A stretch of DNA of 64,000 bases. Origin: an uncultured Gammaproteobacteria bacterium (GTDB lineage: Bacteria > Patescibacteriota > Patescibacteriia > VMEV01 > CAYQCH01). The notes beneath the pieces were generated by a model. It did not search any database. It worked only from the letters and a program-made list of their open reading frames with translations, and was not told the origin of the DNA. The first letter of the stretch is position 1. Each line of letters begins with the position of its first letter. The position numbers and the translations under genes were made by a program. The stretch covers positions 316,210-380,209 of the forward strand of contig CAZDCG010000001.1 of assembly GCA_964503955.1 (NCBI GenBank), read 5' to 3'. Positions 1 to 64,000 of the stretch are shown in pieces.

Positions 1-105
1 TACAACGCTCGCGCCACCGGCAAAACCACCCGCCGCAAGCGCACCGACATCACCATGTCAAAGCGCAATGAGAAAGCCCTCAACCAGGCACTTCCATACG
101 CTTAA
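1..105 (+). CDS. rpmI: 50S ribosomal protein L35, C-terminal part (gene starts upstream of the window)
   Basis: Frame 1 reads ...TRRKRTDITMSKRNEKALNQALPYA*, the characteristic L35 C-terminus (-LPYA). It sits immediately upstream of rplT, as in the conserved infC-rpmI-rplT arrangement. Confidence 0.7.
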   Translation, partial: YNARATGKTTRRKRTDITMSKRNEKALNQALPYA

Positions 106-221
106 AGGGGGCTACTGTTCTTAGATTGAATTGATTTATCTAGAGTTTATAGGTTTTAGTTTATAGGTTTTAGCCAAGGGTTGAAACTGAAAACTACAAC
201 CTAAAAACTACAACCTAACCT
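106..221 (+). promoter_or_regulatory. rpmI-rplT intergenic leader with two short tandem duplications (tttataggttttag x2; aaaactacaacctaa x2) and no SD before rplT
   Basis: Direct reading of the sequence. The last 13 nt, aacctaacctATG, are shared with the trpS upstream region. Confidence 0.3.
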
Positions 222-566
222 ATGCCACGAGTAAAACGAGGAACAATGCACGTCAAACGTCGCCGCAATATCCTCAAGCAAACCAAAGGCTACTACAGCG
301 GACGCAAGAACCTCATCAAGCTCGCTCAGACAGCCATCCTGAAAGCCGGCCAGCATGCTCTGCGCGACCGCCGCGACAAGAAATCAAATCAGCGCAAACT
401 GTGGAATATCCAGATCAACGCGGCTGCCCGCCTGAATGGAACGAAGTACAGCAAGCTGATTGACGGCCTGAAGAAGAAGAATATCGAGCTTGACCGCAAA
501 GTCCTTGCCCAGCTCGCGAATGAGAACCCGGAAGTCTTCAGCAAAGTCGTAGAAGCAACAAAATAA
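222..566 (+). CDS. rplT: 50S ribosomal protein L20
   Basis: 114 aa; MPRVKRG...KRRRNILKQTKGYYG...NQRKLWNIQINAAAR is canonical L20. Confidence 0.95.
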   Translation: MPRVKRGTMHVKRRRNILKQTKGYYSGRKNLIKLAQTAILKAGQHALRDRRDKKSNQRKLWNIQINAAARLNGTKYSKLIDGLKKKNIELDRKVLAQLANENPEVFSKVVEATK

Positions 567-571
567 GAAAA

Positions 572-598
572 GCCCCTCATGCCGAGGGGTTTTTTCTT
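572..598. terminator. Bidirectional rho-independent terminator (cccctcatgccgagggg + T-run)
   Basis: Perfect GC-rich hairpin followed by TTTTTT after rplT; the reverse complement is also followed by T-rich sequence for the convergent ORF 611..943. Confidence 0.7.
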
Positions 599-610
599 GT
601 TCGAAGCGAG

Positions 611-943
611 CTATTGCTGCTGTCCGCCTCTTGCCTCTTGAATGAATTCATCAAGTTTCTGCGCATGATCATGCAATTTCTGTACGTATTCTTCATCATC
701 CGAGGTGATGATCACTTGAAATCCATTTTTGAGTTCGACGATTTCAAATTCGATCGCGTCGCTTTTATACATTTCAAGTTCACGCTGCAATTCTTCATGC
801 ATGTCTTTATCCTGCCGATACCGGTCCCGCTCATAGCGTGCTTGAACCGGGTCCAGGGCGAAGGCAAAAGCTCCAACGAGAAGAGAGCCAAGCACCAACG
901 AAGACGCTGTTGTCTTCCAATTGAACCTGTCTTTTTGCTCCAT
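611..943 (-). CDS. hypothetical protein with N-terminal membrane anchor
   Basis: 110-aa ORF with a hydrophobic N-terminal segment (SSLVLGSLLVGAFAFA) and a charged coiled region; no recognisable family. Confidence 0.4.
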   Translation of the reverse strand: MEQKDRFNWKTTASSLVLGSLLVGAFAFALDPVQARYERDRYRQDKDMHEELQRELEMYKSDAIEFEIVELKNGFQVIITSDDEEYVQKLHDHAQKLDEFIQEARGGQQQ

Positions 944-1070
944 AGATAATGATTAACGGTAAGTGCCAAATAATACATCGGCACTGCCGGCGTCTTTCGC
1001 GCAAGGCAAAGACATTTCTCTGATCTATGGAAATATGTTCAAAGATTTCTGCCTAAAAGCATCTGAACAG

Positions 1071-1415
1071 CTACGTTGAATGCTTTCTTGCAATCAAAGA
1101 AGAAACAAAAAATCCTGCCATGCCGATGATTAAATCCCAGATCATGTCGATCGCAGGTTCAGGGCGGAAGACCAAATCGCCAAGCGCGCCCTCAACGGTC
1201 TCATAACCGATCACCGTGATAAGTGCAAGCCAGAACGCATTGCGCAAGCGGAATTTGCGCAAGAGAACACCAAGCGCCAAGCCGCTTGTAAAATGCACGA
1301 ATGTCCAGCGGTCAAAGTAGAATAGTTCCGATCTATACATGGTGGTCGCCAGCCAGTCTTCAATCGGATTAGGTGGAATAAGACGTTTCATGCCGTCATT
1401 ATAGCGAATTCGCAA
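1071..1415 (-). CDS. hypothetical small membrane protein
   Basis: 114-aa ORF with 3 predicted TM segments. Confidence 0.4.
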   Translation of the reverse strand: MRIRYNDGMKRLIPPNPIEDWLATTMYRSELFYFDRWTFVHFTSGLALGVLLRKFRLRNAFWLALITVIGYETVEGALGDLVFRPEPAIDMIWDLIIGMAGFFVSSLIARKHST

Positions 1416-1424
1416 AAAACCGCA

Positions 1425-2672
1425 TTAGAGCTGTTTAGCAATGCTCTTACCAGCCAACATCCCGGCCGCCCAGGAAGCCTGCAAATTAAATCCGCCGGTT
1501 ACTCCGTCTACATCCATTACTTCTCCGGCAAAATACAAACCGGCTGCTAACCGTGACTCCATGGTCTGCGAATTGATTTCATCCGTTTCAACGCCGCCGG
1601 CAGTCACAAATTCATCCCCTGGCCGTCGCTGGATAAGCGTTAATGCAAGCTCACCGGAAAACAGATGGCTGAGTTTCTTTCGCTGATCTTTTGACAGCTC
1701 AAAAAATTTTGTTTCTTCAGGAATACCCGCAAGGTGAAGCAGCAAGGCTGCGAAACGTTTTGGAATAAATTCATGCAAAAGTGTTTTGACCTGTTTCTTG
1801 CCTTGCTCTGAAATAGCGTTCAGGAAAAGCTCTTCCCAATCTTCAAATGTCCGGCCGGCGCGCGGAATAAGCAGGATCTTCAGCGGCGATTTGGGAGAAA
1901 TCGTTTCATACGGAATATGCGAAGAAAGACTGAACACAACCGGTCCTGAAATACCAAAATGCGTAAAAAGCAATGGCCCGGTCACGGCTGTTTTTTTGTA
2001 TTTCAGTATGGCTTTTTCAAGGCTGAGGCCTGACAAGGTTTTTGGCCATTCTTCCGCCAGCACAAAACTGTTCAGCGACGGTCCAACCGGCGTAATCGTA
2101 TGTCCTAATGACGCGGCAAAGGCATAGCCGTCGCCGGTTGAGCCGGTCTGGCGGTATGCATTCCCGCCCGTGGTGATGACAACAAAATCGGCCTCATGAC
2201 GGCCTTTATTTGTTTCAAGCAAAAATCTGCTGCCGGCTCGTTCAATGCCTTTCACGGAAGTGAGCAAATGCTGTTCAATGTTTGCTGCTGAAAAAAGCCG
2301 CTCAAAAACACCGACCACGTCATGACCGTCATTGGAAACGGGAAAAACGCGGAGATCTTCTTCGATTTTAAGCGCCACACCATGCGTTTCAAACCATTCC
2401 ATGACTTTGTCCGGCGGAAATTTTGAAATTGCGGCCTTGAGAAACTCACCGCCGCGCGTGTATTTTTTCAGCAGCTCCTGACGGTTCGTAATCCCTGTCG
2501 TGACATTGCAGCGTCCTCCCCCGCTGATAAGCACCTTTGTGCCAAGCCGTTTATTTTTCTCAAAGAGCAAAATCCGGCAGGGCTTGCCGGACTCAATCAG
2601 CGCGGCAGCGGCCATCATGCCTGCCGCTCCGCCTCCGATAATGGCGATGGTTTTGAGATTCCCTTTATTCAT
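1425..2672 (-). CDS. FAD-dependent flavoprotein, HI0933/BaiN (YhiN) family
   Basis: N-terminal Rossmann motif IAIIGGGAAGMMAA, GGGRCNVT and C-terminal GGxxxDxxTGGFNLQ, all typical of the HI0933-like aminoacetone-oxidase family. Confidence 0.8.
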   Translation of the reverse strand: MNKGNLKTIAIIGGGAAGMMAAAALIESGKPCRILLFEKNKRLGTKVLISGGGRCNVTTGITNRQELLKKYTRGGEFLKAAISKFPPDKVMEWFETHGVALKIEEDLRVFPVSNDGHDVVGVFERLFSAANIEQHLLTSVKGIERAGSRFLLETNKGRHEADFVVITTGGNAYRQTGSTGDGYAFAASLGHTITPVGPSLNSFVLAEEWPKTLSGLSLEKAILKYKKTAVTGPLLFTHFGISGPVVFSLSSHIPYETISPKSPLKILLIPRAGRTFEDWEELFLNAISEQGKKQVKTLLHEFIPKRFAALLLHLAGIPEETKFFELSKDQRKKLSHLFSGELALTLIQRRPGDEFVTAGGVETDEINSQTMESRLAAGLYFAGEVMDVDGVTGGFNLQASWAAGMLAGKSIAKQL

Positions 2673-3538
2673 AAAGAAGCCTGGGCTTCCTCTTTGATAA
2701 AACTTCCAACACGCAATTCATAGGCTGCCTCTTCAAGCTCTTCTTGCGTATTCATCACAATCGGACCGTACCAGGCAACCGGTTCGCCAAGCGGCTTGCC
2801 AGACATCAGCAGAAAACGCGCGCCGCTTACACCCGCTTTCAGATAAACCGTATCGCCCTCTCGGGAAAAGAGCAAGATCTGGTTTTTGGTATAACCGATT
2901 TGATCCAGCTTTGACGCGCCGACCGCGCCTTCAATCACATATAAGCAGGTATTGTACTCAGGCGGAATCGGCAGGGCGAACTCTTTGCCCGCGTCAACGC
3001 GCACGTCAAGATAAAACGGCATGGCCACCAACTCCTGAACAGGACCGGCAACATCATTGACGCTACCGGCGATGACTTTAACCACCACGCCGTTGCCATG
3101 CGAAATTTCCGGAATATCTTTGGCCAGAACATCCTGATACCTCGGCTTGGTCATCTTGTCTTTTTGCGGCAAGTTTACCCAGAGCTGAAATCCCTGCAAC
3201 CCAGGTATCGCTTTTGGCATTTCCTCATGTAAAATCCCGCTGCCGGCTGTCATCCATTGCACGTCTCCTTTGCCGATGCGGCCGGAATGGCCAAGCGAAT
3301 CATGATGCAGCACCTCGCCGTTTAACAAATAGGTCACGGTTTCAATCCCGCGATGCGGATGCCAGGGAAATCCAAGCCTGTAATCAGCCGGGTCTTCTCC
3401 GCTGAAATCATCAAACAGCAAAAAGGGATCGTAACGGGGCACCTCTGCTTGCGAAAATCCACGCTGCAGACGCACGCCGGCCCCTTCAAGAGTTTCCCTG
3501 GTTGAGCGGACATCGACGATGGTTTTGTGCTTTGGCAT
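2669..3538 (-). CDS. pirin family protein (cupin)
   Basis: HPHRGIETVTYLLNGEVLHHDSLG and MTAGSGILHEE motifs of pirin; overlaps the upstream gene by 4 nt (operon). Confidence 0.85.
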   Translation of the reverse strand: MPKHKTIVDVRSTRETLEGAGVRLQRGFSQAEVPRYDPFLLFDDFSGEDPADYRLGFPWHPHRGIETVTYLLNGEVLHHDSLGHSGRIGKGDVQWMTAGSGILHEEMPKAIPGLQGFQLWVNLPQKDKMTKPRYQDVLAKDIPEISHGNGVVVKVIAGSVNDVAGPVQELVAMPFYLDVRVDAGKEFALPIPPEYNTCLYVIEGAVGASKLDQIGYTKNQILLFSREGDTVYLKAGVSGARFLLMSGKPLGEPVAWYGPIVMNTQEELEEAAYELRVGSFIKEEAQASL

Positions 3539-3644
3539 AGGTAGTTATGATGCCTGAGGGAAAAAGGATTGGCAATGTCTTCTAAAAGATGAAGAGCCGG
3601 TTTGTGTGAAACAAACCGGCTCCATATGATGGCGCGAACCAGCA

Positions 3645-3965
3645 TTAGGTCTTGCGCCTCTTCGCTGTCGCCTGCCGGACGATGGCGTCAAAATTCTCCT
3701 TTTCGGCTTCCACGCACCGGATCAGATCGATCTGCTCCCCAAGAATCTTGGGAAGCGTCTGTGGATTCACCTCGATCATCTCCCGAGACTTCGCACCCTC
3801 AAGCAGCAAGCCCACTGGTGCCCAGCCCGTCCACTGGAGCCGCCCCATGACGTTCCAGTCTTCTCCGGGAAGACGGGCGAAGCTCAGCCGGATGGCAAGC
3901 ACCCGCGGATGCGGGCCAGACTTGTCCAGCCGGCGTTGAATGAGCAAATAATCAGCCACGCACAC
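3645..3965 (-). CDS. hypothetical protein in a GC-rich patch (possibly a small DNA-binding/antitoxin-like protein; true start may be internal)
   Basis: 106-aa ORF in a locally GC-rich segment; the C-terminal half (REMIEVNPQTLPKILGEQIDLIRCVEAEKENFD) weakly resembles the AbrB/SpoVT swapped-hairpin fold; divergent to a small membrane-peptide gene. Confidence 0.3.
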   Translation of the reverse strand: MCVADYLLIQRRLDKSGPHPRVLAIRLSFARLPGEDWNVMGRLQWTGWAPVGLLLEGAKSREMIEVNPQTLPKILGEQIDLIRCVEAEKENFDAIVRQATAKRRKT

Positions 3966-4152
3966 CCCTCATGTCTTTGCGCTGAACCGGTTCAGAATGC
4001 CCGCGCTGTAGCACAGGTTCGTCATTTCAGCAAAAATACCCGGTATTGTCAACCATGCGCGAAGGAGCTCGCAGCAAGGCTGGACTATTGCCCTGATTTT
4101 ATGCTACGATCCTTTGTCATGAGCACTTGCTCATGCGCAAGGGGGATTTTCC

Positions 4153-4314
4153 GTGTATCTTAACGCGCCTGTTCCTGACCGAACAACCGTGATCGCGCTT
4201 TGCTTCTTCGTGCTGATTCTGCTGCTTGCCCCGCGCAAGCGCGGCAGCATCGAGATCAAGGCCGCCGGCGATCACACGAACGCGATTCCTACCCCGGGGA
4301 TGCGGCCGCGCTAA
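4153..4314 (+). CDS. small hydrophobic peptide (53 aa), not in the ORF track (<60 aa)
   Basis: GTG start 7 nt after an AAGGGGGA SD; VYLNAPVPDRTTVIALCFFVLILLLAPRKRGS... has a single TM helix. Preceded by an 18-bp near-perfect palindrome catgagcacttgctcatg and followed by a terminator. Confidence 0.3.
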   Translation: MYLNAPVPDRTTVIALCFFVLILLLAPRKRGSIEIKAAGDHTNAIPTPGMRPR

Positions 4315-4325
4315 CCCCGAAGCGA

Positions 4326-4373
4326 TGACCCTGCCGTGGAGACTCCTCTCCGCGGCAGGGTCGCTATGTTTTT
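4326..4373. terminator. rho-independent terminator (gaccctgccg...cggcagggtc + TGTTTTT), bidirectional
   Basis: 10-bp GC stem followed by a T-run; lies between convergent small ORFs. Confidence 0.6.
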
Positions 4374-4566
4374 AAAGAGAATTCTGCGCTTCCTGCATAG
4401 CAGGAATATCCGGCATAGATTCCTCCTGCTTATTTGAAAAAGATTCCCGCGAGAAAAAGACGAACAAAACGAAGACCACAAGAATTATTCCAAGAATCAG
4501 CCAGCTGGTTTTATCCATGGTGGTGAGCATAGAAATGGTATTGAGAGGTCTACCCAACGGTAGCAT
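4372..4566 (-). CDS. small membrane protein, hypothetical
   Basis: ORF with a strong TM helix (WLILGIILVVFVLFVFF); the start is probably the internal MDKTS. Confidence 0.35.
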   Translation of the reverse strand: MLPLGRPLNTISMLTTMDKTSWLILGIILVVFVLFVFFSRESFSNKQEESMPDIPAMQEAQNSL

Positions 4567-4618
4567 GAAAACGAACGGACAAAAATAGGCTATACTTAAG
4601 CCACTCTAATGAATATCT

Positions 4619-5125
4619 ATGAAAAAGCTCGCCCTGCTCGTGGTTTTAGTCGCCATTATCACCATCGTTCTTTTTGCCATGCCACAGAAAAATACTCCAA
4701 CCGCTGTCGATGAGAAGAACACGGCCTATACCATCGATGGACGAAGCGTGCCCCTGATAAACGGAGCCAGCGAACAAGAGCATTCCACAGTTCGCTACTT
4801 TGGCAATGAAATCCGCAAAGACCTAAACGGCGACGGGAAAGAAGATATCGCCTTTCTCCTCACCGAAGACAGCGAAGGCTCAGGAACGTATTTCTACCTC
4901 GTAGCCGCAATCGCTTCAGACAACGGCTATGTCGGATCAAACGCTTACCTGCTTGGAGACCGCATCGCCCCGCATTCGACCGAATCCGGCCCTGGCCTGG
5001 CCGTTATCGTCAACTATGCCGACCGCCTGCCTGACGAATCTTTTACCGCCCAGCCCTCGGTTGGAATGTCCGCGCAGCTGGTGCTTGATCCGGAGAGTTT
5101 GACTTGGAGTAATGAGAACGGGTAA
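4619..5125 (+). CDS. secreted hypothetical protein (signal peptide)
   Basis: MKKLALLVVLVAIITIVLFA signal-like N-terminus; a terminator hairpin (gacccacc...gcgggtc + T-run) lies ~100 nt downstream. Confidence 0.5.
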   Translation: MKKLALLVVLVAIITIVLFAMPQKNTPTAVDEKNTAYTIDGRSVPLINGASEQEHSTVRYFGNEIRKDLNGDGKEDIAFLLTEDSEGSGTYFYLVAAIASDNGYVGSNAYLLGDRIAPHSTESGPGLAVIVNYADRLPDESFTAQPSVGMSAQLVLDPESLTWSNENG

Positions 5126-5371
5126 AGCTGATTTTCAGACAAAAGAGCGCAGGAGATTCTCGACTAGACAAGGCCCGCAAATCCTGCTAATTTATGGATG
5201 ACCCACCACTTTGAGGCGGGTCTTTCTTTCTAAAAACTCGACTTATTTTACTGCTAGTTCAGATGCAGAACGAGGAAGAAATGAGTACCGGACCGAAGCG
5301 ATCGTGAGTGATCGCAGAGGGAAGCACGGAATTTCTGACGAAGTGCTGCGCTGAAATCGCAGTAAAAGCAT

Positions 5372-5447
5372 GGACCGGTGGTGTAGCGGTTAACATGCCT
5401 CCCTGTCACGGAGGAGATCGCGGGTTCGATTCCCGTCCGGTCCGCCA
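5372..5447 (+). tRNA. tRNA-Asp (anticodon GTC)
   Basis: GGACCGGTGGTGTAGCGGTTAACATGCCTCCCTGTCACGGAGGAGATCGCGGGTTCGATTCCCGTCCGGTCCGCCA. The cloverleaf, CTGTCAC anticodon loop, GTTCGATTC T-loop and encoded CCA are very close to E. coli tRNA-Asp. Confidence 0.9.
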
Positions 5448-6628
5448 CGAAGAGCCCCGTATTCACGGGGTTTTTCGTTTTGGGGCGCGGGCGTGTTGCC
5501 CACGGGTTGCCCAAGGATTGCTGAAGTCGGCGCCAGTGTCGGCGTGAGCGGCCCCAACTGGAAGACGAAGGACGATACCTCTCGCGCCGGCGAGAGCGGC
5601 CGACGGTCAAGCCGATCGACGAACTCCTTGAGGCGAGAGGGCTCGAGGTGGCTGTAGCGCATGGTGACCCGAATGTCACTATGGCCCAGCAGTTCCTGCA
5701 CGACCTTGAGGTGAGCGCCCGTTGCCACGAGGTGCGAGGCGAAGGTGTGGCGCAGTACATGCCACCCGACTTTGCGGAGGCCGGCAGCGGCGCACGCTTG
5801 CTTGAGCACGCGCGCCATGGCGTCTTGGTCCGAGTGCTTGCGGCCCGCGTCTTGCCCGAAGACAAAGCCCCTGCGGTGCGGCCATGCCCTCAGTGCTTCC
5901 TTCACGTCCTCGCTGAGCGGCACGTGGCGGATCTTGTTGCTCTTGGGAGGGCCGAGGCGGCGTCTCACCAGTGCCCGCCTCACCGTCAGCAGGCTCCCCT
6001 CGAGGTCGACGTCGGACCAGTCCAGCGCCAGCAGCTCTCCCAGGCGGAGCCCGGTGCGCATGGCGACGAGCACGACTCCACGCCAGAACGTGTCCTTCAT
6101 GCTCCGCAAGAGACGTTCGCTCTCCTCCAGCGTGAGGAAGTCGAACGCCTGAGGTGGAACGGGAAGAAGCCGGATCTTCGGGCGGCGGTCGAGCTCGCCC
6201 CACTCCTCGGCAATGCTAAGAGCCCGGCCGAGGGCGGCCAGGTAGTTGTTGACGGTCTTGGGCGCATAACCCTCTGCGCGCCTCGCCGCCTTGAAGCTCT
6301 CGATCAGCTTGGGGGAGATCTCATCGAGCCCGCACTCCCCGAAGAAGGGCAAGAGCTGACGGTCCAGAATAGACCGCTTCGTGCGCTGCTCGGAGTGGCG
6401 GTTGTTGGGCACGACGTACTCTCGGTACCACCGCTCGGCGAACTCCGCGAAAGTGGTGGCCTTGACGACAGGTGCGTCTGGATCAAAGCCGAGCGCGAGC
6501 TGGCGGCGGAAGTAGGTTTCGTACGCGGCAGCGCCCGCCCGGCTGCTTTCCGGGCTCTTGCGGCGATAGCGGATGCCAGCGTGGCGGAAGTCAATCCACC
6601 AGCGGTTGCGGATCTTGCGAGCGCTCAT
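5390..6628 (-). CDS. int: tyrosine-type site-specific integrase (phage-integrase family)
   Basis: Core-binding and catalytic domains with R...HVLRHTFASHLV (HxxR)...RVTMRYSHL (catalytic Tyr). The ORF runs with no stop through the att core and into the tRNA on the opposite strand, so the last ~60 codons are probably not authentic or reflect the recombinant junction. Confidence 0.9.
   Translation of the reverse strand: MSARKIRNRWWIDFRHAGIRYRRKSPESSRAGAAAYETYFRRQLALGFDPDAPVVKATTFAEFAERWYREYVVPNNRHSEQRTKRSILDRQLLPFFGECGLDEISPKLIESFKAARRAEGYAPKTVNNYLAALGRALSIAEEWGELDRRPKIRLLPVPPQAFDFLTLEESERLLRSMKDTFWRGVVLVAMRTGLRLGELLALDWSDVDLEGSLLTVRRALVRRRLGPPKSNKIRHVPLSEDVKEALRAWPHRRGFVFGQDAGRKHSDQDAMARVLKQACAAAGLRKVGWHVLRHTFASHLVATGAHLKVVQELLGHSDIRVTMRYSHLEPSRLKEFVDRLDRRPLSPAREVSSFVFQLGPLTPTLAPTSAILGQPVGNTPAPQNEKPREYGALRGGPDGNRTRDLLRDREAC
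5424..5448 (+). repeat. attL core (within tRNA-Asp 3' end)
   Basis: Exact 25-nt match to 9326-9350. Confidence 0.85.
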
Positions 6629-6894
6629 GGGGTGTTGTCGTCAACGGAGCCCACGCGGTGCTTGGCCAAGTAGGCCGCCAGGTCCTCCCGCGAGAAGCGC
6701 AGACTGCGGAGTACGCGGTGGAAGGGCAGCCGGCGCTGCTCCACAAGTCTGTAGACGCTGGCCCTGGAGATACCCAGCTGGCGGGCGACCTGGTCTGGCG
6801 TGAGGAGAAGGGGCGGCAAGGCGTGGTCCGGACGATGATGCCGTGGTTGGGCCGAATTGCGCAAATCCGGACTGTGGATAAGATCGTTGAGCAT
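6625..6894 (-). CDS. xis: excisionase/AlpA-like helix-turn-helix DNA-binding protein
   Basis: LLTPDQVARQLGISRASVYRLVEQRRLPFHRV is the HTH_17/Xis signature; overlaps the int start by 4 nt (xis-int operon). Confidence 0.7.
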   Translation of the reverse strand: MLNDLIHSPDLRNSAQPRHHRPDHALPPLLLTPDQVARQLGISRASVYRLVEQRRLPFHRVLRSLRFSREDLAAYLAKHRVGSVDDNTP

Positions 6895-7074
6895 GTTTTA
6901 TGTGGCTAAGGCTAGCGGAGAATCTATGTCCTCCCGCCCGGCAGGGACACGAACCTCGGTCGGTGTCCCTGCCAGGGTGACGGCGGCGCGAGGTGCGGCC
7001 GCACAGGCGCGAGGGCGCCCGGGAGGTGGCCAGCGGTGAGCTGGCCACGCCCGTGCCCGGGCGCTTCCGACCGG

Positions 7075-7635
7075 TCACGAGCTTGGCCTTCTCGTAGGCG
7101 GGAGAATCTTCTGCTCAATCAGATATGCCGCACCCACGGCTGCAGCGTCGAACATGTTGAGCCAGAAGGTCTCCTTCCACGCGTGGGTCTGGATCTTGTA
7201 AATCGCTAGTTCGGGGTAACGACGAATGATCTCGGTGGCGACAGTGGGCTTCTTGGCGTTTCCGTTCAGGCAGAGAATCGCTCGCGCTGAGCGCGGGGCA
7301 TACTCGACGACCAAGCCGTCGACGACGACGACCCGCTGCTCTCCGCTAGTGCGGACCGTCACCCGGTCGTTCACGACGACGGCGTCGCCGCTTCCGGGCT
7401 CGAGATCGAAGAACGTCTGCTGCTCGTCTTGGCTCACCCGGCAATCGTGCCTTACGGCCTCGTTGCCGCAAGGCAATAACGGGACACGTTCTGGTCCGCG
7501 CAATTGCCCGAGCGCTCCCGGGCCAAGCCCGCCTGTAGCGGCATCAGCAGGCGCTACGAGCCGCCGGCGGAGTCGAAAGGCGGACACATTGCGGTCCGCA
7601 GCTACCCGGCTGCCAGCCCTGCTACGACAGGGCAT
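7075..7635 (-). CDS. island cargo, hypothetical protein (start uncertain; the N-terminal ~60 codons may be non-coding)
   Basis: Only non-low-complexity frame in GC-rich DNA; the C-terminal ~110 aa (VVVNDRVTVRTSGEQRVVVVDGLVVEYAPRSARAILCLNGNAKKPT...IYKIQTHAWKETFWLNMFDAAAVGAAYLIEQK) is globular-looking; no family recognised by eye. Confidence 0.35.
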   Translation of the reverse strand: MPCRSRAGSRVAADRNVSAFRLRRRLVAPADAATGGLGPGALGQLRGPERVPLLPCGNEAVRHDCRVSQDEQQTFFDLEPGSGDAVVVNDRVTVRTSGEQRVVVVDGLVVEYAPRSARAILCLNGNAKKPTVATEIIRRYPELAIYKIQTHAWKETFWLNMFDAAAVGAAYLIEQKILPPTRRPSS

Positions 7636-7975
7636 GTCAGGAGGTCTGGAGTCTGGAGGAGGTGCGCGCCCACTTCCGGCGCCGCCTCGACGCCTACGTC
7701 TGCGAGGTCATGACCGAGCGCGCGTCCGCGCGCGCGGCGCTGGCCCCCAGGAAGGCCGACGATCGCAGCGCGACACTCCCCTACGGCTGCGGGACCTACT
7801 GGCTGGTCCGCTTCCACGGCGCGTCATGCGAGCACGCCCCGCCGGCCTGAGCGGCGAGCCGGGCCGCCGCGACGCGAGGCGCCCGGCGCGAGCGAGCTCG
7901 ATTGCGCGGCGCGCAGGCCGAGCGTGGATCGACGGAGCGCTGGAGCTCGCGGACGGCGCGGCAGTACCTGCCCAC

Positions 7976-8611
7976 TCACTGACCAGGACGAGGCGGAGCA
8001 TGCGCGAGAGCACTGAACTCGCCTACGTTCTGCATGGCATAATCAATAAGGCAATCATAAACGCGATCGCACTCGCCCTCAAAATTTAGAAACACCCTAC
8101 CCACAACGGTATCCTCCAAGCGCCCGTCGTATGCCCCGATACTCTCCAAGAACTCTCGACGTGCGTCGAGGTCTAGATGGGGATTTGGCCCTGGGAATGC
8201 GGCTACCGCCTCCGCCAAGTAACGAGCGGCATCGCGTGCCCCTATCTCCTCCAATGCCTGCACAAAAACAGAATACGACGGATTCCCGCCCCCGGCGAGA
8301 AGGTAGCAGTAGGCGTCGAGCAGAAACGGCTTGGCCTGGTCGAAGTCGAGCCAGATCAGGGCGTCAGCAATTTGACACCGCTCGCCAAAGTCGGCAAAAT
8401 CAAGAACGCTCACGTGGGGTGTTTCCTCGTGGGCCAGGATCCAGTTTACGCTGGACCTGGGGTAGCAGGTGGCTCCACCGCCTGCTGCCCGAACCCAGCA
8501 CTTGATCCCCCTGGCAGCCCTGGCGCAGTCAGGGGGTTTTCGTTGCAGGAGGGCGTGATCGATAGGCCGAGGGTGCTGCACCCGGCAAAAACAACGGACA
8601 GCATGGCACAA
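7976..8611 (-). CDS. island cargo, hypothetical protein (likely starts at the internal GTG near VSVLDFADF; ~145 aa)
   Basis: Conserved-looking region ...LDFADFGERCQIADALIWLDFDQAKPFLLDAYCYLLAGGGNPSYSVFVQALEEIG...; the N-terminal part of the long ORF is Cys/Arg-rich junk typical of wrong-frame GC-rich DNA. Confidence 0.4.
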   Translation of the reverse strand: MCHAVRCFCRVQHPRPIDHALLQRKPPDCARAARGIKCWVRAAGGGATCYPRSSVNWILAHEETPHVSVLDFADFGERCQIADALIWLDFDQAKPFLLDAYCYLLAGGGNPSYSVFVQALEEIGARDAARYLAEAVAAFPGPNPHLDLDARREFLESIGAYDGRLEDTVVGRVFLNFEGECDRVYDCLIDYAMQNVGEFSALAHAPPRPGQ

Positions 8612-8727
8612 ATAACGGCGATGACGGCTACTTTGCTAGTCGAGCCACCACTCTCGCGGCCAGTGGTCTGTGCATAGCCCTTGACAGTTAAGGAATTATG
8701 AACCAATCTCTGCCTAGAGTCGCTCAC
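8446..8727 (-). CDS. possible small lipoprotein (signal peptide + FAGC lipobox), island cargo
   Basis: Alternative frame overlapping the 5' end of the previous ORF: ...KVAVIAVICAMLSVVFAGCSTLGLSITPSCNENP... has a classic n-h-c lipoprotein signal; ends just before the probable GTG start of the downstream gene. Confidence 0.25.
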   Translation of the reverse strand: MSDSRQRLVHNSLTVKGYAQTTGRESGGSTSKVAVIAVICAMLSVVFAGCSTLGLSITPSCNENPLTAPGLPGGSSAGFGQQAVEPPATPGPA

Positions 8728-9325
8728 CTTTGTCCTCCCGTGGAAGGGTGCGCGATCCGCTGCTCCGGGAGCACCAGATCCGCCACCTGTGGCCTTGCTC
8801 CAGGTGCGTCAACACCCGGGGCTCGCGGCTCAGCGGCCCCCGAGGTCTACAGCTTCGGGGGTCTTCTCGCGCGAAAACCGATCTGACGATTCCGTGTGTC
8901 GGGCCCAGAGTCAACTGATTTCCCAACGACAGAATGAAAACCTCTCCACACCTTCTCAACGTCCGAGGCAGGGGCGCGTAACGCGCTGTTCTGTCAGGCC
9001 TTGCTCTTCGCGCGCGGTGGAGAGCAGGGCGAGAGTGACCAGGGCACAGACGGACAGGAGTCGCCTCCCTCGCTCCCGCTGCGAGATCGTCTTGTGGGAC
9101 GAGAGAGCAGTCGGACGAGATCCCACCGAGTCAGCGACTTGGCACCTGTGGCCGGTCTGGTCGTCCATGAGCTCCGGCGTTGACCGTTGCCCACCGATTG
9201 CCCAGGAAGTGCGGATTCAGCGGGGAAACAGCGCTGAACTGACCTGAGCTGAGAATCTCGATTCTGAGCTAAGGTTAGAGGAATTCCGCTAGAGCTAGCG
9301 ACGCTTCCGCTTTCGCCTCCTGCGC

Positions 9326-9350
9326 GTTCGATTCCCGTCCGGTCCGCCAC
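9326..9350 (+). repeat. attR core (duplicated tRNA-Asp 3' end)
   Basis: Exact 25-nt match to 5424-5448 with no tRNA body upstream of it. Confidence 0.85.
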
Positions 9351-9413
9351 AGAGCCACTCAGCAATAGCTGGGTGGTTTTGTTATACTGCACAGGGCTTT
9401 CTTATTTAGCCTC

Positions 9414-10421
9414 TTGTTTATGGCTTTAGCGTCTCTCTTCTTGCTGCTTTCCTTCCTGAGTTTTCTGGCCTTAGTCATCGGGCTTGTTGACCCTCAGGTG
9501 ATCAGCAATATCACGCGGCAAACGTTATCAAGAAAAGAAATCACTCTCCGTTTTAGTTTGGTCATGATGGCAAGTTTTATTCTCACCGTTGTATTCACTC
9601 CAATCGACCAGGATTATGAGCAAGCCGTAAAATTAGCTGATGAGCCTCGTATAGAAGAATCTGCAAGTTCAATAGCTTTTACGGGCAGCGAGGAGGAACT
9701 CGCAAAGATAACCGATGCTGAGGAGGCTGAGAATTCTACCGAGCAAATAACGCAACAAGCATTGGCCGTCGATGAAGAGGAAGCGGATTACGCCACAAAT
9801 ATCTATCCCGTAAAACAGATCATCGACGGGGATACGATTGACATTGAAGTTAATGGAAACATCACTCGTATTCGTATGATCGGCCTGGATTCTCCTGAAA
9901 AAGACCAATGTTATTTTCAAGATGCAAAAAATAAAATCGCAAGTTTGCTGTCAGGCACATCGGTGACTCTTGAGTATGATCCAAGCCAGGGAGAAAAAGA
10001 CCGATATGGACGCACCCTGGCTTATGTTTTTTTGAAAGACGGAACAAATGTTCAGCAAATCTTGATTCGAGAGGGTTTTGCAAAAGAATACACCTACAAT
10101 ACGGCTTACAAATATCAGACGCTCTTTAAAGAAGCCCAAGAAGAAGCAAAATCAAAAGGTCTGGGCATCTGGAGTTCAGCCTGTGCCGCCCCGGCGCAGC
10201 CGGTCGCAGTAATTCCAGAAGAAAAAGAAACAGCAACAACGCCTCCCCCAGCAGCGCCCGATCTTGTGACATACAATTGCTCTGCCAATGTCTACAACTG
10301 CGCCGACTTCTCCTCTCATCAAGAAGCGCAGGAACTTTACGAATACTGTCTGAAGCAAAGAGGATATGATGTTCACGCTCTCGACCGAGACAAAGACGGG
10401 CTGGCTTGCGAATCTCTCTAA
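9414..10421 (+). CDS. membrane-anchored thermonuclease (SNase-like) with C-terminal Excalibur Ca-binding domain
   Basis: N-terminal TM helix, SNase core (IIDGDTIDIEVNG...RIRMIGLDSPE...RYGRTLAYVF) and C-terminal DRDKDGLACE Excalibur motif. Confidence 0.85.
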   Translation: MFMALASLFLLLSFLSFLALVIGLVDPQVISNITRQTLSRKEITLRFSLVMMASFILTVVFTPIDQDYEQAVKLADEPRIEESASSIAFTGSEEELAKITDAEEAENSTEQITQQALAVDEEEADYATNIYPVKQIIDGDTIDIEVNGNITRIRMIGLDSPEKDQCYFQDAKNKIASLLSGTSVTLEYDPSQGEKDRYGRTLAYVFLKDGTNVQQILIREGFAKEYTYNTAYKYQTLFKEAQEEAKSKGLGIWSSACAAPAQPVAVIPEEKETATTPPPAAPDLVTYNCSANVYNCADFSSHQEAQELYEYCLKQRGYDVHALDRDKDGLACESL

Positions 10422-10910
10422 GATTTTTTACCAAAATAGCTGCGCACAGCCTATCTACTCCAGATTCAATATCGGCGTTCTGTCTTATCCTTCGATACCC
10501 CTCAACGAGAAAAGGGAAATTGCCACCCAAAACGAACAGTGCTCCCCTCGACCGTGACTGATCGAGAGAAGCACCGATGATCATGGACTGCGAGAGCTTG
10601 CGGCCGCGCGGACCGCTCTGGCCGCCGCCAGCGTTGTCGCCCTTGCAGCAGATATGGCTTTCGTGCATCTCGCTTGTGGACAGCAACTGCGGTTGAGTCC
10701 CTTCAGGGTGGACATACGGCACCAAACCATCCCGCAACCATCTATTAGGCGCAGGACATCAAAGAATAGAACCTCTTAAGAAACTCGTCAAGGAATAAAG
10801 CCAGTCTCATTGCTTACCTTGACAATCCCCTTATTTTTGCCTACTCTCGTTGAACACCTCCTTTCTGAAAAGCGATGTCTGTCTCATCTTTTTTCAGAGA
10901 GGAGGTCTTT

Positions 10911-11123
10911 ATGACCGCGAGATACCAGGACACTCCGATGATCGAAGACGGGTCGACGACCGAGGCCTACACCGAGGACGACCGCGTGCACATGATCTGC
11001 TGCATCGAGCGCGGCCGGCGAGCGGGCAGCTGCTTCCGCCCCCGGCTGAGCACCAAGAAGCAGACTGACCGTACTTCGCGCCGCCTCAACGCCGAGCGCT
11101 CCCCGGCGCTCACCACCATCTAG
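10911..11123 (+). CDS. small GC-rich protein (70 aa) with consensus promoter and SD-sequestering leader
   Basis: TTGACA-17-TACTCT promoter at ~10819-10848; the leader cctcctttctgaaaa...ttttcagagaggagg can pair to occlude the GAGAGGAGG SD; ATG 7 nt after the SD; peptide carries an HMICC motif. Confidence 0.4.
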   Translation: MTARYQDTPMIEDGSTTEAYTEDDRVHMICCIERGRRAGSCFRPRLSTKKQTDRTSRRLNAERSPALTTI

Positions 11124-11276
11124 CCGGCAGACTTCGTTCTGCCCGGCCACGCTCGCGCCTACAGATGCTGTCTGTGGGCGCGCTTTCGTTTATGCAAAAG
11201 ATACATAGATGGGGAGCTGCTTACACACCAACAGAGTCATTGCCCGCCGCATCCTTCTGCGGTACGCTTTTGGCAT

Positions 11277-13334
11277 ATGACTATTACATTTCCTTCACGA
11301 CAAGTTTATACGACAAGCATCGTCCTTGGTGCATTCCTGCTCTTTCTTATCCAACCCATGATCAGCAAATTTATCCTGCCGTGGTTTGGCGGCGGGCCGG
11401 GAGTTTGGACCATGGCGCTTGTCTTTTTCCAATGCGCGCTGCTGCTTGGCTATCTCTATGCGCATCTGCTTGGCAGGCTGTCCCTGAAAAAACAGGGATT
11501 TATTCATGGGACATTATTGCTGCTCAGCTTGATCTTTCTGCCCATTATTCCCGATCTCGCGCATGTGCCCGAATGGCCGCAGCCGGGTTTTCGCATTCTC
11601 TTTCTGCTGAGCGCGACAATCGGCTTGCCCTATTTGCTTTTGGCGTCGACTTCGCCTCTTATGCAGCATTGGCTGGCCAAAACTGAGCAGACAGAAAGCA
11701 AGACATACCGTCTCTACGCGCTGTCAAACGCGGCCTCGCTTTTAGGACTTGGCATGTATCCGTTCATTCTTGAACCGCTGTTTGGACTGCGCGCGCAAGC
11801 CTGGATCTGGTCAATTTTCTTTCTGCTCTTTGCCGCTTCAAGCGGATACTGCGCCTGGAAACTGCGAAAAGAAAAAGATGACCAGCTGCAACATGAGGCG
11901 GGCTCAGCTCCTCTCTCGCCTTTGAGAAAAAGCGTCTGGTTCTTTCTGCCAGCCATAGGCGTGGTTCTATTGCTTTCCGTTACCAATCAGCTGACAATCG
12001 ATATCGCGCCAACGCCTTTTCTCTGGGTGCTGCCCTTAAGCGTGTATTTGATCAGCTTTATTCTGTCATTCGGGCAATCCCGTTGGTATGAACGGCGCTG
12101 GTATTTTCCTCTCTTCCTGATTTCAGTCATGTCCATTCTCTGGCTTTTGCTTCAACGCCCTCATCTGCCAACGCATCAGACCATCCTTATTTTTATCACG
12201 CTGCTTTTTGCGGGCACCATGATTTGCCATGGCGAACTCGCGCGCCAAAAACCGGCAACTGAATATTTGACGGAATTCTATTTGCTTCTTTCCGCCGGCG
12301 GCGCGGGCGGAGGTTTGTTTGTAGGACTACTCGCGCCGATTCTCTTTAACGGCTATTGGGAATTCCCGCTCTCCATCGGCATCCTCGTCGTCATGGTCTG
12401 CACCATTGCTTTTTCACATTCCAGGTCTCCTCTGCATTACAGGCGCTCGCTGCTGCGCACCGTCGCATTCGCGCATTTTGGCGTGATCATGCTCGCCGGC
12501 TTCTTTTTTTACGCGCGCGACTTTGGTTCAGACGCGGTGTTCATGGACCGGAATTTTTATGGCATCCTCCGTGTCAGAGACCGCGCGCAGGACGATCCTG
12601 AATTCGCATTCAGAGAATTGCTCAATGGAACAACCTTGCACGGTAGCCAGCTGCTGGCGCAAGACAAGCGCGGCCTGGCAACGACCTACTATGGAGAAAC
12701 AAGCGGGCTTGAACTTGCTTTTCTCTCAAGACGAACAGAAACGCCTTTGCGCGCGGGCGTGATCGGGCTTGGAGCCGGAACAACTGCCGCCTATGGACGC
12801 CCGCAGGATCACTTTCGCTTTTACGAAATCGATCCGGATGTGGAGGATGCCGCGCGCGAATACTTCACCTTTCTTTCGGATTTTCCCGGGCAGGCTGAAG
12901 TGATAACTGGAGACGCGCGGCTCTCGCTTGAAGAGGAAGAAAACCAGGAATTTGACGTTCTGGCTATCGACGCGTTCAGCAGCGACGCGATTCCCTTTCA
13001 TCTGCTGACCAAAGAAGCCTTTGACATTTACCTGCGTCATCTCAAACAGGACGGCATCATTGCCGTGCATATTTCCAATCGCTATCTTCGGCTTGAACCG
13101 GTCGTACTCGCCTTGCGCGACGCGTTCAATCTGGAAGCGAGAATCGTGGAGAGCGCAGACCGCGTGCCAAATTACGTTTCATCAAGCACCTGGATTCTGC
13201 TCAGTCCTGAGCCTATGGTATTCGCGGATGCGCTCTTTGCCGACACGCAACAGGAAGATGAAAGCGGCATTGCCCCTATCCTCTGGACCGATGACAAAAA
13301 TAGTCTATTTGATATCGTAAAACTGTCTTTTTGA
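11277..13334 (+). CDS. polytopic membrane protein fused to a spermidine-synthase-like (aminopropyltransferase/methyltransferase fold) domain
   Basis: ~12 TM N-terminal region; C-terminal GVIGLGAGTTAAY...FDVLAIDAFSSD...DGIIAVHISN matches the SpeE-like fold. Confidence 0.75.
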   Translation: MTITFPSRQVYTTSIVLGAFLLFLIQPMISKFILPWFGGGPGVWTMALVFFQCALLLGYLYAHLLGRLSLKKQGFIHGTLLLLSLIFLPIIPDLAHVPEWPQPGFRILFLLSATIGLPYLLLASTSPLMQHWLAKTEQTESKTYRLYALSNAASLLGLGMYPFILEPLFGLRAQAWIWSIFFLLFAASSGYCAWKLRKEKDDQLQHEAGSAPLSPLRKSVWFFLPAIGVVLLLSVTNQLTIDIAPTPFLWVLPLSVYLISFILSFGQSRWYERRWYFPLFLISVMSILWLLLQRPHLPTHQTILIFITLLFAGTMICHGELARQKPATEYLTEFYLLLSAGGAGGGLFVGLLAPILFNGYWEFPLSIGILVVMVCTIAFSHSRSPLHYRRSLLRTVAFAHFGVIMLAGFFFYARDFGSDAVFMDRNFYGILRVRDRAQDDPEFAFRELLNGTTLHGSQLLAQDKRGLATTYYGETSGLELAFLSRRTETPLRAGVIGLGAGTTAAYGRPQDHFRFYEIDPDVEDAAREYFTFLSDFPGQAEVITGDARLSLEEEENQEFDVLAIDAFSSDAIPFHLLTKEAFDIYLRHLKQDGIIAVHISNRYLRLEPVVLALRDAFNLEARIVESADRVPNYVSSSTWILLSPEPMVFADALFADTQQEDESGIAPILWTDDKNSLFDIVKLSF

Positions 13335-13344
13335 TCAAGAGCGT

Positions 13345-14067
13345 ATGAAAAAAGCTTCTCTGATTATTTGCCTGTTCTTTCTGGCCGGCTGCGCGGTGAA
13401 TCAACCGACAGTTCTTACCGAACAATCGCCGGCTCCCGAAACGGAAAATGAAAATCTGTCCATGCAAATAACGGAGGACCTCGAAGCTTCGGTTAAAAGC
13501 AGCACCATGCCGATTCAGCAAGTGCGTGAACCTGAAGAGTTTCTTGCCTTGCCGTCTTCCACGCCGAAATTCGTTTATCCCATGCAGGGCTATGCCAGCC
13601 GTGTCACCTTCAAGCGGTTCGGCCAGGCAGTCAACGACCGCTTCTGCTGTTTTCATGTGGCTGATGATCTGGAAATCAGTACGGAAGAATACGATATTGA
13701 AATCCCGGTCTATGCCATGGCGGATGGAACCGTCGTCGCCGTGCGGCGCGCTTCAGGATATGGAGGGGTGATCGTCTTGCAGCATGAAATCAACGGCAAA
13801 AGCGTGCAAAGTTTATACGGGCATGTGGATTTATCGCAGACAACAATCAAGCCGGGAGATTCCGTTTCAGCCGGCATGATCATCAGCTACCTTGGTGATC
13901 ATGAGAGCAGCGAAACAGACGGAGAGCGCAAGCACTTGCATTTCAGTGTTTATGAAGGTTCAAACGTGAAGCTAGCGGGATATGTGCAGCGGCGCGACCA
14001 AATTTCAGGCTGGATCAATCCAACAGAATTTTTAGCAAACCTAAGCGCGAGCGAACCGGCAGCGTAA
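13345..14067 (+). CDS. M23 family metallopeptidase lipoprotein
   Basis: Lipoprotein signal (LFFLAGC); YGHVD...GDSVSAGMIISYLG...KHLHFSV motifs (HxH) of LytM/M23. Confidence 0.65.
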   Translation: MKKASLIICLFFLAGCAVNQPTVLTEQSPAPETENENLSMQITEDLEASVKSSTMPIQQVREPEEFLALPSSTPKFVYPMQGYASRVTFKRFGQAVNDRFCCFHVADDLEISTEEYDIEIPVYAMADGTVVAVRRASGYGGVIVLQHEINGKSVQSLYGHVDLSQTTIKPGDSVSAGMIISYLGDHESSETDGERKHLHFSVYEGSNVKLAGYVQRRDQISGWINPTEFLANLSASEPAA

Positions 14068-14120
14068 AAACGACACTTACGAAAGCAGCCCCTCGCCGTT
14101 TCCGGCAAGGGGCTTTGCGT

Positions 14121-14522
14121 TTAGGCGACCTGGGAATCGCCATTCTCGTGCGTGCCGAGAGCACCCGCGAACAACTCGCTGACCACGAACTCCCATTCGT
14201 TGCCATGCCCGTGCAATGCTCCGCAAATGGTCAGCTTCTGCGTGGCAACAAGCTGCTCTCCCTGCTTCTTCCATCCGACAGGCTTCTCATGATGAATCAC
14301 AATTTCAGAGAACGATTCACCCTGCACGATCATTTCCCGGATCGCCTGCAGGAACTTGTGCCGAACCGCTTGGTCGCGGAAGACATCGTAGGGCCGCTTA
14401 TAGCAGGTAAATGTACCTGCCTTTTCCCGGCCGCTAAAGCGGCAGCGAAGCGAGAGTTCGCGCTCTGGTTTGATCACCACCTGCAGCGGACGCTCCGTGT
14501 CGATTTTCATGTGAAACAGCAT
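14121..14522 (-). CDS. hypothetical protein, paralog A of a tandem pair (133 aa)
   Basis: Strong SD (AGAGGGGGA); shares MLFx...F.CYKRPYDVFRDQ...EKPVGWKKQGEQ...TICG...EWEF with the neighbouring ORF. Confidence 0.5.
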   Translation of the reverse strand: MLFHMKIDTERPLQVVIKPERELSLRCRFSGREKAGTFTCYKRPYDVFRDQAVRHKFLQAIREMIVQGESFSEIVIHHEKPVGWKKQGEQLVATQKLTICGALHGHGNEWEFVVSELFAGALGTHENGDSQVA

Positions 14523-14729
14523 TGATCCCCCTCTTGAGCTGAGTAAAGATCATAGGCGCGATTATAGCTTTCGTCAAGGGGTGTTCAGCCCTAAAAAGAG
14601 AGCATGGCGGACTTTGCATGAGCGCTGGTGATTTTTAGGGCCGATTGATCCGGCACCGGCTGGTAAAACATTCCGAAATGTCTAAAATATGAAACCCTCC
14701 GCTATCCGTCTAGACAGCGGAGGGAGGGA

Positions 14730-15128
14730 TCAGGCGGCGGACATGGCGGGAACAGCGTTTTGCTCCACGCAGCCTGCAGCCAGATCTTCCAGAGTGATAA
14801 CCCACTCCTGTTCTCCGGGCTCGATCCGCCCGGCGATGGTGATGGTGTTGGAGGGCTTGCCGTCCTGCCCCCAGCCGACTGGCTCCTGGTCGTAAAGCTC
14901 GCAACGGAATGCGCTCTGCTCGGGCAGAAGCTTGCGCACATGCTCGACCAGCTGGCGGCGCAGAGGCTGGCGCTTCAGCACGTCGACGTAACGCCGAAAC
15001 GCGAAGAAACTGCCGGGAACCGGCTTGGCATCCACCAGGCATAGCTTGCGCCGCAACTTGCCGATGCGGCTGGAACAGAGGCAGAAGAGAAATCGGGTTT
15101 CCGGATCGGGACGCGTATAGAAGAGCAT
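14730..15128 (-). CDS. hypothetical protein, paralog B of the tandem pair (132 aa)
   Basis: SD AAAGGGG; MLFx...FFAFRRYVDVLKRQ...QEPVGWGQDGKP...TIAG...EWVI aligns with paralog A over the full length. Confidence 0.5.
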   Translation of the reverse strand: MLFYTRPDPETRFLFCLCSSRIGKLRRKLCLVDAKPVPGSFFAFRRYVDVLKRQPLRRQLVEHVRKLLPEQSAFRCELYDQEPVGWGQDGKPSNTITIAGRIEPGEQEWVITLEDLAAGCVEQNAVPAMSAA

Positions 15129-15739
15129 GACGGCCCCTTTCTTATTTTTGCCGAATCAACCATCATGCGGATGCAAACGATAAACGTCAACGAAACAGGG
15201 CCTTGTTTTTGACAAAATGTGATGACGAAAGCCCGTGGGGGGGCCAGGTTTCTAAAACAAACGAACTTTTCAGACTCATAGAAAATGACTATCTTCACAT
15301 CGTCACCCCCGCGGAGAAAGTTACTCTTTGCGAAGCAAAGTCTAAACATCGCCAGCGGGGGTCTCATTCTTTAAGAGGCATCGAACAGCCCCCCTCACTC
15401 AGTTGATCTCTTTCGATGCTTGATCCCGTCCCCCCTAAACAGGGGGAAGAGTAGGTGGAGGTATACGGAGAAGCGGAGGGATTATAAAGCCTATTCGGGC
15501 GCGGGGCTCCCTCCTTCGCTAAAGGCTTCGGCGGGCACGCTGTCTCCGCCCGGCACTATTACGTGAAATGGTAAAAATGCTTCACTGTATTGAGCTCCCA
15601 AAGGAAAGATCTGAAACCTGAATTCTGAATTCCGGATCTCTATCTGAGGCGGCTCAGAGTCAGAATTCCGATCCAGATTTCAGAATCCAGAGAGAATCTT
15701 CATTCTGACTGCCAAACGATTCCCTAAGAAAGCACGAAC

Positions 15740-15785
15740 CCCGGCCGCTCCTTGAGAGAGCAACCGGGGTCGTTTGTTGCACTTG
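15740..15785 (-). terminator. rho-independent terminator of the lipoprotein gene (ccccgg...ccgggg + U-rich)
   Basis: On the minus strand, the hairpin gaccccggttgctctctcaaggagcggccggggt is followed by tcgtgctttctt. Confidence 0.5.
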
Positions 15786-15788
15786 GTG

Positions 15789-16874
15789 CTAGGGCTTGAA
15801 CTCCCAGACCTCGTGCTTGTCAGCATCGTAGAAGTAGGTCACGCCGTTATGCGGCTGGCCATCGTCCGAGACGCGGAAGTAGCTGTCGACGACGAACGGA
15901 GCGTCTGCCCCGCTCTGGCGCGTGAAGCTGTTGTCTGCCAGGTCGTAGACGTGCACCCGGTAGCCGGACGGCTGCGCGTCGTCCCTGAGCAGGAAGATCC
16001 TGCCGTTTCCGGCGAAGAGCACATCGCCGCTGATGCCGTCCGGGTGCGTGGCCCCCAGCGTCACCATCGGCTTGGACATGGCCAGCGTGGCGGGCAGGTC
16101 AATGCTCACGACGCGGCGGTTCTCGTTGACCTGCGCCTGTGACAGGTAGTACCCGCCGCCGAGGATGACGAAGGTGTCACCCACCACCGTGCCCAGGCCG
16201 CGGTGCGGGATGGCATCGAGGTCCTGCGTGGTGATCACGTCCCAGGTGTCGGTGCTCTCGTTGAACACATCCAGGCTGGCCTGCCGTTCGAGCTCGAAGC
16301 GGCTGATGTAGCCGTGGCCGGCCAGCAGGCGGTACATCCGCCCGTTGTAGACGAAGTAGTAGCCCTGCTCGTGGGCCGAAGCCGACAGCTTGACCCAGCC
16401 GTTCTGGCCGAGCCGCAGCATGGCCCCAACCGGCGCGGGACTGGGCGGCCACGCCAGCGAGGGCTGGATGGCGTAGAGCGCCTGCGCGGTTCTGAGCAGG
16501 GTCGCGCCGCTGTTCTCCAGGACATTGGGCACGACCATGCCGCCGAGCGGCGAGGAGGCGCCGTTCAGGTTGAACTTGGCGGCCTTGCTCGACACGTCCT
16601 CACCGACGGGGTTGGACGGGTCGTTCACGATCCCGCCCATGATGTGGACCTCCCGCAGCACCGGGTCGAAGTTGAACCCGGGCCCGGTCCAACCGATCTT
16701 GGCCGAACCGGCGACGAGCGAGGAGTCGAGCGTGGCCACCTTGGTCCAGGTGGCGTTGATGACGTTGGCCGTCGTGACGGCCGAAGTGCCGGGCGAAGTC
16801 GAACGGCTGGTATTGCAGCCGGCCAGGACGATCAGCAGCCCGCAGAGAGCCGCGGAAGCGAAAACGTGTCGCAT
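15789..16874 (-). CDS. GC-rich lipoprotein, hypothetical (possibly beta-propeller-like)
   Basis: Lipoprotein signal MRHVFASAALCGLLIVLAGC; TTGACA-17-TATTTT promoter and GGAGAGGGG SD upstream; GC content clearly above neighbours. Confidence 0.6.
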   Translation of the reverse strand: MRHVFASAALCGLLIVLAGCNTSRSTSPGTSAVTTANVINATWTKVATLDSSLVAGSAKIGWTGPGFNFDPVLREVHIMGGIVNDPSNPVGEDVSSKAAKFNLNGASSPLGGMVVPNVLENSGATLLRTAQALYAIQPSLAWPPSPAPVGAMLRLGQNGWVKLSASAHEQGYYFVYNGRMYRLLAGHGYISRFELERQASLDVFNESTDTWDVITTQDLDAIPHRGLGTVVGDTFVILGGGYYLSQAQVNENRRVVSIDLPATLAMSKPMVTLGATHPDGISGDVLFAGNGRIFLLRDDAQPSGYRVHVYDLADNSFTRQSGADAPFVVDSYFRVSDDGQPHNGVTYFYDADKHEVWEFKP

Positions 16875-17060
16875 TGATCAAATTCCCCTCTCCGTTGATC
16901 ACCCCTGAATGAAGTGATCAGCGAAAATAGCATGATTTTGCTCATTTGTCAAATATCTAACGCTTGATCCCAATCCGTCAGAGAGGAGGATAAGAAGGAG
17001 AAGGAAGAATCATTCGCGCCCCTGGCAACTTATGAGAGCGTCTGCTATCATAGCTCCACT

Positions 17061-17975
17061 ATGAATCACGCAATCAAGCTTGAGAACCTTCAAAAAACCT
17101 ATCAATCAAAACGAGGTCCGGTAGAAGCACTGAAAAGCATCTCATTTTCCATTCAAGAAGGTGAGATTTTTGGTTTGCTCGGTCCAAACGGCGCAGGCAA
17201 AAGCACGCTGATCAATATTCTTGCCGGCGTTGTCGAAAAAACGTCCGGAACAGCTTCGGTGCTTGGAATCGATATTGATAAAGATCATGCGGCCGCAAAA
17301 AAGCTTTTAGGAATCGTGCCGCAGGAAATTTCATTTGATGCGTTCCTCTTTATTGAAGAAGCGCTTCGTTTTGAATTTGGCTACTATGGCCAGAAAGTGG
17401 ATGAAAAATACTTAACGGAAATCCTGCAAAAACTGACGCTTGACGATAAACGCCGCCAGGAACCGCGCGCGCTCTCAGGAGGCATGAAACGGCGCTTAAT
17501 GATCGCTCGCGCCTTGATGCACCGGCCAAAGGTTTTGATCTTGGACGAACCGACCGCCGGCGTTGATGTAGAGCTCCGCCATGAAATGTATGATCTTATT
17601 CGCAAACTGAACAGAGAAGGAGTAACGATCATCTTAACAACCCATTACCTGGAGGAAGTTGAGCTGCTCTGCGATCGCGTGGCCATTATCAATAAAGGAG
17701 AACTGGTCGCGCTTGATAAGAAGAATGATCTGAAAAACCGTTTCCAATCAAAACGTCAATTCTCCATCGCGCTCACGGATAACATCGCGGTTCCAACCGC
17801 CTTGCAGCGCTTCGAGCCGCAGTTCATGGATCATGAATTGCGTCTGTCGTTTGAAGAACATGAATACGCGGATGTGCTCAAAGCCGTTTCAGAAGCTAAA
17901 CTTCCTCTCTCGCATTTCTCCGTGATCGAACCAAGCATTGAAGATGTCTTCGTTAGTCTCACGGCCAAAAAATAA
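17061..17975 (+). CDS. ABC transporter ATP-binding protein
   Basis: Walker A GPNGAGKST, signature LSGGMKRRL, Walker B ILDEPTAGVD. Confidence 0.9.
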   Translation: MNHAIKLENLQKTYQSKRGPVEALKSISFSIQEGEIFGLLGPNGAGKSTLINILAGVVEKTSGTASVLGIDIDKDHAAAKKLLGIVPQEISFDAFLFIEEALRFEFGYYGQKVDEKYLTEILQKLTLDDKRRQEPRALSGGMKRRLMIARALMHRPKVLILDEPTAGVDVELRHEMYDLIRKLNREGVTIILTTHYLEEVELLCDRVAIINKGELVALDKKNDLKNRFQSKRQFSIALTDNIAVPTALQRFEPQFMDHELRLSFEEHEYADVLKAVSEAKLPLSHFSVIEPSIEDVFVSLTAKK

Positions 17976-18043
17976 CCGATGAACCGTTGCGAGCCGGTAT
18001 TGCGGATGAACCCGCACCCTGAAACTCGTAACCCGTATCCCCT

Positions 18044-18805
18044 ATGAATAAACGAGGTCTTTACACGCTATTCCGCAAAGAGGTCGCCCGTGTAACGGGC
18101 ATCTGGAGGCAAACCGTTATCGCACCTGTTATCACCAATATCCTTTTTCTGGTGATTTTTGGCGTGGCTCTCTCCGAGCAGGCTTCTTCCTTTGGCGAGT
18201 ATGGATACCTGGCTGTTCTCATCCCCGGTTTGATCGCCATGGGCATCATGACCAATGCCCTGCAAAATCCCATGGGTTCATTGATCATCGCCAAATACAG
18301 CAACAATATTTACGATATACTCATGCTCCCTCTGCATGGTTATGAGCTTGCGCTGGCTTATATCAGCGCGGGGCTGGTACGCGGCGTTATGGTAGGAGCG
18401 GCCACTTTGGTCGCGGGCATGTTCTTTGTTTCCGTTCCGTTCTCCCATCCATTCATCATCCTGATCTTTACGATTCTGCTTGGCATCATTTTCGCTTCCA
18501 TTGGATTGATCATTGGCATCGTCAATGATGATTTTGACAAAGCCAGCGTCATCCCTACCTTTGTGATCACTCCGCTCATTTATCTTGGCGGGGTATTCTA
18601 TTCCGTCAGCACGCTGCCGGGCATCTTTGGAACCATCTCAAAATTCAATCCGATTCTCTACTTTGTCGATGGCTTTCGCTATGGATTCCTGGGCGTGGGC
18701 GATGCACCCGTCTGGCTGTCGCTCCTTGTGACCGCTTCCATCGCCGCGCTCACATTCTCCATCGCCGCCTGGATGTTTCATACCGGGTATAAGTTGAAAT
18801 CGTGA
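18044..18805 (+). CDS. ABC-2 type transporter permease
   Basis: 6-TM permease immediately downstream of the ATPase. Confidence 0.8.
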   Translation: MNKRGLYTLFRKEVARVTGIWRQTVIAPVITNILFLVIFGVALSEQASSFGEYGYLAVLIPGLIAMGIMTNALQNPMGSLIIAKYSNNIYDILMLPLHGYELALAYISAGLVRGVMVGAATLVAGMFFVSVPFSHPFIILIFTILLGIIFASIGLIIGIVNDDFDKASVIPTFVITPLIYLGGVFYSVSTLPGIFGTISKFNPILYFVDGFRYGFLGVGDAPVWLSLLVTASIAALTFSIAAWMFHTGYKLKS

Positions 18806-18916
18806 TTTGATCCATTGCCATCCAAGGCGATTGGCCATGCTAAACCTATGTCTGCGTTTATAGATTAACGAGTGTACGCTAGAGAAATCCTCCGATTCCG
18901 TTTATACTATACTCAT

Positions 18917-19255
18917 ATGGCAAAATGGATCTCATTTCTAAGTCTTCTTCTGTTCAGCGGCGCGAGTTGCTCCATGGTTTCGGCTCCGCAGAAATTTGCC
19001 TGCGGGTATAATGGCCAGCGCTATGAAGTAGGCGCGCAATTCCCATCCACGGACGGATGCAATACCTGCACCTGCGGAGAGAATGGCCAGATCGCCTGCA
19101 CGCAAACAGCCTGCGCGAATGAGATTCTTGGGCAGACCTGTCAAACTGCAGCAGATTGCGCGAATTCAGGAATCGACACATCATTCTGTGCAAGCGGTGC
19201 GTGGACATGCCAGAATGCCCAGTGCGAATTCGCATGTGAAGAAGTCGCTTTGTAA
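18917..19255 (+). CDS. small secreted cysteine-rich protein (12 Cys), protease-inhibitor-like Cys spacing
   Basis: Signal peptide MAKWISFLSLLLFSGASC; core C-N-T-C-T-C-x3-G-x3-C-T-x3-C spacing resembles the pacifastin/VWC-type disulfide-knot pattern. Confidence 0.5.
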   Translation: MAKWISFLSLLLFSGASCSMVSAPQKFACGYNGQRYEVGAQFPSTDGCNTCTCGENGQIACTQTACANEILGQTCQTAADCANSGIDTSFCASGAWTCQNAQCEFACEEVAL

Positions 19256-19263
19256 ACACCCGC

Positions 19264-19734
19264 ATGCCGGCCAAGCAAGTCGAATTTGTTTTTGTCCTTG
19301 TCAGCCTTCGATCCCTCTATAATGTGGGATCGATTTTTCGTACAGCCGATGCCGTGGCAGCAAAAAAAGTCTATCTCACCGGCTTTACCGGCACGCCTAA
19401 ACAGAGCAAGGTTGCAAAAACCGCCCTTGGCGCGGAACAAAGCGTGCTTTGGGAGAAAGTACGCAGCACAAGCGAGCTCATCAAACGCCTGAAAAAAGAG
19501 GGATATGCTATCATTGGATTGGAACGGACAAACGACAGCCTTTCTGCGTTTGCCTGGACGCCCCCAGGGAAAATCGCCGTACTTTTAGGGAATGAAGAAC
19601 GCGGCCTTTCGCCAAGAATCCTCAAACTTTGCGACAACGTCGTACACCTGCCTATGCAGGGCATGAAAGAAAGCCTGAACGTATCGGTAGCTGCCGGCGC
19701 GATCGCCTATCTCATCCGCTCCAAAGAAGAGTAA
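19264..19734 (+). CDS. SpoU/TrmH-family RNA 2'-O-methyltransferase (TrmL-like size)
   Basis: SPOUT motifs LYNVGSIFRTADA, GNEERGLS, NVSVAAGAIAY. Confidence 0.8.
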   Translation: MPAKQVEFVFVLVSLRSLYNVGSIFRTADAVAAKKVYLTGFTGTPKQSKVAKTALGAEQSVLWEKVRSTSELIKRLKKEGYAIIGLERTNDSLSAFAWTPPGKIAVLLGNEERGLSPRILKLCDNVVHLPMQGMKESLNVSVAAGAIAYLIRSKEE

Positions 19735-19839
19735 TCTGCAATTATTATGGATATTCGCATTAAGATCGTGATGATCATCTCCGCGGCTGCGCTGCTTTTG
19801 CTTTCGATCGCCTGGATGGTCACGACCGCATCCTAACGT

Positions 19840-22179
19840 ATGAAACGTTTTTTTTGCCTCGCGCTATTTTTCTTCTTATTTGTTTTCATCCCGCAGGCAA
19901 ACGCGCAGCAGGAGGGGCAGCTGATTAAAGGTTCTTCTGCCACGGTATACTATCTTGCCGGCAATAAACGCTACGTTTTTCCAAATAGCCGCATCTATTT
20001 CAGCTGGTTTTCAAGCTTCTCTTCCGTGCAAACAATTTCAGACCAACAACTCCAGCAATATCCGCTTGGAGGCAATATCCATTACCGCCCCGGAACGCGC
20101 CTTGTAAAAATCACCAGCGATCCAAGAGTCTACGCGGTCGGTTTTGACGGAGACCTGTACCCGATCGCAAGCGAACAAGCGGCCATCGCGCTGTACGGTT
20201 CTGACTGGTCCAAACGCGTTGACGACCTGTCCGATGCTTTTTTCTCCGGGTATGAAATCAAGCCGAGCTTAGACGGAACAACTTATCCTCCTGGAACGGT
20301 CATTCGCAATACAGGGACCAAGCAGATGTATCTGCTGCTTGAAGAAAACGGACAAACCGTTTATCGAACCGTTTCAAGATCACTGGAAGACGATTTAGCA
20401 ATCTCCCCCGCGTATATTCATGAAGTGAACAGTTTGCCATATCAGCCCAGCCAAAGCACGCAAGATCTCTTATCATTCACCCGCCCTGTCCGCCTGACGA
20501 CAGCACAGCCGGGAACGGATCCCGCAGACGAACCGGTGATCAATCCCCCGTCTCAGCCATTGCCAGAAAAAGCAACCCTTTCTGTTTCCCGGCGGGGAGC
20601 ATCCGGGCTAAGGAAAATCATCAAAACTGCACCGCAGGCAGTCGCTTTCGAATTCACGCTCAAAGGCGATGCGGCTCATACCATGAACATCAGCGAAATC
20701 CCTCTGCGTTTTTATGTCGATGCCAATGACCAGGATAGCGACTTTCAACCGGGAATCGATACGGACGGCAATACGACCCGCTCCATTGACCAGTTGATCA
20801 AGAATATCCGCCTCGTTAACACGACGACAGGAGAACAGATCGCACAAATCCAGCAAGCATCCAATACGACTCTCAAAATACCAGTGAATATTTCATTGTC
20901 CCCGCAAAGCGAAGTACCGATTCAAGTGATCGTGTCCACGGTGAGCGTGCCTACTCCTGTCCCGCGTTTCTCCGTTGACGTTCTGACAAGCGAGATCGTT
21001 TTGAGCGTTCCAAGCGCGCAAACTGTTTCTATCAGCGGCGAATCTCCCCTGAATGGAGGAGTATCGCCAAAAACCTATGCCACCTTCACGGATCGCGGAA
21101 CATTCTCTATAGACGACGCCAACCGTCTCGCAAACGGCGTTCATTTCTTTGGAGAAACGATCACGCCGTTCACCTTAAAGCTCACCGCAACGGATGAAGG
21201 CGTGGAAGTGCGTACGCTCTCAATCGAATTAGCCGATGGCACCGATGATCCCCTGCTGGTCGAAGATCTGGATCTTATCTACGAACAGGACGGACAGACC
21301 ATCCGCGCGGAATACGACCGCTTTGAAAATAATTCGCTCTATGTCTTCACCAATCTTGATCTCTTCATCGAAGCGGGACAGACCATTGACGTAGCGATTG
21401 AAGCGCGTTTCGCGCCGTATACAAGAACGTTAAGCGATAAGCGCGTGCAATTCGCCTTCGCCAGAGATTATTTCTTCGCGACTGCCGAACATAGCCGATT
21501 CTTCTTCAGCTCAACGTCCTTTGGCAGCGCCGCCACGGACCGCACAGCGGCGGGACCGGTACATCGTTTGCGTAATAGCCTGCCGGTCTTTGACCGCGGC
21601 ACGGAAACGCCAAGCGGATCAAAAAACCGGTTTTCGTCAACACATTTGCTGACATTTTCCGCCCAGGCAATGCATAATCCTGTTTGGATCCATAAACTCT
21701 CCTTCCGGGTGGACACAAATAATGCCGGCACAGCAGGGCCCGACAATGATTTGCTTGAAAAATTGGCCAAATTGCAGCCATTTCAGGCCTCAAAACTCTA
21801 TCTGCAGAACGAGAATGCAGACGGGGGCCGCGTCCAAAGAACGGCAGAAGGCGTGACATTTGGGGTATTCCGCCCCTCTGTAGGGCTTATCACCGACTTG
21901 AGCGGATATGAAAGCAAAGTTGGTGATTACGGAATTTTTGTCTATAATTTTGGCACGGCTCCTTTTCAGCTAAGTACAGTTCAAAAATCGGTTTTCGAGT
22001 TTGAAATGGATACGTCCATTATTCCCGGCGATGTCGCGGCAAATGTCCGAGTCACGGTAATGGGCGCTTCCGATTTCTCCTGGGATGACGGCTCAAGAAT
22101 TCTGGCCAACGGATCCATCGTTCCCACATTGCCGTATGCGGGAGCAAATATATCGTTCAGCCGCCTCTTTTTACCTTAA
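19840..22179 (+). CDS. large secreted/surface protein, hypothetical
   Basis: 779 aa; signal peptide ending ...IPQANAQ; no recognised domain. Confidence 0.55.
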   Translation: MKRFFCLALFFFLFVFIPQANAQQEGQLIKGSSATVYYLAGNKRYVFPNSRIYFSWFSSFSSVQTISDQQLQQYPLGGNIHYRPGTRLVKITSDPRVYAVGFDGDLYPIASEQAAIALYGSDWSKRVDDLSDAFFSGYEIKPSLDGTTYPPGTVIRNTGTKQMYLLLEENGQTVYRTVSRSLEDDLAISPAYIHEVNSLPYQPSQSTQDLLSFTRPVRLTTAQPGTDPADEPVINPPSQPLPEKATLSVSRRGASGLRKIIKTAPQAVAFEFTLKGDAAHTMNISEIPLRFYVDANDQDSDFQPGIDTDGNTTRSIDQLIKNIRLVNTTTGEQIAQIQQASNTTLKIPVNISLSPQSEVPIQVIVSTVSVPTPVPRFSVDVLTSEIVLSVPSAQTVSISGESPLNGGVSPKTYATFTDRGTFSIDDANRLANGVHFFGETITPFTLKLTATDEGVEVRTLSIELADGTDDPLLVEDLDLIYEQDGQTIRAEYDRFENNSLYVFTNLDLFIEAGQTIDVAIEARFAPYTRTLSDKRVQFAFARDYFFATAEHSRFFFSSTSFGSAATDRTAAGPVHRLRNSLPVFDRGTETPSGSKNRFSSTHLLTFSAQAMHNPVWIHKLSFRVDTNNAGTAGPDNDLLEKLAKLQPFQASKLYLQNENADGGRVQRTAEGVTFGVFRPSVGLITDLSGYESKVGDYGIFVYNFGTAPFQLSTVQKSVFEFEMDTSIIPGDVAANVRVTVMGASDFSWDDGSRILANGSIVPTLPYAGANISFSRLFLP

Positions 22180-22187
22180 TTCATTCA

Positions 22188-22895
22188 TTGTTAACCTTCT
22201 TGTCTATGGAACCGAACTATCTTGGAGCGTTCGCCGCGACCGTGGTCGAATCGTTCCTGACCGTTTGGGAGGGTCTCCTACGGCTTCTTCCAAATATTCT
22301 GGCAGCGCTTGTCGTGCTCATTCTGGGCTGGCTGGCCGCCTCGGTGCTTGGAAAAATTGTGCGCCGTGCCGTTGAATTCACCAAAGTCGACGAAGTCATC
22401 GACAAAGCCGGTCTTGATAAAAGCATGGCTGATGCCGGGCTAGACTTTAATCTGGCCAGACTGATTGGCTGGCTCGTGAAATGGTTTGTCATTGTGGTGG
22501 TTCTCATCGCCGTGGCGGAAATCCTGCGTCTCAGCCAGATTACGCAGTTTCTTGAAACGATTGCCTACTATATTCCAAATATCATCATCGCCGTCGTGAT
22601 TCTGCTCGTCGGTCTGGTGCTTGGAAACTTCGTGCACAAAGTCGTCCTTAAATCCGTTCAGGCCAGCCAGATCGGCACAGCCGCCGGATTTTTGGCAACA
22701 TTGGCGAAATGGTCCATTTTCGTCTTCGCGCTTTTAGCAGCACTCACGCACCTGAAAATCGCGCAGGAATTGATCAATACCCTCTTTATGGGGCTTGTGG
22801 GCATGCTCGCTTTAGCCGGCGGTTTGGCGTTTGGTCTTGGTGGAAAAGATGCCGCGCGGGAATTTATTGACAAGATGAAACGGGAGATCAAGTAG
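22188..22895 (+). CDS. membrane protein with conserved TM-helix repeats (MscS-associated TM_helix family)
   Basis: Repeated ~25-aa amphipathic/TM units (LVVLILGWLAASVLGKIVRRAV... / VILLVGLVLGNFVHKVVLKSV...), as in YnaI N-terminal repeats. Confidence 0.55.
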   Translation: MLTFLSMEPNYLGAFAATVVESFLTVWEGLLRLLPNILAALVVLILGWLAASVLGKIVRRAVEFTKVDEVIDKAGLDKSMADAGLDFNLARLIGWLVKWFVIVVVLIAVAEILRLSQITQFLETIAYYIPNIIIAVVILLVGLVLGNFVHKVVLKSVQASQIGTAAGFLATLAKWSIFVFALLAALTHLKIAQELINTLFMGLVGMLALAGGLAFGLGGKDAAREFIDKMKREIK

Positions 22896-22929
22896 TTTCA
22901 TCGCAATAAGCAACTCACTCCAAAACGAA

Positions 22930-22972
22930 TCTAGACTAGCTAGATTCTCCAGACCCGGGCATGAGGCTCGGG
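22930..22972 (+). terminator. rho-independent terminator (agacccg...cgggtct + TTTGTTT)
   Basis: Hairpin plus T-run ~40 nt after the 22188..22895 gene. Confidence 0.5.
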
Positions 22973-23157
22973 TCTTTGTTTATGAAAGATAGGTGGTAAT
23001 TGGCCCCAGCCTGGCCCATCTGGCGCCTATCGTCTAAATCGAGACTAAGCAGCTCGATGTGCAGATATGATCGCTGCGATCTAAACATGTCCCTACTAAG
23101 CCGATTTTTCCCGGCTTTGTAAAGTTCCGCACTGTAAATAGCTCTGTTACAATGACC

Positions 23158-23697
23158 CTACGCGCGGATTTCCGCGTCTTTGAAAATACGGCTGCCAACG
23201 GTCTTTTCCTGGCCCTGATATTTGCCGCGATACGGTTCCAGGGCCGGCTTGTCCATTTTGCAGAAAACGAGCTGGCAGATACGGCGGCCGGATTGTAGCT
23301 TGATTGGCAATGAGCTTGCATTGTACAGCTCAAGCGTAATGCGTCCTTCAAAACCCGCGTCCACCCAGCCGGCATTCTCAATGAAAAGTCCCATGCGGCC
23401 GATAGAGCTGCGGCCTTCCACAAAGGCGGTCACGTCATCTGGCAGCTTGATATATTCCATGGTTGTGGCCAGCAGAAATGACTTTGGCGGAATGGTAATG
23501 GAGTCGGCTTCGATCTCGCGGTACGTGATTTCGGTGTCGAGCGTGATGATTTCCATCCCCTTGTCTTCCACGTCAAGAAAATGCGTGCCGAGCCGGCAGT
23601 CAATCGAACTGCATTGAATCGATTCGGGCGTAAGCGGATCAACCACGAGTTTCTTTTCCTCCATCAGCTGTTTAAGTGTTCCATCTGAGAGCACCAT
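23158..23697 (-). CDS. dcd: dCTP deaminase
   Basis: ...VEGRSSIGRMGLFIENAGWVDAGFEGRITLELYN... is canonical Dcd; start chosen at the internal MVLSDGT. Confidence 0.85.
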   Translation of the reverse strand: MVLSDGTLKQLMEEKKLVVDPLTPESIQCSSIDCRLGTHFLDVEDKGMEIITLDTEITYREIEADSITIPPKSFLLATTMEYIKLPDDVTAFVEGRSSIGRMGLFIENAGWVDAGFEGRITLELYNASSLPIKLQSGRRICQLVFCKMDKPALEPYRGKYQGQEKTVGSRIFKDAEIRA

Positions 23698-23773
23698 ATG
23701 TTGTAGTCTCAATTTCAAGTCTAGAAAGATAGTACTCAATAAGTTTCGTTTGAGCAACTAACCCAAGCATAGT

Positions 23774-24703
23774 ATGCGACAATATCTCGATTTGCTCCAG
23801 CATATTCTCGACCACGGCACGGAAAAAGACGATCGCACCAAAACAGGCACAAAAAGCCTTTTCGGCTATCAAATGCGCTTTAATCTTGAAGACGGCTTCC
23901 CCTTGGTGACGACGAAAAAAACCTATCTGAAAGCCATCATCCATGAACTCTTATGGTTCCTTCAAGGCGAAACGAATATCCAGTACCTCGTAAAGAATGA
24001 CGTGAAAATCTGGAACGAATGGGCGTATCAAATTTATTTGGAAGAAAACAATCTGCTTGAACAGTATCCTCGTTATTCCGATGCCTGGAAAGCGCACCAG
24101 GAAGAATGGGTGGAACGCATGAAAACCGACGCTGCTTTTGCCAAGCAATGGGGCGAGCTTGGGCCCATTTACGGAAAACAGTGGACGCGCTGGGAAAACA
24201 GCAAAGGAGAAGAAATCAATCAGATTCAGAATGTAATTGATCTCATTAAGAATGATCCCACCTCGCGCCGCATTATTGTCAGCGGCTGGAATGTGGGTGA
24301 AATTCAGGAGCTGATCAGAAACCATCATCATGCTCCGCCTCCATGCCATACCCTTTTCCATTTCATGGTGATCAACGGCAAGCTTTCCTGCCAGCTCTAC
24401 CAACGCAGCGCGGACGTTTTTCTGGGCGTGCCGTTTAATATCGCTTCCTACGCGCTGCTTACCATGATGATCGCCCAGGTAACCGGGCTGAAACCCGGCG
24501 AATTCGTGCATACGTTTGGCGATGTCCATATCTACAAGAATCACATGGACCAGGTCAAAGAACAGCTCAGCCGCGAACCGCGCCCGCTGCCAAAAATGAT
24601 CATCAATCCGGAGGTAAAGGACATTTTCGGTTTCACGTACGAAGACTTCAAGCTTGAAGGATACGATCCGCATCCGCCGATTAAAGCGCCTATCGCCGTT
24701 TAG
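23774..24703 (+). CDS. thyA: thymidylate synthase
   Basis: [39 protein letters not shown] active-site region of ThyA. Confidence 0.95.
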
Positions 24704-25232
24704 TATGAAACCCAAAGTCACCTTAATCATGGCCATGACGGCGGACGGCTTTATCACCAAGCATGAAGACGGCCTCGTGAACTGGACCTCCAAAGAAGAT
24801 AAAAAACATTTCTCCGAGCATACCAAACGCATCGGAGCCATGATCTATGGCAACGCGACGTTTAAAACGTTTAATAAGCCGCTGCCGGGCCGGCTGAACA
24901 TAGTCATGACAAGAACACCGGAGAAGTTTACGCCTATCCCGGGCCAGCTTGAATTCAACAATGCCGCGCCGGCCGAGCTTGTCAAAGAGCTTGGCGAACG
25001 CGGCTACAAAGAAATCGCGCTTACCGGCGGAAGCGACATCAACGCGCTTTTTCTCAAAGAAGATCTGGTCGACGAAATTATCCTCACGATTGAGCCTCTG
25101 CTTTTTGGCAGCGGCAAATGTTTATTTGCTCCCCTCAAAACCGAGAAACAGCTTGAGCTGGCTGCCATTGATAAACTCAATGCGAATACCATCGCTCTTC
25201 ACTACAAAGTAAAACGCCAGCATGCAAGTTAA
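24704..25232 (+). CDS. folA: dihydrofolate reductase
   Basis: KVTLIMAMTADGFI...GRLNIVMTR... DHFR motifs; ATG overlaps the thyA stop (classic thyA-folA coupling). Confidence 0.8.
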
Positions 25233-25653
25233 TATCCACCGCATTGATAAATCTTTGCCCTTGCCCGAGTACCATTCAGCGGGAGCAGCCGCATTTGACC
25301 TCTATAGCCGGATTGACATTGTCTGCCCGCCGCAGGCAATCACGCGGATTCCAACCAATCTGATCATTGAAACGCCGGAGGAATACGCGCTCATTGTCGC
25401 GCTGCGCTCAAGCAGCCCCAAACGCAAAGGATTGCTGCACCCGGCCGGCCCAGGCATTGTTGATTCCGATTACCGCGGCCCTGAAGACGAAGTGCATGTG
25501 CAGGTTTACAACTTTACCGATCAGGAAGTCACGATTGAAAAAGGCGAGCGCTTCGCCCAGGCCATGTTTACCCCCGTTCCTAAAGTAACCTTTAACGAAA
25601 TCGACCAGGTCTCTTCGCAATCACGCGGCGGCTTTGGATCAACCGGAGTATGA
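25222..25653 (+). CDS. dut: dUTP diphosphatase
   Basis: AGAAAFDLY, GIVDSDYRG, RFAQ motifs of trimeric dUTPase. Confidence 0.9.
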   Translation: MQVNIHRIDKSLPLPEYHSAGAAAFDLYSRIDIVCPPQAITRIPTNLIIETPEEYALIVALRSSSPKRKGLLHPAGPGIVDSDYRGPEDEVHVQVYNFTDQEVTIEKGERFAQAMFTPVPKVTFNEIDQVSSQSRGGFGSTGV

Positions 25654-25709
25654 AATTAGGTCTGTAGCCTTTGCCTACAGCCTACGACCTACTGCCTATC
25701 ACCTGATTT

Positions 25710-26855
25710 ATGGCTTCAGACGATCTCCTCTCCCGCTTTGACGCTTTGCTCGCGCCCTATGCCGTGCACAATGCAGGCGACCATCACCGCGCGTACAAAG
25801 AAGACGCACATCCCGACAAACTGCCGTTCGCGCGCGACCGGGATCGTATCGTGCATTCCAAGGCATTTCGCAGACTCAAACATAAAACCCAGGTAATCGT
25901 CAGCCCAAAAGACGATCATATCCGCGACCGCTTAACTCATAGCCTTGAAGGGGCCCAGATCGCGCGCAGCCTTTGCCGTTCCCTGCGGCTCAACGAAGAT
26001 CTAGCGGAAGCGGCCATCCTTGCCCATGATCTTGGCCATCCCCCGTTCGGCCATGAAGGCGAATACGCGCTGCATGAAATGCTTGAGCCGCTCGGATTTG
26101 CTTTTGATCATAATGCTCATGGCGAGCGCATCGTTACCTTGCTTGAGAAACAATATCCGGATTTTCCCGGATTGAACCTGACGCGTGAAACGCTGGCGGC
26201 TATTCGCAAACATCACGTACCGTGGGAAGATCCAAAAGCCACGCTGCCGCACCAGGCAAGCATTGAAGCGCAAATCGTCAATCTCGCGGATGAAATCGCC
26301 TACTACTCGCATGATATCGACGACGGGCTGCGCGCGCATTTGCTGAGAATCGAAGACCTGCTTGAATTGCAGATCGGCCGGGCCGTGCACAAAGTGATTG
26401 AAAAGCGCTATCCAAACCTTACGACCCATGACCGGCTCTATCGGCCGCAATTCGTCCGTTTCGTGATCCACCTGCTGATTGCTGACATTGTCAAAACAAC
26501 GGAACGGAATGTGCGCGACAAACAAATCTCTTCTCTGGCTGATGTCTACGCGCTTGATCATCCGGTCGCATCCTACAGCAAGCAGATGGATGACATGACC
26601 CAGGAACTGAGAAACTACCTGTATAAAACGTTCTATAGCTCTGAACCCGTTCGACGTTTCACGCAAGAAGGCCGCGAGCTTTTGCAGGAATTGTTTACGC
26701 AGCTCTATCAACGCCCGGAACATCTTCCCCAGCATATCCGCGAGCAGATCGACACCCTTGAACCGCGAGCCATTGTGGTCAAAGACTATATCGCGGGCAT
26801 GACCGACCATTTTGCCAAGGAGATGGTGTATAAGTTGAGAGGAAGCTTGGTATGA
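25710..26855 (+). CDS. dgt: dGTPase-like HD-domain triphosphohydrolase
   Basis: HSLEGAQIARSL...HDLGHPPFGHEGE HD motif of the dGTP triphosphohydrolase family. Confidence 0.85.
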   Translation: MASDDLLSRFDALLAPYAVHNAGDHHRAYKEDAHPDKLPFARDRDRIVHSKAFRRLKHKTQVIVSPKDDHIRDRLTHSLEGAQIARSLCRSLRLNEDLAEAAILAHDLGHPPFGHEGEYALHEMLEPLGFAFDHNAHGERIVTLLEKQYPDFPGLNLTRETLAAIRKHHVPWEDPKATLPHQASIEAQIVNLADEIAYYSHDIDDGLRAHLLRIEDLLELQIGRAVHKVIEKRYPNLTTHDRLYRPQFVRFVIHLLIADIVKTTERNVRDKQISSLADVYALDHPVASYSKQMDDMTQELRNYLYKTFYSSEPVRRFTQEGRELLQELFTQLYQRPEHLPQHIREQIDTLEPRAIVVKDYIAGMTDHFAKEMVYKLRGSLV

Positions 26856-27280
26856 CGGGTACAAATCACCAATCGGATACAAATTTACAAATATCCGGCG
26901 GGAAAGTCATTCACAAAGAACTAAGTTATACGATCGTAGGAATCCTGTTTGATGTTTACAATGAGCTTGGATATGGGCATAAAGAGAAGTATTATGAAAA
27001 CGCAATTGCCGTTGCTTTTGATACGAGGGGGATTAGTTATGAAAGACAAAAAAGAACGCCACTTTTCTTTCAAAATGCAAAAATAGGTGATTATTATTTA
27101 GATTTTCTCGTAGAAGAGAAAATTGTTTTAGAATTAAAGCGGGGAAATCGTTTCCCAAAATCACACATTGATCAAGTTATGGGTTATCTGAAACAGACGG
27201 GACTTCAACTGGCCATTCTCGCGACATTTTCTGTTGACGGTGTTAAGTTTCTAAGAGTTCTAAATGGAGTTAAAGAGTAG
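26852..27280 (+). CDS. GxxExxY family protein (PD-(D/E)XK-like; rRNA-IVS-associated family)
   Basis: ...ELSYTIVGILFDVYNELGYGHKEKYYENA...YYLDFLVEEKIVLELK... matches the GxxExxY family; the gene is bounded by ~36-bp terminal inverted repeats. Confidence 0.8.
   Translation: MTGTNHQSDTNLQISGGKVIHKELSYTIVGILFDVYNELGYGHKEKYYENAIAVAFDTRGISYERQKRTPLFFQNAKIGDYYLDFLVEEKIVLELKRGNRFPKSHIDQVMGYLKQTGLQLAILATFSVDGVKFLRVLNGVKE
26858..26895 (+). repeat. Left terminal inverted repeat of the GxxExxY cassette (gggtacaaatcaccaatcggatacaaatttacaaat)
   Basis: Reverse complement of 27280-27315 with 3-4 mismatches; near-identical copy at 48427-48460. Confidence 0.8.
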
Positions 27281-27315
27281 ATTTGTAAATTTGTAATGTA
27301 TTTGTGATTTGTACC
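27280..27315 (+). repeat. Right terminal inverted repeat of the GxxExxY cassette (atttgtaaatttgtaatgtatttgtgatttgtaccc)
   Basis: See the left repeat at 26858-26895. Confidence 0.8.
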
Positions 27316-27329
27316 CTTAATCATCCGCT

Positions 27330-28010
27330 ATGAAAGGAAAATTGATCGTCATCGACGGTATAGACGGTTCAGGAAAAGGCACGCAATTTGAGCTGCTGCT
27401 TGAAAAGATGGACCAGCTTGATATCCCCGTACAAACAAAAGACTTTCCGCAATACGGCAAAAAATCCGCCGGCGCGGTGGAAGAATATCTGAATGGCAAA
27501 TACGGCGACGCAAAGGAAGTGGGACCGTATCGGGCTTCCGTTTTATTCGCGGTTGACCGCTACGACGCAAGCCACGAGATGAAAAAGTGGCTGGCAGATG
27601 GAAGCCATGTCATCTGCAACCGGTATGTCACAGCCAATATGGGGCATCAGGGCGGAAAGATCCGCGACAAAGAAGAACGGATGCGCTATTTTGAATGGCT
27701 CAAGGAATTAGAATTCGGAATCTTTGATATCCCAAAACCCGACTTGAACATTTTTTTGCATGTTCCTCCTGAAACAGCCATTGAGTTGATCGAACAAAAA
27801 GGTTTTCGCGAATATATCGGAGGCGAAGGGAAAGATTTGCATGAAGGTGATTTACAGCATCTCAAAGAAACCGAGGAAGTATTTCTCCAGCTCGCTGATA
27901 TCATGCCAAATGCGCATATTATCTACTGCGCGCCGGAAGGCAAACTCCTCTCCCGCGAAGAGATTCATGAGAAGATTTGGGAAGTGGTGAGGAGGGAAAT
28001 TAACGTATAG
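27330..28010 (+). CDS. tmk: thymidylate (dTMP) kinase family protein
   Basis: P-loop VIDGIDGSGKGTQ, FAVDRY (DRY/H motif) and lid-region features of Tmk. Confidence 0.75.
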   Translation: MKGKLIVIDGIDGSGKGTQFELLLEKMDQLDIPVQTKDFPQYGKKSAGAVEEYLNGKYGDAKEVGPYRASVLFAVDRYDASHEMKKWLADGSHVICNRYVTANMGHQGGKIRDKEERMRYFEWLKELEFGIFDIPKPDLNIFLHVPPETAIELIEQKGFREYIGGEGKDLHEGDLQHLKETEEVFLQLADIMPNAHIIYCAPEGKLLSREEIHEKIWEVVRREINV

Positions 28011-28014
28011 TTTT

Positions 28015-28635
28015 ATGAAATGGAAAATTTCAACAGGTATTCTCTTGCTCATTACTCTTGCAGTCATCGGTTATTCATGGAAACAAAATCAGCCGCTAGA
28101 GAAAAACCAGGACACCCCCTCTGCTGAGCAGGAACTCGCTTATCGCGTCTATCAAAATGACGAGTACGGGTATCGCTTCCATTATCCTTCTTATTTTGAT
28201 GTTGACGGACAAAATGGAAGCGAAGTCTTTTTTCGAAACAATACGTGTTATCCCAATGAAGGACTCTGCATTCCAGGTATTGATACCATGATCATTCAGG
28301 TCTCAGAAGAACCATATTACAAAACAATGGATGAACTGGTTGCACTGGGTTCCGGGCGAGAAATCATTTCGATAAACCCACTTCCTGCACGTTTTGACCC
28401 TGAACAATTTCTCAAAGCTGTTCGTCATGAATTTCCAGGCGTCCCCAAGCAGGTGAAGGGTGGTTATACTTATGAGCTTTTCCATGACGGAAAGCTTTTC
28501 ACAATCTCATTTTCTCAGGGCGACTCATCTGTCTCAGCCTATAAGGACGATCAGTTCGTGAGTCTTACTAAGGACGACTATGATCCACTTGGAGATGAAA
28601 TAATGCGAACGTTCGAGTTCGTTGAAACTAATTAG
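28015..28635 (+). CDS. secreted hypothetical protein
   Basis: N-terminal signal/TM (ILLLITLAVIGYSW); no known domain. Confidence 0.5.
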   Translation: MKWKISTGILLLITLAVIGYSWKQNQPLEKNQDTPSAEQELAYRVYQNDEYGYRFHYPSYFDVDGQNGSEVFFRNNTCYPNEGLCIPGIDTMIIQVSEEPYYKTMDELVALGSGREIISINPLPARFDPEQFLKAVRHEFPGVPKQVKGGYTYELFHDGKLFTISFSQGDSSVSAYKDDQFVSLTKDDYDPLGDEIMRTFEFVETN

Positions 28636-28957
28636 CCTCTTCTTCTCGTCATTCCGGCGGATGAAGAATTCCTTGCAAAACAAGGCTTGCACCGGACAAG
28701 GCGAGAATCTCGAACTTCATCATCGTAGAGATTATTTATCGTTATAGATACCACCCCCAGCCCCTCCTTAAAGGAGGGGTGTTTGCTTTATTAATACTAA
28801 GTGGAATATATAGCCCCAAGAGCGACCCCACCTTATAGGAGGGGGCGCGACAAAGAAATTTTGTTAACAATCATCCCGCTGGTGGGGCGGTACTCGAAAA
28901 AAGAAAGCTCCATAAACGACTCGACCCCGCACAGTGCGTGAAAGCACCGTACGGGGT

Positions 28958-29950
28958 CTATATTGTGAGCCAGAGCTGCGCGCCGTGAAGCGCGAACCCC
29001 GAACTCAGGATGAGCCAGAAATTATCAGCCGGAGAGAGCATATCCCCCGGCCTTGGCTCTTTTGGCCACTGCGGAATCAGCTCCGCCAAAGCCGTTGCCA
29101 CGCCTACGAAAAGCGCGCAGACAATCACCCTGGCATCCGGGCCATAGAACCAATGCAGGACAGTAAACGAAATTACGGCCGCGATCGCAAAGCAGGTCAG
29201 CGACCCTTCGACCGTTTTGCTACCAAACGGCCACTTCACTTTGCCATAGCGTTTGCCGATCACGCGGGCGAATGGATCCGCCCAGGCTGTGATAAAACAG
29301 GCTGACGCCAGCACCCAGAGCGGGCACAGCACCCAGATAATGCCAAGCCCGGCCAGGAAGTCGAGCGACGAAGACCGGGTTCCGATCTCATGCGGCCGGA
29401 CCTTGATCCGATTGGCCGTCCAGACCATCCAGCGCGTGAGCGGCCAGAAGATCCAGGAACGCATGAACGCTTTCAACCTTGGCCGGCAGCGCAAAAGCTC
29501 ATACCAGGCAAAGAGCGCGAGCGATCCAGCCAGCAGCCATCCGCTCAGCTGATGGGCCGAATAGCTCAAGCCAAGTTCCGGGCTGACCGGCCAGGGGATC
29601 TGCCGGGACGCCAGCACCGAAATGACTGAGGTAAAAGCGAGCAGCAATGACACGCCGAGCAGCTGCTTTGCGTCCAACCAGGGCCTACTGGGCTTGAAGA
29701 AGCGGCCGATGACGACAGCGCAGCCAACCCAGAGAGCAAATGCCCCAAGAGCAACCAAGACATGACGGACCGGCAACACAACTTCGCCGGAAACGGTATT
29801 CGGTAGAAGGGCGGCAAGCGCCCCGCAAACCGAGATCGCGATTCCATGGAACCAAAAGCGCACCCACTCCTTGATGAATGGCTGCGGCACTGAAGGCGGG
29901 GCAGGCGCATCCGCCGCCTGATCCGGGAACATCCGCGGTGGCATGCGCAC
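28958..29950 (-). CDS. polytopic membrane protein of the CTP-dependent polyprenol/lipid kinase (dolichol kinase/CdsA-like) superfamily
   Basis: C-terminal GKRYGKVKWPFGSKTVEGS resembles the KR..G..K...KT.EG motif of DolK/phytol-kinase-like enzymes; ~8 TM segments. Confidence 0.4.
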   Translation of the reverse strand: MRMPPRMFPDQAADAPAPPSVPQPFIKEWVRFWFHGIAISVCGALAALLPNTVSGEVVLPVRHVLVALGAFALWVGCAVVIGRFFKPSRPWLDAKQLLGVSLLLAFTSVISVLASRQIPWPVSPELGLSYSAHQLSGWLLAGSLALFAWYELLRCRPRLKAFMRSWIFWPLTRWMVWTANRIKVRPHEIGTRSSSLDFLAGLGIIWVLCPLWVLASACFITAWADPFARVIGKRYGKVKWPFGSKTVEGSLTCFAIAAVISFTVLHWFYGPDARVIVCALFVGVATALAELIPQWPKEPRPGDMLSPADNFWLILSSGFALHGAQLWLTI

Positions 29951-30138
29951 CTCCCTTTCACCGCGAGTTTAACAAAGATCGCCAAATGTGGCCACAATGG
30001 ATTGTTTTTTAGGCGTTTTTCTGATAAGCTCGCTGGGAACAAGACCCGCAGACGCAACAGACTCCTTAGACTTACAGACAAGGAAAATGCGATGTCTGTG
30101 AGTCTTAAAGATCTGTGAATCTGTTATGTCTCACGTTT

Positions 30139-31662
30139 ATGCTAAAATACGAACCCGTGATCGGACTTGAAGTCCATGTTCAGCTCAAAACCAAGAGCAA
30201 GATGTTCTGCGCCTGCGATAATACCGGCGAGCATCAGGCTCCAAATACCACCGTGTGCCCCATCTGCCTTGGGCATCCAGGCACGCTGCCCGTGCCAAAC
30301 CGCCAGGCAATAGACTGGTCCGTTATGACGTCCATCGCTCTGAATTGCGATGTGCCGCAGATTTCAAAATTCGACCGCAAGCACTATTTTTACCCCGATC
30401 TTCCAAAAGGCTATCAGATTTCTCAATATGATCAGCCTTTCGGCAGCAATGGAAAAATCCTGATCACGCTTGAAGACGGCACGCAAAAAGAAATCCGCAT
30501 TAACCGCCTTCATCTGGAAGAAGACGCGGCCAAACTCACCCACTCCGACCAGGGTTCATTTGTCGACTACAACCGCGCCGGCACGCCGCTCATGGAAATT
30601 GTCACTGAACCGGATATCCGAACCCCGGAAGAAGCAAAAGCGTATCTGCAGGAATTGCGCGCTATTGTCCGCTATCTGGGCGTTTCCGATGCCGACATGG
30701 AAAAGGGACATTTGCGCTGCGACGCGAATATCTCCCTGCGCCCGCTTTCCGATGACGAACCATTCCTCTATCCAAAAACGGAAATCAAGAACGTGAACTC
30801 ATTCCGAGCGGTGGAACGCGCTTTGCAGTATGAAATCAAGCGCCAGACCGAACTCTGGGAAGAAGGCAATCCGCCAAAAGTCACAACCACGCGCGGCTGG
30901 AATGACACCGAACAGCGAACAGAAGAACAGCGCACAAAAGAAGAAGCCGCCGATTACCGCTATTTCCCTGAACCGGATATCCCCCCTTTCCATTTCGGCT
31001 ACAATCTTTCTGAAGAAGACGCGGCCAAAGGCATAATCGATATCCGCGGCCTTGAAACGGAAATTCCGGAACTCCCGGCGCAGAAACGTGAACGCTTCAT
31101 CAAAGAATACGGGCTCGATGCGCGCGGTGCTCATACCGTGATCTATGACCAGGATTTATCCGGCTACCTTGAACAGGTGATCAGCGAGCTTGAAAACTGG
31201 ACCAAGCATCATGACGATCTCTCCTGGGAAAAACATGGCCGGGAATTAGTGCGTTCTTCCGCCGGCTGGCTGACAAGCAAGTTCAGCAAGCTTTTGATCG
31301 ACACGGAAAGCACGATCAAAACGACCAAGGTCACGGCTGAAAATTTTGCGGAAATGATGATTATGCTGCAGAAAGGTGAAATCAACAGCACGACCGCGCA
31401 GAAAGTACTTGTGATCATGCATGAAACCGGCGGAGACCCGTCAAATATCGTCCAGACTCAGGGTTGGGCGCAGATGAATGATACCAACGCGCTTGAAGGT
31501 ATAATCAAAGAAGTGATTGCCGCGAATGAAAAAGTCGTTAACGACTATAAAGGAGGCCAGGAAAACGCGGTCCAGTTTTTGCTCGGCCAGGTCATGAAGG
31601 CCAGCAAAGGCAGCGCCAATCCGCAGGTTGCCATGGAACTTCTTAAGAAACTTCTCTCTTAA
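30139..31662 (+). CDS. gatB: aspartyl/glutamyl-tRNA(Asn/Gln) amidotransferase subunit B
   Basis: YEPVIGLEVHVQL...CPICLGHPGTLP... canonical GatB; start set at MLKYEPVIG (the track ORF starts 24 nt earlier at GTG). Confidence 0.95.
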   Translation: MLKYEPVIGLEVHVQLKTKSKMFCACDNTGEHQAPNTTVCPICLGHPGTLPVPNRQAIDWSVMTSIALNCDVPQISKFDRKHYFYPDLPKGYQISQYDQPFGSNGKILITLEDGTQKEIRINRLHLEEDAAKLTHSDQGSFVDYNRAGTPLMEIVTEPDIRTPEEAKAYLQELRAIVRYLGVSDADMEKGHLRCDANISLRPLSDDEPFLYPKTEIKNVNSFRAVERALQYEIKRQTELWEEGNPPKVTTTRGWNDTEQRTEEQRTKEEAADYRYFPEPDIPPFHFGYNLSEEDAAKGIIDIRGLETEIPELPAQKRERFIKEYGLDARGAHTVIYDQDLSGYLEQVISELENWTKHHDDLSWEKHGRELVRSSAGWLTSKFSKLLIDTESTIKTTKVTAENFAEMMIMLQKGEINSTTAQKVLVIMHETGGDPSNIVQTQGWAQMNDTNALEGIIKEVIAANEKVVNDYKGGQENAVQFLLGQVMKASKGSANPQVAMELLKKLLS

Positions 31663-31672
31663 ACATACTTGT

Positions 31673-32164
31673 ATGTCACAAACCGTTGCCGATGCCATGA
31701 ACGAGCGCGTCCACGGCAATACCATCCAGGATAAAATCGACGAAGATTACAAAGCGGCCTTCAAAGCCAAGGACGAACCGAGATTCAAGGCGCTACGCCC
31801 CGTGCTTGCCAAGCTGAAACAGGAAACCATTGACCGCCGCCATGAATTATCCGATGAAGAAATCCAGCAGGTATTGCGCACGGAAATCAAAAGCCGCAAA
31901 GACGCGACTGAACAGTTTAAACAAGGCGGCCGCGAAGATCTCGTTGAGCAGGCGGCCTATGAAATTTCCTTGATTGAAAGCTATCTGCCGGCCCAGATGC
32001 CAGACGAACATCTTGAAGCGATTGTCCGCGAAACCCTGGCTGCGATTGGCGCCTCCTCTCCTGCCGATATGGGCAAAGCCATGGGAGCTGTCATGGCCAA
32101 AGTGAAAGGCCAGGCTGATGGAGGAAGAGTAAAGGCTATGGTGGAGAAAGTGCTTAATGGATAA
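31673..32164 (+). CDS. yqeY: GatB/YqeY domain protein
   Basis: ...RFKALRPVLAKLKQETIDRRHELSDEEIQQVLRTEIKSRKDA...GKAMGAVMAKVKGQADG typical of YqeY; start at MSQTVAD. Confidence 0.8.
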   Translation: MSQTVADAMNERVHGNTIQDKIDEDYKAAFKAKDEPRFKALRPVLAKLKQETIDRRHELSDEEIQQVLRTEIKSRKDATEQFKQGGREDLVEQAAYEISLIESYLPAQMPDEHLEAIVRETLAAIGASSPADMGKAMGAVMAKVKGQADGGRVKAMVEKVLNG

Positions 32165-32165
32165 A

Positions 32166-32203
32166 GCTAAAAAGCTGAAAAACTCAAAAGCTTAAAAAGG
32201 CGC
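32166..32203 (+). repeat. Left inverted repeat flanking the four-helix-bundle gene (aaagctaaaaagctgaaaaactcaaaagcttaaaaagg)
   Basis: Reverse complement of 32655-32705 (gtctttatttttttagtttttcagctttttagcttttcagttttttg) matches with a few mismatches. Confidence 0.65.
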
Positions 32204-32276
32204 GGATGGTCCGGGCCTTTTTTGTGAATACGTGCTATAATTAATGCAAATTTAATTCTCTCTGCCCACACCTTTA

Positions 32277-32654
32277 ATGAATCATTTTATGAGTGGCGGA
32301 GCCTATAAGCAATTAGAAGACCGGACGACCATGTTTGCGATACAGGTTATCCGGTTTTGTCGTTCTGTAGGAGAAAAGCACTTATCAACAAGCATTGTTA
32401 ATCAAATAATACGCTCCGCGAGCTCTGTAGGGGCCAATTACAGAGAAGCAAACGAAGCCAAATCTCACAAAGAAAAGCTATACTTTCTTTATATCGTCAA
32501 AAGAGAGCTGAAAGAAACACAGTATTGGCTAGACGTGCTTGAGGAATTCGAAAATCCAACCATCGATTCTCAACGTAAAAACTTGCGAAAAGAGGTTACA
32601 GAATTACTAAATATTTTTATGAGTATCATTTTTTCCTTCCAAAAGAAAAAGTAA
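32277..32654 (+). CDS. four-helix-bundle protein (23S rRNA intervening-sequence protein family)
   Basis: ...IRSASSVGANYREANEAKSHKEKLYFLYIVKRELKETQYWLDVL... is the characteristic family signature. Confidence 0.8.
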   Translation: MNHFMSGGAYKQLEDRTTMFAIQVIRFCRSVGEKHLSTSIVNQIIRSASSVGANYREANEAKSHKEKLYFLYIVKRELKETQYWLDVLEEFENPTIDSQRKNLRKEVTELLNIFMSIIFSFQKKK

Positions 32655-32705
32655 GTCTTTATTTTTTTAGTTTTTCAGCTTTTTAGCTTTTCAGTTTTTT
32701 GAACT
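32655..32705 (+). repeat. Right inverted repeat flanking the four-helix-bundle gene
   Basis: See 32166-32203. Confidence 0.65.
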
Positions 32706-33694
32706 AATACCCCCACCAAAGTCTTTGCCTCCTCCACATCCCGCACCCACTTCACATCTCCATGCTTGCGCCACCAGGTCAATTGGCGCTTGGCATAGTT
32801 GCGCGTGACTTTTTTTGATTCTTCAATAGCCTGATCAAGCGTCCAGTTGCCTTGCAGATAGAATCCGATTTGCTGGTATGCATGCCCGGTCATGGCGACC
32901 ATATCGTACCCGTATTTCTCTCCGACGGCACGGACTTCTTCAACCAAACCGGCTTCAATCATTTTGTCGACACGGCCATTGATCCTCTCATAAACTTCTT
33001 CGCGGTCAACAACAGGCGCTAGATACAGCGCGTCAAATTTTGCCTCCAGCTTGCTTGGCGACTTAATCATTCTCCCCTGCTCAGCGATTTCAATCGCGCG
33101 GATAACACGTCGCCTATTCTGCACATCCACACGCCTTGACGCTGAGCGATCAACCGCCTCAAGACGCGCGATCAATTCAATATCAGACAGATCTTCAAGC
33201 TCTCTGCGCAGATTCGGATTGGGTTTTGCGTCAGGAATCTGCCAGTTTTCTAAAATCGCGGATGTATAAAGCGATGTCCCGCCGACAAGAATCGGCAATT
33301 TTCCGCGCGCAATAATTTCATTGATGATGCCAAAAGCCAGCAATTGAAAATGAGAAAGTGTCAGCAGTTGATCAGGGCGCACAACGCCGATCATATAGTG
33401 GGTGATTCCTTGCACGTCATAGACATTGATCAGTGCATCCTCAAGGCTGATTGGCGAATTTGTTTCTTCAAGTTTCTGTTCAATATCAAAAAAAGCTTTG
33501 TCTTTTGTGATCTCACGTGTGTCCGTCTGATGCCGCCCAGGTTCCTTATTGGTGCCAATATCCATTTCCTTATAAATCTGGCGTGAATCAACCGAAATAA
33601 TCTCTCCATCAAATTCCTTGGCCAAGGCCAAAGCCAGGTCAGATTTTCCTGACGCGGTCGTCCCGACAACAGCAATGACTTTCGGTTTATGCAT
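32675..33694 (-). CDS. miaA: tRNA dimethylallyltransferase
   Basis: P-loop VIAVVGTTASGKSDLA and ISVDSRQIYKEMDIGT motifs of MiaA. Confidence 0.9.
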   Translation of the reverse strand: MHKPKVIAVVGTTASGKSDLALALAKEFDGEIISVDSRQIYKEMDIGTNKEPGRHQTDTREITKDKAFFDIEQKLEETNSPISLEDALINVYDVQGITHYMIGVVRPDQLLTLSHFQLLAFGIINEIIARGKLPILVGGTSLYTSAILENWQIPDAKPNPNLRRELEDLSDIELIARLEAVDRSASRRVDVQNRRRVIRAIEIAEQGRMIKSPSKLEAKFDALYLAPVVDREEVYERINGRVDKMIEAGLVEEVRAVGEKYGYDMVAMTGHAYQQIGFYLQGNWTLDQAIEESKKVTRNYAKRQLTWWRKHGDVKWVRDVEEAKTLVGVLVQKTEKLKS

Positions 33695-33973
33695 AGTTGC
33701 CTGGATTATGAGGACTTGCCCGCGAACCTGTCAAACAGTAAACAGCCCGCCTATGCCTCGTGAAAAGCATAAGCGGGCCAAGAGGCGGGACAGGTCGGGT
33801 TGTATGGTCGACGATTGCGCCTCCCGCCTCTTTGCACTAATACCCGGAACGTGCGGGATGATTTCAGATTCCTCACGAGAAACCTTCATAACCTTCTATG
33901 ACGAGGATCCTTCCTGCTTATCTTGACAATTTTCATAAAATATGTTATTTTATAAGTTATAAAGGGGTGTTTT

Positions 33974-34288
33974 ATGAAGAAAAACAAGGACGAGAGCGGC
34001 CACCGCAGCGGTAGCCGAAAGAAGATCAGCAAAAAACACACAACATCCATCAAGGAAGCAGGCGCACTCGTTGATGCCGCGCTGAGGCTTCCCAAAGTGA
34101 AAATCTCCCTCGGGGAGATTAGACCGATCCCGGGAGGCCGGCCGCGCCTCAAGTTCGCGCCGGTGCATGGCGGGCACAAGGTCACGGTCCGTGGCCGCAC
34201 AGCCATCCAGTACGTCATGGTCTACTCGCCCCAGCCAGAGCAGACCAAGGCCGCCCTCGAGGCGCTCTTCAACGAGAAGTTCGGCTGA
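33974..34288 (+). CDS. hypothetical basic protein (104 aa) in a GC-rich patch
   Basis: TTGACA-type promoter and AAAGGGG SD; no recognisable family. Confidence 0.4.
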   Translation: MKKNKDESGHRSGSRKKISKKHTTSIKEAGALVDAALRLPKVKISLGEIRPIPGGRPRLKFAPVHGGHKVTVRGRTAIQYVMVYSPQPEQTKAALEALFNEKFG

Positions 34289-34954
34289 GAAGAACTCGAC
34301 CGGCGGATGCCATTCACGGTGTCCGCCGGCGCGAATGTCAAATTGCCCAAAGGGGCTTTTTTTATTTTGAAATAAACAGCGCCCCCAGCTTGTCAAAGCC
34401 GGAGGCGCGGGCTCTCTCAGGCGCAACCTTGACCAGGGGTGTCATGGTTTGGCGAAGAAAGACTGATGGGAATTGCTTCTGTGCAAGGCGTTCTTGCGCC
34501 GTCTGTCTGCGCGGAATCAAGTTCGATCTCGCACGCGCATACCAATCCCGCAAATGGATCGTATGTTTCGACCAATCTGCAGTCAGGAATACATTGGCGG
34601 GCAAATGCCGTCAGAAGCTCACAAAGCAGGTTGGCAAGACGGTGCCGCCAGGCGATATCGCTGACTCCCGACCGCCCCAGATACAGGAAACCAACAAGCC
34701 CTTCCCCAAATCCCATGGACAGCCGCTCCACGGGAAAGAGGGTGCAAATAAGCTCCGGGGCGAGCTGTCCCTCTTACACCCCGGCTAAACCGGCTCGGAT
34801 CTCTTTCTGCAGCCGCAGGAGGTCTGATTGAGACACTTGTGAAGGGATCCCGTACACAATAACGAAAGGCATCCGCGTTTCTCCTGTTTTGGGTACGTAT
34901 ATTTACGCCCCGGCCGTGGCTGGCCGAGGCGCATGCAGTTGATTTCCCTCCTTC

Positions 34955-35269
34955 TTACTTGATCTTCTGGCCGATGATCCTCGACAGGTCGTGAACGAAT
35001 GCCTGCCTGAGCCGCGCGCCGCCGCTGCGGCTGCGGCGGATGAAGATGTTCATGGACAGCATGATGCGCCCATCCATCGCCTTGATCTGCTTGAGATCAG
35101 CGACATTGAACAGGCACTGGTCCTCGCTGACGGAAGCGTTGATGTCGTTGCCGAGCTCGAGCAGCTCGCCGGCCACGGTCGGGGAGAAGTTTCCCCAGAC
35201 CCTGATCCGGACATCGTCGGCATCGATCCTGGTGCAAAGTTCGTTTTCCGTGTGAGTGATCGTTTCCAT
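34955..35269 (-). CDS. hypothetical protein (104 aa) in a GC-rich patch
   Basis: Strong AGGAGG SD 7 nt upstream of ATG; no recognisable family. Confidence 0.4.
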   Translation of the reverse strand: METITHTENELCTRIDADDVRIRVWGNFSPTVAGELLELGNDINASVSEDQCLFNVADLKQIKAMDGRIMLSMNIFIRRSRSGGARLRQAFVHDLSRIIGQKIK

Positions 35270-35317
35270 CCCTTTCCTCCTTATCAGGGTGCCGGCACTA
35301 TAACGAAATTGCCCAGC

Positions 35318-36667
35318 CTAGACAAGCTCGCCGAATAAACCGAAAGGCCGAGCCTCGGTCACAAGGACATCCACAAATTGCCCTGTATAGTCACGGGCGG
35401 CAAAAAACTGCGTTGTTTTAAACAGGTCGGATTTTCCGGAATTTTTAAACAGGCCGTCTTCCTGCTGCTCGGCTTCATCAACAAGCACACGGATGGTTTT
35501 GCCAATCAACTTATCATGCTGCTCCTGTGCGGTTGTTTTCAAAATTTCATTGAGTACTTTTTCACGGCGGCGCTTTTCTTCCCATGGCACATCGTCGATA
35601 AACTTGCGCTCGGAAACAGCACCGGGCCGCGGAGAATATTTGTTGATATACGCCAAATCGTATTTCACCTCTTTCATAAGCTCGGCGGTTTGTTCGAATA
35701 ATGCTTCCGTTTCACCGCAAAATCCCACGATAATATCGGTTGAAATAGCAACCGGATCAAGCAGCTCACGGATTTTTGCCAAACGTCCTTTATAATGTTC
35801 AACCGTATAATGGCGGTTCATTTTTTTCAGAATTTCATCAGACCCGGCCTGCACGGGCAAATTGATATAGTTCACGATTTTATCGTGCTTTGCCATAGTT
35901 TCAATCAGCTTGTCGGACATGTCATACGGATGCGAAGTGATGTAACGGATCCAAAAGTCGCCTGGAATCTGGGCGACCATTTCAAGCAGATCTGGAAAAT
36001 CTACTGCAACAACCTGCGAGCCGCCCGCTTGCTGTGCTTTGCGATTTATCACAAGCAGGCCGCGCTTTTCCTGCGGCTTATCATATTGCCCCGCATAACT
36101 ATTCACGTTTTGGCCAAGCAGCGTGATTTCCTTATAACCTTTTGCCACAAGCTGACGGCATTCGTCTAAAATGTCATTGACGGGGCGGGAGATTTCTCGG
36201 CCGCGAGTATACGGGACCGCGCAATAGGTACAGAATTTATCGCAGCCCGTCATGATCGGAACATATGCCTTGAAGTCTGATTGATGCTTGGGCGGAACAG
36301 CAAAGTAATCAGCCAGATCAAGCGCTTCTCCTTCGCCGATGATTTCCGGAATTTTTGGGATATCCTCAAGATTAACAACATGGTCGAATTCCTTGCCCAG
36401 GCGCTCGCGGTCATGCTGCAAAATGCAGCCTGTCAGAATGGTCGTCAGCTCCCCTTTTTCCTGGCGAGGCCGCCAATGGCGCAGCTTGCCATAAATACGG
36501 TCCATGGAAGTCTGGCGCACCGCGCAGGAATTCACCACAACCACATCCGCCTCAGCTTCAGAGGGACTTTCAACGTAATTGAGATGCTTAAAAACCGATG
36601 CGACTCGTTCCGAATCAGACCGGTTTTGCTGGCAGCCCAAGGTTAAAATATGGTATTTCTTGGCCAT
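35318..36667 (-). CDS. miaB: tRNA-i6A37 methylthiotransferase (radical SAM)
   Basis: N-terminal MTTase domain (HILTLGCQQNRSDSE), radical-SAM CxxxCxxC (CDKFCTYC), C-terminal TRAM domain. Confidence 0.9.
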   Translation of the reverse strand: MAKKYHILTLGCQQNRSDSERVASVFKHLNYVESPSEAEADVVVVNSCAVRQTSMDRIYGKLRHWRPRQEKGELTTILTGCILQHDRERLGKEFDHVVNLEDIPKIPEIIGEGEALDLADYFAVPPKHQSDFKAYVPIMTGCDKFCTYCAVPYTRGREISRPVNDILDECRQLVAKGYKEITLLGQNVNSYAGQYDKPQEKRGLLVINRKAQQAGGSQVVAVDFPDLLEMVAQIPGDFWIRYITSHPYDMSDKLIETMAKHDKIVNYINLPVQAGSDEILKKMNRHYTVEHYKGRLAKIRELLDPVAISTDIIVGFCGETEALFEQTAELMKEVKYDLAYINKYSPRPGAVSERKFIDDVPWEEKRRREKVLNEILKTTAQEQHDKLIGKTIRVLVDEAEQQEDGLFKNSGKSDLFKTTQFFAARDYTGQFVDVLVTEARPFGLFGELV

Positions 36668-36812
36668 AGAGTAGAGGGCATCTTAGAGGAAATCGGGTTT
36701 GAATTCAAGCGGGAAGACGCACAGACATAACAGACTCTACAGACGCACAGACTGTTTTTGGAAAATGTGATTTGTCTGTGAGTCTAAAACGTCTGTGAAT
36801 CTGTGCGTCTGC

Positions 36813-38009
36813 TTACAGCGTGTCGTCCATCGTCAGCGGGACAAGAGTTGCCGCAAACATCACGAGGGCCAAAAAGACAAATACCCCGTTTAAAGAAACT
36901 CCGGCCGCGAGCAGCAAAGAAGCAGCTACCGGCCCGATAACATACGCAAGCGGCCCTGTGCCACGGAAAAGATTGATCAAATCAAGATCGTCCGCGTCCA
37001 CTTTTTTGTAAAAATATGTATCGCGCATGATTTCAACCAAGGCGGCTCCCACGCGCGAACAGAAAAGAATGACCATCAATGCGGCAAAACTGGAAAAGAA
37101 AATCATCGCCAGACCGCAAATCCCCATCAAGGCGAATCCGACGGCGAGCATTTCCGTTTCGCCAAGGTATTTATCTGCCAGCCAGCCGGCCGGGTACTGG
37201 ATTAAAGCAAACGGAATAAGCATGACGGTAAAAATTTGGCCGATTTTCTCCCATGATAATCCCAAATCCAGCAGATAAATCGGCGTATAAATCACCATGA
37301 ATGAATAGAAAAAGGAAAGCAGCAGCGCCACAAGATAAATCCCTCGCAGATTTTTATCTGCAAGAATTTCTTTGAGCGCTGCTTTCAATTTAATCTGCCT
37401 TCGATATTTTTCATGTCCGTTATTTCTGTACGTAGCAAAAATCATTCCCCAAACGGGAATAAGCACAAGCGCGGCCAGAAAATAGGTTTGTGAAAATCCA
37501 TACCGCTCAACAAGAACACCGGTTATCGTCGGCGCAACCACAAAAGCAAGATTCACGCAGGTCCAAAACAAACCTCGAATACGGCCGGTTTCACTGTTTC
37601 TGGTAACAAATTCCAACAGAACATCGAAATTGATGACAATCACCGCATTCGCGCAAATCCAAACAAGAAAAGCGGCCAGGGACAGAGCTGGGTGCAGATT
37701 CACGGATAGCAAAAGAAGGGCACATACCTGCACAATCAACACGGTGAGAAAGACAACATGATTCTTGAATTTTTCAATGAAGCGGCCGTAGTATTGAATC
37801 AACAAAAAGGCGAGCGCATACCCCAACGCGAAAAATGACCCGACCACGGATTTGGGAATAAGCGTTTCAAGAAAGGACGAATTGATATACGCCACCAGCG
37901 CGCCTGAGGCACTTGCAAAAAAACCGCATGAGAGGATGACCTGGATAAGACTGCGATTTTGTTTGCGCGTAGCTTGAATGATTTCTGGCATATGAAAATA
38001 TTGTAACAT
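36813..38009 (-). CDS. MFS transporter
   Basis: 12-TM profile in two 6-TM halves. Confidence 0.8.
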   Translation of the reverse strand: MLQYFHMPEIIQATRKQNRSLIQVILSCGFFASASGALVAYINSSFLETLIPKSVVGSFFALGYALAFLLIQYYGRFIEKFKNHVVFLTVLIVQVCALLLLSVNLHPALSLAAFLVWICANAVIVINFDVLLEFVTRNSETGRIRGLFWTCVNLAFVVAPTITGVLVERYGFSQTYFLAALVLIPVWGMIFATYRNNGHEKYRRQIKLKAALKEILADKNLRGIYLVALLLSFFYSFMVIYTPIYLLDLGLSWEKIGQIFTVMLIPFALIQYPAGWLADKYLGETEMLAVGFALMGICGLAMIFFSSFAALMVILFCSRVGAALVEIMRDTYFYKKVDADDLDLINLFRGTGPLAYVIGPVAASLLLAAGVSLNGVFVFLALVMFAATLVPLTMDDTL

Positions 38010-38189
38010 ATCTACCTTGAAGGATCTCCCCCTCCATATCTATTTTTTTAGTCACTATATTTCTGCCCCTCTTCAAAAGAGGGGGAACATTTTTGTTCTC
38101 TTCTTCCCCCTTTTGAAGGGAGATTGGGATCAAGATGGAAAGGGGAGCAACTAACTGAGGGGGATCCTCAAATCAAAAAACCCACTCCG

Positions 38190-38226
38190 CGACATCGGTG
38201 TGGGCTTTTTGTAACTTCATTATAGC
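38190..38226 (-). terminator. thrS terminator (cccacaccgatgtcgcggagtggg + TTTTTT on the minus strand)
   Basis: Hairpin plus T-run immediately after the thrS stop. Confidence 0.6.
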
Positions 38227-38228
38227 AG

Positions 38229-39995
38229 CTACGATCTCTCCTCAATCTCTTTTCTGACTTTCTCAATAAATTCTGCCTTCTCCATTTCCTCCGTTTGCTG
38301 CTGCCCCCTTCGGCGGATGGCAAGCTTGCCGCCGTCTTGTTCCTTATCGCCGATCACAAGAATATACGGCACCTTCATTTTCTCTGCTTCACGGATTTTC
38401 TTGCCGACCGTATTGTCAGACACATCCACAGCCGCACGGATACCTGCTGCAATAAACTCCTGCTGCAGGGTTTTAACAAAGTCCACATGCCGCTCGCTTA
38501 CAGCCAATAAACGCACCTGTTCTGGCGCAAGCCAGACGGGAAATGCGCCCGCATAATGCTCGATCAACAATGACAGGAAGCGTTCAACCGAACCGGTAAT
38601 CGCCCGATGCAGCATCACGACGCGCTCCTCTTCTCCCTTTTCATTCGTATAGGTCAGATTGAAGCGCTCAGGCAGGTTGAAATCAAGCTGAATAGTGGCC
38701 AGCTGCCAGTCGCGGCCAAGAGCGTCTTTAGCGATAAAGTCGATTTTCGGCCCGTAAAACGCCGCTTCGCCTGTTCCATCAATAAATTCCAGACCTTGGT
38801 CCTGAAGAATCCCTTTTAGCAACCCTTCCGCCCGTTCCCAGACCTCGGTATCGCCCAGATATTTCTCAGGCGCTTTTGGATCATGCGTTGAGAGGCGCGG
38901 CGTGAGCGGCATGCCAAGATTGGCATAGAGCTTACTGATGATATCGTACATTTTCAACGCTTCCTCCTTGATCTGATCCATGCGGCAGAAGACATGCGCG
39001 TCATCCTGGGTAATCGAGCGAACGCGCGAGAGTCCTTGTAATTGGCCGGTATTTTCGTCACGGTAGACGGTTGTCACTTCACTGTAACGCAGTGGAAGAT
39101 CACGATAACTGCGCGGCTGAGAGGCGTAAATCTGCGTATGATGCGGACAATTCATCGGCTTCATGATGAATTCGTCTTCGGTCATTTTCGATTTGATATG
39201 GAAAATATCATCCGCGAATTTCTGATAATGGCCGGAGGTTTTATACAAATCGGCTTTGGCCATATGCGGGATATTCACGCGCTGGTATCCATGCGGTTTC
39301 ATCAGTTCCCAGACAAAATCCGTGACAGCTTCACGCATGATAGTTCCGCGCGGAGTAAAGAGCGGCAGCCCCTGGCCGACCAGATCGGAAAAAGCGAAGA
39401 GATCAAGCTCTTTGCCAAGTTTTCGATGATCGCGCTTTTTTGCTTCTTCGCGCATGGCCAAAAACGCGTCGAGCTCCTCCTGCGTTGGAAAGGCCAAAGC
39501 GTAAACACGTTGCAGCATTTGATTGCGTTCATCGCCGCGCCAGTACGCGCCGGCAACACGATCAAGCTTGAATACGCCGGCTTCGCCGGTTTTCTGCGTA
39601 TGTCCGCCTTTGCAAAGATCGGTAAAATCGCCATGCGAATAGAAGGTGATTTTGCCGTCTTCAAGTTCATGGAGAATTTCTACTTTGTATGGCTGATTGC
39701 GTTCTTGAAAATACGCAATCGCTTCTTCCTTGCTCACCTCTCGTCCTTCAAACGGCAAATCCTTGTTAATGATTTTGCGCATTTCCTTTTCGATTTTTTT
39801 GAAATCGTCTGGAGTGAAGGTGTGGTCGGACTCAACATCGTAATAAAATCCGTCTTCAACCGCCGGCCCGATGGCCAGTTTGGTATTTGGGTACAGTTTC
39901 ATGATGGCATCAGCCATGATATGCGCCAAAGAGTGACGCATCTTTTCAATCTCGCTCATGTCTGCTGCTTTTTTTTCTCCAAAGGCTTTTGACAT
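38229..39995 (-). CDS. thrS: threonyl-tRNA synthetase (N2 editing + catalytic + anticodon-binding domains; no N-terminal TGS domain)
   Basis: HSLAHIMA editing motif, class II motifs, and the ...RDHRKLG... region; start set at MSKAFGEKK. Confidence 0.95.
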   Translation of the reverse strand: MSKAFGEKKAADMSEIEKMRHSLAHIMADAIMKLYPNTKLAIGPAVEDGFYYDVESDHTFTPDDFKKIEKEMRKIINKDLPFEGREVSKEEAIAYFQERNQPYKVEILHELEDGKITFYSHGDFTDLCKGGHTQKTGEAGVFKLDRVAGAYWRGDERNQMLQRVYALAFPTQEELDAFLAMREEAKKRDHRKLGKELDLFAFSDLVGQGLPLFTPRGTIMREAVTDFVWELMKPHGYQRVNIPHMAKADLYKTSGHYQKFADDIFHIKSKMTEDEFIMKPMNCPHHTQIYASQPRSYRDLPLRYSEVTTVYRDENTGQLQGLSRVRSITQDDAHVFCRMDQIKEEALKMYDIISKLYANLGMPLTPRLSTHDPKAPEKYLGDTEVWERAEGLLKGILQDQGLEFIDGTGEAAFYGPKIDFIAKDALGRDWQLATIQLDFNLPERFNLTYTNEKGEEERVVMLHRAITGSVERFLSLLIEHYAGAFPVWLAPEQVRLLAVSERHVDFVKTLQQEFIAAGIRAAVDVSDNTVGKKIREAEKMKVPYILVIGDKEQDGGKLAIRRRGQQQTEEMEKAEFIEKVRKEIEERS

Positions 39996-40099
39996 AGTTG
40001 CTTTTTCGTCATTCCCGCGCAGGCGGGAATCTAGAGGATTAATCTTCTTGGTGCTATGAATCGTGCTTATAAGTGTGATTTTCCATTCACGATTCCATA

Positions 40100-40335
40100 G
40101 ATTGCAAGGAATGAATAAAAAAACTCGTCTCACGATTAATCAATGATCAATCATGGGACGAGCTTTCTTGCCCGCGGTTCCACCCATATTTGCATCAGGG
40201 ATGCACGCTCATTACACCTTTTTTCTCCAAGAGTGGTATTTTCAGAGACCGAAGAGGGGGTTTGCAGCCGCGACCCACCTTCTCTAAACAACGGCTATTT
40301 CTGAAAACATGTCTCTTTTCAACGACAAAAGGTGC
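40100..40335 (-). promoter_or_regulatory. T-box riboswitch leader of thrS (candidate Thr ACC specifier; terminator/antiterminator)
   Basis: On the minus strand there is a T-box consensus ATGGGTGGAACCGCGGG (rc of 40171-40186) and a terminator ctcgtccc...gagacgag + TTTTTTT (rc of 40116-40163). Upstream there is a stem-I-like region with AGAGA and ...gaaaatACCActc... (rc of 40232-40246), a plausible specifier loop. Confidence 0.55.
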
Positions 40336-40418
40336 AATCATTGTAGAAAATCCCCTCAAAAAGGTCAATGTATAACAGAAGGCGGCCGGAATGCGGAAAG
40401 CACTCAGCGGCCGCCCTT

Positions 40419-41114
40419 TCATGGCTCCCCCATTCTGCGGATGACGCGATTGGTGATCGCACAAAACAGGGTCTGAGCAGCTATGAAAATCAAAAGAGAG
40501 ACTGCCACTCCATGACTGAGCGTATCACAGTCAATCGTAATAATCCCCGTATCAGAGAGCACAGCGCAGACCCAAACAAAAAGAGCAAGCGCTGCGACAA
40601 CCGCACATACAATCAACGGAGTAATGTTCATCAAATAACGCAACCGATTTCGCTGATCTCCTCGCGCGCGCCACCCCGCCAAGCATGGACAGAGCTCCAA
40701 GCTGCCGGAGCGATAACAGTCAATGCATCCCCATTTCCCGCATTCCAGACAACCGCTGGTCACGGTGGGAACACGCTTGCAGCCAGGACAGATATTGCTG
40801 GCATGACCAAGGCCGCTCAGGCAGCCGTACGTCGCGCAGCCGTATTCCACCAGGCAGTCGGAATGATGCATGGTACGGCATGTGCAGCAAGCCGTTTGGG
40901 AATCATCTTGCAAAGTACCGTGACAATACGGGCACCGGCCTTCTCCAGATTGAACCTCTCTCAACTTCAATCGACACCTCGTCTCACAGAACTCGTTGCC
41001 CGATACAAATCCGGCAATCAGAACTGCCGCCGTCTGATGTTTGTGAAACAAGACGGCGAAGCTGTTCAGAAGAATGATAGTACTCTGAACCCCTCCTTTG
41101 CGAAAAAGCCCCAT
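40419..41114 (-). CDS. Cys-rich multi-zinc-finger membrane protein (C-terminal 2 TM); in frame with the upstream ORF across a TGA
   Basis: Repeated C-x2-C...C-x2-C...H...C...GC modules followed by two TM helices; separated from ORF 41118..41354 only by an in-frame TGA + Glu codon. Confidence 0.45.
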   Translation of the reverse strand: MGLFRKGGVQSTIILLNSFAVLFHKHQTAAVLIAGFVSGNEFCETRCRLKLREVQSGEGRCPYCHGTLQDDSQTACCTCRTMHHSDCLVEYGCATYGCLSGLGHASNICPGCKRVPTVTSGCLECGKWGCIDCYRSGSLELCPCLAGWRARGDQRNRLRYLMNITPLIVCAVVAALALFVWVCAVLSDTGIITIDCDTLSHGVAVSLLIFIAAQTLFCAITNRVIRRMGEP

Positions 41115-41117
41115 CTC

Positions 41118-41354
41118 TCAGAACGGCCGCTCGAACCTGGCCGTTTCAGAGCTGCGAGCGACCCAGCGCGTCTCGCAGCCTGTGGTGGTACAGTGTTGAT
41201 CACGGACACAGGTGCGATGATACATCTGCTCGCAGCCAAGACAGCGAACGAAAAGGCCTTTGATCTCAGTGCCGCAGGCCTTGCAAAGCAGGGAAACTCC
41301 CTGCGTGTTTTCATACTCCAAATGCCACCTCCTAACGCCGCAGGAGTTTAGCAA
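41118..41354 (-). CDS. Cys-rich zinc-ribbon protein (possible N-terminal part of the downstream ORF, or tandem paralog)
   Basis: LCKACGTEIKGLFVRCLGCEQMYHRTCVRDQHCTTTGC is the same module type as in 40419..41114. Confidence 0.4.
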   Translation of the reverse strand: MLNSCGVRRWHLEYENTQGVSLLCKACGTEIKGLFVRCLGCEQMYHRTCVRDQHCTTTGCETRWVARSSETARFERPF

Positions 41355-41820
41355 AAAATTTCCCGACCGGCCAGTGCCGCCTCATGGGATGAAGATGAGC
41401 AGCAAGACCGAATGCCAGAGCGATGATAACAAGATTCTTGATAATATATTGTCCCTCCAGCGTAGGGACGAATGCTCGTTGCCAGGAAATATGCGGCAGC
41501 AGAATAAGCGGCAAAAACGTTGCAATCATATGAGGGATCAGCAGAGCAATGGCAAGTCGTTCAAAACGAGGGAAAAGAAAGGCGACGCCGATCAGCATCT
41601 CGACCATGCCCAAAATAAACTTGAAACTTTCAAACGACCAAAATGGCAGAATCATTGCGAGCTGAGCAGCCACCAGGGCGTTTGCCGGGCTTAATCCTAA
41701 AAGCTTTAGCATGCCAAACCAGAAAAATACGATAAAAAGAGCCACTCTGGCGAGTGGCATGTGAATCTCTTTTAGTTTTTGAAGAATGTATCTGTCAAAG
41801 GCATGAATGAACGCGGACAT
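41332..41820 (-). CDS. DoxX-like small membrane protein
   Basis: 4 TM segments, ~160 aa, composition typical of the DoxX family. Confidence 0.4.
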   Translation of the reverse strand: MSAFIHAFDRYILQKLKEIHMPLARVALFIVFFWFGMLKLLGLSPANALVAAQLAMILPFWSFESFKFILGMVEMLIGVAFLFPRFERLAIALLIPHMIATFLPLILLPHISWQRAFVPTLEGQYIIKNLVIIALAFGLAAHLHPMRRHWPVGKFFAKLLRR

Positions 41821-41822
41821 AA

Positions 41823-42983
41823 TCAGGAAGCGAATTGGATATAGATATGATCAACCAGGCGTGGAATACGGCGCAGCCAGAACGGACGCAATTCAATGCT
41901 GACTTCTTCAATTCCCGCGTCTTCTTCCAATTGGCGCTTCACATCAGCCGGTTTTTCTCCAACAAAATTTGACGCGTCTAAAAGCGGATGTGCCGAACTG
42001 ATGCGGCGTTCGCCGTGGAGAACAATATGCAGCTGGGCAATGCCTTCTTCAACATCAAGCGTGCTGAGTTCATAAGTGAACGATCCGTCATCGCTTGAAG
42101 AAAGCTCGTATCCAAGCGTGGTGGTGGCATACAATTGCGCCTGCGCTAATTCAAGCAGATCTTCCTCAAATGCCTGCACAAGTGCTACCTGAGCCTTGGT
42201 GGCAACAGTAAACTGCTGCGCATTTTCTCCAACAGCCGGTTCCACGGTCTGCTCGCTGATCTCAACACTTGCGGCATTTGGCAAAATCAAATCCGGATTG
42301 ATCCCTTGCGCTTCCAACTGCTCCATGGCGCGCTGAATCAATTCATCTTTGGCTTGTTCCATGACAAGATCAACCGCGGACCGGGTCACCTGATAGGTCG
42401 CCTTCGTGCCGCCGGTCATTGCCTGGTCGCTGACGGCATAAACCTCCTGCTGGCGCGCCTGATTCAAACCTGGAATCGTAAAACGGGTCGGCGCGATTTC
42501 CCCCTTCTTTCCTGGCTGATCCGCGTAGACTTCGGCCTGCACTTCACCGTTGGCCGGAACATTCACAGCAGACCGCAAACGGAAGAGCACGCCTTCTTCT
42601 GAAAGCAGGCGCGTTGTCGCGACCAGGGGTTGGGCTTGGCTTGAATTATTGACGAGCCGAACGGTTCCCGTTGCCTGCTGCGGTTCGCCATCAGCCAGCA
42701 ATTCCGCTTCTCCTGTGCGCTGCGCATCAAGCTCCACAATATGCAGCCGGGCGGTGATTCCCTCATTTGTGATTTCGCTGTCTTCTCTCACCAATACGTG
42801 AAAATCAGCATTCACATTCTCCGGCGCAGGCGTGACAAGAATTACCGCCTGGGAAAGCGAAAAATACACCAAACCAAGCAGGACAACAATGGCTGCACCG
42901 ATGAAGGTAAAGGCGATTTGACGGTAAAAATGAATCTTATGCTGGCGAATCGTCTGCGGAGTTTCAGTCGTTTGATTTTTCAT
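41823..42983 (-). CDS. hypothetical membrane-anchored protein
   Basis: N-terminal TM helix then a ~350-aa extracytoplasmic region; TTGACT-18-TATAAT promoter upstream (rc of ~43030-43060). Confidence 0.5.
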   Translation of the reverse strand: MKNQTTETPQTIRQHKIHFYRQIAFTFIGAAIVVLLGLVYFSLSQAVILVTPAPENVNADFHVLVREDSEITNEGITARLHIVELDAQRTGEAELLADGEPQQATGTVRLVNNSSQAQPLVATTRLLSEEGVLFRLRSAVNVPANGEVQAEVYADQPGKKGEIAPTRFTIPGLNQARQQEVYAVSDQAMTGGTKATYQVTRSAVDLVMEQAKDELIQRAMEQLEAQGINPDLILPNAASVEISEQTVEPAVGENAQQFTVATKAQVALVQAFEEDLLELAQAQLYATTTLGYELSSSDDGSFTYELSTLDVEEGIAQLHIVLHGERRISSAHPLLDASNFVGEKPADVKRQLEEDAGIEEVSIELRPFWLRRIPRLVDHIYIQFAS

Positions 42984-43157
42984 AGTTGGGGACGGCTTTG
43001 TTGTTTGTCTGATGGTCTATATTATACGAGAAACAAGCGAGTATAGTCAAAATCAAGATATCTAAATTCTGAGCGCTGGATCAGAATTCTTTCTCAGAGC
43101 CGACTCAGGTCCAGAGAAAGAGTCCAGAACTCAGGATTCAGCGATGCACTGCTATAC

Positions 43158-46100
43158 CTAACTTACCACCCGCAAACTTCCAGGGCCGGTGATCTTTTGA
43201 ATCTGATAGCGCGATTCTTCATTGATGGCGATGCGATAGCTCGTCTTAATGGTGCGGTGTTCGGTTTGGCCCACCTTTAAATACACCGGCACATTGCCTT
43301 TGTAACGTTCAAATAAATGTTTCAGCTGATCGGTTCGGAAAGGGTCCGGCAGAGCCGGAAGATGAAAATACACCCCGGACGGCTCTTTCTGCGAGCCGAT
43401 CGTTTGCGATGGATCGGTTGGCAATCGTCCTTGGGAAAGAATTTTTTTCAATTCAGGCAAATTCTCGTCCGTAATCACCCAGGCAGTATCGCAAATCAGT
43501 TTGGCCTGCCCGTCGCGCGTAGAGACTTTGGCACGCACAAGCACCGACTGGTCATTCATCCAGATATTTGGAGCCTGCGCAAAAGTGCGCGGGAAGATAA
43601 TCAATTCTTTGCTGCTTGAATCGTCTTCGATCTGGCAAAACGACATCAAATCGCCTTTTTTGGTCGTGATCGTTTTCGCATCCGTAATCATGGCAGCCAC
43701 GCAGACAAGATGATTATCCGGACAGTCATCGATGCGTTCCAGCTTAGATACCTTGCCGTCAAAGGCTTTGGCGATCTTTTTGAATGGATGGCTGCTTAGA
43801 TATACGCCAAGGAGCTCTTTTTCCCACATCAGCTGTTCTTTGGCCGAAGCGGGATCGACCGGCTGCAAGTAGAGACTGGCCTGCTCCTTTTGCATGGAAG
43901 AAAAGAGCATGCTTTGCCCCGAACTTTTCACCTGCTGCTGAATTTTGGCAAAGCTGAGGATCTGCTCCATATTCATAAGCACCGTATTGCGTTCCGCCAA
44001 TGAATCAAGCGCGCCGGCTTTGGCTAAATTTTCCAGTGTTTTCTTGTTGAGATTACGGTCCTCAACGCGCGTCATCAAATCAGCAAGGTCTTTGAACGGA
44101 CCGTTTTTCTTTCGCTCTTCAATAATGACATCAATAATTCCCTGCCCCACGTTTTTAATCGCCAATAGACCAAAGCGGATCGTCTTGCTGTCCATGACCG
44201 TGAAGTTAGACAGGCTTTCATTGATATCAGGGGCAAGAACGCGGATACCAAGGCGCTGGCATTCGCGGATCGCGTCGGCGATTTTTCCCAAATCATGATA
44301 TTCCGCCGTCATCAGCGCGGCCATATACTCCACCGGGAAATTGGCCTTCATATAGGCGGTCTGATACGCGACCAGCCCATACGAAGCCGCATGCGCCTTG
44401 TTAAATCCGTACGCGGCAAACGGTTCAATCAGTTTGAATAAGTCCTGCGCCTGCTTCTTGGTCAGACCGCCATGCGACTGGGCCCCGTCAATAAACTTTT
44501 CTTTCTGCGCGGCCATCTCGGCTGGAATCTTTTTTCCCATGGCTTTGCGCAGCTTATCGGCCTCAAGCCAGTCGTATCCAGCAATAGTAATAGCCGTAAG
44601 CAAAACGTCGTCCTGATAGGTCATGATCCCGTATGATTTTTCAAGCACGGTTTCAAGACGCGGATCAGGATAGGTGACTTTAGAAGGATCCTTTTTGCGC
44701 GCGATATATTCAGGAATCGATTCCATCGGACCGGGGCGGAACAGCGCGACCATGGCCATGATGTCATGGATGGTGGTTGGCTGCAGCTCCATTAAGTAGC
44801 GCGTCATGCCGCGGCCGCCCAGCTGGAAAACACCAAAGGTCTGTCCTTTAGAAAGCATGTCAAAGGTTTTGGGATCGTCTAGCGGAATATTGAGAATATC
44901 AATTTCCTTGCCTCGTGTGCGTTTGATAATTTCAATCGCGCGTCCAAGGATGGACAAGTTGCGGATCCCAAGAAAATCCATTTTTACAAGCCCGGCTTCC
45001 TCAATGGATTTCATTTCATACTGCGTCACGTTGCCGCCGGTATCAGGATCAACCTGCACGGCGGTAAAGTCCGTCAGCGGGCCGGGCGCGATGACCACAC
45101 CCGCCGCGTGAATCGAACTATGCCGCGCGCAGCCTTCCACTTTCTTGGCATAATCAAGCAGTCGGCGGGTATTCGGTTCAGTCTGATACGCTTTTTTGAG
45201 TTCGGGATTTTCCTCGAGCGCGCGTTCAATGGTCATAGGAAATCCCTGCGCGCCCATGGGAATCATTTTGCTGATGCGGTCCACATCCCCGTAGCGCATG
45301 CCAAGCGCGCGGCCCACATCGCGCACGGCCCCGCGCGCCGCCATGGTTCCAAAGGTGATGATATGCGCAACCTTGTCCTCGCCGTATGTATCAATCACGT
45401 ACTGCACCACCTCATGGCGGCGATCATCCTGGATATCGAAATCGATATCAGGGGCAGACGGACGGAGCGGGTTTAAGAAACGTTCAAATGGCAGATTATA
45501 ATCAAGCGGGTTAACATCAAGAATTTCCATCGAATATGAAACAAGCGAACCCGCGGCCGATCCACGCGTCGTGCTCATAATCCCCTGCTTTTTTGTCCAT
45601 TTACAGAAATCCGAATAAATCAAAAAGTACTCAGGATATTTTTTCACTTTGATGATTTCAAGCTCATAGCGAAGCCGTTCAATCACGAAAGCATCATCCT
45701 GATCGAATCGTTCTTTGATTTGTTCAATGGTCGCGGCTTCGGCTTCCTCAGCGTTCATATAGCCGTAACGGACCGCCAATCCGCGATGCGCGCGGTCATA
45801 CAGCCACTCATCGGCCGTATAGCCTTGCGGGATTTCATAGAGCGGAAAATGAAATTCTCCCAGCGGAATTTCAAGCTCGATTTTTTCTGCCACGCGGACC
45901 GTTTCATCCACTGCTTCAGGATGATCCGCAAAGCCGGAGCGGATCTGCTCTTCGGACTTCATGGATAAATCCACCTCGCGCATGTCCAGGCGATTGGTAT
46001 CGCTCACTTCCTTGCCGGTGCCGATACACACGAGCAAATCCTGCGCTTCCGAATCCTCTTTATGTAAATAATGGCAGTCGCAGGTTGCGACCGTTTTGAT

Positions 46101-46691
46101 CCCAAGCTCCTCGCTGAAACGGAAAAGCGTTTGGTTGACCAGCTGCTGTTTTTCTAAACCAGGATGATGCTGCACCTCAAAGTAAAAATCATTACCTAAG
46201 AGTTCTTTAAACCGCAGGGCGATTTCTTTGGCTTTTTCTTCCTGCCCGGCAATAATCGCCTGCGAAACCGGTCCGCGCAAACAGCCCGAGAGGCAAATCA
46301 ATCCATCCGCGTGCTTGGCCAGCACTTCCATGTCAATACGCGGTTTATAGTAAAAGCCTTCTTTATTGGCAATCGTTGTCAGCTTCAACAGATTGCGATA
46401 TCCGGTGAGATTTTTTGCCAGGACAATGAGATGATTGTATTTGTCGTCGATGCGGGGACGTTTTTGTGAAAGACTATGCGGCGCAAGGTACATTTCCTGC
46501 CCGATAATCGGTTTGATCTCGTTTTCTTTGCAGGCTTTGTAAAATTCAATGGCGCCGTATACATTGCCGTGATCTGTTAATGCCAGCGCCTCAAATCCCA
46601 GTTCTTTTGCCCGTTTCACCATGGGCTTGATCTTTGGCAAACCGTCTAAAAGCGAATAGTGGGAATGGTTATGAAGGTGGACAAAAGCCAT
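43158..46691 (-). CDS. dnaE: DNA polymerase III alpha subunit
   Basis: PHP domain (AFVHLHNHSHYSLLDG), polymerase core and OB domain; 1177 aa. Confidence 0.97.
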   Translation of the reverse strand: MAFVHLHNHSHYSLLDGLPKIKPMVKRAKELGFEALALTDHGNVYGAIEFYKACKENEIKPIIGQEMYLAPHSLSQKRPRIDDKYNHLIVLAKNLTGYRNLLKLTTIANKEGFYYKPRIDMEVLAKHADGLICLSGCLRGPVSQAIIAGQEEKAKEIALRFKELLGNDFYFEVQHHPGLEKQQLVNQTLFRFSEELGIKTVATCDCHYLHKEDSEAQDLLVCIGTGKEVSDTNRLDMREVDLSMKSEEQIRSGFADHPEAVDETVRVAEKIELEIPLGEFHFPLYEIPQGYTADEWLYDRAHRGLAVRYGYMNAEEAEAATIEQIKERFDQDDAFVIERLRYELEIIKVKKYPEYFLIYSDFCKWTKKQGIMSTTRGSAAGSLVSYSMEILDVNPLDYNLPFERFLNPLRPSAPDIDFDIQDDRRHEVVQYVIDTYGEDKVAHIITFGTMAARGAVRDVGRALGMRYGDVDRISKMIPMGAQGFPMTIERALEENPELKKAYQTEPNTRRLLDYAKKVEGCARHSSIHAAGVVIAPGPLTDFTAVQVDPDTGGNVTQYEMKSIEEAGLVKMDFLGIRNLSILGRAIEIIKRTRGKEIDILNIPLDDPKTFDMLSKGQTFGVFQLGGRGMTRYLMELQPTTIHDIMAMVALFRPGPMESIPEYIARKKDPSKVTYPDPRLETVLEKSYGIMTYQDDVLLTAITIAGYDWLEADKLRKAMGKKIPAEMAAQKEKFIDGAQSHGGLTKKQAQDLFKLIEPFAAYGFNKAHAASYGLVAYQTAYMKANFPVEYMAALMTAEYHDLGKIADAIRECQRLGIRVLAPDINESLSNFTVMDSKTIRFGLLAIKNVGQGIIDVIIEERKKNGPFKDLADLMTRVEDRNLNKKTLENLAKAGALDSLAERNTVLMNMEQILSFAKIQQQVKSSGQSMLFSSMQKEQASLYLQPVDPASAKEQLMWEKELLGVYLSSHPFKKIAKAFDGKVSKLERIDDCPDNHLVCVAAMITDAKTITTKKGDLMSFCQIEDDSSSKELIIFPRTFAQAPNIWMNDQSVLVRAKVSTRDGQAKLICDTAWVITDENLPELKKILSQGRLPTDPSQTIGSQKEPSGVYFHLPALPDPFRTDQLKHLFERYKGNVPVYLKVGQTEHRTIKTSYRIAINEESRYQIQKITGPGSLRVVS

Positions 46692-46947
46692 AAAAAACGA
46701 CGTTTGGAGTGGATACTAGATTAGCATAGATGGAATAGACGTACCAGACGTTTTCAATTTATTGCTCTTGTATCTTAATACTGGATATCTAGAACTCCGG
46801 ATCTCTGAATACCTTATTGAAAAATGTAAGGCTTCAGATGCAAGATACAAGATTCCAGAAATCAGACGCTAGATTGAAAGCAAAAATCCTTCCCCGCGCC
46901 TCCTCGCGGGAAAGGATATTGCCTCCTAAAAATTGTGTTGTTGCCCG

Positions 46948-47841
46948 TTACGACTGCGTGCCGGCGGGTACATCTTCAAGCGCGCTGCGGAATCCGAATT
47001 CGCGCAGGCACCAGCGCTCAACCGATCCCCCTTTCCGCACCGGATTATCCGCCTCCTGCGGATCAGCATCCTGAGGCCAGACAGCGTCCGGCGTGAAGTT
47101 GGTGAACCAGACAAGACTTACCTTGGTCCAGCTCGCCTTGGGCACGCCATGCTCCACGGCGGACGAGCGGTTGCCACAGAGCCAGAGCGAAAGCGACTTC
47201 CCGAAATTGTGGACGATAAGAGGCCCCGGGCCTTCCACCTCCACATCAAAGAGCACTCCGTTCCGGCGGATCTGAAACGGCTTTTGAAAAACCAATCCAG
47301 CGACCGCGCTGGTATCAAGGTGCATCTTGGAAAAGCCGGTCTTGGCCTGGTACCGATTGATCCGTCCGGCCGAAAAGACTCCATGCGCGCTCAGAGCTTC
47401 GCGCAGCTCCTGCACGTCCCGTCCGTAGAAGCGGGCGGCGGCGCTGGCCGCTGCCACATTGGAACGATGCAGCAGCATGCTCACCCTGAGCAGACGGTCG
47501 GTAGACGCGCGCAGGGTCTCGGGAAATCCTCCCTCCATTTGGAAACTGTAGTAGTCCTTGTTCTCCGGCTCTTGCTCGCCCTCCTGAGTCTCCCTGCCGG
47601 TAGCCGTGGGACCTCGCATGCCATGATGCGTGCGCGGACATTGCCGGAGAATCTCATTCCACTCCTCAAAGAGGCGGTAGCAGAACTCCATGGTGCGGGA
47701 GAAGTCTGTTCCCCGAAACGGCAGGTGGGAGACAGCCGTTACCCCCCATTCGTGAAGCTCTGCGCCGGCTTGGGCGGCCTCAGTGCTGTTCACGTCTTCA
47801 AGCAGCGGAAACGGTCTGGCCTTGAGCATGAGTCGAGGCAT
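46948..47841 (-). CDS. hypothetical protein in a GC-rich patch (start at MPRLMLK after an AGGAGGG SD)
   Basis: Clean ORF in a GC-rich region with an SD; no family recognised. Confidence 0.45.
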   Translation of the reverse strand: MPRLMLKARPFPLLEDVNSTEAAQAGAELHEWGVTAVSHLPFRGTDFSRTMEFCYRLFEEWNEILRQCPRTHHGMRGPTATGRETQEGEQEPENKDYYSFQMEGGFPETLRASTDRLLRVSMLLHRSNVAAASAAARFYGRDVQELREALSAHGVFSAGRINRYQAKTGFSKMHLDTSAVAGLVFQKPFQIRRNGVLFDVEVEGPGPLIVHNFGKSLSLWLCGNRSSAVEHGVPKASWTKVSLVWFTNFTPDAVWPQDADPQEADNPVRKGGSVERWCLREFGFRSALEDVPAGTQS

Positions 47842-47998
47842 CAAGCCCTCCTTTTCGAGAGGAGAATAGCATGCTCGAACAGACCTTGTCATTAGTTGCG
47901 AGCTGCGGGTTACAAGTTGAAGGGCAAGCAATGGATGAATCTCTCATAAACAAATCCAGGGATTTTGCCCTGGATTTTCCGGTTTTTTCTAACAATCC

Positions 47999-48295
47999 CT
48001 ATTTCCTCCTCACCGTTCTTTTCCTGGTCGTCTTTTTTTCACCGAAGTACTCAATCGCGCTTTGAATGGCATTGGCTGCCACGCCGATATAGGTTCCGGT
48101 TGAATGCAGCTTGTCTTTGGCCATATCAAGCACCTCATCCGCTTTCTGCATCACTGTGGTGACTTTCTCTACCATATACACTGCGTTTCGCAGCATGCGC
48201 ACAACATAGTAAATCGCCCAGGCGAGAAAGACCGTCAGCAAAGCAACAGCGCCGGCGAGAGTAAGATACAAAATATCGAGAGTGGTGTTGACCAT
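47999..48295 (-). CDS. small membrane protein, hypothetical
   Basis: N-terminal TM helix and a helical C-terminus. Confidence 0.4.
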   Translation of the reverse strand: MVNTTLDILYLTLAGAVALLTVFLAWAIYYVVRMLRNAVYMVEKVTTVMQKADEVLDMAKDKLHSTGTYIGVAANAIQSAIEYFGEKKTTRKRTVRRK

Positions 48296-48426
48296 ATGTA
48301 TTTGTTTTTGTCTAAAGGTAGTATATCAATGTTGCTTATTTCTGTCAGGGGTACAGATCACGAATGCATTACAAATAGACAAAGCCTGTCAAAGCTGACG
48401 ACAAACCGTTTGTGAGATGCAGCCCA

Positions 48427-48460
48427 TTTGTAAATTTGTATCCGATTTGTGATCTGCCCC
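48427..48460 (+). repeat. Solo copy of the GxxExxY-cassette inverted repeat (atttgtaaatttgtatccgatttgtgatctgccc)
   Basis: Near-identical to the rc of 26858-26895 and to 27280-27315; lies just downstream of pheT. Confidence 0.7.
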
Positions 48461-48475
48461 CTCCATCATGCTCGT

Positions 48476-50866
48476 TTATCTCAACCGAGCCCCCAGTTCA
48501 TTCTCCAGCTTCTCCACAATGCGCTTATGCAATGTCTCAGCCTCGCTCATTTCAAGGGTTTTTTCATCGGAACGGAATTCAAGATGAAAGCCAAAACTCT
48601 TTTTGCCGTCTCCATGATGATACACATCAAAAAGCTCAATGTTTCGCAGCAGGTCGGTTCCGGCCTGCAAAACGGTTTGCTCCACCTTGCCCCAGGCCAT
48701 GTCTTCAGCCACCGTTACGGAGAGATCCAGCTGAATCGGCGGAAATTTTGGAATAGGGGTATAGGTGAGCGCATGCTTTGAGCGCGCGACAAGCTCCCTG
48801 AAACGAAGCTCAAAGGCCACGGCCGGACGCTTGAGCCCGACGGACTTCGCTGTTTCATTGCTCACAACGCCAACAGAAACCAAAGGCTCACCATCAATCA
48901 GATAGGCGAAACTGTTTGACGCCTGCAGCAAAGAAGCATCCGATCCAGTCGTGAAATCCGCTCGTTTCTGCAAACCAAGTTTCTGCAGAATAGCCAGAAC
49001 AATTCCCTTGGCTTCTCGAAGCGACCGCTCAAGATCATCCGTGATCACCACGCCGGCCATTTCCGGGTATTCGTCGGGCAAACCTCCCTTTTTCTTTGGA
49101 AGATAGACATGGCTGATCTCAAAAAGACGCTGCACAGGCGCGACTCCCTGGTTAAGGGCCGCCACTTCAAGCAGGCTTGGCAGCAAACGCGTGCGCATGG
49201 CCACATGCTCCTCATCAAGCGGGTTGAGCAGACGGATCGCTTCGCTTGTCTGACGTTTTGATAAAGCAAGCAGCGGCTCGGAGACCATGGAATAGGTGTA
49301 CAGCTCGGTATAGCCGGCTCCTTTCATAAGAGTCTTTACTTTGTCTTCCGCTTCAAGCTGCTTGTCAAAAACCGGCATGGGCATTTCTCCGCTTGGCAGG
49401 GCGCTTGGAATATGGTGATAGCCGTATAGACGGGCTACTTCTTCAATCAAATCTTCTTCAATGCTGACATCCGTCTGCCGCCAATGCGGAACCTGGCAGA
49501 CAAGTTTGTCTTTGGCTGCTTTCATGGAAAAGCCAAGCGCCTTGAGTTGGTGAGCGACCTGCTTCTTGTTGAGCTTGGCGCCAATAACCTGCTCCGCGCG
49601 CGCAAAGCTCATGCTCACCTTTGCCGGTTTATAGGTTTGATACCCTGCCTCAACAAGATCGCTTGCAACATGCGCGCCGGTGATTTTCACAAGCAATTCA
49701 ACCGCGCGCAGCATGGCTTCTTTGCTCATCTGAGGAGACACATTGCGAGTATAATACGCGCTTGCGTCTGAAAATTTATCCAAAGCCATGGCGGTTTTTC
49801 GCACGGCCTTGCTGCTCCAGTCAGCCGCTTCAAGCAAAACAGTTGTCGTTGACTCGCTCACGCCGCTTTCAAGCCCGCCTTTGACTCCGCCAAGCGCGAG
49901 CGCCTTCTCTTCATCGGCCACAACCGGCATAAATGATTTGAGCGCATGCTCCATGCCATCAAGCGTTACAAGCTTCTCCCCGTCTTTGGCCGCGCGGATA
50001 ACAAGCTTGCCATCTTTAACGTTGTCATAATCAAACGCATGCAAAGGATGCCCATACTCGCGCATCACATAATTGGTGATATCAACCACATTGTTGATGG
50101 GCGTATGTCCGGCCGCGCGCAGACGGCGCTGCAACCATTCGGGCGAAGGCGCAACTTTTACATTGCTTAAAACCAGCGCGCGAAAACCAAGACATTTTTC
50201 CTTGTCTTTGATAACCACGCCAAGAGGCTTCTTCTCTTTCGTTTTTGATCCTTTTAGTGCGAGTTTTGGCAGGCGCAGTGTTCCGCCCGTAATGGCCGCT
50301 GTTTCGCGCGCCATGCCGACCACGCTGGCCGCGTCAATGCGATTGGTCGTAATTTCAATATCAAAAACCGTGTCATCGAGTCCAAGCGCCTTGGCCATGG
50401 GCGTGCCTGGCTTGGCTTTGAGATGCGAGTAATCGGTTACGCCGTTTGGATTTGGCGATTTGGCAAGACCAATCTCGCTGTCATCGCAGATCATGCCAAA
50501 ACTTTCTTCTCCGCGAATTTTTGCCGGCTGAAGTTCAACCGGATCACCCTCGCCATGCCAGCGCACCATCGCGCCAAGACCGGCAAAGGCGATCTTCATG
50601 CCCGCTTTGATATTTGGAGCGCCGCAAACGACTTTGTGTTTGTCTTTGCCGGTGGACACAACCGCCAGCTGCAGCTTGTCGGCATTGGGGTGCTTGCTGA
50701 TTTCAAGAATCTCTCCAAGCACAATTTTGTCCGAAAGCAATTCAACTTCCGGCAAAATCCGCTCCACGCTCATGGAGTGCAATGATAAGAGTTTTGCCAA
50801 TTCTTTCGCCGGCGTTTTCGTTTTGACGTATTCGTTCAGCCAATTGAGACTAAGTAAGATATTCAT
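48476..50866 (-). CDS. pheT: phenylalanyl-tRNA synthetase beta subunit
   Basis: 796 aa; tRNA-binding, B3/B4, B5, catalytic-like and FDX-ACB domains in the PheT order. Confidence 0.95.
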   Translation of the reverse strand: MNILLSLNWLNEYVKTKTPAKELAKLLSLHSMSVERILPEVELLSDKIVLGEILEISKHPNADKLQLAVVSTGKDKHKVVCGAPNIKAGMKIAFAGLGAMVRWHGEGDPVELQPAKIRGEESFGMICDDSEIGLAKSPNPNGVTDYSHLKAKPGTPMAKALGLDDTVFDIEITTNRIDAASVVGMARETAAITGGTLRLPKLALKGSKTKEKKPLGVVIKDKEKCLGFRALVLSNVKVAPSPEWLQRRLRAAGHTPINNVVDITNYVMREYGHPLHAFDYDNVKDGKLVIRAAKDGEKLVTLDGMEHALKSFMPVVADEEKALALGGVKGGLESGVSESTTTVLLEAADWSSKAVRKTAMALDKFSDASAYYTRNVSPQMSKEAMLRAVELLVKITGAHVASDLVEAGYQTYKPAKVSMSFARAEQVIGAKLNKKQVAHQLKALGFSMKAAKDKLVCQVPHWRQTDVSIEEDLIEEVARLYGYHHIPSALPSGEMPMPVFDKQLEAEDKVKTLMKGAGYTELYTYSMVSEPLLALSKRQTSEAIRLLNPLDEEHVAMRTRLLPSLLEVAALNQGVAPVQRLFEISHVYLPKKKGGLPDEYPEMAGVVITDDLERSLREAKGIVLAILQKLGLQKRADFTTGSDASLLQASNSFAYLIDGEPLVSVGVVSNETAKSVGLKRPAVAFELRFRELVARSKHALTYTPIPKFPPIQLDLSVTVAEDMAWGKVEQTVLQAGTDLLRNIELFDVYHHGDGKKSFGFHLEFRSDEKTLEMSEAETLHKRIVEKLENELGARLR

Positions 50867-50883
50867 ACATGCTAATATTGCTC

Positions 50884-51278
50884 TTCACTACAAATTACAA
50901 ATTTTACGACGAATCTACAAATCGAGATTCAATACACGCATAAACTTACACCGGAACTAGTGAAGTTTGCCAGAATCGCCAATTGTGTTTTTGTCGTTTT
51001 TAAATAATCCTTGACCTGTTGGATATTTTTTCGAGAAAAATGATTACCTTGCTTTAACTCAAGGATAATTTTTCCTTCGACCAAAAAATCAAGATAGAAT
51101 GTCCCTATTTTCTTTTCTTTAAAGAACAAACGAGCGTGTAACTGACGTTCATATTCCATTCCCTTTTCATCAAGTTATAGACTTCAAAGAGAATTTCTAC
51201 AATCTGATAACTCAATTCACTGTAAATTACCTTCTGTTCTGACACTTGTAGATTTGAAGCCAATTTGTAATTCGTAGT
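50884..51278. mobile_element. Degenerate GxxExxY cassette (inverted-repeat bounded) inserted between pheS and pheT
   Basis: Inverted repeats cactacaaattacaaatt...aatctacaaatc (50884-50925) and cttgtagatttg...caatttgtaattcgtagtgg (51245-51278) flank a truncated GxxExxY ORF. Confidence 0.65.
50929..51159 (-). pseudogene. truncated GxxExxY-family gene (C-terminal half only)
   Basis: MEYERQ...FYLDFLVEGKIILELKQGNHF...QVKDYLKTTKTQLAILANF aligns to the C-terminal half of 26852..27280; the N-terminal GxxExxY region is missing. Confidence 0.6.
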
Positions 51279-51285
51279 GGAGAAA

Positions 51286-52347
51286 TCAAAATTGCTCCAA
51301 AAATCTCAAATCATTTCGATACAGTTCGCGCAAGTCAGGAATCGAAAGCCCTTCGCGCATTAACGCGACGCGCTCAACCCCCCAGCCGAAAGCGAATCCA
51401 TTGTACTTCTTCGTGTCAATCTTTCCCGCTTTGAGTACATTTGGATGCACCATGCCGGATCCTCCAAGCTCAAGCCATCCTTCCTTACAGAATTTGCAGC
51501 CTTCACCTTTGCAAAGTCCGCAGGTGATATCGATTTCAAAGCTCGGCTCCGTAAACTTGAAATGAAATGGCCGGAACCGGATTTCACGATCCTGCCCGAA
51601 AAAGGATTTGGCAAAATATTCCATCACGCCTTTCAGATGGCTGATACTTACGCCCTCATCGATGTACAAACCCTCAAACTGATGAAACATTTGCGTATGC
51701 GTCACGTCGGCCTGGCGGCGATAGCATTTGGCAATATTGATCATGCGGATGGGCAGCTCTCCTTTTTCCATTTCACGCACCTGCGCATTAGACGTATGCG
51801 GCGTAAGGATGACGCGTTCTCCTTTGGCATCCGGTTCGGTGACAAAGAAGGTTTCCCAGTCATCGCGCGCGGGATGATCCTGCGGCATATTCAGCCCTTC
51901 AAACGCGTAGTAATCTGATTCCACTTCAGGATAGCGGACGCGCGCAAACCCAATGCGTTTGAAAATGTCGGTGATTTCACGGATCGTTTGAGTGACCAAA
52001 TGCAAATGGCCTTGCGCGGGAGCAAGCGGCGGCAAGGTCAAATCAACCGCCAGCGAAGCCTCTTCCGCTTCCTTCTTTTTTCCCTCGTAAGCGGCTTCAA
52101 GCGCTTTTTTCAGCTCATTCGCCAATGGACCGATTTCACGTTTTTCTTCCACCGGCAGCCCGCCAAGCGACTTCATAATTTCCGTGAGCTTTCCCTGTTT
52201 GCGGCCGAGATATTGAATATGCCACGCGTCAAGCGCTTTGAGATCTGTCACTTGTTTAAGCGCATCAAGCGCCTCTTTTCGAAGTTGGTCTAACTTGTCT
52301 TTCATAATGATTTGGTAACATCTGGAAACGTATGGTACGTCTGGCAT
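51286..52347 (-). CDS. pheS: phenylalanyl-tRNA synthetase alpha subunit
   Basis: Class II motifs; ends ...LRFLEQF followed by a TGA stop, which shows TGA is a stop in this genome. Confidence 0.95.
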   Translation of the reverse strand: MPDVPYVSRCYQIIMKDKLDQLRKEALDALKQVTDLKALDAWHIQYLGRKQGKLTEIMKSLGGLPVEEKREIGPLANELKKALEAAYEGKKKEAEEASLAVDLTLPPLAPAQGHLHLVTQTIREITDIFKRIGFARVRYPEVESDYYAFEGLNMPQDHPARDDWETFFVTEPDAKGERVILTPHTSNAQVREMEKGELPIRMINIAKCYRRQADVTHTQMFHQFEGLYIDEGVSISHLKGVMEYFAKSFFGQDREIRFRPFHFKFTEPSFEIDITCGLCKGEGCKFCKEGWLELGGSGMVHPNVLKAGKIDTKKYNGFAFGWGVERVALMREGLSIPDLRELYRNDLRFLEQF

Positions 52348-52411
52348 TATTTAATGATTATACGCTATCAAACAAGCAACATTTTGACAAAATGCCATCA
52401 ACTCGTCATAG

Positions 52412-52975
52412 ATGATGCCAAAGGAGGAAGAAGTGCTGTGCAAAAACCAATGCGGAAAACCGGAATACCTTGAAGATCTCTGCGAGGATTGCCATAAAGA
52501 GGCAAGACTCAAGGCCATCGAGGAACGAATTCGCCGGGAGGAAAGCGAACTCACGCCGGCAGAAGACAGGAAGCGTGCCGACCTTGCTCTAAAAGAGCTT
52601 GTAAACAATCAGCCTCTTTCAGAGCCGCCGAAGAAAGCCGCGCGGCCAAAAAAGAAGAAGCGGTCAGCGGCAAAATCGGCACAAGCTGCTGCGGTAAAAA
52701 CGAACGAGAAGCAGCCTCGATCCGCGCTAAAGCAGAAGCGAACCAAGCCGACCACGGTTGAATCAACACCCGCCAAGGCAACCTGCCTGGTGCCGGATTG
52801 CAGTGAAGCGCCGGACCGCGACGGTCTTTGCGTCTGCTGCCGCTCCATGCTGATCCTGTGGCGAAATGAGCGCGATCGTCTGGACAAATGCCCCATCCTG
52901 ATTTCGGGCAGCCAGGTGGAGACCTTCAAGCGGCACTTCCCGGATCGCGCTGCCGAAATGGATCCCGGTGCCTGA
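52412..52975 (+). CDS. Cys-module protein with a Lys/Ala-rich linker (probable start at GTG 52433 after AAGGAGG)
   Basis: Two C-x3-C-x7-8-LC-x-x-C-H/R modules (CKNQCGKPEYLEDLCEDCH; CLVPDCSEAPDRDGLCVCCR) of the same type as the downstream gene. Confidence 0.45.
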   Translation: MMPKEEEVLCKNQCGKPEYLEDLCEDCHKEARLKAIEERIRREESELTPAEDRKRADLALKELVNNQPLSEPPKKAARPKKKKRSAAKSAQAAAVKTNEKQPRSALKQKRTKPTTVESTPAKATCLVPDCSEAPDRDGLCVCCRSMLILWRNERDRLDKCPILISGSQVETFKRHFPDRAAEMDPGA

Positions 52976-53067
52976 CAGGTGCCGGGATCTCTTCATTTCA
53001 AAAACCGTTGACAAAAACAATTTTTTGCCGTTCAATAATCTACCGCCTGAAGAGAAAGGAGTGTGAA

Positions 53068-54129
53068 ATGGATTCTGTGTTATCCAGCAGTCACAAGCCC
53101 CTTCCTCAAGGGCGCGACAGGAAACCACGCTGGGAGGTCTGCCGAAACGGCTGCGCCGAAATTGTATTCGCAAACGGTATCTGCATTGACTGTTTTCTTG
53201 GCGGAGTCCACGCTCTTGTTAAGAAACCCGTTTTACAGCCACCAGCACCAGCAAAACCTGAACCACCACTACCGCCGCCCCCACAAGCCTTTTCATGGAT
53301 TTGCGCTCACTGCACAGATCCGGTTTACCGCGGAATTTACTGCAAAGGGCACTGGACTTTGCTTACCCCGTCCTTTTGTGCAAGAGAGGGGTGCCGCAAG
53401 CTCATCGCCGCAGGAGATTACTGCAAAGAGCACTATGAGGAGTGGTGGAAGGAAAGGACCAGAAAGCGCGGGCAAAGCGGCTGTCTAGCGGCTGAAGTCA
53501 AATGCAATCGATCGCATAAGTCTCATGGGTTGTGCGAAAGACATTACAGCCAATTTCGAAAGCACGGCGATACATCCTACCTGCTGCCCCGGCTGCGATT
53601 GAAATGCCGCTTTCCGGATTGCGGCCGGTATCGCGGCTCAGGAGGCTATTGTTCAACGCACGCCGCTCAACTGCGCGCAACCGGAAAAACACGAGCAATC
53701 AGGCCTTCGAAAATGGCCGAATACTGTTCCATGCCGAGATGCGGACAACCCCATCACGCCAAAGGATATTGTCACGAGCACTATGGCAAATTCCTGAGAC
53801 GTAAGGGGAGAACACCCCACCCCGTCTGCGCGCATCCAGGCTGTGAACGGCGCACAACAGAGAAGTATTGCAAAACACATCGCAGACAGTTCCTCAAGCA
53901 TGGCCGCACCACTGACATACGGACAGGCCCCGTACTCTGCGAGATCCCCCAATGCGGAGGCATTCACCGCAACACCGGACTCTGCCGTAGACATACGCGA
54001 GTGCTTGAGCGTCTTGTGCGCCGCATGACGGAAGATTTCCACTGGCCAACCCCCGAGGAGCGCCAGGTTCACGCGATTGCCTTGAGTCATGGATCTCAGG
54101 TTGCAAAACGTGTCATTCTCGTCGCCTAA
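53068..54129 (+). CDS. protein with ~8 tandem C-x2-4-C-x6-9-C-x2-H zinc-finger-like modules
   Basis: Repeats such as CRNGCAEIVFANGICIDCF, CAREGCRKLIAAGDYCKEHY, CRFPDCGRYRGSGGYCSTHA, CSMPRCGQPHHAKGYCHEHY, CAHPGCERRTTEKYCKTHR, CEIPQCGGIHRNTGLCRRHT; AAAGGAG SD. Confidence 0.55.
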   Translation: MDSVLSSSHKPLPQGRDRKPRWEVCRNGCAEIVFANGICIDCFLGGVHALVKKPVLQPPAPAKPEPPLPPPPQAFSWICAHCTDPVYRGIYCKGHWTLLTPSFCAREGCRKLIAAGDYCKEHYEEWWKERTRKRGQSGCLAAEVKCNRSHKSHGLCERHYSQFRKHGDTSYLLPRLRLKCRFPDCGRYRGSGGYCSTHAAQLRATGKTRAIRPSKMAEYCSMPRCGQPHHAKGYCHEHYGKFLRRKGRTPHPVCAHPGCERRTTEKYCKTHRRQFLKHGRTTDIRTGPVLCEIPQCGGIHRNTGLCRRHTRVLERLVRRMTEDFHWPTPEERQVHAIALSHGSQVAKRVILVA

Positions 54130-54134
54130 TACAC

Positions 54135-54175
54135 CCCGCAAGCAAGGAGGAGCTCGCGGGGTGCTTCTTTTTTCT
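54135..54175 (+). terminator. rho-independent terminator (caccccgc...gcggggtg + TTCTTTTTT)
   Basis: Hairpin plus T-run after the zinc-finger gene. Confidence 0.6.
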
Positions 54176-54177
54176 CC

Positions 54178-54212
54178 CTTGACATTCCGCTTTTTATCCC
54201 GTATTCTCAATC
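54178..54212 (+). promoter_or_regulatory. sigma70-like promoter TTGACA-17-TATTCT for the small-peptide gene
   Basis: cTTGACAttccgctttttatcccgTATTCT; the same architecture as the promoter of the 10911 small gene. Confidence 0.5.
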
Positions 54213-54288
54213 ATTATTCTCCTCTCCGGTTCTCTGCTTTGCTGCCGGCAGAGAACTGGAAAATCATTTCCAGTAGAGGAGGCTGTGT

Positions 54289-54468
54289 ATGTTCAAGCCC
54301 AGCAACGCCGCTACCAAGCCCGAGTGCGTGGCCCCCTGCAAGGAGGTGAGCGATCCGTTCGCGTCCTCCGAACAGGAGGTGCGCCGCGACGGCAACGGTG
54401 CAGCGCAGCTGGACGATGGTCCCTGCGAGGATCTGTACGACGACAACTTCTACGCCGGCGCCGACTAG
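54289..54468 (+). CDS. small acidic Cys-containing peptide (59 aa), not in the ORF track
   Basis: AGAGGAGG SD; the leader ttctcctctcc can pair with the SD; MFKPSNAATKPECVAPCKEVSD...DDGPCEDLYDDNFYAGAD; followed by an 11-bp perfect hairpin terminator (gaccccgattc...gaatcggggtc). Confidence 0.4.
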   Translation: MFKPSNAATKPECVAPCKEVSDPFASSEQEVRRDGNGAAQLDDGPCEDLYDDNFYAGAD

Positions 54469-54756
54469 CGCCCGCCGCCACCGTCGCAAGACACCAAGAC
54501 CCCGATTCGTCATCCGTGACACAAGAATCGGGGTCTTCTACGTTTCTCCCTCGTCACCTTATCCTTAATCTTCCCCTTAAACGAAAAGGAGGAGAACCTG
54601 AAGGATAAGAAAAACAAGCAACCCGCGAACTCGCTAACCCGTTAACTCGTCAACACGTTAACGCTTTTGACAAATCCCCCACCCAAACCTACGCTGTAGT
54701 TACATCCTATCAGCGGTTTTCCTACAGCCTACCTCCTACCGCCTTGAACCTAACCT

Positions 54757-55746
54757 ATGAAACAACGCATTCTTTCGGGCGTGCAGCCCTCAGGCGACCT
54801 TCATATCGGCAACTATATCGGCGCGCTCAAACAATGGGTGAATCTTCAGGACAAGTATGAAAATTACTTCTGCGTGGTGGATCACCATGCTATAACCGTT
54901 CCCCAAGATCCGCAGGATTTACGCCGCCGAACGGTTGAAATTGCCAAATGGTATCTTGCCTGCGGTATTGATCCTGATCGGTCAACAATTTTTATCCAGT
55001 CGCATGTTCCGGCACATACCGAGCTAGCCTGGATTCTTTCTTCCCTGACAAAAATCCCCGAAATGGAACGCATGACACAGTTCAAGGACAAATCCGCCAA
55101 GTCGCCAAAGAACGTGAATGCCGGTTTATTCACCTATCCTATTTTGATGGCAGCGGATATCCTGCTCTATCAAGCAAACCTCGTGCCTGTTGGAGATGAC
55201 CAGACTCAGCATCTGGAATTTACGCGCGTGATCGCTCGACGATTCAACCAGCACTATCAGCAGGAAATTTTTACTGAGCCGGAACAATTCACCCCGCCCC
55301 AGGGAGCGCGCGTCATGTCTTTAAGCGAGCCGGAGAAGAAAATGAGCAAAAGCGACCGTTCGCAAAACTCGCTCATTTATTTGATTGACGATGAAGAAAC
55401 GATCAAGAAGAAAATCAAAAAGGCAGTCACCGATTCCGGCGATGAAATCGAATACAGCGACAATAAACCGGCGCTGAAAAACCTGCTGACAATTTATAGC
55501 GCGTTTTCCGGCGAACCGATCCCGCAAATTGTGAAACATTATAACGGCATGGGATATAAACTCTTCAAAGAAGGCTTGTCAAAAACGATTATCGAGGGTC
55601 TCCGACCGATTCAGGAAACCTACGCCAAGCTTGAGAAAGATCCTTCCTATGTCCATGCGATTCTTGCAAACGGCGCGGAGAAAGCAAATCAGCTCGCGCA
55701 ATCAACTCTGCGTAATATCAAAAACGCCGTGGGATATTATTCATAA
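54757..55746 (+). CDS. trpS: tryptophanyl-tRNA synthetase
   Basis: SGVQPSGDLHIGNY (HIGH) and KMSKS motifs; 329 aa. Confidence 0.95.
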   Translation: MKQRILSGVQPSGDLHIGNYIGALKQWVNLQDKYENYFCVVDHHAITVPQDPQDLRRRTVEIAKWYLACGIDPDRSTIFIQSHVPAHTELAWILSSLTKIPEMERMTQFKDKSAKSPKNVNAGLFTYPILMAADILLYQANLVPVGDDQTQHLEFTRVIARRFNQHYQQEIFTEPEQFTPPQGARVMSLSEPEKKMSKSDRSQNSLIYLIDDEETIKKKIKKAVTDSGDEIEYSDNKPALKNLLTIYSAFSGEPIPQIVKHYNGMGYKLFKEGLSKTIIEGLRPIQETYAKLEKDPSYVHAILANGAEKANQLAQSTLRNIKNAVGYYS

Positions 55747-55929
55747 AATCTGGCGTCTATTTTCTAGATCTACCAAGCTTTCAATCAATAACGTCGTTCA
55801 GACGTAGGTTCCAGATGCTAGACGTCAGACGGAAGATTTTCACCCACAAGATTCCATCTATACGAGAAAAGGTCCGGAACCCTCACAGGTCCGGACCTTT
55901 TCCCTCCTATCGCCCCTTGTCGTTCCCGG

Positions 55930-56088
55930 CTATGCCGCGTCGGACTTGTTCGATTCCTCCTCGACCTGCTGCTCCGCCACGACAGGCAGCCTGTCGCTGA
56001 GACTGGTCAGGTACTCGGCCTCCCGGTCGAGCACCTTCCTGTCCACGCCGGGATCGTTCTCGTGCTCGTCATCGATCATGTGAAACAT
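55930..56088 (-). CDS. small acidic protein (52 aa) in a GC-rich patch, not in the ORF track
   Basis: GGTGGGGGG SD 4 nt before ATG; MFHMIDDEHENDPGVDRKVLDREAEYLTSLSDRLPVVAEQQVEEESNKSDAA; a bidirectional hairpin terminator (aaaggtccgg...ccggaccttt) is shared with trpS. Confidence 0.3.
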   Translation of the reverse strand: MFHMIDDEHENDPGVDRKVLDREAEYLTSLSDRLPVVAEQQVEEESNKSDAA

Positions 56089-56118
56089 GCTACCCCCCAC
56101 CGCTTGATGGATGATTGA

Positions 56119-56943
56119 CTACATAAGCCGCACCTGCCTCGCTTTGACCGGCGCTCCAAAGAACTGGCTGGCCAGTCCATCAAAGCGACGGTCAAGATCG
56201 GTCGTGAGAAAATCGAGTTGCCCGTTCTTGCTCAGATCTTTGTCGATTTCAGGATGACGCTGCAAGTAATCTGCCAGCGACTCCGCGACAATCGTCGGGA
56301 TATCAAGCACAAGAACGCGACGACCCATAATAGCTGAAATCGTGCTTTCCAGCAACTGGTAATGCGTGCACCCGTTGATCAGCACGTCAATTCGGGCCTT
56401 TTTGAGAGGTCGGAGGTAATACTTCAAAATCCGTTTTGTTTCCGGCCTCTTGTGAAAACCCTCCTCTACAAGCGGTACAAGCAGCGGACAAGCCTGCTCA
56501 AGAATATCGGCTTTCTGCGCAAGCTGCTGCTCGATCTCCTTACTGTAGACTCCTGACTGAATTGTCGCGCGCGTACCAATGACCCCGATTTTTTTTCCGG
56601 GAGCGACTTTGGCCACGGCCTCGGCAATGGGACGGATCACCCCAAGCACGCGTCGATCAGGATAATGCGAGGGCAACCATTCCTGCTGCAGCTGGCGCAG
56701 AGCCTGAGCCGACGCCGTATTGCAGGCAAGAATCACCAGCCTGCAGTCCTGCTCAAACAGATACTGCACGGCCTCTATCACATACGAGTAGATAATTTCA
56801 TGCGAATGGTTGCCATAAGGCGCCCTGGCCGAGTCGCCAAGGTAGAGAAAATCGTAGTCAGGCAAAGCCTGCCGGATTGCTTTAAAAACAGAGAGCCCGC
56901 CAAAACCGCTGTCAAAAACGCCTATTTTCATAAGAGTGCTCAC
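56119..56943 (-). CDS. murI: glutamate racemase
   Basis: IGVFDSGFGGLSV, ACNTASA and GCTHY motifs. Confidence 0.9.
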   Translation of the reverse strand: MSTLMKIGVFDSGFGGLSVFKAIRQALPDYDFLYLGDSARAPYGNHSHEIIYSYVIEAVQYLFEQDCRLVILACNTASAQALRQLQQEWLPSHYPDRRVLGVIRPIAEAVAKVAPGKKIGVIGTRATIQSGVYSKEIEQQLAQKADILEQACPLLVPLVEEGFHKRPETKRILKYYLRPLKKARIDVLINGCTHYQLLESTISAIMGRRVLVLDIPTIVAESLADYLQRHPEIDKDLSKNGQLDFLTTDLDRRFDGLASQFFGAPVKARQVRLM

Positions 56944-56987
56944 AAGTTAACCTTGTGAGCATAATCAGAATTGCCCAGACAAGCAAA

Positions 56988-57809
56988 TTAGGATTTTTGC
57001 AGAATCGCGGCCCAGTACTGTCCAATTGCCGTGACGACGGAGAACAGAATGAGAACAAGCCCCGCGGCAATGCTCAGCGAGATTTTTCGCAAAGCAGACA
57101 CGCGTGCCCGCGCGAAAGGATTTGCCTGCTTGATCGCGGCAAGCTGCTGATACACCAATCCGAAATAGAAAATCCAAACCGGCGTAAGCAGCAGAGACAA
57201 CAAGGTTGCGGCCAGAGCGCCGGAATATGGAATAACCAGAAGGAGGCTTACCAATGAAAAGAGAAAGACAAAAAAGATGAGGTAGCCAAGCAGCGGCCAG
57301 GCAAACCCTTTGGCCAGCTGCCTGCTGCGCGTAAAAGCCTGCCGGACGGTCGTATCTTCAATCACGAGAACATAGGCTCCAAGCATCCACCAGATTAACA
57401 GAATCAGGCCGGGAATGATCAACAAAAAGCTCCCCACAGATACGGCAATACCATTGAGAATCAGAAATGCGCCAAGTGTGAGCATCTTACGCCAAGCATA
57501 TTCATCAAAAGAGGAAAAAAAGGTTTTACCCGTTTTGATCATTGAACGCATGAACACAACCATGAACAGCGCATTGTACAAAAAGACCAGGGAGACAAAG
57601 AAGAGATTGACGCCAAACGTAAGTGCGGAAGATACCTCAAAAGCCTGATACAGTTCACCGACCGCGCTCCATAAGAGGAAAAGCAGGAACTGCACGCCCA
57701 CATAAAAAGCGGTGAGCGATCCAACCTGGAGCGTGCGCTTGATTGATTCAGAAAAGAGCTTGGCCGGAGACGAAAGCTCCGGAATCATTTGTTTTTGTTC
57801 TTCTGGCAT
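56988..57809 (-). CDS. polytopic membrane protein, hypothetical
   Basis: ~7 TM segments; no family recognised. Confidence 0.5.
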   Translation of the reverse strand: MPEEQKQMIPELSSPAKLFSESIKRTLQVGSLTAFYVGVQFLLFLLWSAVGELYQAFEVSSALTFGVNLFFVSLVFLYNALFMVVFMRSMIKTGKTFFSSFDEYAWRKMLTLGAFLILNGIAVSVGSFLLIIPGLILLIWWMLGAYVLVIEDTTVRQAFTRSRQLAKGFAWPLLGYLIFFVFLFSLVSLLLVIPYSGALAATLLSLLLTPVWIFYFGLVYQQLAAIKQANPFARARVSALRKISLSIAAGLVLILFSVVTAIGQYWAAILQKS

Positions 57810-57811
57810 AG

Positions 57812-59197
57812 TTAGTGCGAGCGGATTATCGATAAAACCTCTTTGGTTCTTTCTTCCATAAGAGCCTGGCTGTTTGCCTCAAGATTCAGACGGATCACCG
57901 GATCATTGGCCGATGGACGGACATTGCAGCGCCAGTCGGGATATTCAATGGACACGCCGTCCAGCTCAAGCAGCTTGGCATCGGCATACCGTTCTTTCAA
58001 GAAAGCCATGGCCGCCTGCTGATCGCGCACCGAAGAATTGATTTCTCCTGAGACATGATATTCGCCAAGATCGGTAATGAACTGCGAGAGCGGTTTTCCG
58101 GAAGTCGAAAGCAATTCAAGAATCATCAGCGGCGGAAGAAAACCATTGTCCATGTACTGGTTATCGGCAAAATAGTAATGACCGCTGACTTCCCCGCCAA
58201 AGACCGCCTGCTCGGCACGCATGCGCTGCTTAATATGCGCATGCCCCACGCGTTCCATATGCGGTACCCCGCCGTGCTTTCGTATTGTATCAGGAACCAC
58301 GTTTGACGCGCGAAGATCATAGACAATTCCCGCTCCCGGATGCTTTTGCAGGAATTGAATCGCCAAAAGTGCGGTGGCAAAATCTCCATGAATGAAGTCT
58401 CCTTTTTCACTGATGAAATAAGCTCGGTCCGCATCCGCATCCCAGGCAATGCCAAGGTCAGCGCCGACTTCCTTCACTTTTGCTTCGATATGAACACGGT
58501 TTTCCGGGATGATCGGATTCGCTTCATGATTTGGAAATCCCGCATCAGGCGTAAAGCATAATTCAGTGATGTCTAATCCAAGACCTGCAAAAATCTTTCT
58601 CGCGATTGGACCGGCCACCCCATTGCCGGCATCCATCACGACTTTTAGCGGCTTGATCTTGCTTTTATCGACAAAGGACCATAGGAATGCTTCGTAATCA
58701 GGGAAAACGTCTTTAGAGATCACCGTACCTGGAACAGCGGATGCCAGCATTTGACCGGAAGCAATCTCTGATGCAAACGCGTAAAGCTCCTCCATTCCGC
58801 TGCCCTTGCCGATCGGTTTAAGGTCTTTGGTGATAAATTTGAACCCGTTAAATTGCGCCGGCATATGCGACGCGGTAATCATCACGGCCCCCTGAATCTG
58901 ATCAGGGCCGTCGCCAACATACTTCCAGGAAGCAAAATAGGTCATGTCGGTTGTGACCTGGCCGATATCCCAAACGTCCACGCCCGCATCGGTCAATCCC
59001 CGCACCAACGCTTCTTTCAGCTCAGGGGTTGAATCGCGGTGATCATAGCCAACGACCACGCGCTTGGCCGGATTATATTTGACGAATGCCTGGGCAATGG
59101 CATACGCCGTGCTCGCATCGATTTCAGAAGGGACCTCTCCCCTCACGTCATAACTTCGAAAATTTCCCTCCCGTACATTGAATGTTGCAAACGGCAT
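57812..59197 (-). CDS. phosphoglucomutase/phosphomannomutase family protein
   Basis: Active-site TASHMP (TASHNP variant), four-domain alpha-D-phosphohexomutase layout. Confidence 0.85.
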   Translation of the reverse strand: MPFATFNVREGNFRSYDVRGEVPSEIDASTAYAIAQAFVKYNPAKRVVVGYDHRDSTPELKEALVRGLTDAGVDVWDIGQVTTDMTYFASWKYVGDGPDQIQGAVMITASHMPAQFNGFKFITKDLKPIGKGSGMEELYAFASEIASGQMLASAVPGTVISKDVFPDYEAFLWSFVDKSKIKPLKVVMDAGNGVAGPIARKIFAGLGLDITELCFTPDAGFPNHEANPIIPENRVHIEAKVKEVGADLGIAWDADADRAYFISEKGDFIHGDFATALLAIQFLQKHPGAGIVYDLRASNVVPDTIRKHGGVPHMERVGHAHIKQRMRAEQAVFGGEVSGHYYFADNQYMDNGFLPPLMILELLSTSGKPLSQFITDLGEYHVSGEINSSVRDQQAAMAFLKERYADAKLLELDGVSIEYPDWRCNVRPSANDPVIRLNLEANSQALMEERTKEVLSIIRSH

Positions 59198-59213
59198 AGG
59201 CTGTCAGAAATGC

Positions 59214-60362
59214 TTATTGCAGTCGTTTTAGCACGCCTGTGCCGGCTGTCAAAAAAGCGCCAAGACCGGCCATGGCGGCAAGGAAAATCAGCAAACCTCC
59301 AACAAATGGCACAGCGGATATGATGCCCAGAACGAGCAAACCGGCAAGCAGCGACCATCGGGGTGAAACATGTTTCCAACGACGGCCGGAAACCTTCTTC
59401 ACGAGCGGCTCGCCTAGCACCATGGCAATGACGACACCTCCGCTAAGCACGGCAATCATCAAAATAGAACCAAACAAAACGGCCAATGGCATGCCGATAA
59501 CGGTCAAGGCCAGAATGACGCAGAGAACAGGCACCAAAACAAAGGCGGCGATTCCTTTCCCGATATTGAGCCAGAGAGCGGCGCGCAAAGCCTGCTCCGC
59601 CTGCGCAAGCAAACGCGGAACAGCCCAGAGCAGGAACCAGCCTAAACAGAAGAACGCGATCAGTTTCAGCAAAAGGAATGCCAACCATAATACAACGGCG
59701 GCCGCAACCGCGCCCTCTCTCGCCTGTCGATGTTTTTCAATGGGAGTGAAATTTACTTCTCCACCCACAACGGCTCCGGAAAGCACTTGCGCGGCGCGCG
59801 GAGACGCGTAAAACAGGTCGCCGCCGATTCTTGCCTGCGGGCTTAATTGCAAGCTCCCGACTTTGGCCCACATATTTTCCTTCACTTGACCAAGAACACG
59901 CACGGTTCCCGCACTGACCCGAATATCTTTGCTGACGGTGCCAGCCAGATCCATATTGCCTCCCAGCAGCAGAAGCCCCCAGCCGACCGCGCTTGTATTG
60001 CTCAGGTAGATATCGCCCGCGATCAGACTCGCATTTTTGCCAACCACTCCGTCAAGCAAGACATTGCCGGCAATCGCCCGCACATTGCCCTGTACGGGAC
60101 CTGAAACATGCACATCGCCTCCAAGTGCTATAACATCGCCAGCAACAGCGCCGGTCACAACCACGCTGCCTCCCGCGACAATGACATCGCCTTCCACCTT
60201 TCCTTCCACAAGGATTTGATCGCCGGCCGCGAGAAAATTGCCGTCAATCACCTCATCCGGCGCGACATGCACCACCCTTGGCGCATTCATGCCCGCAAAA
60301 ACCGAAAGCGGGAAGAAGAGAAACGTAATGAGAAAAACCAATTTGAGCTTGCGCATAAACAA
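59214..60362 (-). CDS. bactofilin-like (polymer-forming cytoskeletal, DUF583) repeat protein with signal peptide and C-terminal multi-TM region
   Basis: Repeated GDV/GNV beta-helix units (VEGDVIVAGGSVVVTGAVAGDVIALGGDVHVSGPVQGNVRAIAGNV...), then ~5 TM helices. Confidence 0.55.
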   Translation of the reverse strand: MFMRKLKLVFLITFLFFPLSVFAGMNAPRVVHVAPDEVIDGNFLAAGDQILVEGKVEGDVIVAGGSVVVTGAVAGDVIALGGDVHVSGPVQGNVRAIAGNVLLDGVVGKNASLIAGDIYLSNTSAVGWGLLLLGGNMDLAGTVSKDIRVSAGTVRVLGQVKENMWAKVGSLQLSPQARIGGDLFYASPRAAQVLSGAVVGGEVNFTPIEKHRQAREGAVAAAVVLWLAFLLLKLIAFFCLGWFLLWAVPRLLAQAEQALRAALWLNIGKGIAAFVLVPVLCVILALTVIGMPLAVLFGSILMIAVLSGGVVIAMVLGEPLVKKVSGRRWKHVSPRWSLLAGLLVLGIISAVPFVGGLLIFLAAMAGLGAFLTAGTGVLKRLQ

Positions 60363-60377
60363 AAAAGCTATTTTCTT

Positions 60378-61112
60378 TCAGTATAGCTTTTTTGTCCCTC
60401 TTAAAACAAGATTCTTGCCGGCAATCGCGCGGGCTTTGCGGCCGTCTTTTCTGTAGGAAAGTTCCTCAATCGCCAGTTCGGGCGGCAGAAGCGCGCGCAA
60501 TTCACGCTTGGTAAAGGCGTGATAGTATCGATAGACCGGTTCGCGCACACCCCATTGCCAGATATGCGCCGTATCCTTAAAAGAAAGCTGCGCGCGCAAT
60601 GCAGGCGGAAATGCGCGCTTTGCCTGATCAGACCAGAAAAATCGTTTCCAATAGTGCGGCCGCCAAAGCCCCATTACCGTGATCAGCAGCTTGCCGCCCG
60701 GTTTCAGCACGCGTGCCGCCTCCCGCAAAGCCCGCGCGCGTTCCTCCTTTGTGAGCAAATGATGCAAAGCGGCAATATGCAGGACCGCGTCAAAGCTATT
60801 GTCTGGAAATGGAAGTTCAAGCATGCTGCCGGTGAAAAATTTCCCTTGCGGACAGGCTTTACGCGCCTGGTTGATTTGCTCCTCGCTTATATCAATCCCC
60901 GTATAGTGAACCCCTTCCTTTGCAAGCTGCGCGCAGACCCGACCCGTTCCACAGCCCACATCTAAGACGCTCTCTCCCGCTTTAAGCTCTTCGAGAAATT
61001 CACTCACTTCAGGCCATTTCATGCCCCGCCGGGACGCGGCAAAAGCGCCGGCAATCCGGTCATAATCGGCTTGTGTTTTGCGCTCTATGGGGGTATAATG
61101 TTCGTTCAACAT
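60378..61112 (-). CDS. class I SAM-dependent methyltransferase
   Basis: Motif I VLDVGCGTGRV and post-I acidic residue. Confidence 0.8.
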   Translation of the reverse strand: MLNEHYTPIERKTQADYDRIAGAFAASRRGMKWPEVSEFLEELKAGESVLDVGCGTGRVCAQLAKEGVHYTGIDISEEQINQARKACPQGKFFTGSMLELPFPDNSFDAVLHIAALHHLLTKEERARALREAARVLKPGGKLLITVMGLWRPHYWKRFFWSDQAKRAFPPALRAQLSFKDTAHIWQWGVREPVYRYYHAFTKRELRALLPPELAIEELSYRKDGRKARAIAGKNLVLRGTKKLY

Positions 61113-61190
61113 TGTTCACGTGTTAATGAGTTAACGTGTTAACGGGTTTGCCTTGAACGCGTTAACTCATGAACATGCTAACCCGTTAAC

Positions 61191-62900
61191 ATGTCCTACA
61201 ACGAACTTATCAAACAAATCGTCGCGCAACAACCGTCATCCAGAAACGAGATGCAGACGATCATTCGTACACATATCAAATCACGCGGAGCATCCTTTCC
61301 GCGTTTTTCGCATTTGCTTGAAGCCTATCGATCCTTGGTGGCCGGCAAGGAGCTTGAAGCGCAGCCCTGGCTTGAGCCGCTGCTTATCAAACGCGCGATC
61401 CGCACGCTTTCGGGCGTAGCGCCTGTCCATGTCATGACGGCACCGCTTGGATGTCCGGCCAATTGCCTGTACTGCCCGAATGAGCCGGGCATGCCCAAAA
61501 GCTATCTTTCCAATCAGCCGGGTTCCATGCGCGCGATTCTCAATGACTTTGACCCGTACAAACAAGTCACCATGCGGCTGCGCGCGCTCTATCAGAACGG
61601 ACACCATCCCGAAAAAATCGAATTGGTTGAAAATGGCGGAACATGGACCGCGCTGCCACGTCGTTACCGCACCTGGTTTATCACCCGCTGCTATCAAGCT
61701 GCCAATGATTTTGATCCTCAAGACTTTGTCAAAACAACGGACTTCATTCCGTCTAATAATTCCCGTTTGACGATTTTAAACCGGCTCAAAGAACAGCCTG
61801 ATCATCTGCTGAAAGCATCGCTGCGCTTGCATGACGAAGACGACGAGGATTTGCTTACCGAACTTTTTGCCGCGCAAAAGATGAATGAAACAGCCCGCTA
61901 TCGCATCATCGGCATCACGCTTGAAACCCGCCCTGACTGGCTGGCTGATGATGAAATCCATCACCTGCGTCTCATGGGCTGCACCAAGCTTGAGATCGGC
62001 GTACAAAGCATCAATGAAGAAGTATTGAAATGGAATAATCGCGGACATGGCGTAGAGGCAGTTATTAACGCGACGCAAGCCTTGCGCGACGCGGGCTTTA
62101 AAGTCGGCTACCATATGATGCCGGGGATGTTTAAGTCCACACCGGAATCAGACAAACAAATGTTTGTGGAGCTCTTCGCCAACCCCGCGTTTAAGCCGGA
62201 CTTTCTCAAAGTTTATCCTTGCGTTGTCGTGCAAGAAGCTCCTCTGTATAAACTCTGGGAGCGCGGTGAGTATAAACCCTATGAAGGAGACGAACTCATC
62301 GACGTACTGATTACCATTTCACAGACCTTCCCCCGCTATTGCCGCGTCGCGCGCCTCATTCGCGATATTCCTTCAGAAAGTATTTCGGGCGGGAATAAAA
62401 TCACCAATCTCAGAGAAGTCGTTGAGCAAAACATGCGCCAGCTTGGAATTGCTTCGCAAGATATCCGCGCTCGCGAAGTCATGGGCAATGTGCAGAATGA
62501 AGAACTGGCGCACAATGATCTCGTGTATGAAACCATCAACGGCGAAGAGCATTTCCTCAGCTTTGACGGGCAGGATTCCGACAAGCTCTACGCATTCCTG
62601 CGCTTGCGGCTCCCGCAAAGCAATTCCCATTTGATCAAAACAACCTTTCCCGAGCTGATGAATGCCGCGCTGATCCGCGAAGTGCATACCTATGGCAAGC
62701 TCGCGCGTATTGGAAATGACGATGAGACAAAGCAGGCGCAACACAAAGGACTTGGCAAACAGCTGATGGAAAAAGCCGAAGAGCTTGCGCGCAATCGTGG
62801 TTATAAAAAAATCGCCGTCATCGCCGGCGTGGGAACGCGCGAATATTATCGAAAATTCGGCTACGAGCTTGAGGGGACATATATGGTGAAACCGCTCTAA
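61191..62900 (+). CDS. Elp3-like radical SAM + GNAT acetyltransferase (tRNA U34 modification family)
   Basis: Radical-SAM Cys cluster (GCPANCLYCPN), a large radical-SAM core, and a C-terminal GNAT fold (...[41 protein letters not shown]). Confidence 0.8.
   Translation: MSYNELIKQIVAQQPSSRNEMQTIIRTHIKSRGASFPRFSHLLEAYRSLVAGKELEAQPWLEPLLIKRAIRTLSGVAPVHVMTAPLGCPANCLYCPNEPGMPKSYLSNQPGSMRAILNDFDPYKQVTMRLRALYQNGHHPEKIELVENGGTWTALPRRYRTWFITRCYQAANDFDPQDFVKTTDFIPSNNSRLTILNRLKEQPDHLLKASLRLHDEDDEDLLTELFAAQKMNETARYRIIGITLETRPDWLADDEIHHLRLMGCTKLEIGVQSINEEVLKWNNRGHGVEAVINATQALRDAGFKVGYHMMPGMFKSTPESDKQMFVELFANPAFKPDFLKVYPCVVVQEAPLYKLWERGEYKPYEGDELIDVLITISQTFPRYCRVARLIRDIPSESISGGNKITNLREVVEQNMRQLGIASQDIRAREVMGNVQNEELAHNDLVYETINGEEHFLSFDGQDSDKLYAFLRLRLPQSNSHLIKTTFPELMNAALIREVHTYGKLARIGNDDETKQAQHKGLGKQLMEKAEELARNRGYKKIAVIAGVGTREYYRKFGYELEGTYMVKPL
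62798..62900 (+). repeat. elp3 3' end, copy 1 of a ~92-bp direct repeat
   Basis: ttataaaaaaatcgccgtcatcgccggcgtgggaacgcgcgaatattatcgaaaattcggctacgagcttgaggggacatatatggtgaa is repeated at 63638-63730 with ~6 mismatches and one 1-nt deletion. Confidence 0.8.
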
Positions 62901-62951
62901 ATAAATCATCCCCGCAGAATAGGAGCATCCTGCGGGGAATAGGTAGCGGTC

Positions 62952-63548
62952 TCAAACCGCGATATCACCACCCTCTCTTTTGTCCCAACCCCCGTCACGC
63001 AGGTACGTGAAGCCTGTTCCGTTATCGAATCTGAACTGGCCGAATCGATGGAGAGACAACAGCAGTGGAGGGACAGCAAGCTCTGCAAGATCCCAATCAG
63101 CTATCTGAGCGGCCTCTACTGCATCGATGCACTTCAGGCCGGCGTCACGTGCGAGCTCTCGGTCACCGCCTCCGCAAAAGACAAGGTCAACTAAGCAGAC
63201 ATCAGTATGTGGCAGCTCAGGAATCTCAAACTCCAAAATAGAGTGCATCACAGGAAGAGGCAGGTCGTTAAACATGCCACTATTCTCTAGGGCTTTGAGG
63301 CACTCTAGTTCGGCCACATTAACCTGATGACAGGCTAGCGACTCCCGAAGATCCCATTCCCTCAAGACCCTTACCGCACTACCCATTTCTGAGCCTAGGT
63401 GCTTGGTACTCTCATCAATGTCTCGCATGCGTTGAACACAAGCAGCGCTCCAGAGATCGCGCAGCTTCAGAAACGGCTGCACGTCGTAGCCGGATGAGGC
63501 CTCATGCAGCGGCACTGAGAACGAAGCGTTTGTCAGAAAAAAATACAC
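62952..63548 (-). CDS. hypothetical protein carried on the 740-bp insert between the elp3 3'-end repeats
   Basis: 198-aa ORF; no recognisable family. Confidence 0.4.
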   Translation of the reverse strand: MYFFLTNASFSVPLHEASSGYDVQPFLKLRDLWSAACVQRMRDIDESTKHLGSEMGSAVRVLREWDLRESLACHQVNVAELECLKALENSGMFNDLPLPVMHSILEFEIPELPHTDVCLVDLVFCGGGDRELARDAGLKCIDAVEAAQIADWDLAELAVPPLLLSLHRFGQFRFDNGTGFTYLRDGGWDKREGGDIAV

Positions 63549-63637
63549 CAGCTCTCCTTTGAAGTCGCTAATGTAGCGACGTTACACGATACCCTTTTCC
63601 TTCGAAATCGTCAATATCGCTGAGCTAAAAGCAAGCG

Positions 63638-63730
63638 CAGTTATAAAAAATCGCCGTGATCGCCGGCGTGGGAACGCGCGAATACTATCGAAAATTCGGC
63701 TACGAGCTGAAAGGGACATATATGGTGAAG
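63638..63730 (+). repeat. degenerate duplicate of the elp3 3' end (copy 2)
   Basis: See 62798-62900; frameshifted relative to elp3, so non-coding. Confidence 0.8.
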
Positions 63731-63789
63731 AGACTGGATCACGAGATCACCAGAACATGAAATCAAAGAGCAATGATCAAGGAGCAATG

Positions 63790-64000
63790 TTATTCTTTGA
63801 GACGCACAACTTTGCCCTTATTCTTCTTCGCGAATTGCTCCAATTGCTTATCAAATGTCACAAGCTTATAACCGTACTGATTACTCATATATGCAAGCGT
63901 GTAATCAGTGAAAGACATTTTTGTCTTGAAATGAAGAAAGAAAAAGAGCTCCTGCTCATAACCATTCTCAACCAGCCGAGCAGATTGACTGTTAATCAGT
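63790..64000 (-). CDS. PIN-domain (VapC-like) protein, C-terminal part (runs off the window end)
   Basis: ...YGYKLVTFDKQLEQFAKKN... resembles the C-terminal LVTxDxxF motif of PIN nucleases. Confidence 0.3.
   Translation of the reverse strand, partial: LINSQSARLVENGYEQELFFFLHFKTKMSFTDYTLAYMSNQYGYKLVTFDKQLEQFAKKNKGKVVRLKE

Follow-up and report, generated by a model that had tools for sequence, protein, structure and literature searches.

Gene content and translation signals

The window analysed here is a 64,000-nt stretch of DNA whose host belongs to the Parcubacteria group (CPR), as homologues of its genes carry the NCBI name 'Parcubacteria group bacterium'. Its main features are collected in Table 1, where SD-less genes are referred to as tier I and SD-led, GC-rich genes as tier II. 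Each start was scored by the best duplex with CACCUCCUUUC within positions -20 to -3, and genes with ΔG <= -8.5 kcal/mol were regarded as SD genes. At this threshold an SD is present in 16 of the 63 window genes, compared with a chance background of 2.9% (61/2123 for any start-like codon followed by at least 45 codons; binomial p = 2.5e-11). Start re-selection was unneeded for seven SD genes, and the same starts of cys187, cys413, and hyp56 were picked by independent Prodigal runs on other assemblies.

Table 1. Features of the 64,000-nt window
Feature	Coordinates	Strand	Properties
rplT	222..566	+	tier I; AACCTAACCT upstream, then ATG
104-aa gene	3645..3959	-	tier II; Prodigal-called; GC 0.60, GC3 0.72; SD GAGGGGTG before GTG
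tRNA-Asp (GTC)	5372..5447	+	integration target
Tyrosine integrase	5390..6628	-	no SD; start overlaps stop of upstream gene (ATGA)
Integrative element in tRNA-Asp	5420..9350		59-69% GC; 29-nt direct repeats 5420-5448 and 9322-9350
HTH_17 excisionase-like gene	6625..6894	-	no SD
70-aa gene	10911..11123	+	tier II; GC3 0.90; SD GAGAGGAGG, spacer 5 nt; called as 70 aa on L026
par133, 133 aa	14121..14522	-	tier II; SD AGAGGGGGA
par132, 132 aa	14730..15128	-	tier II; GC3 0.76; SD GAAAGGGG
Predicted lipoprotein, 361 aa	15789..16874	-	tier II; weak Kelch match; GC 0.67, GC3 0.91; SD GAGAGGGGA
PDDEXK_3 nuclease-family gene	26852..27280	+	AT-rich (36% GC); weak SD GAGAGGAA; lineage-specific insertion
mem330, 328-aa membrane protein	28958..29944	-	tier II; GC 0.60; SD GGGAGGTG
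hyp104a, 104 aa	33974..34288	+	tier II; GC3 0.78; SD AAAGGGGTG
hyp104b, 104 aa	34955..35269	-	tier II; GC3 0.85; SD AAGGAGGA
MFS transporter	36813..37991	-	tier I; leaderless-type TACAAT box 8 nt before ATG
82-aa ORF	41066..41314	-	tier II; SD GGAGGTGG
hyp327, 2OG-Fe(II) oxygenase, 297 aa	46948..47841	-	tier II; GC 0.61; SD AAGGAGGG
cys187, Cys-rich, 180 aa	52433..52975	+	tier II; SD AAAGGAGGA before GTG; TTGACA promoter upstream
cys413, tandem Zn-ribbon modules, 353 aa	53068..54129	+	tier II; SD GAAAGGAG
Small ORF, 59 aa	54289..54468	+	tier II; Prodigal-called; GC3 0.87; SD AGAGGAGG
trpS	54757..55746	+	tier I; AACCTAACCT before ATG, as in rplT
Small ORF, 52 aa	55930..56088	-	tier II; GC3 0.87; G-rich SD-like GGTGGGGGG
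SD-led gene, 198 aa	62952..63548	-	average GC 0.53; SD AAAGGAGA before GTG; exception to the GC rule

The presence of an SD is correlated with composition: dGC is +0.081 in SD genes and -0.013 in non-SD genes of the window (Mann-Whitney p = 4.7e-6), and ΔG follows dGC across window genes (Spearman rho = -0.52). The distribution of ΔG is bimodal and its dependence on dGC is switch-like. When the tRNA-Asp island is left out, an SD is found in 10/10 genes lying more than 6% over the median GC and in 2/44 genes of typical composition. Internal false-positive rates are similar in GC-rich ORFs (3.0%) and in the others (2.4%), so GC-richness by itself does not produce SD-like sites.

The eight GC-rich segments listed by a first-pass annotation are all present, with gene GC of 0.55-0.67 against a median of 0.52, although the list lacked those at 28.96-29.94 kb and about 41.1-41.3 kb, which hold mem330 and the 82-aa ORF. 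The SD strings it quoted were located at the correct spacing (GAGAGGAGG at 10911+, AGAGGGGGA at 14522-, AAGGAGGG at 47841-, AAAGGAG at 53068+, and AAGGAGGA at 35269- and 52433+). The core genes it had described as SD-less (rplT, gatB, dnaE, pheT, thrS, trpS, thyA, and tmk), as well as the ABC genes, the nuclease, and M23, indeed form duplexes of at least -3.3 kcal/mol, mostly 0; the identities of all these genes were verified by Pfam. Tier I starts have T at position -1 in 81-82% of genes and are ATG in 175/179. The motif TANNNT occurs at -15 to -11 in 23% of genes, compared with 11-20% at control positions. The TACAAT box of the MFS gene is conserved in four genomes (7-8 nt before the start in relatives), and leaderless-looking genes look like a minority of tier I.

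Two further genes had been overlooked: the SD gene of average GC at 62952-63548 and the AT-rich PDDEXK_3 gene with its weak SD at 26852-27280. The relatives L092, L093, and L094 lack the latter between the HD-dGTPase gene and tmk.

The tRNA-Asp integrative island

Both junctions of the island were seen in independent assemblies. Relatives of its integrase (41-46% identity) are found on IMG/VR contigs, nearly all of 60-72% GC. The island resembles other tRNA-targeting elements with a tyrosine integrase in its integrase, excisionase-like HTH_17 gene, duplicated tRNA-Asp 3' end, and foreign GC; unlike them, it is short, at 3.9 kb, and appears partly degraded. The four called genes (the integrase and excisionase-like genes, 7075-7635-, and 7976-8611-) all have ΔG = 0, and SD-like motifs within the island precede only two doubtful short ORFs (7036-7209+ and 8446-8727-). 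The claim that nearly every gene in the GC-rich segments has a strong SD thus applies outside the island (10/10 genes) and fails within it. The island is the only demonstrably mobile element and is separate from the SD phenomenon; no mobility genes (integrases, transposases) or flanking repeats were found at the other window patches.

Conservation in related genomes

Relatives were found with trpS as the query, and the replication sample comprised 167 genes from seven related genomes (37-54% GC) with independent Prodigal calls. In these, dGC is +0.103 for 31 SD genes and -0.005 for 136 non-SD genes (p = 5.7e-14). The proposed association of SD strength with GC holds in the window and in the seven relatives. 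Genes of typical composition carry an SD-like motif in 5/168 cases (3%, window and relatives together), i.e., at the chance rate, which supports the earlier notion of an SD-independent host.

Four SD-led families occupy the same core-gene slots in relatives: the 2OG-Fe(II) oxygenase, the membrane protein, and two Zn-ribbon proteins. All four have kept a GGAGG placed 4-6 nt ahead of the start codon and are still 4-20% above background GC in relatives with a core GC3 of 0.25-0.55; SD, promoter, and GC excess are kept in the syntenic homologues, while the remaining intergenic sequence has diverged. Homologues of hyp327 and cys413 are syntenic in L030, L032, and L033. The profile of the hyp327 family (A2) matches PDB ID: 3on7 (E 7.5e-14) with a conserved HxD...H; cys413 matches PHROG 5351 (E 3e-31), and both its TTGACA/-10 promoter and its SD are conserved. 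Homologues of mem330 lie between tmk and gatB in L092/L034, L093, and L094, and all are GC-enriched with GAAAGGAGGG. Four core proteins of L093 and L094 share 75-88% identity (gatB and miaB 85-88%), whereas the membrane proteins share only 35% and the DNA of their slot is not alignable.

Other slots hold unrelated SD-led ORFs and vary in content. The miaA-miaB slot, occupied here by hyp104a, has other content in relatives; the slot of the 82-aa ORF contains other SD-led GC-rich small ORFs in L092 and L094, with no homology to the window ORF; and the 52-aa ORF shows no homology to the one at its position in L030. None of the relatives examined contains a counterpart of patch D (14.1-16.9 kb) or F (33.7-35.3 kb). 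Within patch D, par133 and par132 are paralogues (E 5e-15), and the lipoprotein gene, the most foreign-looking of all, has only four homologues among 1.84 billion representative proteins. The gene at 3645..3959 has no match in Pfam, NCBIfam, or PHROG.

Exact GGAGG is present in 30/45 tier II genes and a 4-6 nt spacer in 32/45. The SD flanks are A-rich on the 5' side and often TG on the 3' side, a pattern complementary to the canonical 16S tail. Pfam matches are found for 9% of SD genes and 74% of non-SD genes, with median lengths of 142 and 253 aa, respectively. Tier II deviates in composition at each of the three codon positions. Both C3 and G3 are raised, whereas ribosomal-protein genes show raised C3 only, so codon optimisation does not explain the GC excess. 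Over the first 45 nt of the coding sequence, the folding energy is -9.1 kcal/mol for tier II and -4.1 kcal/mol for tier I (p = 4e-10); over the -30 to +30 region it is -12.7 and -6.9, respectively.

Origin and organization of the SD-led genes

The split recurs at the same positions in relatives, which points to a lasting two-tier design rather than to recently imported genes. The favored explanation, with a probability of roughly 55%, is accordingly a two-tier gene architecture that is stable and clade-wide in this lineage of the Parcubacteria group. Tier I, about 75-80% of genes including all housekeeping genes, would be translated without SD pairing, from G-poor upstream regions with U at -1 (~81%), almost only AUG, and weakly folded starts. 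Tier II, about 20% of genes, would consist of short, fast-diverging genes mostly of no known family, each with its own TTGACA/-10 promoter, a leader of 25-40 nt, GGAGG 4-6 nt before the start, and a coding sequence 4-20% above genome GC at all codon positions. The GC-rich starts, to judge from the correlation between structure and SD, may be too stably folded for the SD-independent route. Such genes would then be translatable only with a strong SD, which selection would keep, and the conservation of the SD suggests that ribosomes of this lineage still have a usable anti-SD. The slots of tier II lie between conserved core genes; some families would predate the divergence of the sampled relatives, while other slots turn over. 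Tier II probably has either a foreign ancestry of differing ages or a GC-richness maintained by selection, and a foreign, higher-GC ancestry of very different ages appears the most likely.

A fully native tier II without foreign origin, whose GC excess and SD are under selection (e.g., for stable, structured, translationally regulated mRNAs), is unlikely. It would account for the GC excess in orthologous slots of genomes up to 0.3 apart in core GC3, for the conserved promoter and SD, for the occurrence of real enzymes such as the 2OG oxygenase, and for the lack of mobility signatures in the patches. However, GC3 of 0.85-0.9 in orphan genes has no known selective reason, unrelated ORFs turn over in the slots, the similarity of the membrane proteins is incongruent with that of core genes, and GC3 follows an amelioration-like gradient.

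Still less probable is the model of the first-pass annotation, in which the patches are recent, independent imports from SD-using, high-GC bacteria that retain un-ameliorated donor traits; amelioration of horizontally transferred genes has reportedly been described by Lawrence and Ochman. Such repeated acquisition is plausible for some patches, given their composition at every codon position (GC3 up to 0.91), the variable slots, and the missing counterparts of patches D and F. GC3 is higher in SD genes found only in the window than in SD genes that have syntenic homologues (0.81 vs 0.67, p = 0.027), and a real high-GC integrative element resides in the same window. As a general, recent explanation it fails, since the four syntenic families keep both traits across differing background GC. 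Furthermore, the patches are bounded by single genes and carry no integrases, transposases, or flanking repeats, its best candidate gene (15789..16874) is almost without homologues, a search for phage or viral relatives found none, and the sole proven import lacks SDs on its called genes. The proposed use of an SD as a flag for foreign genes breaks down in both directions: the called genes of the mobile island have none, the AT-rich, lineage-specific insertions PDDEXK_3 and hyp206 have at most a weak one, and long-resident syntenic genes have the strongest. Because four SD-led families are syntenic in relatives, the SD/GC signature labels a gene class and does not measure arrival time.

Spurious ORFs on GC-rich non-coding DNA with chance G-runs as SD motifs might be suggested by tier II translations that, like random GC-rich sequence, are enriched in Cys, Arg, Trp, and His, by several ORFs of <100 aa without database matches, and by poor AlphaFold models for two ORFs, yet this is very improbable, as GC3 far exceeds GC2 in most patch ORFs, four families are conserved at the protein level (E = 1e-15 to 1e-69), profiles match in PDB and PHROG, SD spacing is tightly 4-6 nt against a background rate of 2.4-3%, and no Rfam families map to the patches.

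Comparison with known systems

The proposed two-tier architecture shares features with several described systems. Loss of the anti-SD motif has been reported in a Parcubacteria subgroup, with about half of Parcubacteria 16S sequences lacking CCUCCU (Tsurumaki et al. 2022, PMC9297842). The host belongs to the same phylum-level group, and such loss would account for its SD-less core genes. That study concerned 16S only; the canonical SDs conserved here on a subset of genes suggest, at the sequence level, that the clade still reads them. In Bacteroidia, ribosomes are SD-blind and few genes are SD-led (rpsU and prfB; PMC7797042, PMC9976891, PMC13000453). In both cases most genes are SD-less, with other upstream cues and weak structure, and a small set keeps a strong canonical SD of functional significance. 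Here, however, the host is a CPR bacterium, about 20% of genes are SD-led instead of one or two, these are GC-rich and mostly orphans instead of ribosomal or release-factor genes, and the upstream cue is U(-1) in a G-poor context and not upstream adenines.

GeneMarkS-2 groups C and X likewise combine SD-led and non-SD starts within one genome, where some SD-type ribosome-binding sites accompany leaderless or weak signals (PMC6028130), but group C is split by operon position (first vs internal) and the present genes by composition. Atypical or transferred gene classes are similar in being a minority with deviant composition, few known families, and variable slots. GeneMarkS-2 atypical genes are usually below genome GC (PMC6028130); here GC is higher, the deviation persists in syntenic homologues from genomes of 37-52% GC, and it is coupled to a distinct translation signal. 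Locally unstructured starts permit SD-less translation (Scharff et al. 2011, PMC3121790), and the SD-less genes here fold much more weakly around the start than the SD-led ones; in the present case it is two compositional gene classes of a single genome that differ in this way, and the difference is conserved clade-wide.

Shine-Dalgarno signal and its link to GC content

The window (51.7% GC) holds about 63 genes, and the core genes named in the first-pass annotation are borne out by Pfam: rplT, thyA, folA, dut, tmk, gatB, miaA, miaB, thrS, dnaE, pheST, trpS and murI, together with the ABC transporter, the SNase-type nuclease and the M23 peptidase. Each start was scored by the best duplex of CACCUCCUUUC, a tail that may not be the host's own, with positions -20 to -3. 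The duplex energies (ΔG) are bimodal, with 14-16 genes at or below -8.5 kcal/mol and the others at or above -5.6, mostly 0. A Shine-Dalgarno (SD) motif leads 16 of 63 genes, as compared with 61/2123 (2.9%) for any start-like codon followed by at least 45 codons (p = 2.5e-11). Gene GC relative to the median (dGC) is +0.081 for SD genes versus -0.013 for non-SD genes (p = 4.7e-6). When the tRNA-Asp island is left aside, the motif precedes all ten genes lying more than 6% above the median, 4/5 of those at +3-6% and 2/44 of the others.

Chance occurrence of SD-like motifs in GC-rich DNA is rejected as an explanation, the internal-site rate being 3.0% in GC-rich ORFs versus 2.4%. Seven SD genes retain the motif under a plain longest-ORF rule, and the starts of three others are the same as those picked by Prodigal on independent assemblies. 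The bimodality and the association of ΔG with GC, which the first-pass annotation had proposed to check, are both seen in the window, and the association is seen again in relatives. All the motif strings that it quoted are found, and its description of ordinary genes as SD-less agrees with the pooled count (window and relatives), where 5/168 typical-GC genes (3%) carry an SD-like motif, i.e., the chance rate. Its assignment of strong SDs to the GC-rich segments is correct outside the island at 5.4-9.3 kb but fails within it, as the four called island genes have no SD. Two SD-led segments were missing from its list: the membrane protein gene mem330 (GGGAGGTG) and 41066-41314 (GGAGGTGG).

Two start architectures

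In the GC-rich, SD-led genes (tier II), GGAGG is exact in 30/45 cases and has one mismatch in the remainder, while the spacer to the start codon measures 4-6 nt in 32/45. The motif is flanked by A-rich sequence (AAA) on the 5' side and often by TG on the 3' side, matching the complement of the canonical 16S tail; the GGAGG core and a spacing of about 4-9 nt, above chance, are features of a canonical SD. A search of all fetched loci for the 16S 3' end gave none of the clade, only an unrelated CPR bacterium with the canonical CACCUCCUU.

The SD-less genes, housekeeping ones included (tier I; window and related contigs L030-L036 and L092-L094), have T at position -1 in 81-82% of cases and G in at most 2%. 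Their start codon is ATG in 175/179, with AAA or AAT as the commonest second codon. The T at -1 within a G-poor context may constitute a non-SD start-selection signal of the clade. Predicted folding of the first 45 nt of the coding sequence is far stabler in tier II (-9.1 kcal/mol) than in tier I (-4.1; p = 4e-10).

The GC excess of tier II affects GC1, GC2 and GC3, with C3 and G3 both up, whereas in ribosomal-protein genes C3 alone is raised. The excess is therefore compositional and does not reflect codon optimisation, and the view of tier II as highly expressed, codon-optimised genes is rejected.

In group C of GeneMarkS-2, a -10 box lies about 10 nt upstream of the start of most first genes; here, TANNNT occurs at -15 to -11 in 23% of tier I genes versus 11-20% at control positions, and core genes could conceivably be mostly leaderless. 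Clear leaderless-type boxes are seen in a few genes, among them the MFS gene and pheS. Four genomes have a -10 box at 6-8 nt from the ATG of the MFS gene (TACAAT for the window, TAGAAT for L092, extended TGnTACAAT for both L093 and L094), so that a putative leaderless architecture is conserved in all four; in the window pheS has TATAAT 9 nt before ATG. The starts of rplT and trpS share an identical 13-mer, AACCTAACCTATG, and SD-less window genes show a mild upstream enrichment of CTAAC/TAACC (6/43 versus 0/43 farther upstream).

Features discussed in the text, with positions in the window
Feature	Position	Strand	Remark
rplT start 13-mer	212-224		
tRNA-Asp	5372-5447	+	integration target
Tyrosine integrase	5390-6628	-	PF00589, adjoins att site
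Left border repeat	5420-5448		tRNA-Asp 3' end
Excisionase-like HTH_17 gene	6625-6894	-	Pfam
Right border repeat	9322-9350		tRNA-Asp 3' end
par133	14121-14522	-	orphan paralogue
par132	14730-15128	-	orphan paralogue
kelch361	15789-16874	-	tier II
PDDEXK_3 gene	26852-27280		36% GC; absent at position in three relatives
206-aa hypothetical	28015-28635		43% GC; absent at position in three relatives
mem330	28958-29944	-	membrane protein
23S-rRNA-IVP protein gene	32277-32654		38% GC; among relatives, only in L093
hyp104b	34955-35269	-	
MFS gene start region	37992-38010	-	-10 box
thrS T-box leader	40151-40331	-	RF00230
hyp327	46948-47841	-	2OG-Fe(II) oxygenase-like
cys187	52433-52975	+	Cys-rich
cys413	53068-54129	+	Cys-rich, zinc-ribbon modules
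trpS start 13-mer	54747-54759		
Elp3-like radical-SAM/GNAT fusion	61191-62900	+	position conserved in relatives

Relatives and conserved slots

Contigs of seven related genomes were reached via trpS, ABC ATPase and miaB homologues. NCBI assigns the trpS and miaB homologues, with identities near 70%, to 'Parcubacteria group bacterium', and this sequence similarity identifies the host as a CPR/Parcubacteria bacterium. Core proteins of the relatives are typically 65-88% identical to those of the window, locus GC ranges over 37-54%, and synteny is kept from the ABC transporter to Elp3. Prodigal calls on these contigs give a dGC of +0.103 for 31 SD genes versus -0.005 for 136 non-SD genes (p = 5.7e-14), with the excess in the same direction in each genome. 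With all genomes taken together, an SD precedes 3% of the genes with dGC up to 0.03, 56% of those at 0.03-0.06 and about 80% of those with a higher value. SD genes match Pfam in 9% of cases versus 74% for non-SD genes, and have a median length of 142 aa versus 253 aa.

Homologues of four window SD genes are found in the same slot and orientation in relatives. The membrane protein mem330 occupies the tmk-gatB slot (33-52% identity); a PDB profile search with its family gave no match. The hypothetical protein hyp327 lies between dnaE and hyp98, with homologues about 25% identical, and its family profile matches 2OG-Fe(II) oxygenases in the PDB (E = 7.5e-14) with HxD...H conserved. The Cys-rich cys187 and cys413 share the pheS-trpS slot in the window and relatives. 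The latter consists of some six tandem CxxC...C..H zinc-ribbon modules, which match the Zn-ribbon at the N-terminus of HNH endonucleases from phages (PHROG 5351, E = 3e-31); no HNH domain was detected in it. In genomes with a core GC3 of 0.25-0.30, the conserved-slot families still show GC3 of 0.33-0.71 and GAAAGGAGGG-type SDs behind TTGACA/-10 promoters, the other intergenic sequence being diverged.

Other slots turn over. The trpS-murI and hyp386-thrS slots hold small, SD-led, GC-rich ORFs in several genomes, which are mutually non-homologous, and the miaA-miaB slot of relatives is empty or contains a GDSL lipase. In a comparison of tier II with core similarity that covers four taxa only, L093 and L094 share 75-88% identity in four core proteins (85-88% in gatB and miaB) but 35% in the membrane protein. 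As the DNA of their tmk-gatB slot is also not alignable, replacement within the membrane-protein family may have occurred.

Exact look-ups of window proteins gave only the same population (SRR118438xx runs), with no structural variants; identical proteins are also encoded on an NCBI contig of 454,799 bp. A pheT scan of species-representative genomes gave nothing above 39% identity, with matches in unrelated phyla, and a metagenome scan with miaB gave relatives at no more than 53% identity, where ORF calls by a crude caller are too noisy for generality beyond the clade.

The tRNA-Asp island and the other GC-rich patches

At 5.4-9.3 kb lies a true integrative element. An integrase adjoins the att site, the tRNA-Asp 3' end is directly repeated at the borders (28/29 positions identical), and both junctions are present in separate assemblies. 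Its GC content is 59-69% versus 52%, and relatives of the integrase lie on IMG/VR viral contigs, almost all of which have 60-72% GC.

At the other GC-rich patches of the window, neither integrase or transposase domains nor border repeats were found. Homologues of mem330, hyp327, cys187 and cys413 are in place in relatives, and, the 14.1-16.9, 3.6-4.4 and 10.9 kb patches aside, only the miaA-miaB slot (33.7-35.3 kb) lacks its window occupant there. The search for donor-side homologues was exhaustive for one family, kelch361, which has 4 matches among 1.84e9 proteins; the closest of them, 57% identical, is encoded on a contig of 1.9 kb. Tier II proteins searched by phage tblastn and against PHROGs, PADLOC, NCBIfam and Pfam gave nothing except the Zn-ribbon match of cys413, and viral-contig scans with four tier II families gave no match. 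AlphaFold models are poor (pLDDT 52 for hyp104b and 34 for par133).

Origin and role of the SD-led genes

The coupling of SD and GC is real and clade-wide, and the lack of border repeats and mobility genes at the other patches shows that it is tied to single genes rather than to mobile islands. The SDs of tier II appear to be under selection, and hence are probably read by the host ribosome. GC-rich start regions would be unable to use the unstructured, SD-independent initiation route (PMC3121790) and would need an SD instead.

An origin of the GC excess in foreign ancestors of higher GC, and of different ages, is favoured by its mutational-type signature, the turnover of slots and the higher GC3 of window-only SD genes (0.81 versus 0.67 for those with syntenic homologues, p = 0.027). 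Recent import is disfavoured by the conserved slots, the near absence of homologues of kelch361, the most extreme gene, and the negative searches for relatives in phages and viruses. The observations of the first-pass annotation thus largely stand, and its interpretation as repeated acquisition from higher-GC donors does so in part; its use of SD presence as a flag for foreign genes is unsupported, since the island genes are SD-less and SD-led families sit in conserved slots.

It is improbable, though conceivable, that tier II forms a translational regulon, in which ribosomes are SD-blind by default and a specialised state exposes the anti-SD, switching these lineage-specific accessory genes on together. 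The anti-SD would be sequestered or partly lost, as in Bacteroidia, the trigger could be, e.g., contact with a host cell, and the structured, GC-rich mRNAs would otherwise be silent.

Comparison with known systems

In Bacteroidia, the ribosomes are SD-blind and an SD leads one or two genes (PMC7797042, PMC9976891); a system of this type has its anti-SD sequestered by bS21/bS18/bS6 and an SD on rpsU, genes that lie outside the window. The ordinary genes here are likewise near SD-free, but T at -1 in a G-poor context is their main signal and not the Kozak-like upstream adenine. Genomes that mix start signals are described with GeneMarkS-2, as are atypical genes, which usually have lower GC than their genome (PMC6028130). 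The anti-SD motif CCUCCU is reportedly missing from about half of the 16S sequences of Parcubacteria, and the anti-SD-less subgroup lacks uL1 as well (PMC9297842); the window contains neither a 16S gene nor rplA, and the conserved, functional-looking SDs argue against membership of this lineage in that subgroup. Unlike in all these cases, SD-led genes here make up a fifth of the total and are GC-enriched, and their syntenic homologues keep both traits in genomes 15% apart in GC.

The clade offers a natural contrast within single genomes, with SDs at chance level on core genes and textbook SDs on a conserved fifth, which makes it testable whether, and for which genes, its ribosomes still read SDs. 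CPR bacteria constitute a large part of bacterial diversity, and to our knowledge start-codon choice by their reduced ribosomes is essentially unstudied. SD presence or GC deviation is a poor proxy for recent horizontal transfer, and gene calling in CPR metagenomes needs two start models.

Additional observations

At 10884-11150, gene callers disagree across assemblies of the same population, with an 88-aa minus-strand ORF on two contigs and a 70-aa plus-strand ORF on one; the latter is more probably the gene, judging by its GC3 of 0.90 and perfect SD. No convincing ORF or Rfam match was found in 4160-4380, 10500-10770, 34290-34950 and 8650-9320 (GC 0.55-0.63), and these stretches in or beside patches may represent degraded genes of tier II or what is left of the island. 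The AT-rich genes absent from the positions in relatives (table) indicate that recent gains of the lineage include AT-rich genes too.

The T-box leader upstream of thrS matches its Rfam model over the full length (E = 6e-9), although its 53.7 bits fall short of the gathering score of 93, and it has the conserved AUGGGUGGAACCGCGGG box; it explains part of the mild GC rise near 40.2 kb. In L035 (9462-10915), rplT is directly followed by the ABC transporter genes, which makes the 16.5 kb that separates these genes in the window (600-17000) a variable segment, holding HI0933, pirin, the island, the nuclease, a spermidine-synthase-like protein, M23 and the 14.1-16.9 kb patch. Within this patch, par133 and par132 are adjacent (132-133 aa, 25% identity, E = 5e-15); both begin with MLF... 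and contain a PVGW motif.

Follow-up and report, generated by a model that had tools for sequence, protein, structure and literature searches.

A GC-rich 3.9-kb insertion in a tRNA-Asp gene with the anatomy of a probable reduced integrative element and a supposed payload made up mostly of gene remnants

Introduction

What is the GC-rich segment of 3.9 kb that separates a complete tRNA-Asp gene from a second copy of that gene's 3' end, and does it carry a payload of intact genes? A preliminary description, made from the letters alone, had read this segment of the 64,000-nucleotide stretch analysed here (the window) as a small integrative island with int and xis, carrying genes of no recognizable family as a possible defence, anti-defence or toxin-immunity module. 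All the features that it named were located in place, and the island at tRNA-Asp stands on its att repeats, its two terminators and its composition; the notion of a payload whose genes are whole yet fit no family does not. The insertion is genuine, foreign and of an ordinary kind, and its supposed cargo is mostly gene wreckage.

Results

Insertion site and assembly

The two ends of the insertion are defined by the following features:
5372..5447, plus strand: intact tRNA-Asp(GTC) gene (ARAGORN; Rfam RF00005 tRNA, 66.7 bits)
5424..5448, plus strand: attL core, exact 25-bp repeat (repeat search)
5447..5482, plus strand: element-borne hairpin and T-run, ending the reconstituted tRNA transcript
9326..9350, plus strand: attR core, partial copy of the tRNA 3' end (repeat search)
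9349..9386, plus strand: original tRNA-Asp terminator, moved away by the insertion (fold and T-rich end)

The 3' end of the tRNA gene is now derived from the element. Extending the repeat to 5420-5448 and 9322-9350 leaves 28 of 29 bases equal, with the sole mismatch at 9325, and only two copies occur in the 64 kb, against none predicted from shuffled sequence, a uniqueness that fits att sites. Both terminator hairpins that had been proposed, one per tRNA 3' end, fold strongly and are followed by T-runs: the element-borne one (5447-5478; -22.2 kcal/mol, z = -6.7) keeps its position in an alignment with the related attP sites of three other loci (L018, L020 and L028), and the displaced one (9349-9382; -24.1 kcal/mol, z = -7.5) precedes TTTTGTT.

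Once computed, the composition bore out the impression of foreign DNA. The GC content of positions 5449-9325 is 64.5%, against a mean of 50.9 ± 1.8% and a maximum of 56.8% in other 3.9-kb windows; the tetranucleotide distance between island and host reaches z = 14, and the GC-normalised tetranucleotide correlation is 0.53, compared with 0.91 ± 0.02 for other windows. Separate metagenome assemblies (Logan) reproduce both junctions at 100% identity, on contigs from seven SRA runs for either junction and from eight runs of a single accession series (SRR118438xx) in all. Left-junction contigs link the host flank, the tRNA gene and int, and right-junction contigs link the DMP19-like gene described below, attR and an SNase gene. 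All of these short-read assemblies stop inside the island, at 7682/7697 and 7848/7850. The island sequence is identical across the sampled runs, and the sampled populations are all clonal for it.

The recombination module

Next to the tRNA gene lie the genes and sites of a recombination module:
5390..6628, minus strand: tyrosine integrase, 412 aa (PF00589, 5e-32; phrog_1, 1e-73)
5496..5513, plus strand: P' arm-type repeat TTGCCCA-N4-TTGCCCA, 11-bp period (motif count, TRF)
6625..6894, minus strand: excisionase/recombination directionality factor of the HTH_17 type, 89 aa (HTH_17, 1.6e-15; TIGR01764)
6937..6976, no strand: inverted repeat with 19-nt arms, between the RuvC-like remnant and xis (repeat search and fold)
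9187..9204, plus strand: P arm-type repeat TTGCCCA-N4-TTGCCCA, 121 nt before the attR core (motif count, TRF)

A search at E <= 1e-20 gave 769 homologs of the integrase, with 56% identity to the nearest one. The catalytic R, HxxR and Y claimed for the integrase were recovered in an alignment with 11 homologs, in which R195, K229, H290-x-x-R293, H316 and Y325 are invariant. Its assignment to XerC/D was rejected, the scores being 95-99 bits against cut-offs of about 330. The conserved body of the protein stops at about residue 345-378; beyond it, the frame continues over the P' arm and the att core and enters the tRNA gene; the apparently conserved peptide FGQPVGN is in truth arm DNA, read as int crosses the P' arm. 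The neighbouring gene, correctly taken for an Xis-like HTH protein coupled to int, scores 51.3 bits against the TIGR01764 "excise" model (cut-off 28.8), and its stop codon overlaps the int start in ATGA. Six related loci (L018, L019, L020, L022, L028 and L029) have a homologous xis ahead of int. The inverted repeat beyond xis folds at -37 kcal/mol (z = -4 to -4.6) and is a candidate operator or T-less terminator.

The paired arm motif occurs exactly twice in the 64 kb (0.04 expected), near either end of the island and in the same orientation, with an 11-bp period according to TRF. The P' copy lies about 48-49 nt inside the attL core, within the 3' tail of the int frame, and is kept beside int in relatives. 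Joining 9150-9350 to 5449-5570 in silico yields an attP that reads P arm, 121 nt, tRNA-like core, hairpin, 49 nt, P' arm and int, and the sequence 3' of int in L018, L020, L022, L028 and L029 aligns with it as an unsplit site; these are loci without a tRNA gene on contigs from elsewhere that encode related integrases. In the first four of these the P arm lies 119-131 nt from the core (121 in the window) and the core 48-72 nt from the P' arm (49 in the window); L029 has both arms and contributes no spacing, the core pattern not being found there. The locus with the closest integrase, L018, has a core identical to that of the window's tRNA-Asp at 23 of 24 positions. In L019 the element occupies tRNA-Pro, and int has just the P' arm next to it. 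For some relatives the contig that holds the unsplit attP is long (250 kb for L020). The two ends of the island hence hold a split attP, and the module of integrase, xis, element terminator and two arm repeats looks complete from its sequence; the integrase would presumably bind the TTGCCCA repeats.

The supposed cargo

The region upstream of xis contains the following features:
7075..7635, minus strand: ORF186, a chimeric open frame and putative deletion scar (homology, GC3)
7108..7311, minus strand: 3' fragment of a RuvC-like gene, ORF186 residues 109-176 (family HMM)
7306..7422, minus strand: 5' fragment of an HTH-protein gene, ORF186 residues 72-110 (protein search)
7636..7975, no strand: gene-free stretch of 74-80% GC (GC, frame signal)
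7976..8413, minus strand: acidic protein of 145 aa, marginally of the DMP19 family (PF14300) and otherwise an orphan (Pfam)
8446..8727, minus strand: ORF93, lipoprotein-like, 93 aa (lipobox regular expression, ribosome-binding site)
8728..9186, no strand: about 460 bp with no supported gene (six-frame pieces with no Pfam match; weak frame signal)

The conserved-looking domain noted in ORF186 as unplaceable cargo proved to be no more than the C-terminal 40% of a RuvC-like gene, preceded in the same frame by a piece of an unrelated HTH-protein gene. ORF186 matches the RuvC-like family HMM over positions 100-167 of 174 only (90 bits), and a search in every frame for positions 1-99, which hold the catalytic N-terminal half, returned nothing. 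Two related loci, L019 and L029, have the order RuvC-like-xis-int with the RuvC-family gene intact, and the fragment shares 52-58% identity with these genes. Its identity to the C-terminal portion of RuvC-family resolvases (PF02075; phage phrog_159) is 45-58%. These are proteins of about 170-200 aa whose conserved "FDA" Asp segment is kept in ORF186, whereas their DPG(S/T) Asp and E(R/K) Glu motifs lie in the N-terminal ~100 residues that it lacks; ORF186 hence cannot be an active resolvase. In a search of 1.84 billion proteins, residues 72-110 were 55-60% identical to the N-termini of two proteins, P0195 and P0216 (E-values 1.5e-4 and 7.5e-4), the latter of which runs on into HTH_28/29, a domain that ORF186 does not have. 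The first ~40 codons of the HTH-protein gene are thus joined in frame, at about 7306-7314, to the last ~70 of the RuvC-like gene. Since coding-type GC3 begins only near 7450, the GTG at 7437 is the likelier start. ORF186 therefore looks like a deletion remnant rather than cargo, in a scenario that draws on two short homologies, the source family of the HTH fragment having been seen in none of the related elements; with its frame still open and coding-like GC3 kept, it could conceivably act as a functional chimeric protein.

Two genes are left as a possible payload. Independent gene calls on other assemblies gave the same models for the 145-aa protein, whose GTG start had been guessed, and for ORF93. 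The former has a plausible GAGGAA ribosome-binding site 11 nt before its GTG and is strongly acidic (pI 4.23; 24 D/E against 10 K/R). Its match to PF14300 (25.7 bits, cut-off 25) covers profile positions 33-88 of 112, so that the earlier statement that these proteins belong to no known family gives way, marginally, for this one; it holds for ORF93, which matched no family in any profile library searched. ORF93 has a GGGAGGA ribosome-binding site 5 nt before its GTG and a hydrophobic segment whose last residues, FAGC (Cys50), resemble a lipobox; the DMP19-like gene follows after 32 nt and probably shares its transcript. Among 5.8 billion proteins the 145-aa protein matched only itself, and neither it nor ORF93 had detectable relatives in that set or among phages and plasmids; hence they form no conserved module. 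Around them, 7636-7975 contains a 62-aa plus-strand ORF (7662-7850; GC3 0.94) of no family, and 8728-9186 presumably houses the promoter of the pair together with the inner P arm region. PADLOC assigned no family to the cargo, its only two matches being Xis to mad1 (a generic HTH, 35.1 bits) and a 211-aa ORF (13.4 bits, E = 0.011); PHROGs returned nothing for the cargo, and no defence or toxin family was matched.

Discussion

The island is likely to be a reduced, probably non-autonomous site-specific integrative element, or genomic islet, of a widespread tRNA-targeting xis-int family. Its integrase would have recombined the chromosomal tRNA-Asp gene with an attP core that mimics its last 25-29 nt, binding the core and the TTGCCCA-N4-TTGCCCA arms that now lie one at each end, and Xis would tip the reaction towards excision. 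By bringing a new 3' end and its own terminator, the element would have kept the tRNA functional, while the old 3'-end copy and terminator were pushed 3.9 kb to the right. The in-frame fusion may be what an internal deletion, before or after arrival, left behind, with the DNA lost from about codon 45 of the HTH-protein gene up to about codon 100 of its RuvC-like partner, a gene that intact relatives carry immediately ahead of xis.

The abrupt jump in composition, together with the ending of each Logan contig between 7683 and 7849, could be taken to mean that foreign high-GC DNA was misjoined to a 51% GC contig during assembly or binning. This is hardly credible. Both junctions recur without a mismatch in separate, independent assemblies, so that the island is not an assembly chimera; its two halves hold matching halves of one attP, and the 167 bp that no contig bridges are simply its most GC-rich stretch. 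Somewhat better founded, yet still unlikely, is an immobile fossil of a single integration that has lost excision and whose int and xis frames are intact only through recency. The assemblies yielded neither an empty tRNA-Asp site, in a sample with no close relative of the host, nor an excised attP form, every sampled run holds the same sequence, and ORF186 records clear internal decay. Against such a fossil stand the intact catalytic residues, overlapping xis, exact 25-bp cores and both arm repeats, and a rare excised form would escape assemblies anyway.

A functional mini-island, moved by int and xis and perhaps mobilised by a helper element, would instead carry ORF186, the 145-aa protein and the small lipoprotein as a compact defence, anti-defence or toxin-immunity module. 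Its complete recombination module, the plausible ribosome-binding sites of the last two genes and an acidic protein (pI 4.2) just at the DMP19 cut-off speak for this proposal, as do the DMP19-like proteins conserved on some ICEs, for which an anti-defence role has been suggested, not demonstrated (bioRxiv 10.64898/2026.08.04.741601). It is nevertheless improbable, given the truncated and fused state of ORF186, a DMP19 match that spans only half of the profile, a pairwise comparison in which the 145-aa protein resembled no PDB chain, not even DMP19, a cargo that PADLOC assigned to no family and PHROGs did not match, and the solitary ORF93/145-aa pair. The intact module of the preliminary description is hence set aside. 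In the reduced element preferred here, ORF93 and the DMP19-like protein would form at most a two-gene unit, in which the latter, by analogy with Neisseria DMP19, might inhibit a DNA-binding protein by mimicking DNA.

The likeness to Neisseria DMP19 (PMC3384305, PMC5722371) consists in small size, strong acidity, a low-confidence all-helical prediction and the Pfam profile score; the solved DMP19 sequence gives no pairwise match to the 145-aa protein, and no XRE-type partner like NHTF is adjacent in the island. With lambda- and P4-type systems the island shares a tyrosine recombinase of the R-K-HxxR-H-Y type, a small HTH excisionase and directly repeated arm-type sites flanking a short core (sites presumably bound here as well), and with P4-like elements the use of a tRNA 3' end as target; it differs in having no phage structural or lysis genes and in an int frame that crosses the P' arm and the core. 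The pSAM2-type AICEs (PMC2440964) have in common with it the order replication or recombination gene-xis-int-attP and an attP beside int whose core is a tRNA gene 3' end, the tRNA being regenerated on integration, and the closest relative of the integrase, in L018, lies behind a RepSA/REP_ORF2-like gene and xis. Those elements measure 9-24 kb, against 3.9 kb here, carry Rep upstream of xis where the island has its RuvC-like remnant, and reside in actinomycetes, whereas this host has 51% GC and neighbouring genes that best match Patescibacteria-type MAGs; rep, FtsK-like tra and spd genes are absent from the island. Tycheposon-like small tRNA-targeting elements (bioRxiv 10.1101/2020.12.28.424599) resemble it in generic features only (tRNA flank, integrase, composition, orphans). 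Lastly, small tRNA-flanked integrase islands with atypical composition and orphan genes are also found among the cryptic or degraded integrative elements described as a source of ORFans (Cortez et al., 2009; PMC2718499).

Integration at tRNA-Asp and composition of the island

The intact tRNA-Asp(GTC) gene is the sole tRNA of the window (ARAGORN; 66.7 bits with Rfam), and its 3' end recurs downstream, with 28 of 29 bases shared between 5420-5448 and 9322-9350 and an exact match over 25 bp. The main features of the resulting island and its right flank are as follows.

5372-5447: tRNA-Asp(GTC)
5424-5448: attL copy of the 25-bp core
5390-6628, minus strand: int, tyrosine integrase
6625-6894, minus strand: xis, excisionase
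7075-7635, minus strand: ORF186, 186-aa open reading frame
7976-8413, minus strand: P0002, 145-aa DMP19-like protein
8446-8727, minus strand: ORF93, 93-aa lipoprotein-like open reading frame
9326-9350: attR copy of the 25-bp core
9414-10421: membrane-anchored thermonuclease (SNase) gene with an Excalibur domain, adjoining attR

Only these two copies of the repeat are found in 64 kb at up to three mismatches, shuffled sequences giving none, and this unique pairing favors an att site over a generic repeat, as had been proposed. Two hairpins followed by T-runs fold well below shuffled sequences (-22.2 kcal/mol, z = -6.7; -24.1 kcal/mol, z = -7.5). The GC content of the island is 64.5%, as against 50.9 ± 1.8% (maximum 56.8%) in other 3.9-kb windows, its tetranucleotide profile lies 14 SD from that of the host (z = 14), and its GC-normalised tetranucleotide correlation with the host is 0.53, compared with 0.91 ± 0.02 for other windows, so that both measures set it clearly apart from its flanks. 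An intact tRNA gene, a direct repeat of its 3' end and a composition unlike that of the host together identify a tRNA-integrated island.

The remaining window is ordinary chromosome, encoding DnaE, PheT, ThrS, GatB and MiaB; at 61191-62900 it also carries a bacterial Elp3-type radical SAM/GNAT tRNA-modification enzyme (TIGR01211, 540 bits). A search of the genome collection with the SNase returned five distant relatives (33-49% identity), three from Patescibacteria-type metagenome-assembled genomes (MAGs), one from a gammaproteobacterial MAG and one from a Nanoarchaeota MAG. These matches are the only hint to host taxonomy; none of the five loci shows synteny with the window or a tRNA nearby, and they therefore provide neither an empty site nor a firm host assignment.

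Integrase and excisionase

The int product belongs to the tyrosine integrases (PF00589 at 5e-32 and 111 bits, cut-off 27.1; phrog_1, 1e-73) and has the catalytic residues R195, K229, H290-x-x-R293, H316 and Y325, none of which varies when it is aligned with 11 homologs. Its scores against the XerC and XerD NCBIfam equivalogs, 99 and 95.5 bits, fall far short of the respective cut-offs of 335 and 330, and the gene adjoins xis and the att sites; it is not a core-genome XerC/D. Directly upstream, xis encodes an HTH_17 excisionase (TIGR01764, 51.3 bits against 28.8; HTH_17, 57.5 bits against 27), and the two genes share the ATGA at which xis stops and int starts. The preliminary description of the island is hence accurate in its anatomy, from tRNA, repeat and GC shift to hairpins, int and xis.

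The integrase belongs to a large family. Among the candidates scored, 769 proteins match at E <= 1e-20, the closest being 56% identical, and the family spans MAG lineages as different as Planctomycetes, Patescibacteria, Dehalococcoidales, Desulfosarcina and even Methanoregula. IMG/VR adds integrases of 41-47% identity on eight contigs that are predicted to be proviral and measure 22-60 kb (L031-L038), seven of them with 63-71% GC and one with 54%, while the locus with the closest integrase (L018) has 44% GC; high GC seems common in this branch of the family. None of these eight contigs carries the arm motif described below or a RuvC-like gene.

Arm-type repeats and a split attP

One copy of the paired motif TTGCCCA-N4-TTGCCCA lies inside each end of the island; the window has these two copies and no others, where 0.04 would be expected. 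Joining 9150-9350 to 5449-5570 in silico yields a putative attP, which was aligned with the DNA 3' of int in five loci carrying related integrases (L018, L020, L022, L028 and L029). One order is kept throughout: P arm (GTTGCCCACCGGTTGCCCA...), tRNA-3'-end-like core (GGTTCGAaTCCC...CCA), GC hairpin with T-run, P' arm and int 3' end. In L029 both arms are present and the core pattern was not found, and this locus lies outside the spacing figures.

Arm sites of the island and spacing within attP
P' arm: 5496-5513; 48 nt inside attL; 11-bp period, same orientation as the P arm
P arm: 9187-9204; 121 nt before attR; 11-bp period, same orientation as the P' arm
P arm to core: 121 nt in the window; 119-131 nt in L018, L020, L022 and L028
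Core to P' arm: 49 nt in the window; 48-72 nt in L018, L020, L022 and L028

No tRNA gene is found in any of the five aligned loci, which thus carry an unsplit attP with a partial tRNA-like core; L020 is part of an NCBI contig of 250 kb, and L029 adjoins metabolic-looking genes. In a further locus, L019, the element is inserted in tRNA-Pro and the sole arm beside int is the P' arm. The core of L018 is identical to the window tRNA-Asp core at 23 of 24 positions. Judged from sequence, the layout in the window is the one that recombination between attP and attB at a tRNA-like core predicts, and the candidate Int sites on both sides of the core, kept in related attP sites, correspond to a putative lambda-like arm-type arrangement. 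The arm sites and the split attP are new with respect to the preliminary description. A viral scan with the arm motif gave three matches, a chance level, none with an integrase nearby.

The P' arm also bears on how the integrase itself is read. The heptapeptide FGQPVGN near the Int C-terminus, which varies little or not at all among 12 homologs, is the translated P' arm DNA (GGGCAACCCGTGGGCAAC), and an apparent conserved protein motif is in this case a DNA site read as protein. Past the conserved domain, the int frame (window 5390-5560) stays open for about 65 codons; it crosses first the P' arm and then the att core and so reaches the tRNA gene. In several relatives it likewise crosses the core into tRNA-derived sequence. 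The predicted C-terminus would change from ...NRTRDLLRDREAC in the integrated state to ...NRTRRRRKRKRR in the excised state.

ORF186 as a probable deletion scar

Pfam, NCBIfam, PHROGs and PADLOC place ORF186 in no family, and a word-seeded search of 5.8 billion proteins returned only the query. When 1.84 billion representatives were scanned in full with HMMER, 94 matches of two kinds emerged. In about 90 of them, residues 109-175 of ORF186 align with positions ~100-165 of proteins that are ~170-200 aa long and belong to the RuvC family (PF02075); in two (P0195 and P0216), residues 72-113 match the first ~40 residues of small proteins at 55-60% identity. P0216 runs on into a weak HTH_28/29 (IS630/IS481-like) domain that ORF186 lacks. 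An HMM of the RuvC-like family (53 sequences, 174 positions), run with all filters off, aligns with ORF186 at positions 100-167 alone (90 bits), with a sharp onset at "VVEYAPR", and no frame of 6900-8000 gives a match to positions 1-99, where the DPG(S/T) Asp and the E(R/K) Glu lie. ORF186 is thus not a RuvC resolvase of the PF02075 type, its N-terminal catalytic part being missing. Intact RuvC-like genes, 52-58% identical to the ORF186 tail, lie directly upstream of xis-int in L019 and L029.

A MAFFT alignment hinted at a collinear, very diverged full-length RuvC. This reading was rejected because the 53-sequence HMM finds nothing for positions 1-99 and because residues 72-110 match much better elsewhere. 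Given the partial HMM match, the separate N-terminal match and the intact RuvC-like genes of L019 and L029, ORF186 is best read as a probable deletion scar, in which an in-frame junction at ~7306-7314 links the start of a gene for an HTH protein to the 3' 40% of the RuvC-like gene of the element. Since coding-type GC3 begins only near 7450, the GTG at 7437 is a likelier start than the ATG at 7635. When the genes of L018, L019, L020 and L022 were searched against the island with tblastn, int, xis and the RuvC fragment were the only remnants detected. Searches of viral contigs returned no relatives of ORF186 or P0216, phages and plasmids gave no tblastn match to P0216, and a metagenome scan with the HTH-fragment alignment, too short a query, produced 209 pattern matches and none confirmed.

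Between the RuvC-like remnant and xis, at 6937-6976, lies an inverted repeat with 19-nt arms (-37 kcal/mol, z about -4.5) and without a T-run, which may be an operator for xis-int. A 13-nt Shine-Dalgarno-like sequence, CGGGAGGACAWAG (minus strand), occurs twice in the island. The copy at 6924-6936 follows the hairpin, with 29 nt between it and the downstream xis ATG, and has no start codon behind it; the copy at 8728-8740 lies 5 nt ahead of the ORF93 start.

DMP19-like protein and ORF93

P0002, which initiates at a GTG inside the longer 211-aa frame 7976-8611, is called in this 145-aa form in independent assemblies. It is acidic (pI 4.2) and scores 25.7 bits with PF14300 (DMP19/DUF4375; cut-off 25) over positions 33-88 of 112, half of the profile; the 211-aa form scores 24.6 bits. 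No relative of P0002 was found in phages or plasmids (tblastn), in viral contigs, in the PDB or in the 5.8-billion-protein set, where the word-seeded search for the 211/145-aa protein returned the query only. A single-sequence AlphaFold model of P0002 is all-helical and unreliable (pLDDT 44). DMP19 itself, a DNA mimic, acts against HU and a transcription factor by blocking them (PMC3384305, PMC5722371), and an anti-defence role has been suggested, not shown, for DMP19-like genes on ICEs (bioRxiv 10.64898/2026.08.04.741601); for P0002 such a role is a weak inference. Literature searches on PF14300 and on the SRA runs found nothing.

ORF93 starts 5 nt past a GGGAGGA ribosome-binding site and stops 32 nt upstream of the P0002 gene. 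Its hydrophobic segment ends in FAGC, which resembles the lipobox pattern [LVI][ASTVI][GAS]C; the Cys is residue 50, so that a lipoprotein signal peptide here would have an n-region of unusual length. ORF93 matches no family. Six-frame pieces of 7636-7975 and 8728-9186 have no match either, and blastn of the island against phages and plasmids returned none. The stretch 7640-7975, with 74-80% GC, includes a 62-aa plus-strand ORF with a GC3 of 0.94, and the same frame stays GC3-rich downstream of the TGA that closes it; the stretch may be a pseudogene or a plain case of extreme composition.

The proposal of a compact payload of unplaceable genes consequently gives way for the most part, ORF186 being probable gene debris, and survives in the DMP19-like/ORF93 pair, the sole candidate payload and sole candidate for a new function, on a thin case. 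The companion idea of a vehicle for defence, anti-defence or toxin modules gained nothing from PADLOC, which assigned no cargo protein to a defence system; its only matches were that of Xis to mad1, through a generic HTH, and a 13-bit one (E = 0.011) of the 211-aa frame.

Assembly support and search for empty or excised forms

Exact-protein look-ups led to separately assembled Logan contigs from one SRA run series (SRR118438xx). Contigs from seven runs link the host flank, tRNA, int, xis and ORF186 on the left side, and contigs from seven runs link the DMP19-like gene, ORF93, attR and the flanking SNase gene on the right, all 100% identical to the window. The island is not an assembly artefact. 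All these contigs end at 7682/7697 or 7848/7850, leaving unbridged 167 bp that form the GC peak of the island (74-80% GC), and a coverage drop in this most GC-rich stretch is the simplest reason for the break.

The predicted attP junction reads ...CCTGCGC, the 25-bp core and GAAGAGCCCC..., and the predicted attB junction is the complete tRNA-Asp followed by AGAGCCACTCAGC... Scans for attB/attR junctions in metagenomes and for the attP junction in viral sequences gave 0 matches each. The Logan contigs recovered hold no empty tRNA-Asp site, and neither an empty site nor an excised circle was found in relatives (only distant ones), assemblies or viral contigs.

Discussion

The best-supported reading is that the island is a degraded or reduced representative of a known kind of integrative element, one that forms a modular family with a backbone of a replication or recombination gene, xis, int and attP and a target set by the tRNA-3'-end-like core. 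Upstream of xis, L018 has a RepSA-like gene and both L019 and L029 have a RuvC-like one, and L020 and L028 have primase/Toprim genes in the vicinity. Such an element would have entered tRNA-Asp through Int-mediated recombination, giving the tRNA a new 3' end and terminator, and one or more adjoining genes would have gone through deletion. The island would retain the full predicted set for site-specific excision and re-integration, and it carries no replication, transfer or packaging function.

A more elaborate reading combines several claims: that the island is a still excision-competent, minimal hitch-hiker from a high-GC donor in a host with Patescibacteria-like neighbour genes, that the lipoprotein-like ORF and the DMP19-like protein form a new DNA-mimic-type module for anti-defence or host manipulation, and that the arm sites in the int frame let the integration state alter the Int C-terminus. 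That all of these hold jointly is very improbable. The island, under the best-supported reading as a reduced element, offers a clean worked example in which the promising "unknown cargo" of a 3.9-kb island is largely debris of a larger element. Furthermore, the conservation of the attP layout (P arm, ~120 nt, tRNA-like core, terminator, ~50-70 nt, P' arm, int) among integrases ~50% identical and from very different hosts could allow such elements to be delimited automatically.

Among known systems, the island is not a pSAM2-like AICE, since no ORF or six-frame piece encodes Rep (RepSA/RepAM or Prim-Pol) or an FtsK-like Tra, and the replication and packaging genes that a phage satellite would be expected to have are likewise missing. 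In its working principle it is akin to pSAM2-type AICEs and to the lambda/P4-type integration systems.

What the first reader, a model, noticed from the sequence alone, without database searches (positions are those of the whole stretch)
10560..11123. Divergent pair of small H-x-I-C-C peptides, one intact with an SD-occluding leader and one apparently decayed
The intact gene (10911..11123, 70 aa) has a TTGACA-17-TACTCT promoter almost superimposable on the 54178 promoter. Its leader contains cctcctttctgaaaa...ttttcagagaggagg, so the anti-SD can pair with the SD (a translational switch or thermosensor-like element). On the opposite strand, ~200 bp away, the reading frame from 10737 encodes ...EMHESHICCKGDNAGGGQSGPRGRKLSQS..., which aligns with the intact peptide's ...DRVHMICCIERGRRAGSCFRPRLSTKKQ..., but it lacks a nearby stop and runs into the nuclease gene. 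Both copies sit in short GC-rich patches. This looks like a pair of paralogous small peptide genes arranged head-to-head, one of which is pseudogenised.
Basis: seen in the sequence. Interest (0 to 1): 0.5.

Follow-up and report, generated by a model that had tools for sequence, protein, structure and literature searches.

The report
Orphan small gene with locked ribosome site
A 70-codon orphan gene with its own promoter, terminator and a very stable 5' hairpin that buries its ribosome-binding site is real and is kept in one related genome, but the "decayed twin" on the opposite strand is an unrelated stretch that resembles it only by chance.

Summary
The ORF at 10911..11123 has a TTGACA-17-TACTCT promoter, AGGAGG 5 nt before the ATG, and an intrinsic terminator. 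Its GC by codon position is 0.54/0.56/0.90, against GC3 of 0.30-0.62 in the host-type genes. A 17+4 bp hairpin (-29.9 kcal/mol, z -5.5) fully buries the SD.

A relative about 95% identical (Logan SRR19086438) keeps the whole cassette. Its ORF is intact (4 synonymous, 3 non-synonymous changes). Leader changes fall only in unpaired positions.

The paralogy claim fails:
- The peptide alignment scores 26, and 12.8% of shuffles do as well.
- The DNA shares only one 10-mer.
- In the relative, the DNA left of the promoter is a NUDIX gene, not the minus-strand patch.

The minus-strand patch has its own promoter and terminator but no intact ORF.

The thermosensor idea is unlikely, because the SD stays paired up to 85 C in silico. 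The peptide has no homologue among 1.84 billion representative proteins.

A second cassette with the same design lies at 54179-54540. In this window all 8 GC3-rich genes carry strong SDs, while 35 of 39 host-type genes have none.

Verdict: a lineage-restricted small gene that is probably translationally locked. Interest is modest.

The parts
10819..10847 (+). Sigma-70-type promoter of the 70-aa gene: TTGACA, 17 nt, TACTCT. Predicted start of transcription is about 10854.
   Evidence: Pattern search. Conserved in relative L008, where the -10 reads TATTCT.
10856..10906 (+). 5' leader hairpin. The anti-SD arm 10856-10872 pairs with the SD arm 10890-10906 (17 bp). There is a 1x1 internal loop, a 4-bp upper stem (10874-10877 with 10885-10888) and a 7-nt loop.
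   Evidence: Fold -29.9 kcal/mol, z -5.5. The relative keeps every pair; its only changes are a bulge C-to-U and a 4-nt loop deletion.
10900..10905 (+). Shine-Dalgarno AGGAGG, 5 nt before the ATG, fully inside the 3' arm of the hairpin.
   Evidence: Sequence. Duplex with CACCUCCUUUCU is -17.6 kcal/mol. P(unpaired) is 0.001 at 37 C.
10911..11123 (+). 70-codon ORF (p70). The product is hydrophilic, with an acidic N-half and a basic C-half, and has no homologues.
   Evidence: GC by codon position 0.54/0.56/0.90, chi-square p 4e-6. Intact in relative L008 with 4 synonymous and 3 non-synonymous changes. Only self-hits in protein searches.
11124..11192 (+). 3' end of the unit: hairpin 11124-11147, then an intrinsic terminator with a 13-bp stem at 11154-11182 and tail CTTTCGTTTA.
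   Evidence: Terminator scan. Whole-mRNA fold. 100% identical in the relative.
10763..10791 (-). Divergent sigma-70-type promoter on the minus strand: TTGACG, 17 nt, TATTCT. Absent at this position in the relative.
   Evidence: The alignment loses homology left of ~10808.
10528..10756 (-). Predicted ~225-nt minus-strand transcript containing the GC-rich 'HICC' patch. It has no intact ORF. The HICC frame has no strong SD and no stop before the terminator. The 49-aa frame that stops at 10581 has a non-coding GC pattern.
   Evidence: Its fold is not unusual apart from the terminator (z -1.8).
10537..10576 (-). Intrinsic-terminator-like hairpin of the minus-strand unit: 17-bp stem, tail TTCGTTTTGG.
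   Evidence: fold.
54179..54540 (+). Second cassette with the same design. Promoter TTGACA-17-TATTCT (54179-54207). Leader in which CUCCUC (54219-54224) pairs with GAGGAG (54276-54281) around a 14-bp inner stem. 59-codon GC3-rich ORF at 54289..54468. Terminator at 54497-54538.
   Evidence: GC3 0.87; -35.9 kcal/mol, z -4.1.

Best explanation
Window ~10808-11192 is a self-contained transcription unit for a lineage-restricted small protein (p70, 70 aa).

How it most likely works:
- A near-consensus sigma-70 promoter makes an mRNA whose first ~55 nt fold into a 22-bp-equivalent hairpin.
- In that hairpin a 5' copy of the anti-SD sequence (ACCUCCUUUCU...) pairs with the extended SD (AGAGAGGAGGU).
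- The primary transcript is therefore translationally closed, and its 5' end is probably protected from decay.
- Translation then needs an opening step. The most likely one is endonucleolytic processing of the long perfect stem, in the manner of RNase III. A trans-acting RNA or protein is the alternative.
- An intrinsic terminator ends the unit.

p70 belongs to a minority class of genes in this SD-poor, Planctomycetota-like genome. These genes are GC3-rich and SD-led.

The minus-strand GC patch at 10528-10791 is a separate promoter-plus-terminator unit with no intact ORF. It is either a small RNA or a gene relic. It lies next to p70 only in this genome and is not a paralogue of it.

What is shown: the anatomy, the fold, the composition, retention in one relative, and the lack of paralogy. 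What is inferred: translation of p70, the closed default state, and the activation step.
For: Anatomy.

Coding signal: GC3 is 0.90 against 0.54/0.56 at positions 1 and 2, p 4e-6.

SD strength: AGGAGG sits 5 nt from the ATG, with a duplex energy of -17.6 kcal/mol.

Hairpin: -29.9 kcal/mol, z -5.5. The SD is about 99.9% paired at 20-45 C.

Relative L008:
- The cassette is 94.9% identical and the ORF is intact.
- There are 4 synonymous and 3 non-synonymous changes, pN/pS 0.24.
- All 42 paired leader positions are unchanged. The two leader changes fall in the 9 unpaired positions.
- The hairpin still folds at -28.8 kcal/mol.
- A 4-nt loop deletion puts the upstream ATG at 10875 out of frame, which fixes 10911 as the start.

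Same design at 54179-54540. These are the only two long-range CCUCC...GGAGG leaders in the window.

Gene classes: 8 of 8 GC3-rich genes have a strong SD against 4 of 39 host-type genes (Fisher 1.6e-6). Planctomycetes are reported as an SD-poor phylum (PMC5397173).

No paralogy.

The pair is not conserved.
Against: - There is no expression or proteomic evidence.
- Only one relative is available, ~95% identical, so pN/pS is not significant (p 0.06).
- The structural support amounts to two events. If placed at random, both would fall in unpaired positions with probability (9/51)^2, about 0.03.
- The peptide has no homologue, no Pfam, PHROG or NCBIfam hit, and a low-confidence, mostly disordered AF2 model (pLDDT 59.5).
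- In GC-rich DNA, long ORFs arise easily. An antisense frame sharing the third positions also shows GC3 of 0.92.
- The activation step is conjecture.
- The 280-nt stretch with zero divergence (10999-11276) could reflect recombination or an assembly switch rather than constraint.
- p70 is absent from NCBI's protein set for this genome.
Confidence: 0.6

Rival explanations
1. Two paralogous H-x-I-C-C small-peptide genes lie head to head. The plus-strand copy is intact and the minus-strand copy is pseudogenised.
For: Both contain ICC preceded by H, at the same offset (codons 29-31) from the mechanical start codons. Both lie in GC-rich patches and each has a sigma-70-like promoter. The minus-strand frame lacks a stop before its terminator.
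Against: The alignment score is within the shuffle range: 12.8% of shuffles reach it for protein and 58% for DNA. BLASTP and tblastn find nothing. The orthologue reads HMVCC. The relative lacks the minus-strand unit next to the cassette. Periodicity of the patch is weak.
Confidence: 0.04
2. The plus-strand unit makes a structured non-coding RNA, or a transcription-attenuating leader. The 70-codon ORF is an untranslated by-product of GC-rich sequence.
For: The whole transcript is unusually structured (z -4.6). The ORF is an orphan. The AF2 model is mostly disordered. The SD is buried. The hairpin is followed by UCUUUAU, which could terminate early. The 3' part and its hairpins are 100% conserved, while the first 29 codons vary.
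Against: GC3 of 0.90 with p 4e-6 is a coding signature. There is a perfect SD-ATG geometry. The ORF is intact in the relative, with synonymous changes exceeding non-synonymous changes per site. There is no Rfam match.
Confidence: 0.15
3. The leader is an RNA thermometer that opens the SD on a temperature upshift.
For: The SD is sequestered by a cis anti-SD hairpin, which is the general thermometer design.
Against: The helix is near-perfect and far too stable. The predicted SD-unpaired probability is 0.001 at 45 C, 0.014 at 75 C and 0.04 at 85 C. There is no match to ROSE, FourU or any other Rfam thermometer.
Confidence: 0.04
4. The locus is a type I toxin-antitoxin-like module. p70 is a toxic peptide made from a translationally inert mRNA, and the divergent minus-strand RNA is its antitoxin.
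For: The mRNA is translationally closed. A divergent ~225-nt RNA gene with promoter and terminator lies 27 bp away. That geometry resembles tisB/istR-1 and zorO/orzO (from my own knowledge).
Against: p70 is hydrophilic: GRAVY -0.96 and a maximum 19-residue hydropathy of -0.04, so it has no membrane helix. There is no complementarity between the two RNAs beyond chance. The relative has the cassette without the divergent unit. The sister cassette at 54179 has no divergent partner.
Confidence: 0.05
5. p70 is a recently acquired foreign, moron-like gene from a high-GC, SD-using donor. The hairpin merely silences or stabilises it, with no dedicated regulation.
For: The unit has its own promoter and terminator, and an atypical composition confined to the ORF. 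A 66% GC integrative island lies 1.5 kb away. SDs are confined to the GC3-rich class.
Against: The GC3-rich, SD-led state is old in this lineage. The 361-aa GC3-rich gene keeps GC3 of 0.78 and an SD at the same locus in a relative with only 56% protein identity. The promoter and leader have host-like composition. No donor homologue exists in any database searched. p70 lies outside the att-bounded island.
Confidence: 0.12

Closest known systems
Translationally inert primary transcripts that need processing, such as type I toxin mRNAs (tisB, zorO, hok) and the RNase III-activated adhE mRNA (recalled from the literature, not tested here)
   Same: A 5'-UTR structure sequesters the SD, so the full-length mRNA is closed. 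A long, near-perfect stem of about two helical turns is the kind of substrate RNase III cuts.
   Different: There is no hydrophobic toxin, no complementary antisense RNA, and no evidence of processing. The sequences are unrelated.
RNA thermometers (ROSE, FourU)
   Same: A cis anti-SD pairs with the SD in the 5' UTR.
   Different: The helix is perfect over 17 bp and about -30 kcal/mol. It does not melt below ~90 C in silico. There is no Rfam match.
5' stem-loop mRNA stabilisers (ompA type)
   Same: The hairpin begins about 3 nt from the predicted 5' end in both cassettes.
   Different: Known stabilisers do not normally include the SD of the gene they protect.
Phage 'morons' (autonomous promoter-ORF-terminator units of atypical composition)
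   Same: The unit has its own sigma-70 promoter, its own intrinsic terminator, and a GC content unlike its flanks.
   Different: The context is chromosomal, not a prophage. The compositional class is old and syntenic in relatives.

Membership tests
   BLASTP finds nothing at E<=100. Smith-Waterman scores 26 against 21.2 +/- 3.8 for shuffles, p 0.13. The DNA shares only a 10-mer, p 0.58.
   The orthologue reads HMVCC. The relative has NUDIX and tRNA-Asp in place of the minus-strand unit.
RNA thermometer | SD or AUG sequestered by a cis helix | tested here: met
   The SD lies within the 17-bp stem.
RNA thermometer | Helix melts in the physiological temperature range | tested here: not met
   P(SD unpaired) is 0.001 at 37-45 C and 0.04 at 85 C. 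This is an in-silico result only.
RNA thermometer | Match to a curated thermometer family | tested here: not met
   There is no relevant Rfam hit, even at E<=10.
Type I toxin-antitoxin | Small hydrophobic, membrane-active toxin | tested here: not met
   GRAVY is -0.96 and no 19-residue window exceeds -0.04.
Type I toxin-antitoxin | Antitoxin RNA complementary to the toxin mRNA | tested here: not met
   There are no direct repeats above chance. The leader duplex energy is no better than shuffles.
Type I toxin-antitoxin | Toxin mRNA translationally inert until processed | tested here: inconclusive
   The closed SD is predicted. Processing cannot be tested with these tools.
Moron-like autonomous cassette | Own promoter, own terminator, and composition unlike the flanks | tested here: met
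Moron-like autonomous cassette | Resides in a prophage or mobile element | tested here: not met
   It lies outside the att-bounded island at 5448-9350. There are no phage or plasmid matches.
Protein-coding small gene | Codon-position signal, start signals, and an ORF kept in relatives | tested here: met
   There is only one relative, so support is moderate.
Protein-coding small gene | Translation product observed | not testable with these tools
   This needs Ribo-seq or proteomics.

The most novel reading that the evidence does not exclude
In this SD-poor, Planctomycetota-like lineage, a distinct and long-lived class of GC3-rich genes depends on strong SDs. A subset of small ones (p70, p59) are made as 'locked' mRNAs, in which a 5' mimic of the 16S anti-SD tail clamps the SD. 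This would be a lineage-specific post-transcriptional gate, for example opened by RNase III or a trans factor, that controls a family of orphan small proteins.
Probability: 0.2. Interest if true: 0.55.

Novelty: new member of a known kind. Interest (0 to 1): 0.3.

Why it matters
If p70 and p59 are translated only after their leaders are opened, they would be examples of tightly gated orphan small proteins in a poorly studied, SD-poor bacterial lineage. The clean split in this window (GC3-rich genes with strong SDs, ordinary genes with none) offers a natural system for asking when an SD-independent organism still uses SD-led initiation. By itself, the locus is an unannotated orphan small gene with a familiar type of cis-regulatory hairpin. 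The more striking claim, a decayed paralogue pair, does not hold.

Tried and rejected
Searches for p70 relatives
- The word-index search found only p70 itself. The listing of cluster members found one 96%-identical variant.
- The full phmmer search over 1.84 billion representatives found p70 itself plus two tandem-repeat artefacts.
- Pfam, PHROGs and NCBIfam gave nothing.
- Two metagenome-contig scans and two viral-contig scans, with p70, the HICC-frame peptide and p59, gave nothing.
- blastn of 10422-11210 against plasmids and phages gave nothing.

Other dead ends
- Rfam, in gathering and E<=10 modes, returned only spurious microRNA or MAT2A-like hairpin hits on the leader.
- Synteny through the neighbouring 685-aa gene failed. 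The best non-self match is 48% identical and its context is unrelated.
- Complementarity between the divergent RNAs was not above chance. An earlier script for this timed out.
- AF2 on p70 gave pLDDT 59.5, with one short helix at residues 22-33. I did not take it to a fold search.
- A generic scan for SD sequestration over all ORFs was too noisy in the GC-rich regions to use.
- A literature search for SRR118438xx found a Cryptosporidium paper whose accessions (SRR11843786-813) do not include ours, so I discarded it.

Alternative readings of the minus-strand patch that I set aside
- The 49-aa frame ending at TGA 10581 has its highest GC at codon position 2 (0.48/0.77/0.60), which is not a coding pattern.
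- The plus-strand 39-aa ORF at 10577..10696 shares the GC3 phase, but has no promoter and only a weak SD (-5.3 kcal/mol).

Full report
CHECK OF THE OBSERVATION

- ORF 10911..11123 encodes 70 aa.
- TTGACA (10819-10824), a 17-nt spacer and TACTCT (10842-10847) precede it.
- The leader contains CCTCCTTTCTGAAAAG ... CTTTTTTCAGAGAGGAGG.
- The minus-strand frame starting at 10737 reads ...EMHESHICCKGDNAGGGQSGPRGRKLSQS... It stays open for 203 codons, antisense into the SNase/Excalibur nuclease gene at 9414..10421.
- Both stretches lie in GC-rich patches: 10513-10725 at 60% and 10901-11203 at 64%, in a window averaging 51.7% GC.

THE PLUS-STRAND UNIT

The plus-strand unit is a complete cassette.
- AGGAGG (10900-10905) lies 5 nt before the ATG.
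- A hairpin (11124-11147) and a 13-bp intrinsic terminator (11154-11182, tail CTTTCGTTTA) follow the stop codon.
- The high GC is concentrated at third codon positions. GC is 0.54/0.56/0.90 (chi-square p 4e-6), against GC3 of 0.30-0.62 for the ordinary genes of the window. This is a coding signature. It cannot by itself exclude the co-phased antisense frame, but that frame has no start signals.
- From the predicted transcription start (~10854) the RNA folds into a 17-bp perfect stem, a 1x1 internal loop and a 4-bp stem with a 7-nt loop. The energy is -29.9 kcal/mol, z -5.5, and 0 of 200 shuffles fold as well.
- The SD is entirely inside the 3' arm. The 5' arm, CACCUCCUUUCU, reads like the 3' tail of 16S rRNA.

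ORPHAN STATUS AND THE ONE RELATIVE

The peptide has no homologue.
- The word-index search found only itself.
- The full phmmer search against 1.84 billion representative proteins found itself plus two translated tandem repeats.
- Pfam, PHROGs, NCBIfam, IMG/VR and JGI metagenome scans, and plasmid and phage blastn, all found nothing.
- AF2 gives a low-confidence model with one short helix.
- The peptide is hydrophilic, with an acidic N-half and a basic C-half.

Listing its 90% cluster revealed a variant, P0127, with Q6P, A19V and I29V. It comes from Logan sample SRR19086438. Another contig from that sample (L006) matches window 15041-16958 at 92.6%, so it holds a closely related organism.

In the alignment of the p70 contig L008 with the window:
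- The cassette is 94.9% identical from about window 10808 to the contig end at 11275.
- The ORF is intact, with 4 synonymous and 3 non-synonymous changes. pN/pS is 0.24, p 0.06.
- All 42 paired leader positions are unchanged. The only leader changes are a C-to-U at the bulge and a 4-nt deletion in the loop. The variant folds at -28.8 kcal/mol.
- That deletion puts the upstream in-frame ATG (10875) out of frame, so 10911 is the conserved start.
- Nothing changes over 280 nt from 10999 to 11276. Given ~5% divergence elsewhere, this is unexpected. It could mean constraint, recent recombination or an assembly switch.

THE 'DECAYED PARALOGUE'

The similarity is not above chance.
- BLASTP reports nothing at E<=100.
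- Smith-Waterman gives only ICC..G..AG, score 26, against shuffles of 21.2 +/- 3.8. 12.8% of shuffles do as well.
- The DNA shares just the 10-mer ATCTGCTGCA, equalled in 58% of codon shuffles.
- tblastn of p70 against the window does not return the patch.
- The motif is not conserved in the true orthologue, which reads HMVCC.
- The pair is not a conserved unit. In L008 homology stops about 11 nt upstream of the -35. The DNA to the left is a NUDIX gene and then tRNA-Asp in the opposite orientation (L008 558-840 = window 5447-5164, 96.8% identical). It is not the nuclease and the patch.

The patch is not featureless.
- It has a 17-bp terminator hairpin at 10576-10537 with tail TTCGTTTTGG. Together these predict an RNA of ~225 nt.
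- No frame in it is a convincing gene. The HICC frame has no strong SD and no stop before the terminator. The frame that stops at 10581 has its highest GC at codon position 2. Periodicity in the HICC phase is weak (p 0.03, matched by 37% of random windows).
- There is no complementarity to the p70 mRNA beyond chance.
- I read it as an independent small transcription unit. It is either a small RNA or the relic of an unrelated small gene, placed beside p70 by a rearrangement.

CONTEXT: A RECURRING DESIGN AND TWO GENE CLASSES

A second cassette at 54179-54540 has the same design:
- Promoter TTGACA-17-TATTCT.
- A leader in which CUCCUC pairs with GAGGAG around a 14-bp inner stem (-35.9 kcal/mol, z -4.1).
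- A 59-codon acidic ORF with GC3 of 0.87.
- A terminator.

The two proteins are unrelated to each other. These are the only two long-range CCUCC...GGAGG leaders in the window.

The promoter resemblance reflects the organism's general consensus. The same type of site precedes trpS and other ordinary genes.

More broadly, all 8 GC3-rich genes in the window (GC3 >= 0.69) have strong SDs, with duplex energy <= -10.8 kcal/mol. By contrast, 35 of 39 ordinary genes have none, with a mean of -1.6 (Mann-Whitney p 5e-6, Fisher 1.6e-6). I chose two of the eight start codons with the SD in view.

The nearest relatives of the neighbouring 685-aa membrane methyltransferase-like protein are Planctomycetota/Phycisphaerales proteins at no more than 48% identity. 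Planctomycetes are reported as an SD-poor phylum (PMC5397173).

The GC3-rich state is not a recent import. The 361-aa GC3-rich lipoprotein gene sits at the same locus, with an SD, in two relatives. It shows 88% protein identity with GC3 of 0.91 in one, and 56% protein identity with GC3 of 0.78 in the other. In the second relative the flanks are 85% identical.

MECHANISM

Shown:
- The anatomy.
- The stability of the hairpin and its retention in the relative.
- The buried SD.

Inferred:
- The primary transcript is translationally closed.
- Because the hairpin starts ~3 nt from the 5' end, the transcript is probably protected from 5'-end-dependent decay.

A thermometer is unlikely. The predicted SD-unpaired probability is 0.001 at 45 C and 0.04 at 85 C.

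A near-perfect helix of about two turns is what RNase III cuts. Cleavage would remove the anti-SD arm and free the SD. I consider processing or a trans-acting opener the most likely activation step, but nothing here tests it.

A type I toxin-antitoxin reading fails on three points: the hydropathy of the peptide, the lack of RNA complementarity, and the absence of the partner in the relative.

VERDICT

- The paralogue-pair and thermosensor interpretations are not supported.
- The SD-occluding leader on a real, unannotated orphan small gene is supported.
- This is a new member of a known kind, a cis SD-sequestering leader on a lineage-specific small ORF.
- Interest is modest.
- The two-class pattern of SD use and the recurrence of 'locked' cassettes are the parts worth following genome-wide.

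Noticed in passing
window 5372-9350: tRNA-Asp(GTC) lies at 5372-5447. A 25-bp direct repeat, GTTCGATTCCCGTCCGGTCCGCCAC, occurs at 5424-5448 and 9326-9350. It bounds a ~3.9 kb, 66% GC integrative island with a tyrosine integrase (5390..6628, minus strand) and a DMP19-like ORF (7976..8611, minus strand).
   Followed up: partly
whole window; GC3-rich genes at 14121..14522(-), 15789..16874(-), 33974..34288(+), 34955..35269(-), 46948..47841(-), 54289..54468(+), 55930..56087(-), 10911..11123(+): There are two gene classes. All 8 GC3-rich genes have strong Shine-Dalgarno sequences. 35 of 39 ordinary genes (GC3 0.30-0.62) have none, and instead have G-poor, C/A-rich leaders. The GC3-rich state of the 361-aa gene persists at the same locus in a relative with only 56% protein identity.
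   Followed up: partly
window 54179-54540: A second 'locked' cassette: promoter, a leader hairpin closed by anti-SD/SD pairing, a 59-aa acidic orphan ORF (GC3 0.87), and a terminator. Like p70, it appears only in Logan gene calls and not in the NCBI protein set of the same genome.
   Followed up: partly
L008 (Logan SRR19086438) 558-1320 versus window 5164-5447 and ~10808: There is a rearrangement relative to the ~95% relative. In L008, tRNA-Asp is inverted and lies ~700 bp from the p70 cassette, with a NUDIX gene between them. The NUDIX gene is absent from the window. The nuclease and the minus-strand unit are not at this position in the relative.
   Followed up: partly
window 10999-11276: This 280-nt stretch has zero differences from the relative, whereas the preceding ~190 nt differ by ~8% and other loci by 3-7%. 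It could be a recombination tract, strong constraint on the 3' part and terminator region, or an assembly switch.
   Followed up: no
window 11240-11279: TTGCCC, 17 nt and TACGCT end 8 nt before the ATG of the 685-aa membrane spermidine-synthase-like gene (11277). This suggests a leaderless or nearly leaderless mRNA for that SD-less gene. This is read by eye.
   Followed up: no
window 15789..16874 (-) and loci L006, L007: The GC3-rich 361-aa putative lipoprotein (weak Kelch hits) evolves fast. It shows 88% protein identity (pN/pS 0.45) in a relative with 92.6% DNA identity. In another relative it shows 56% protein identity although the flank is 85% identical.
   Followed up: partly
window 47841-47871: The short palindrome CCTCCTTTTCGAGAGGAG lies between divergent start codons, so the SD-like sequence of each strand is the complement of the other.
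   Followed up: no
window 10438-10451 and 10421-10577: No plus-strand terminator follows the nuclease gene before 11154. A second minus-strand terminator-like hairpin lies at 10451-10438. The minus-strand RNA would therefore be antisense to any read-through 3' UTR of the nuclease mRNA.
   Followed up: no
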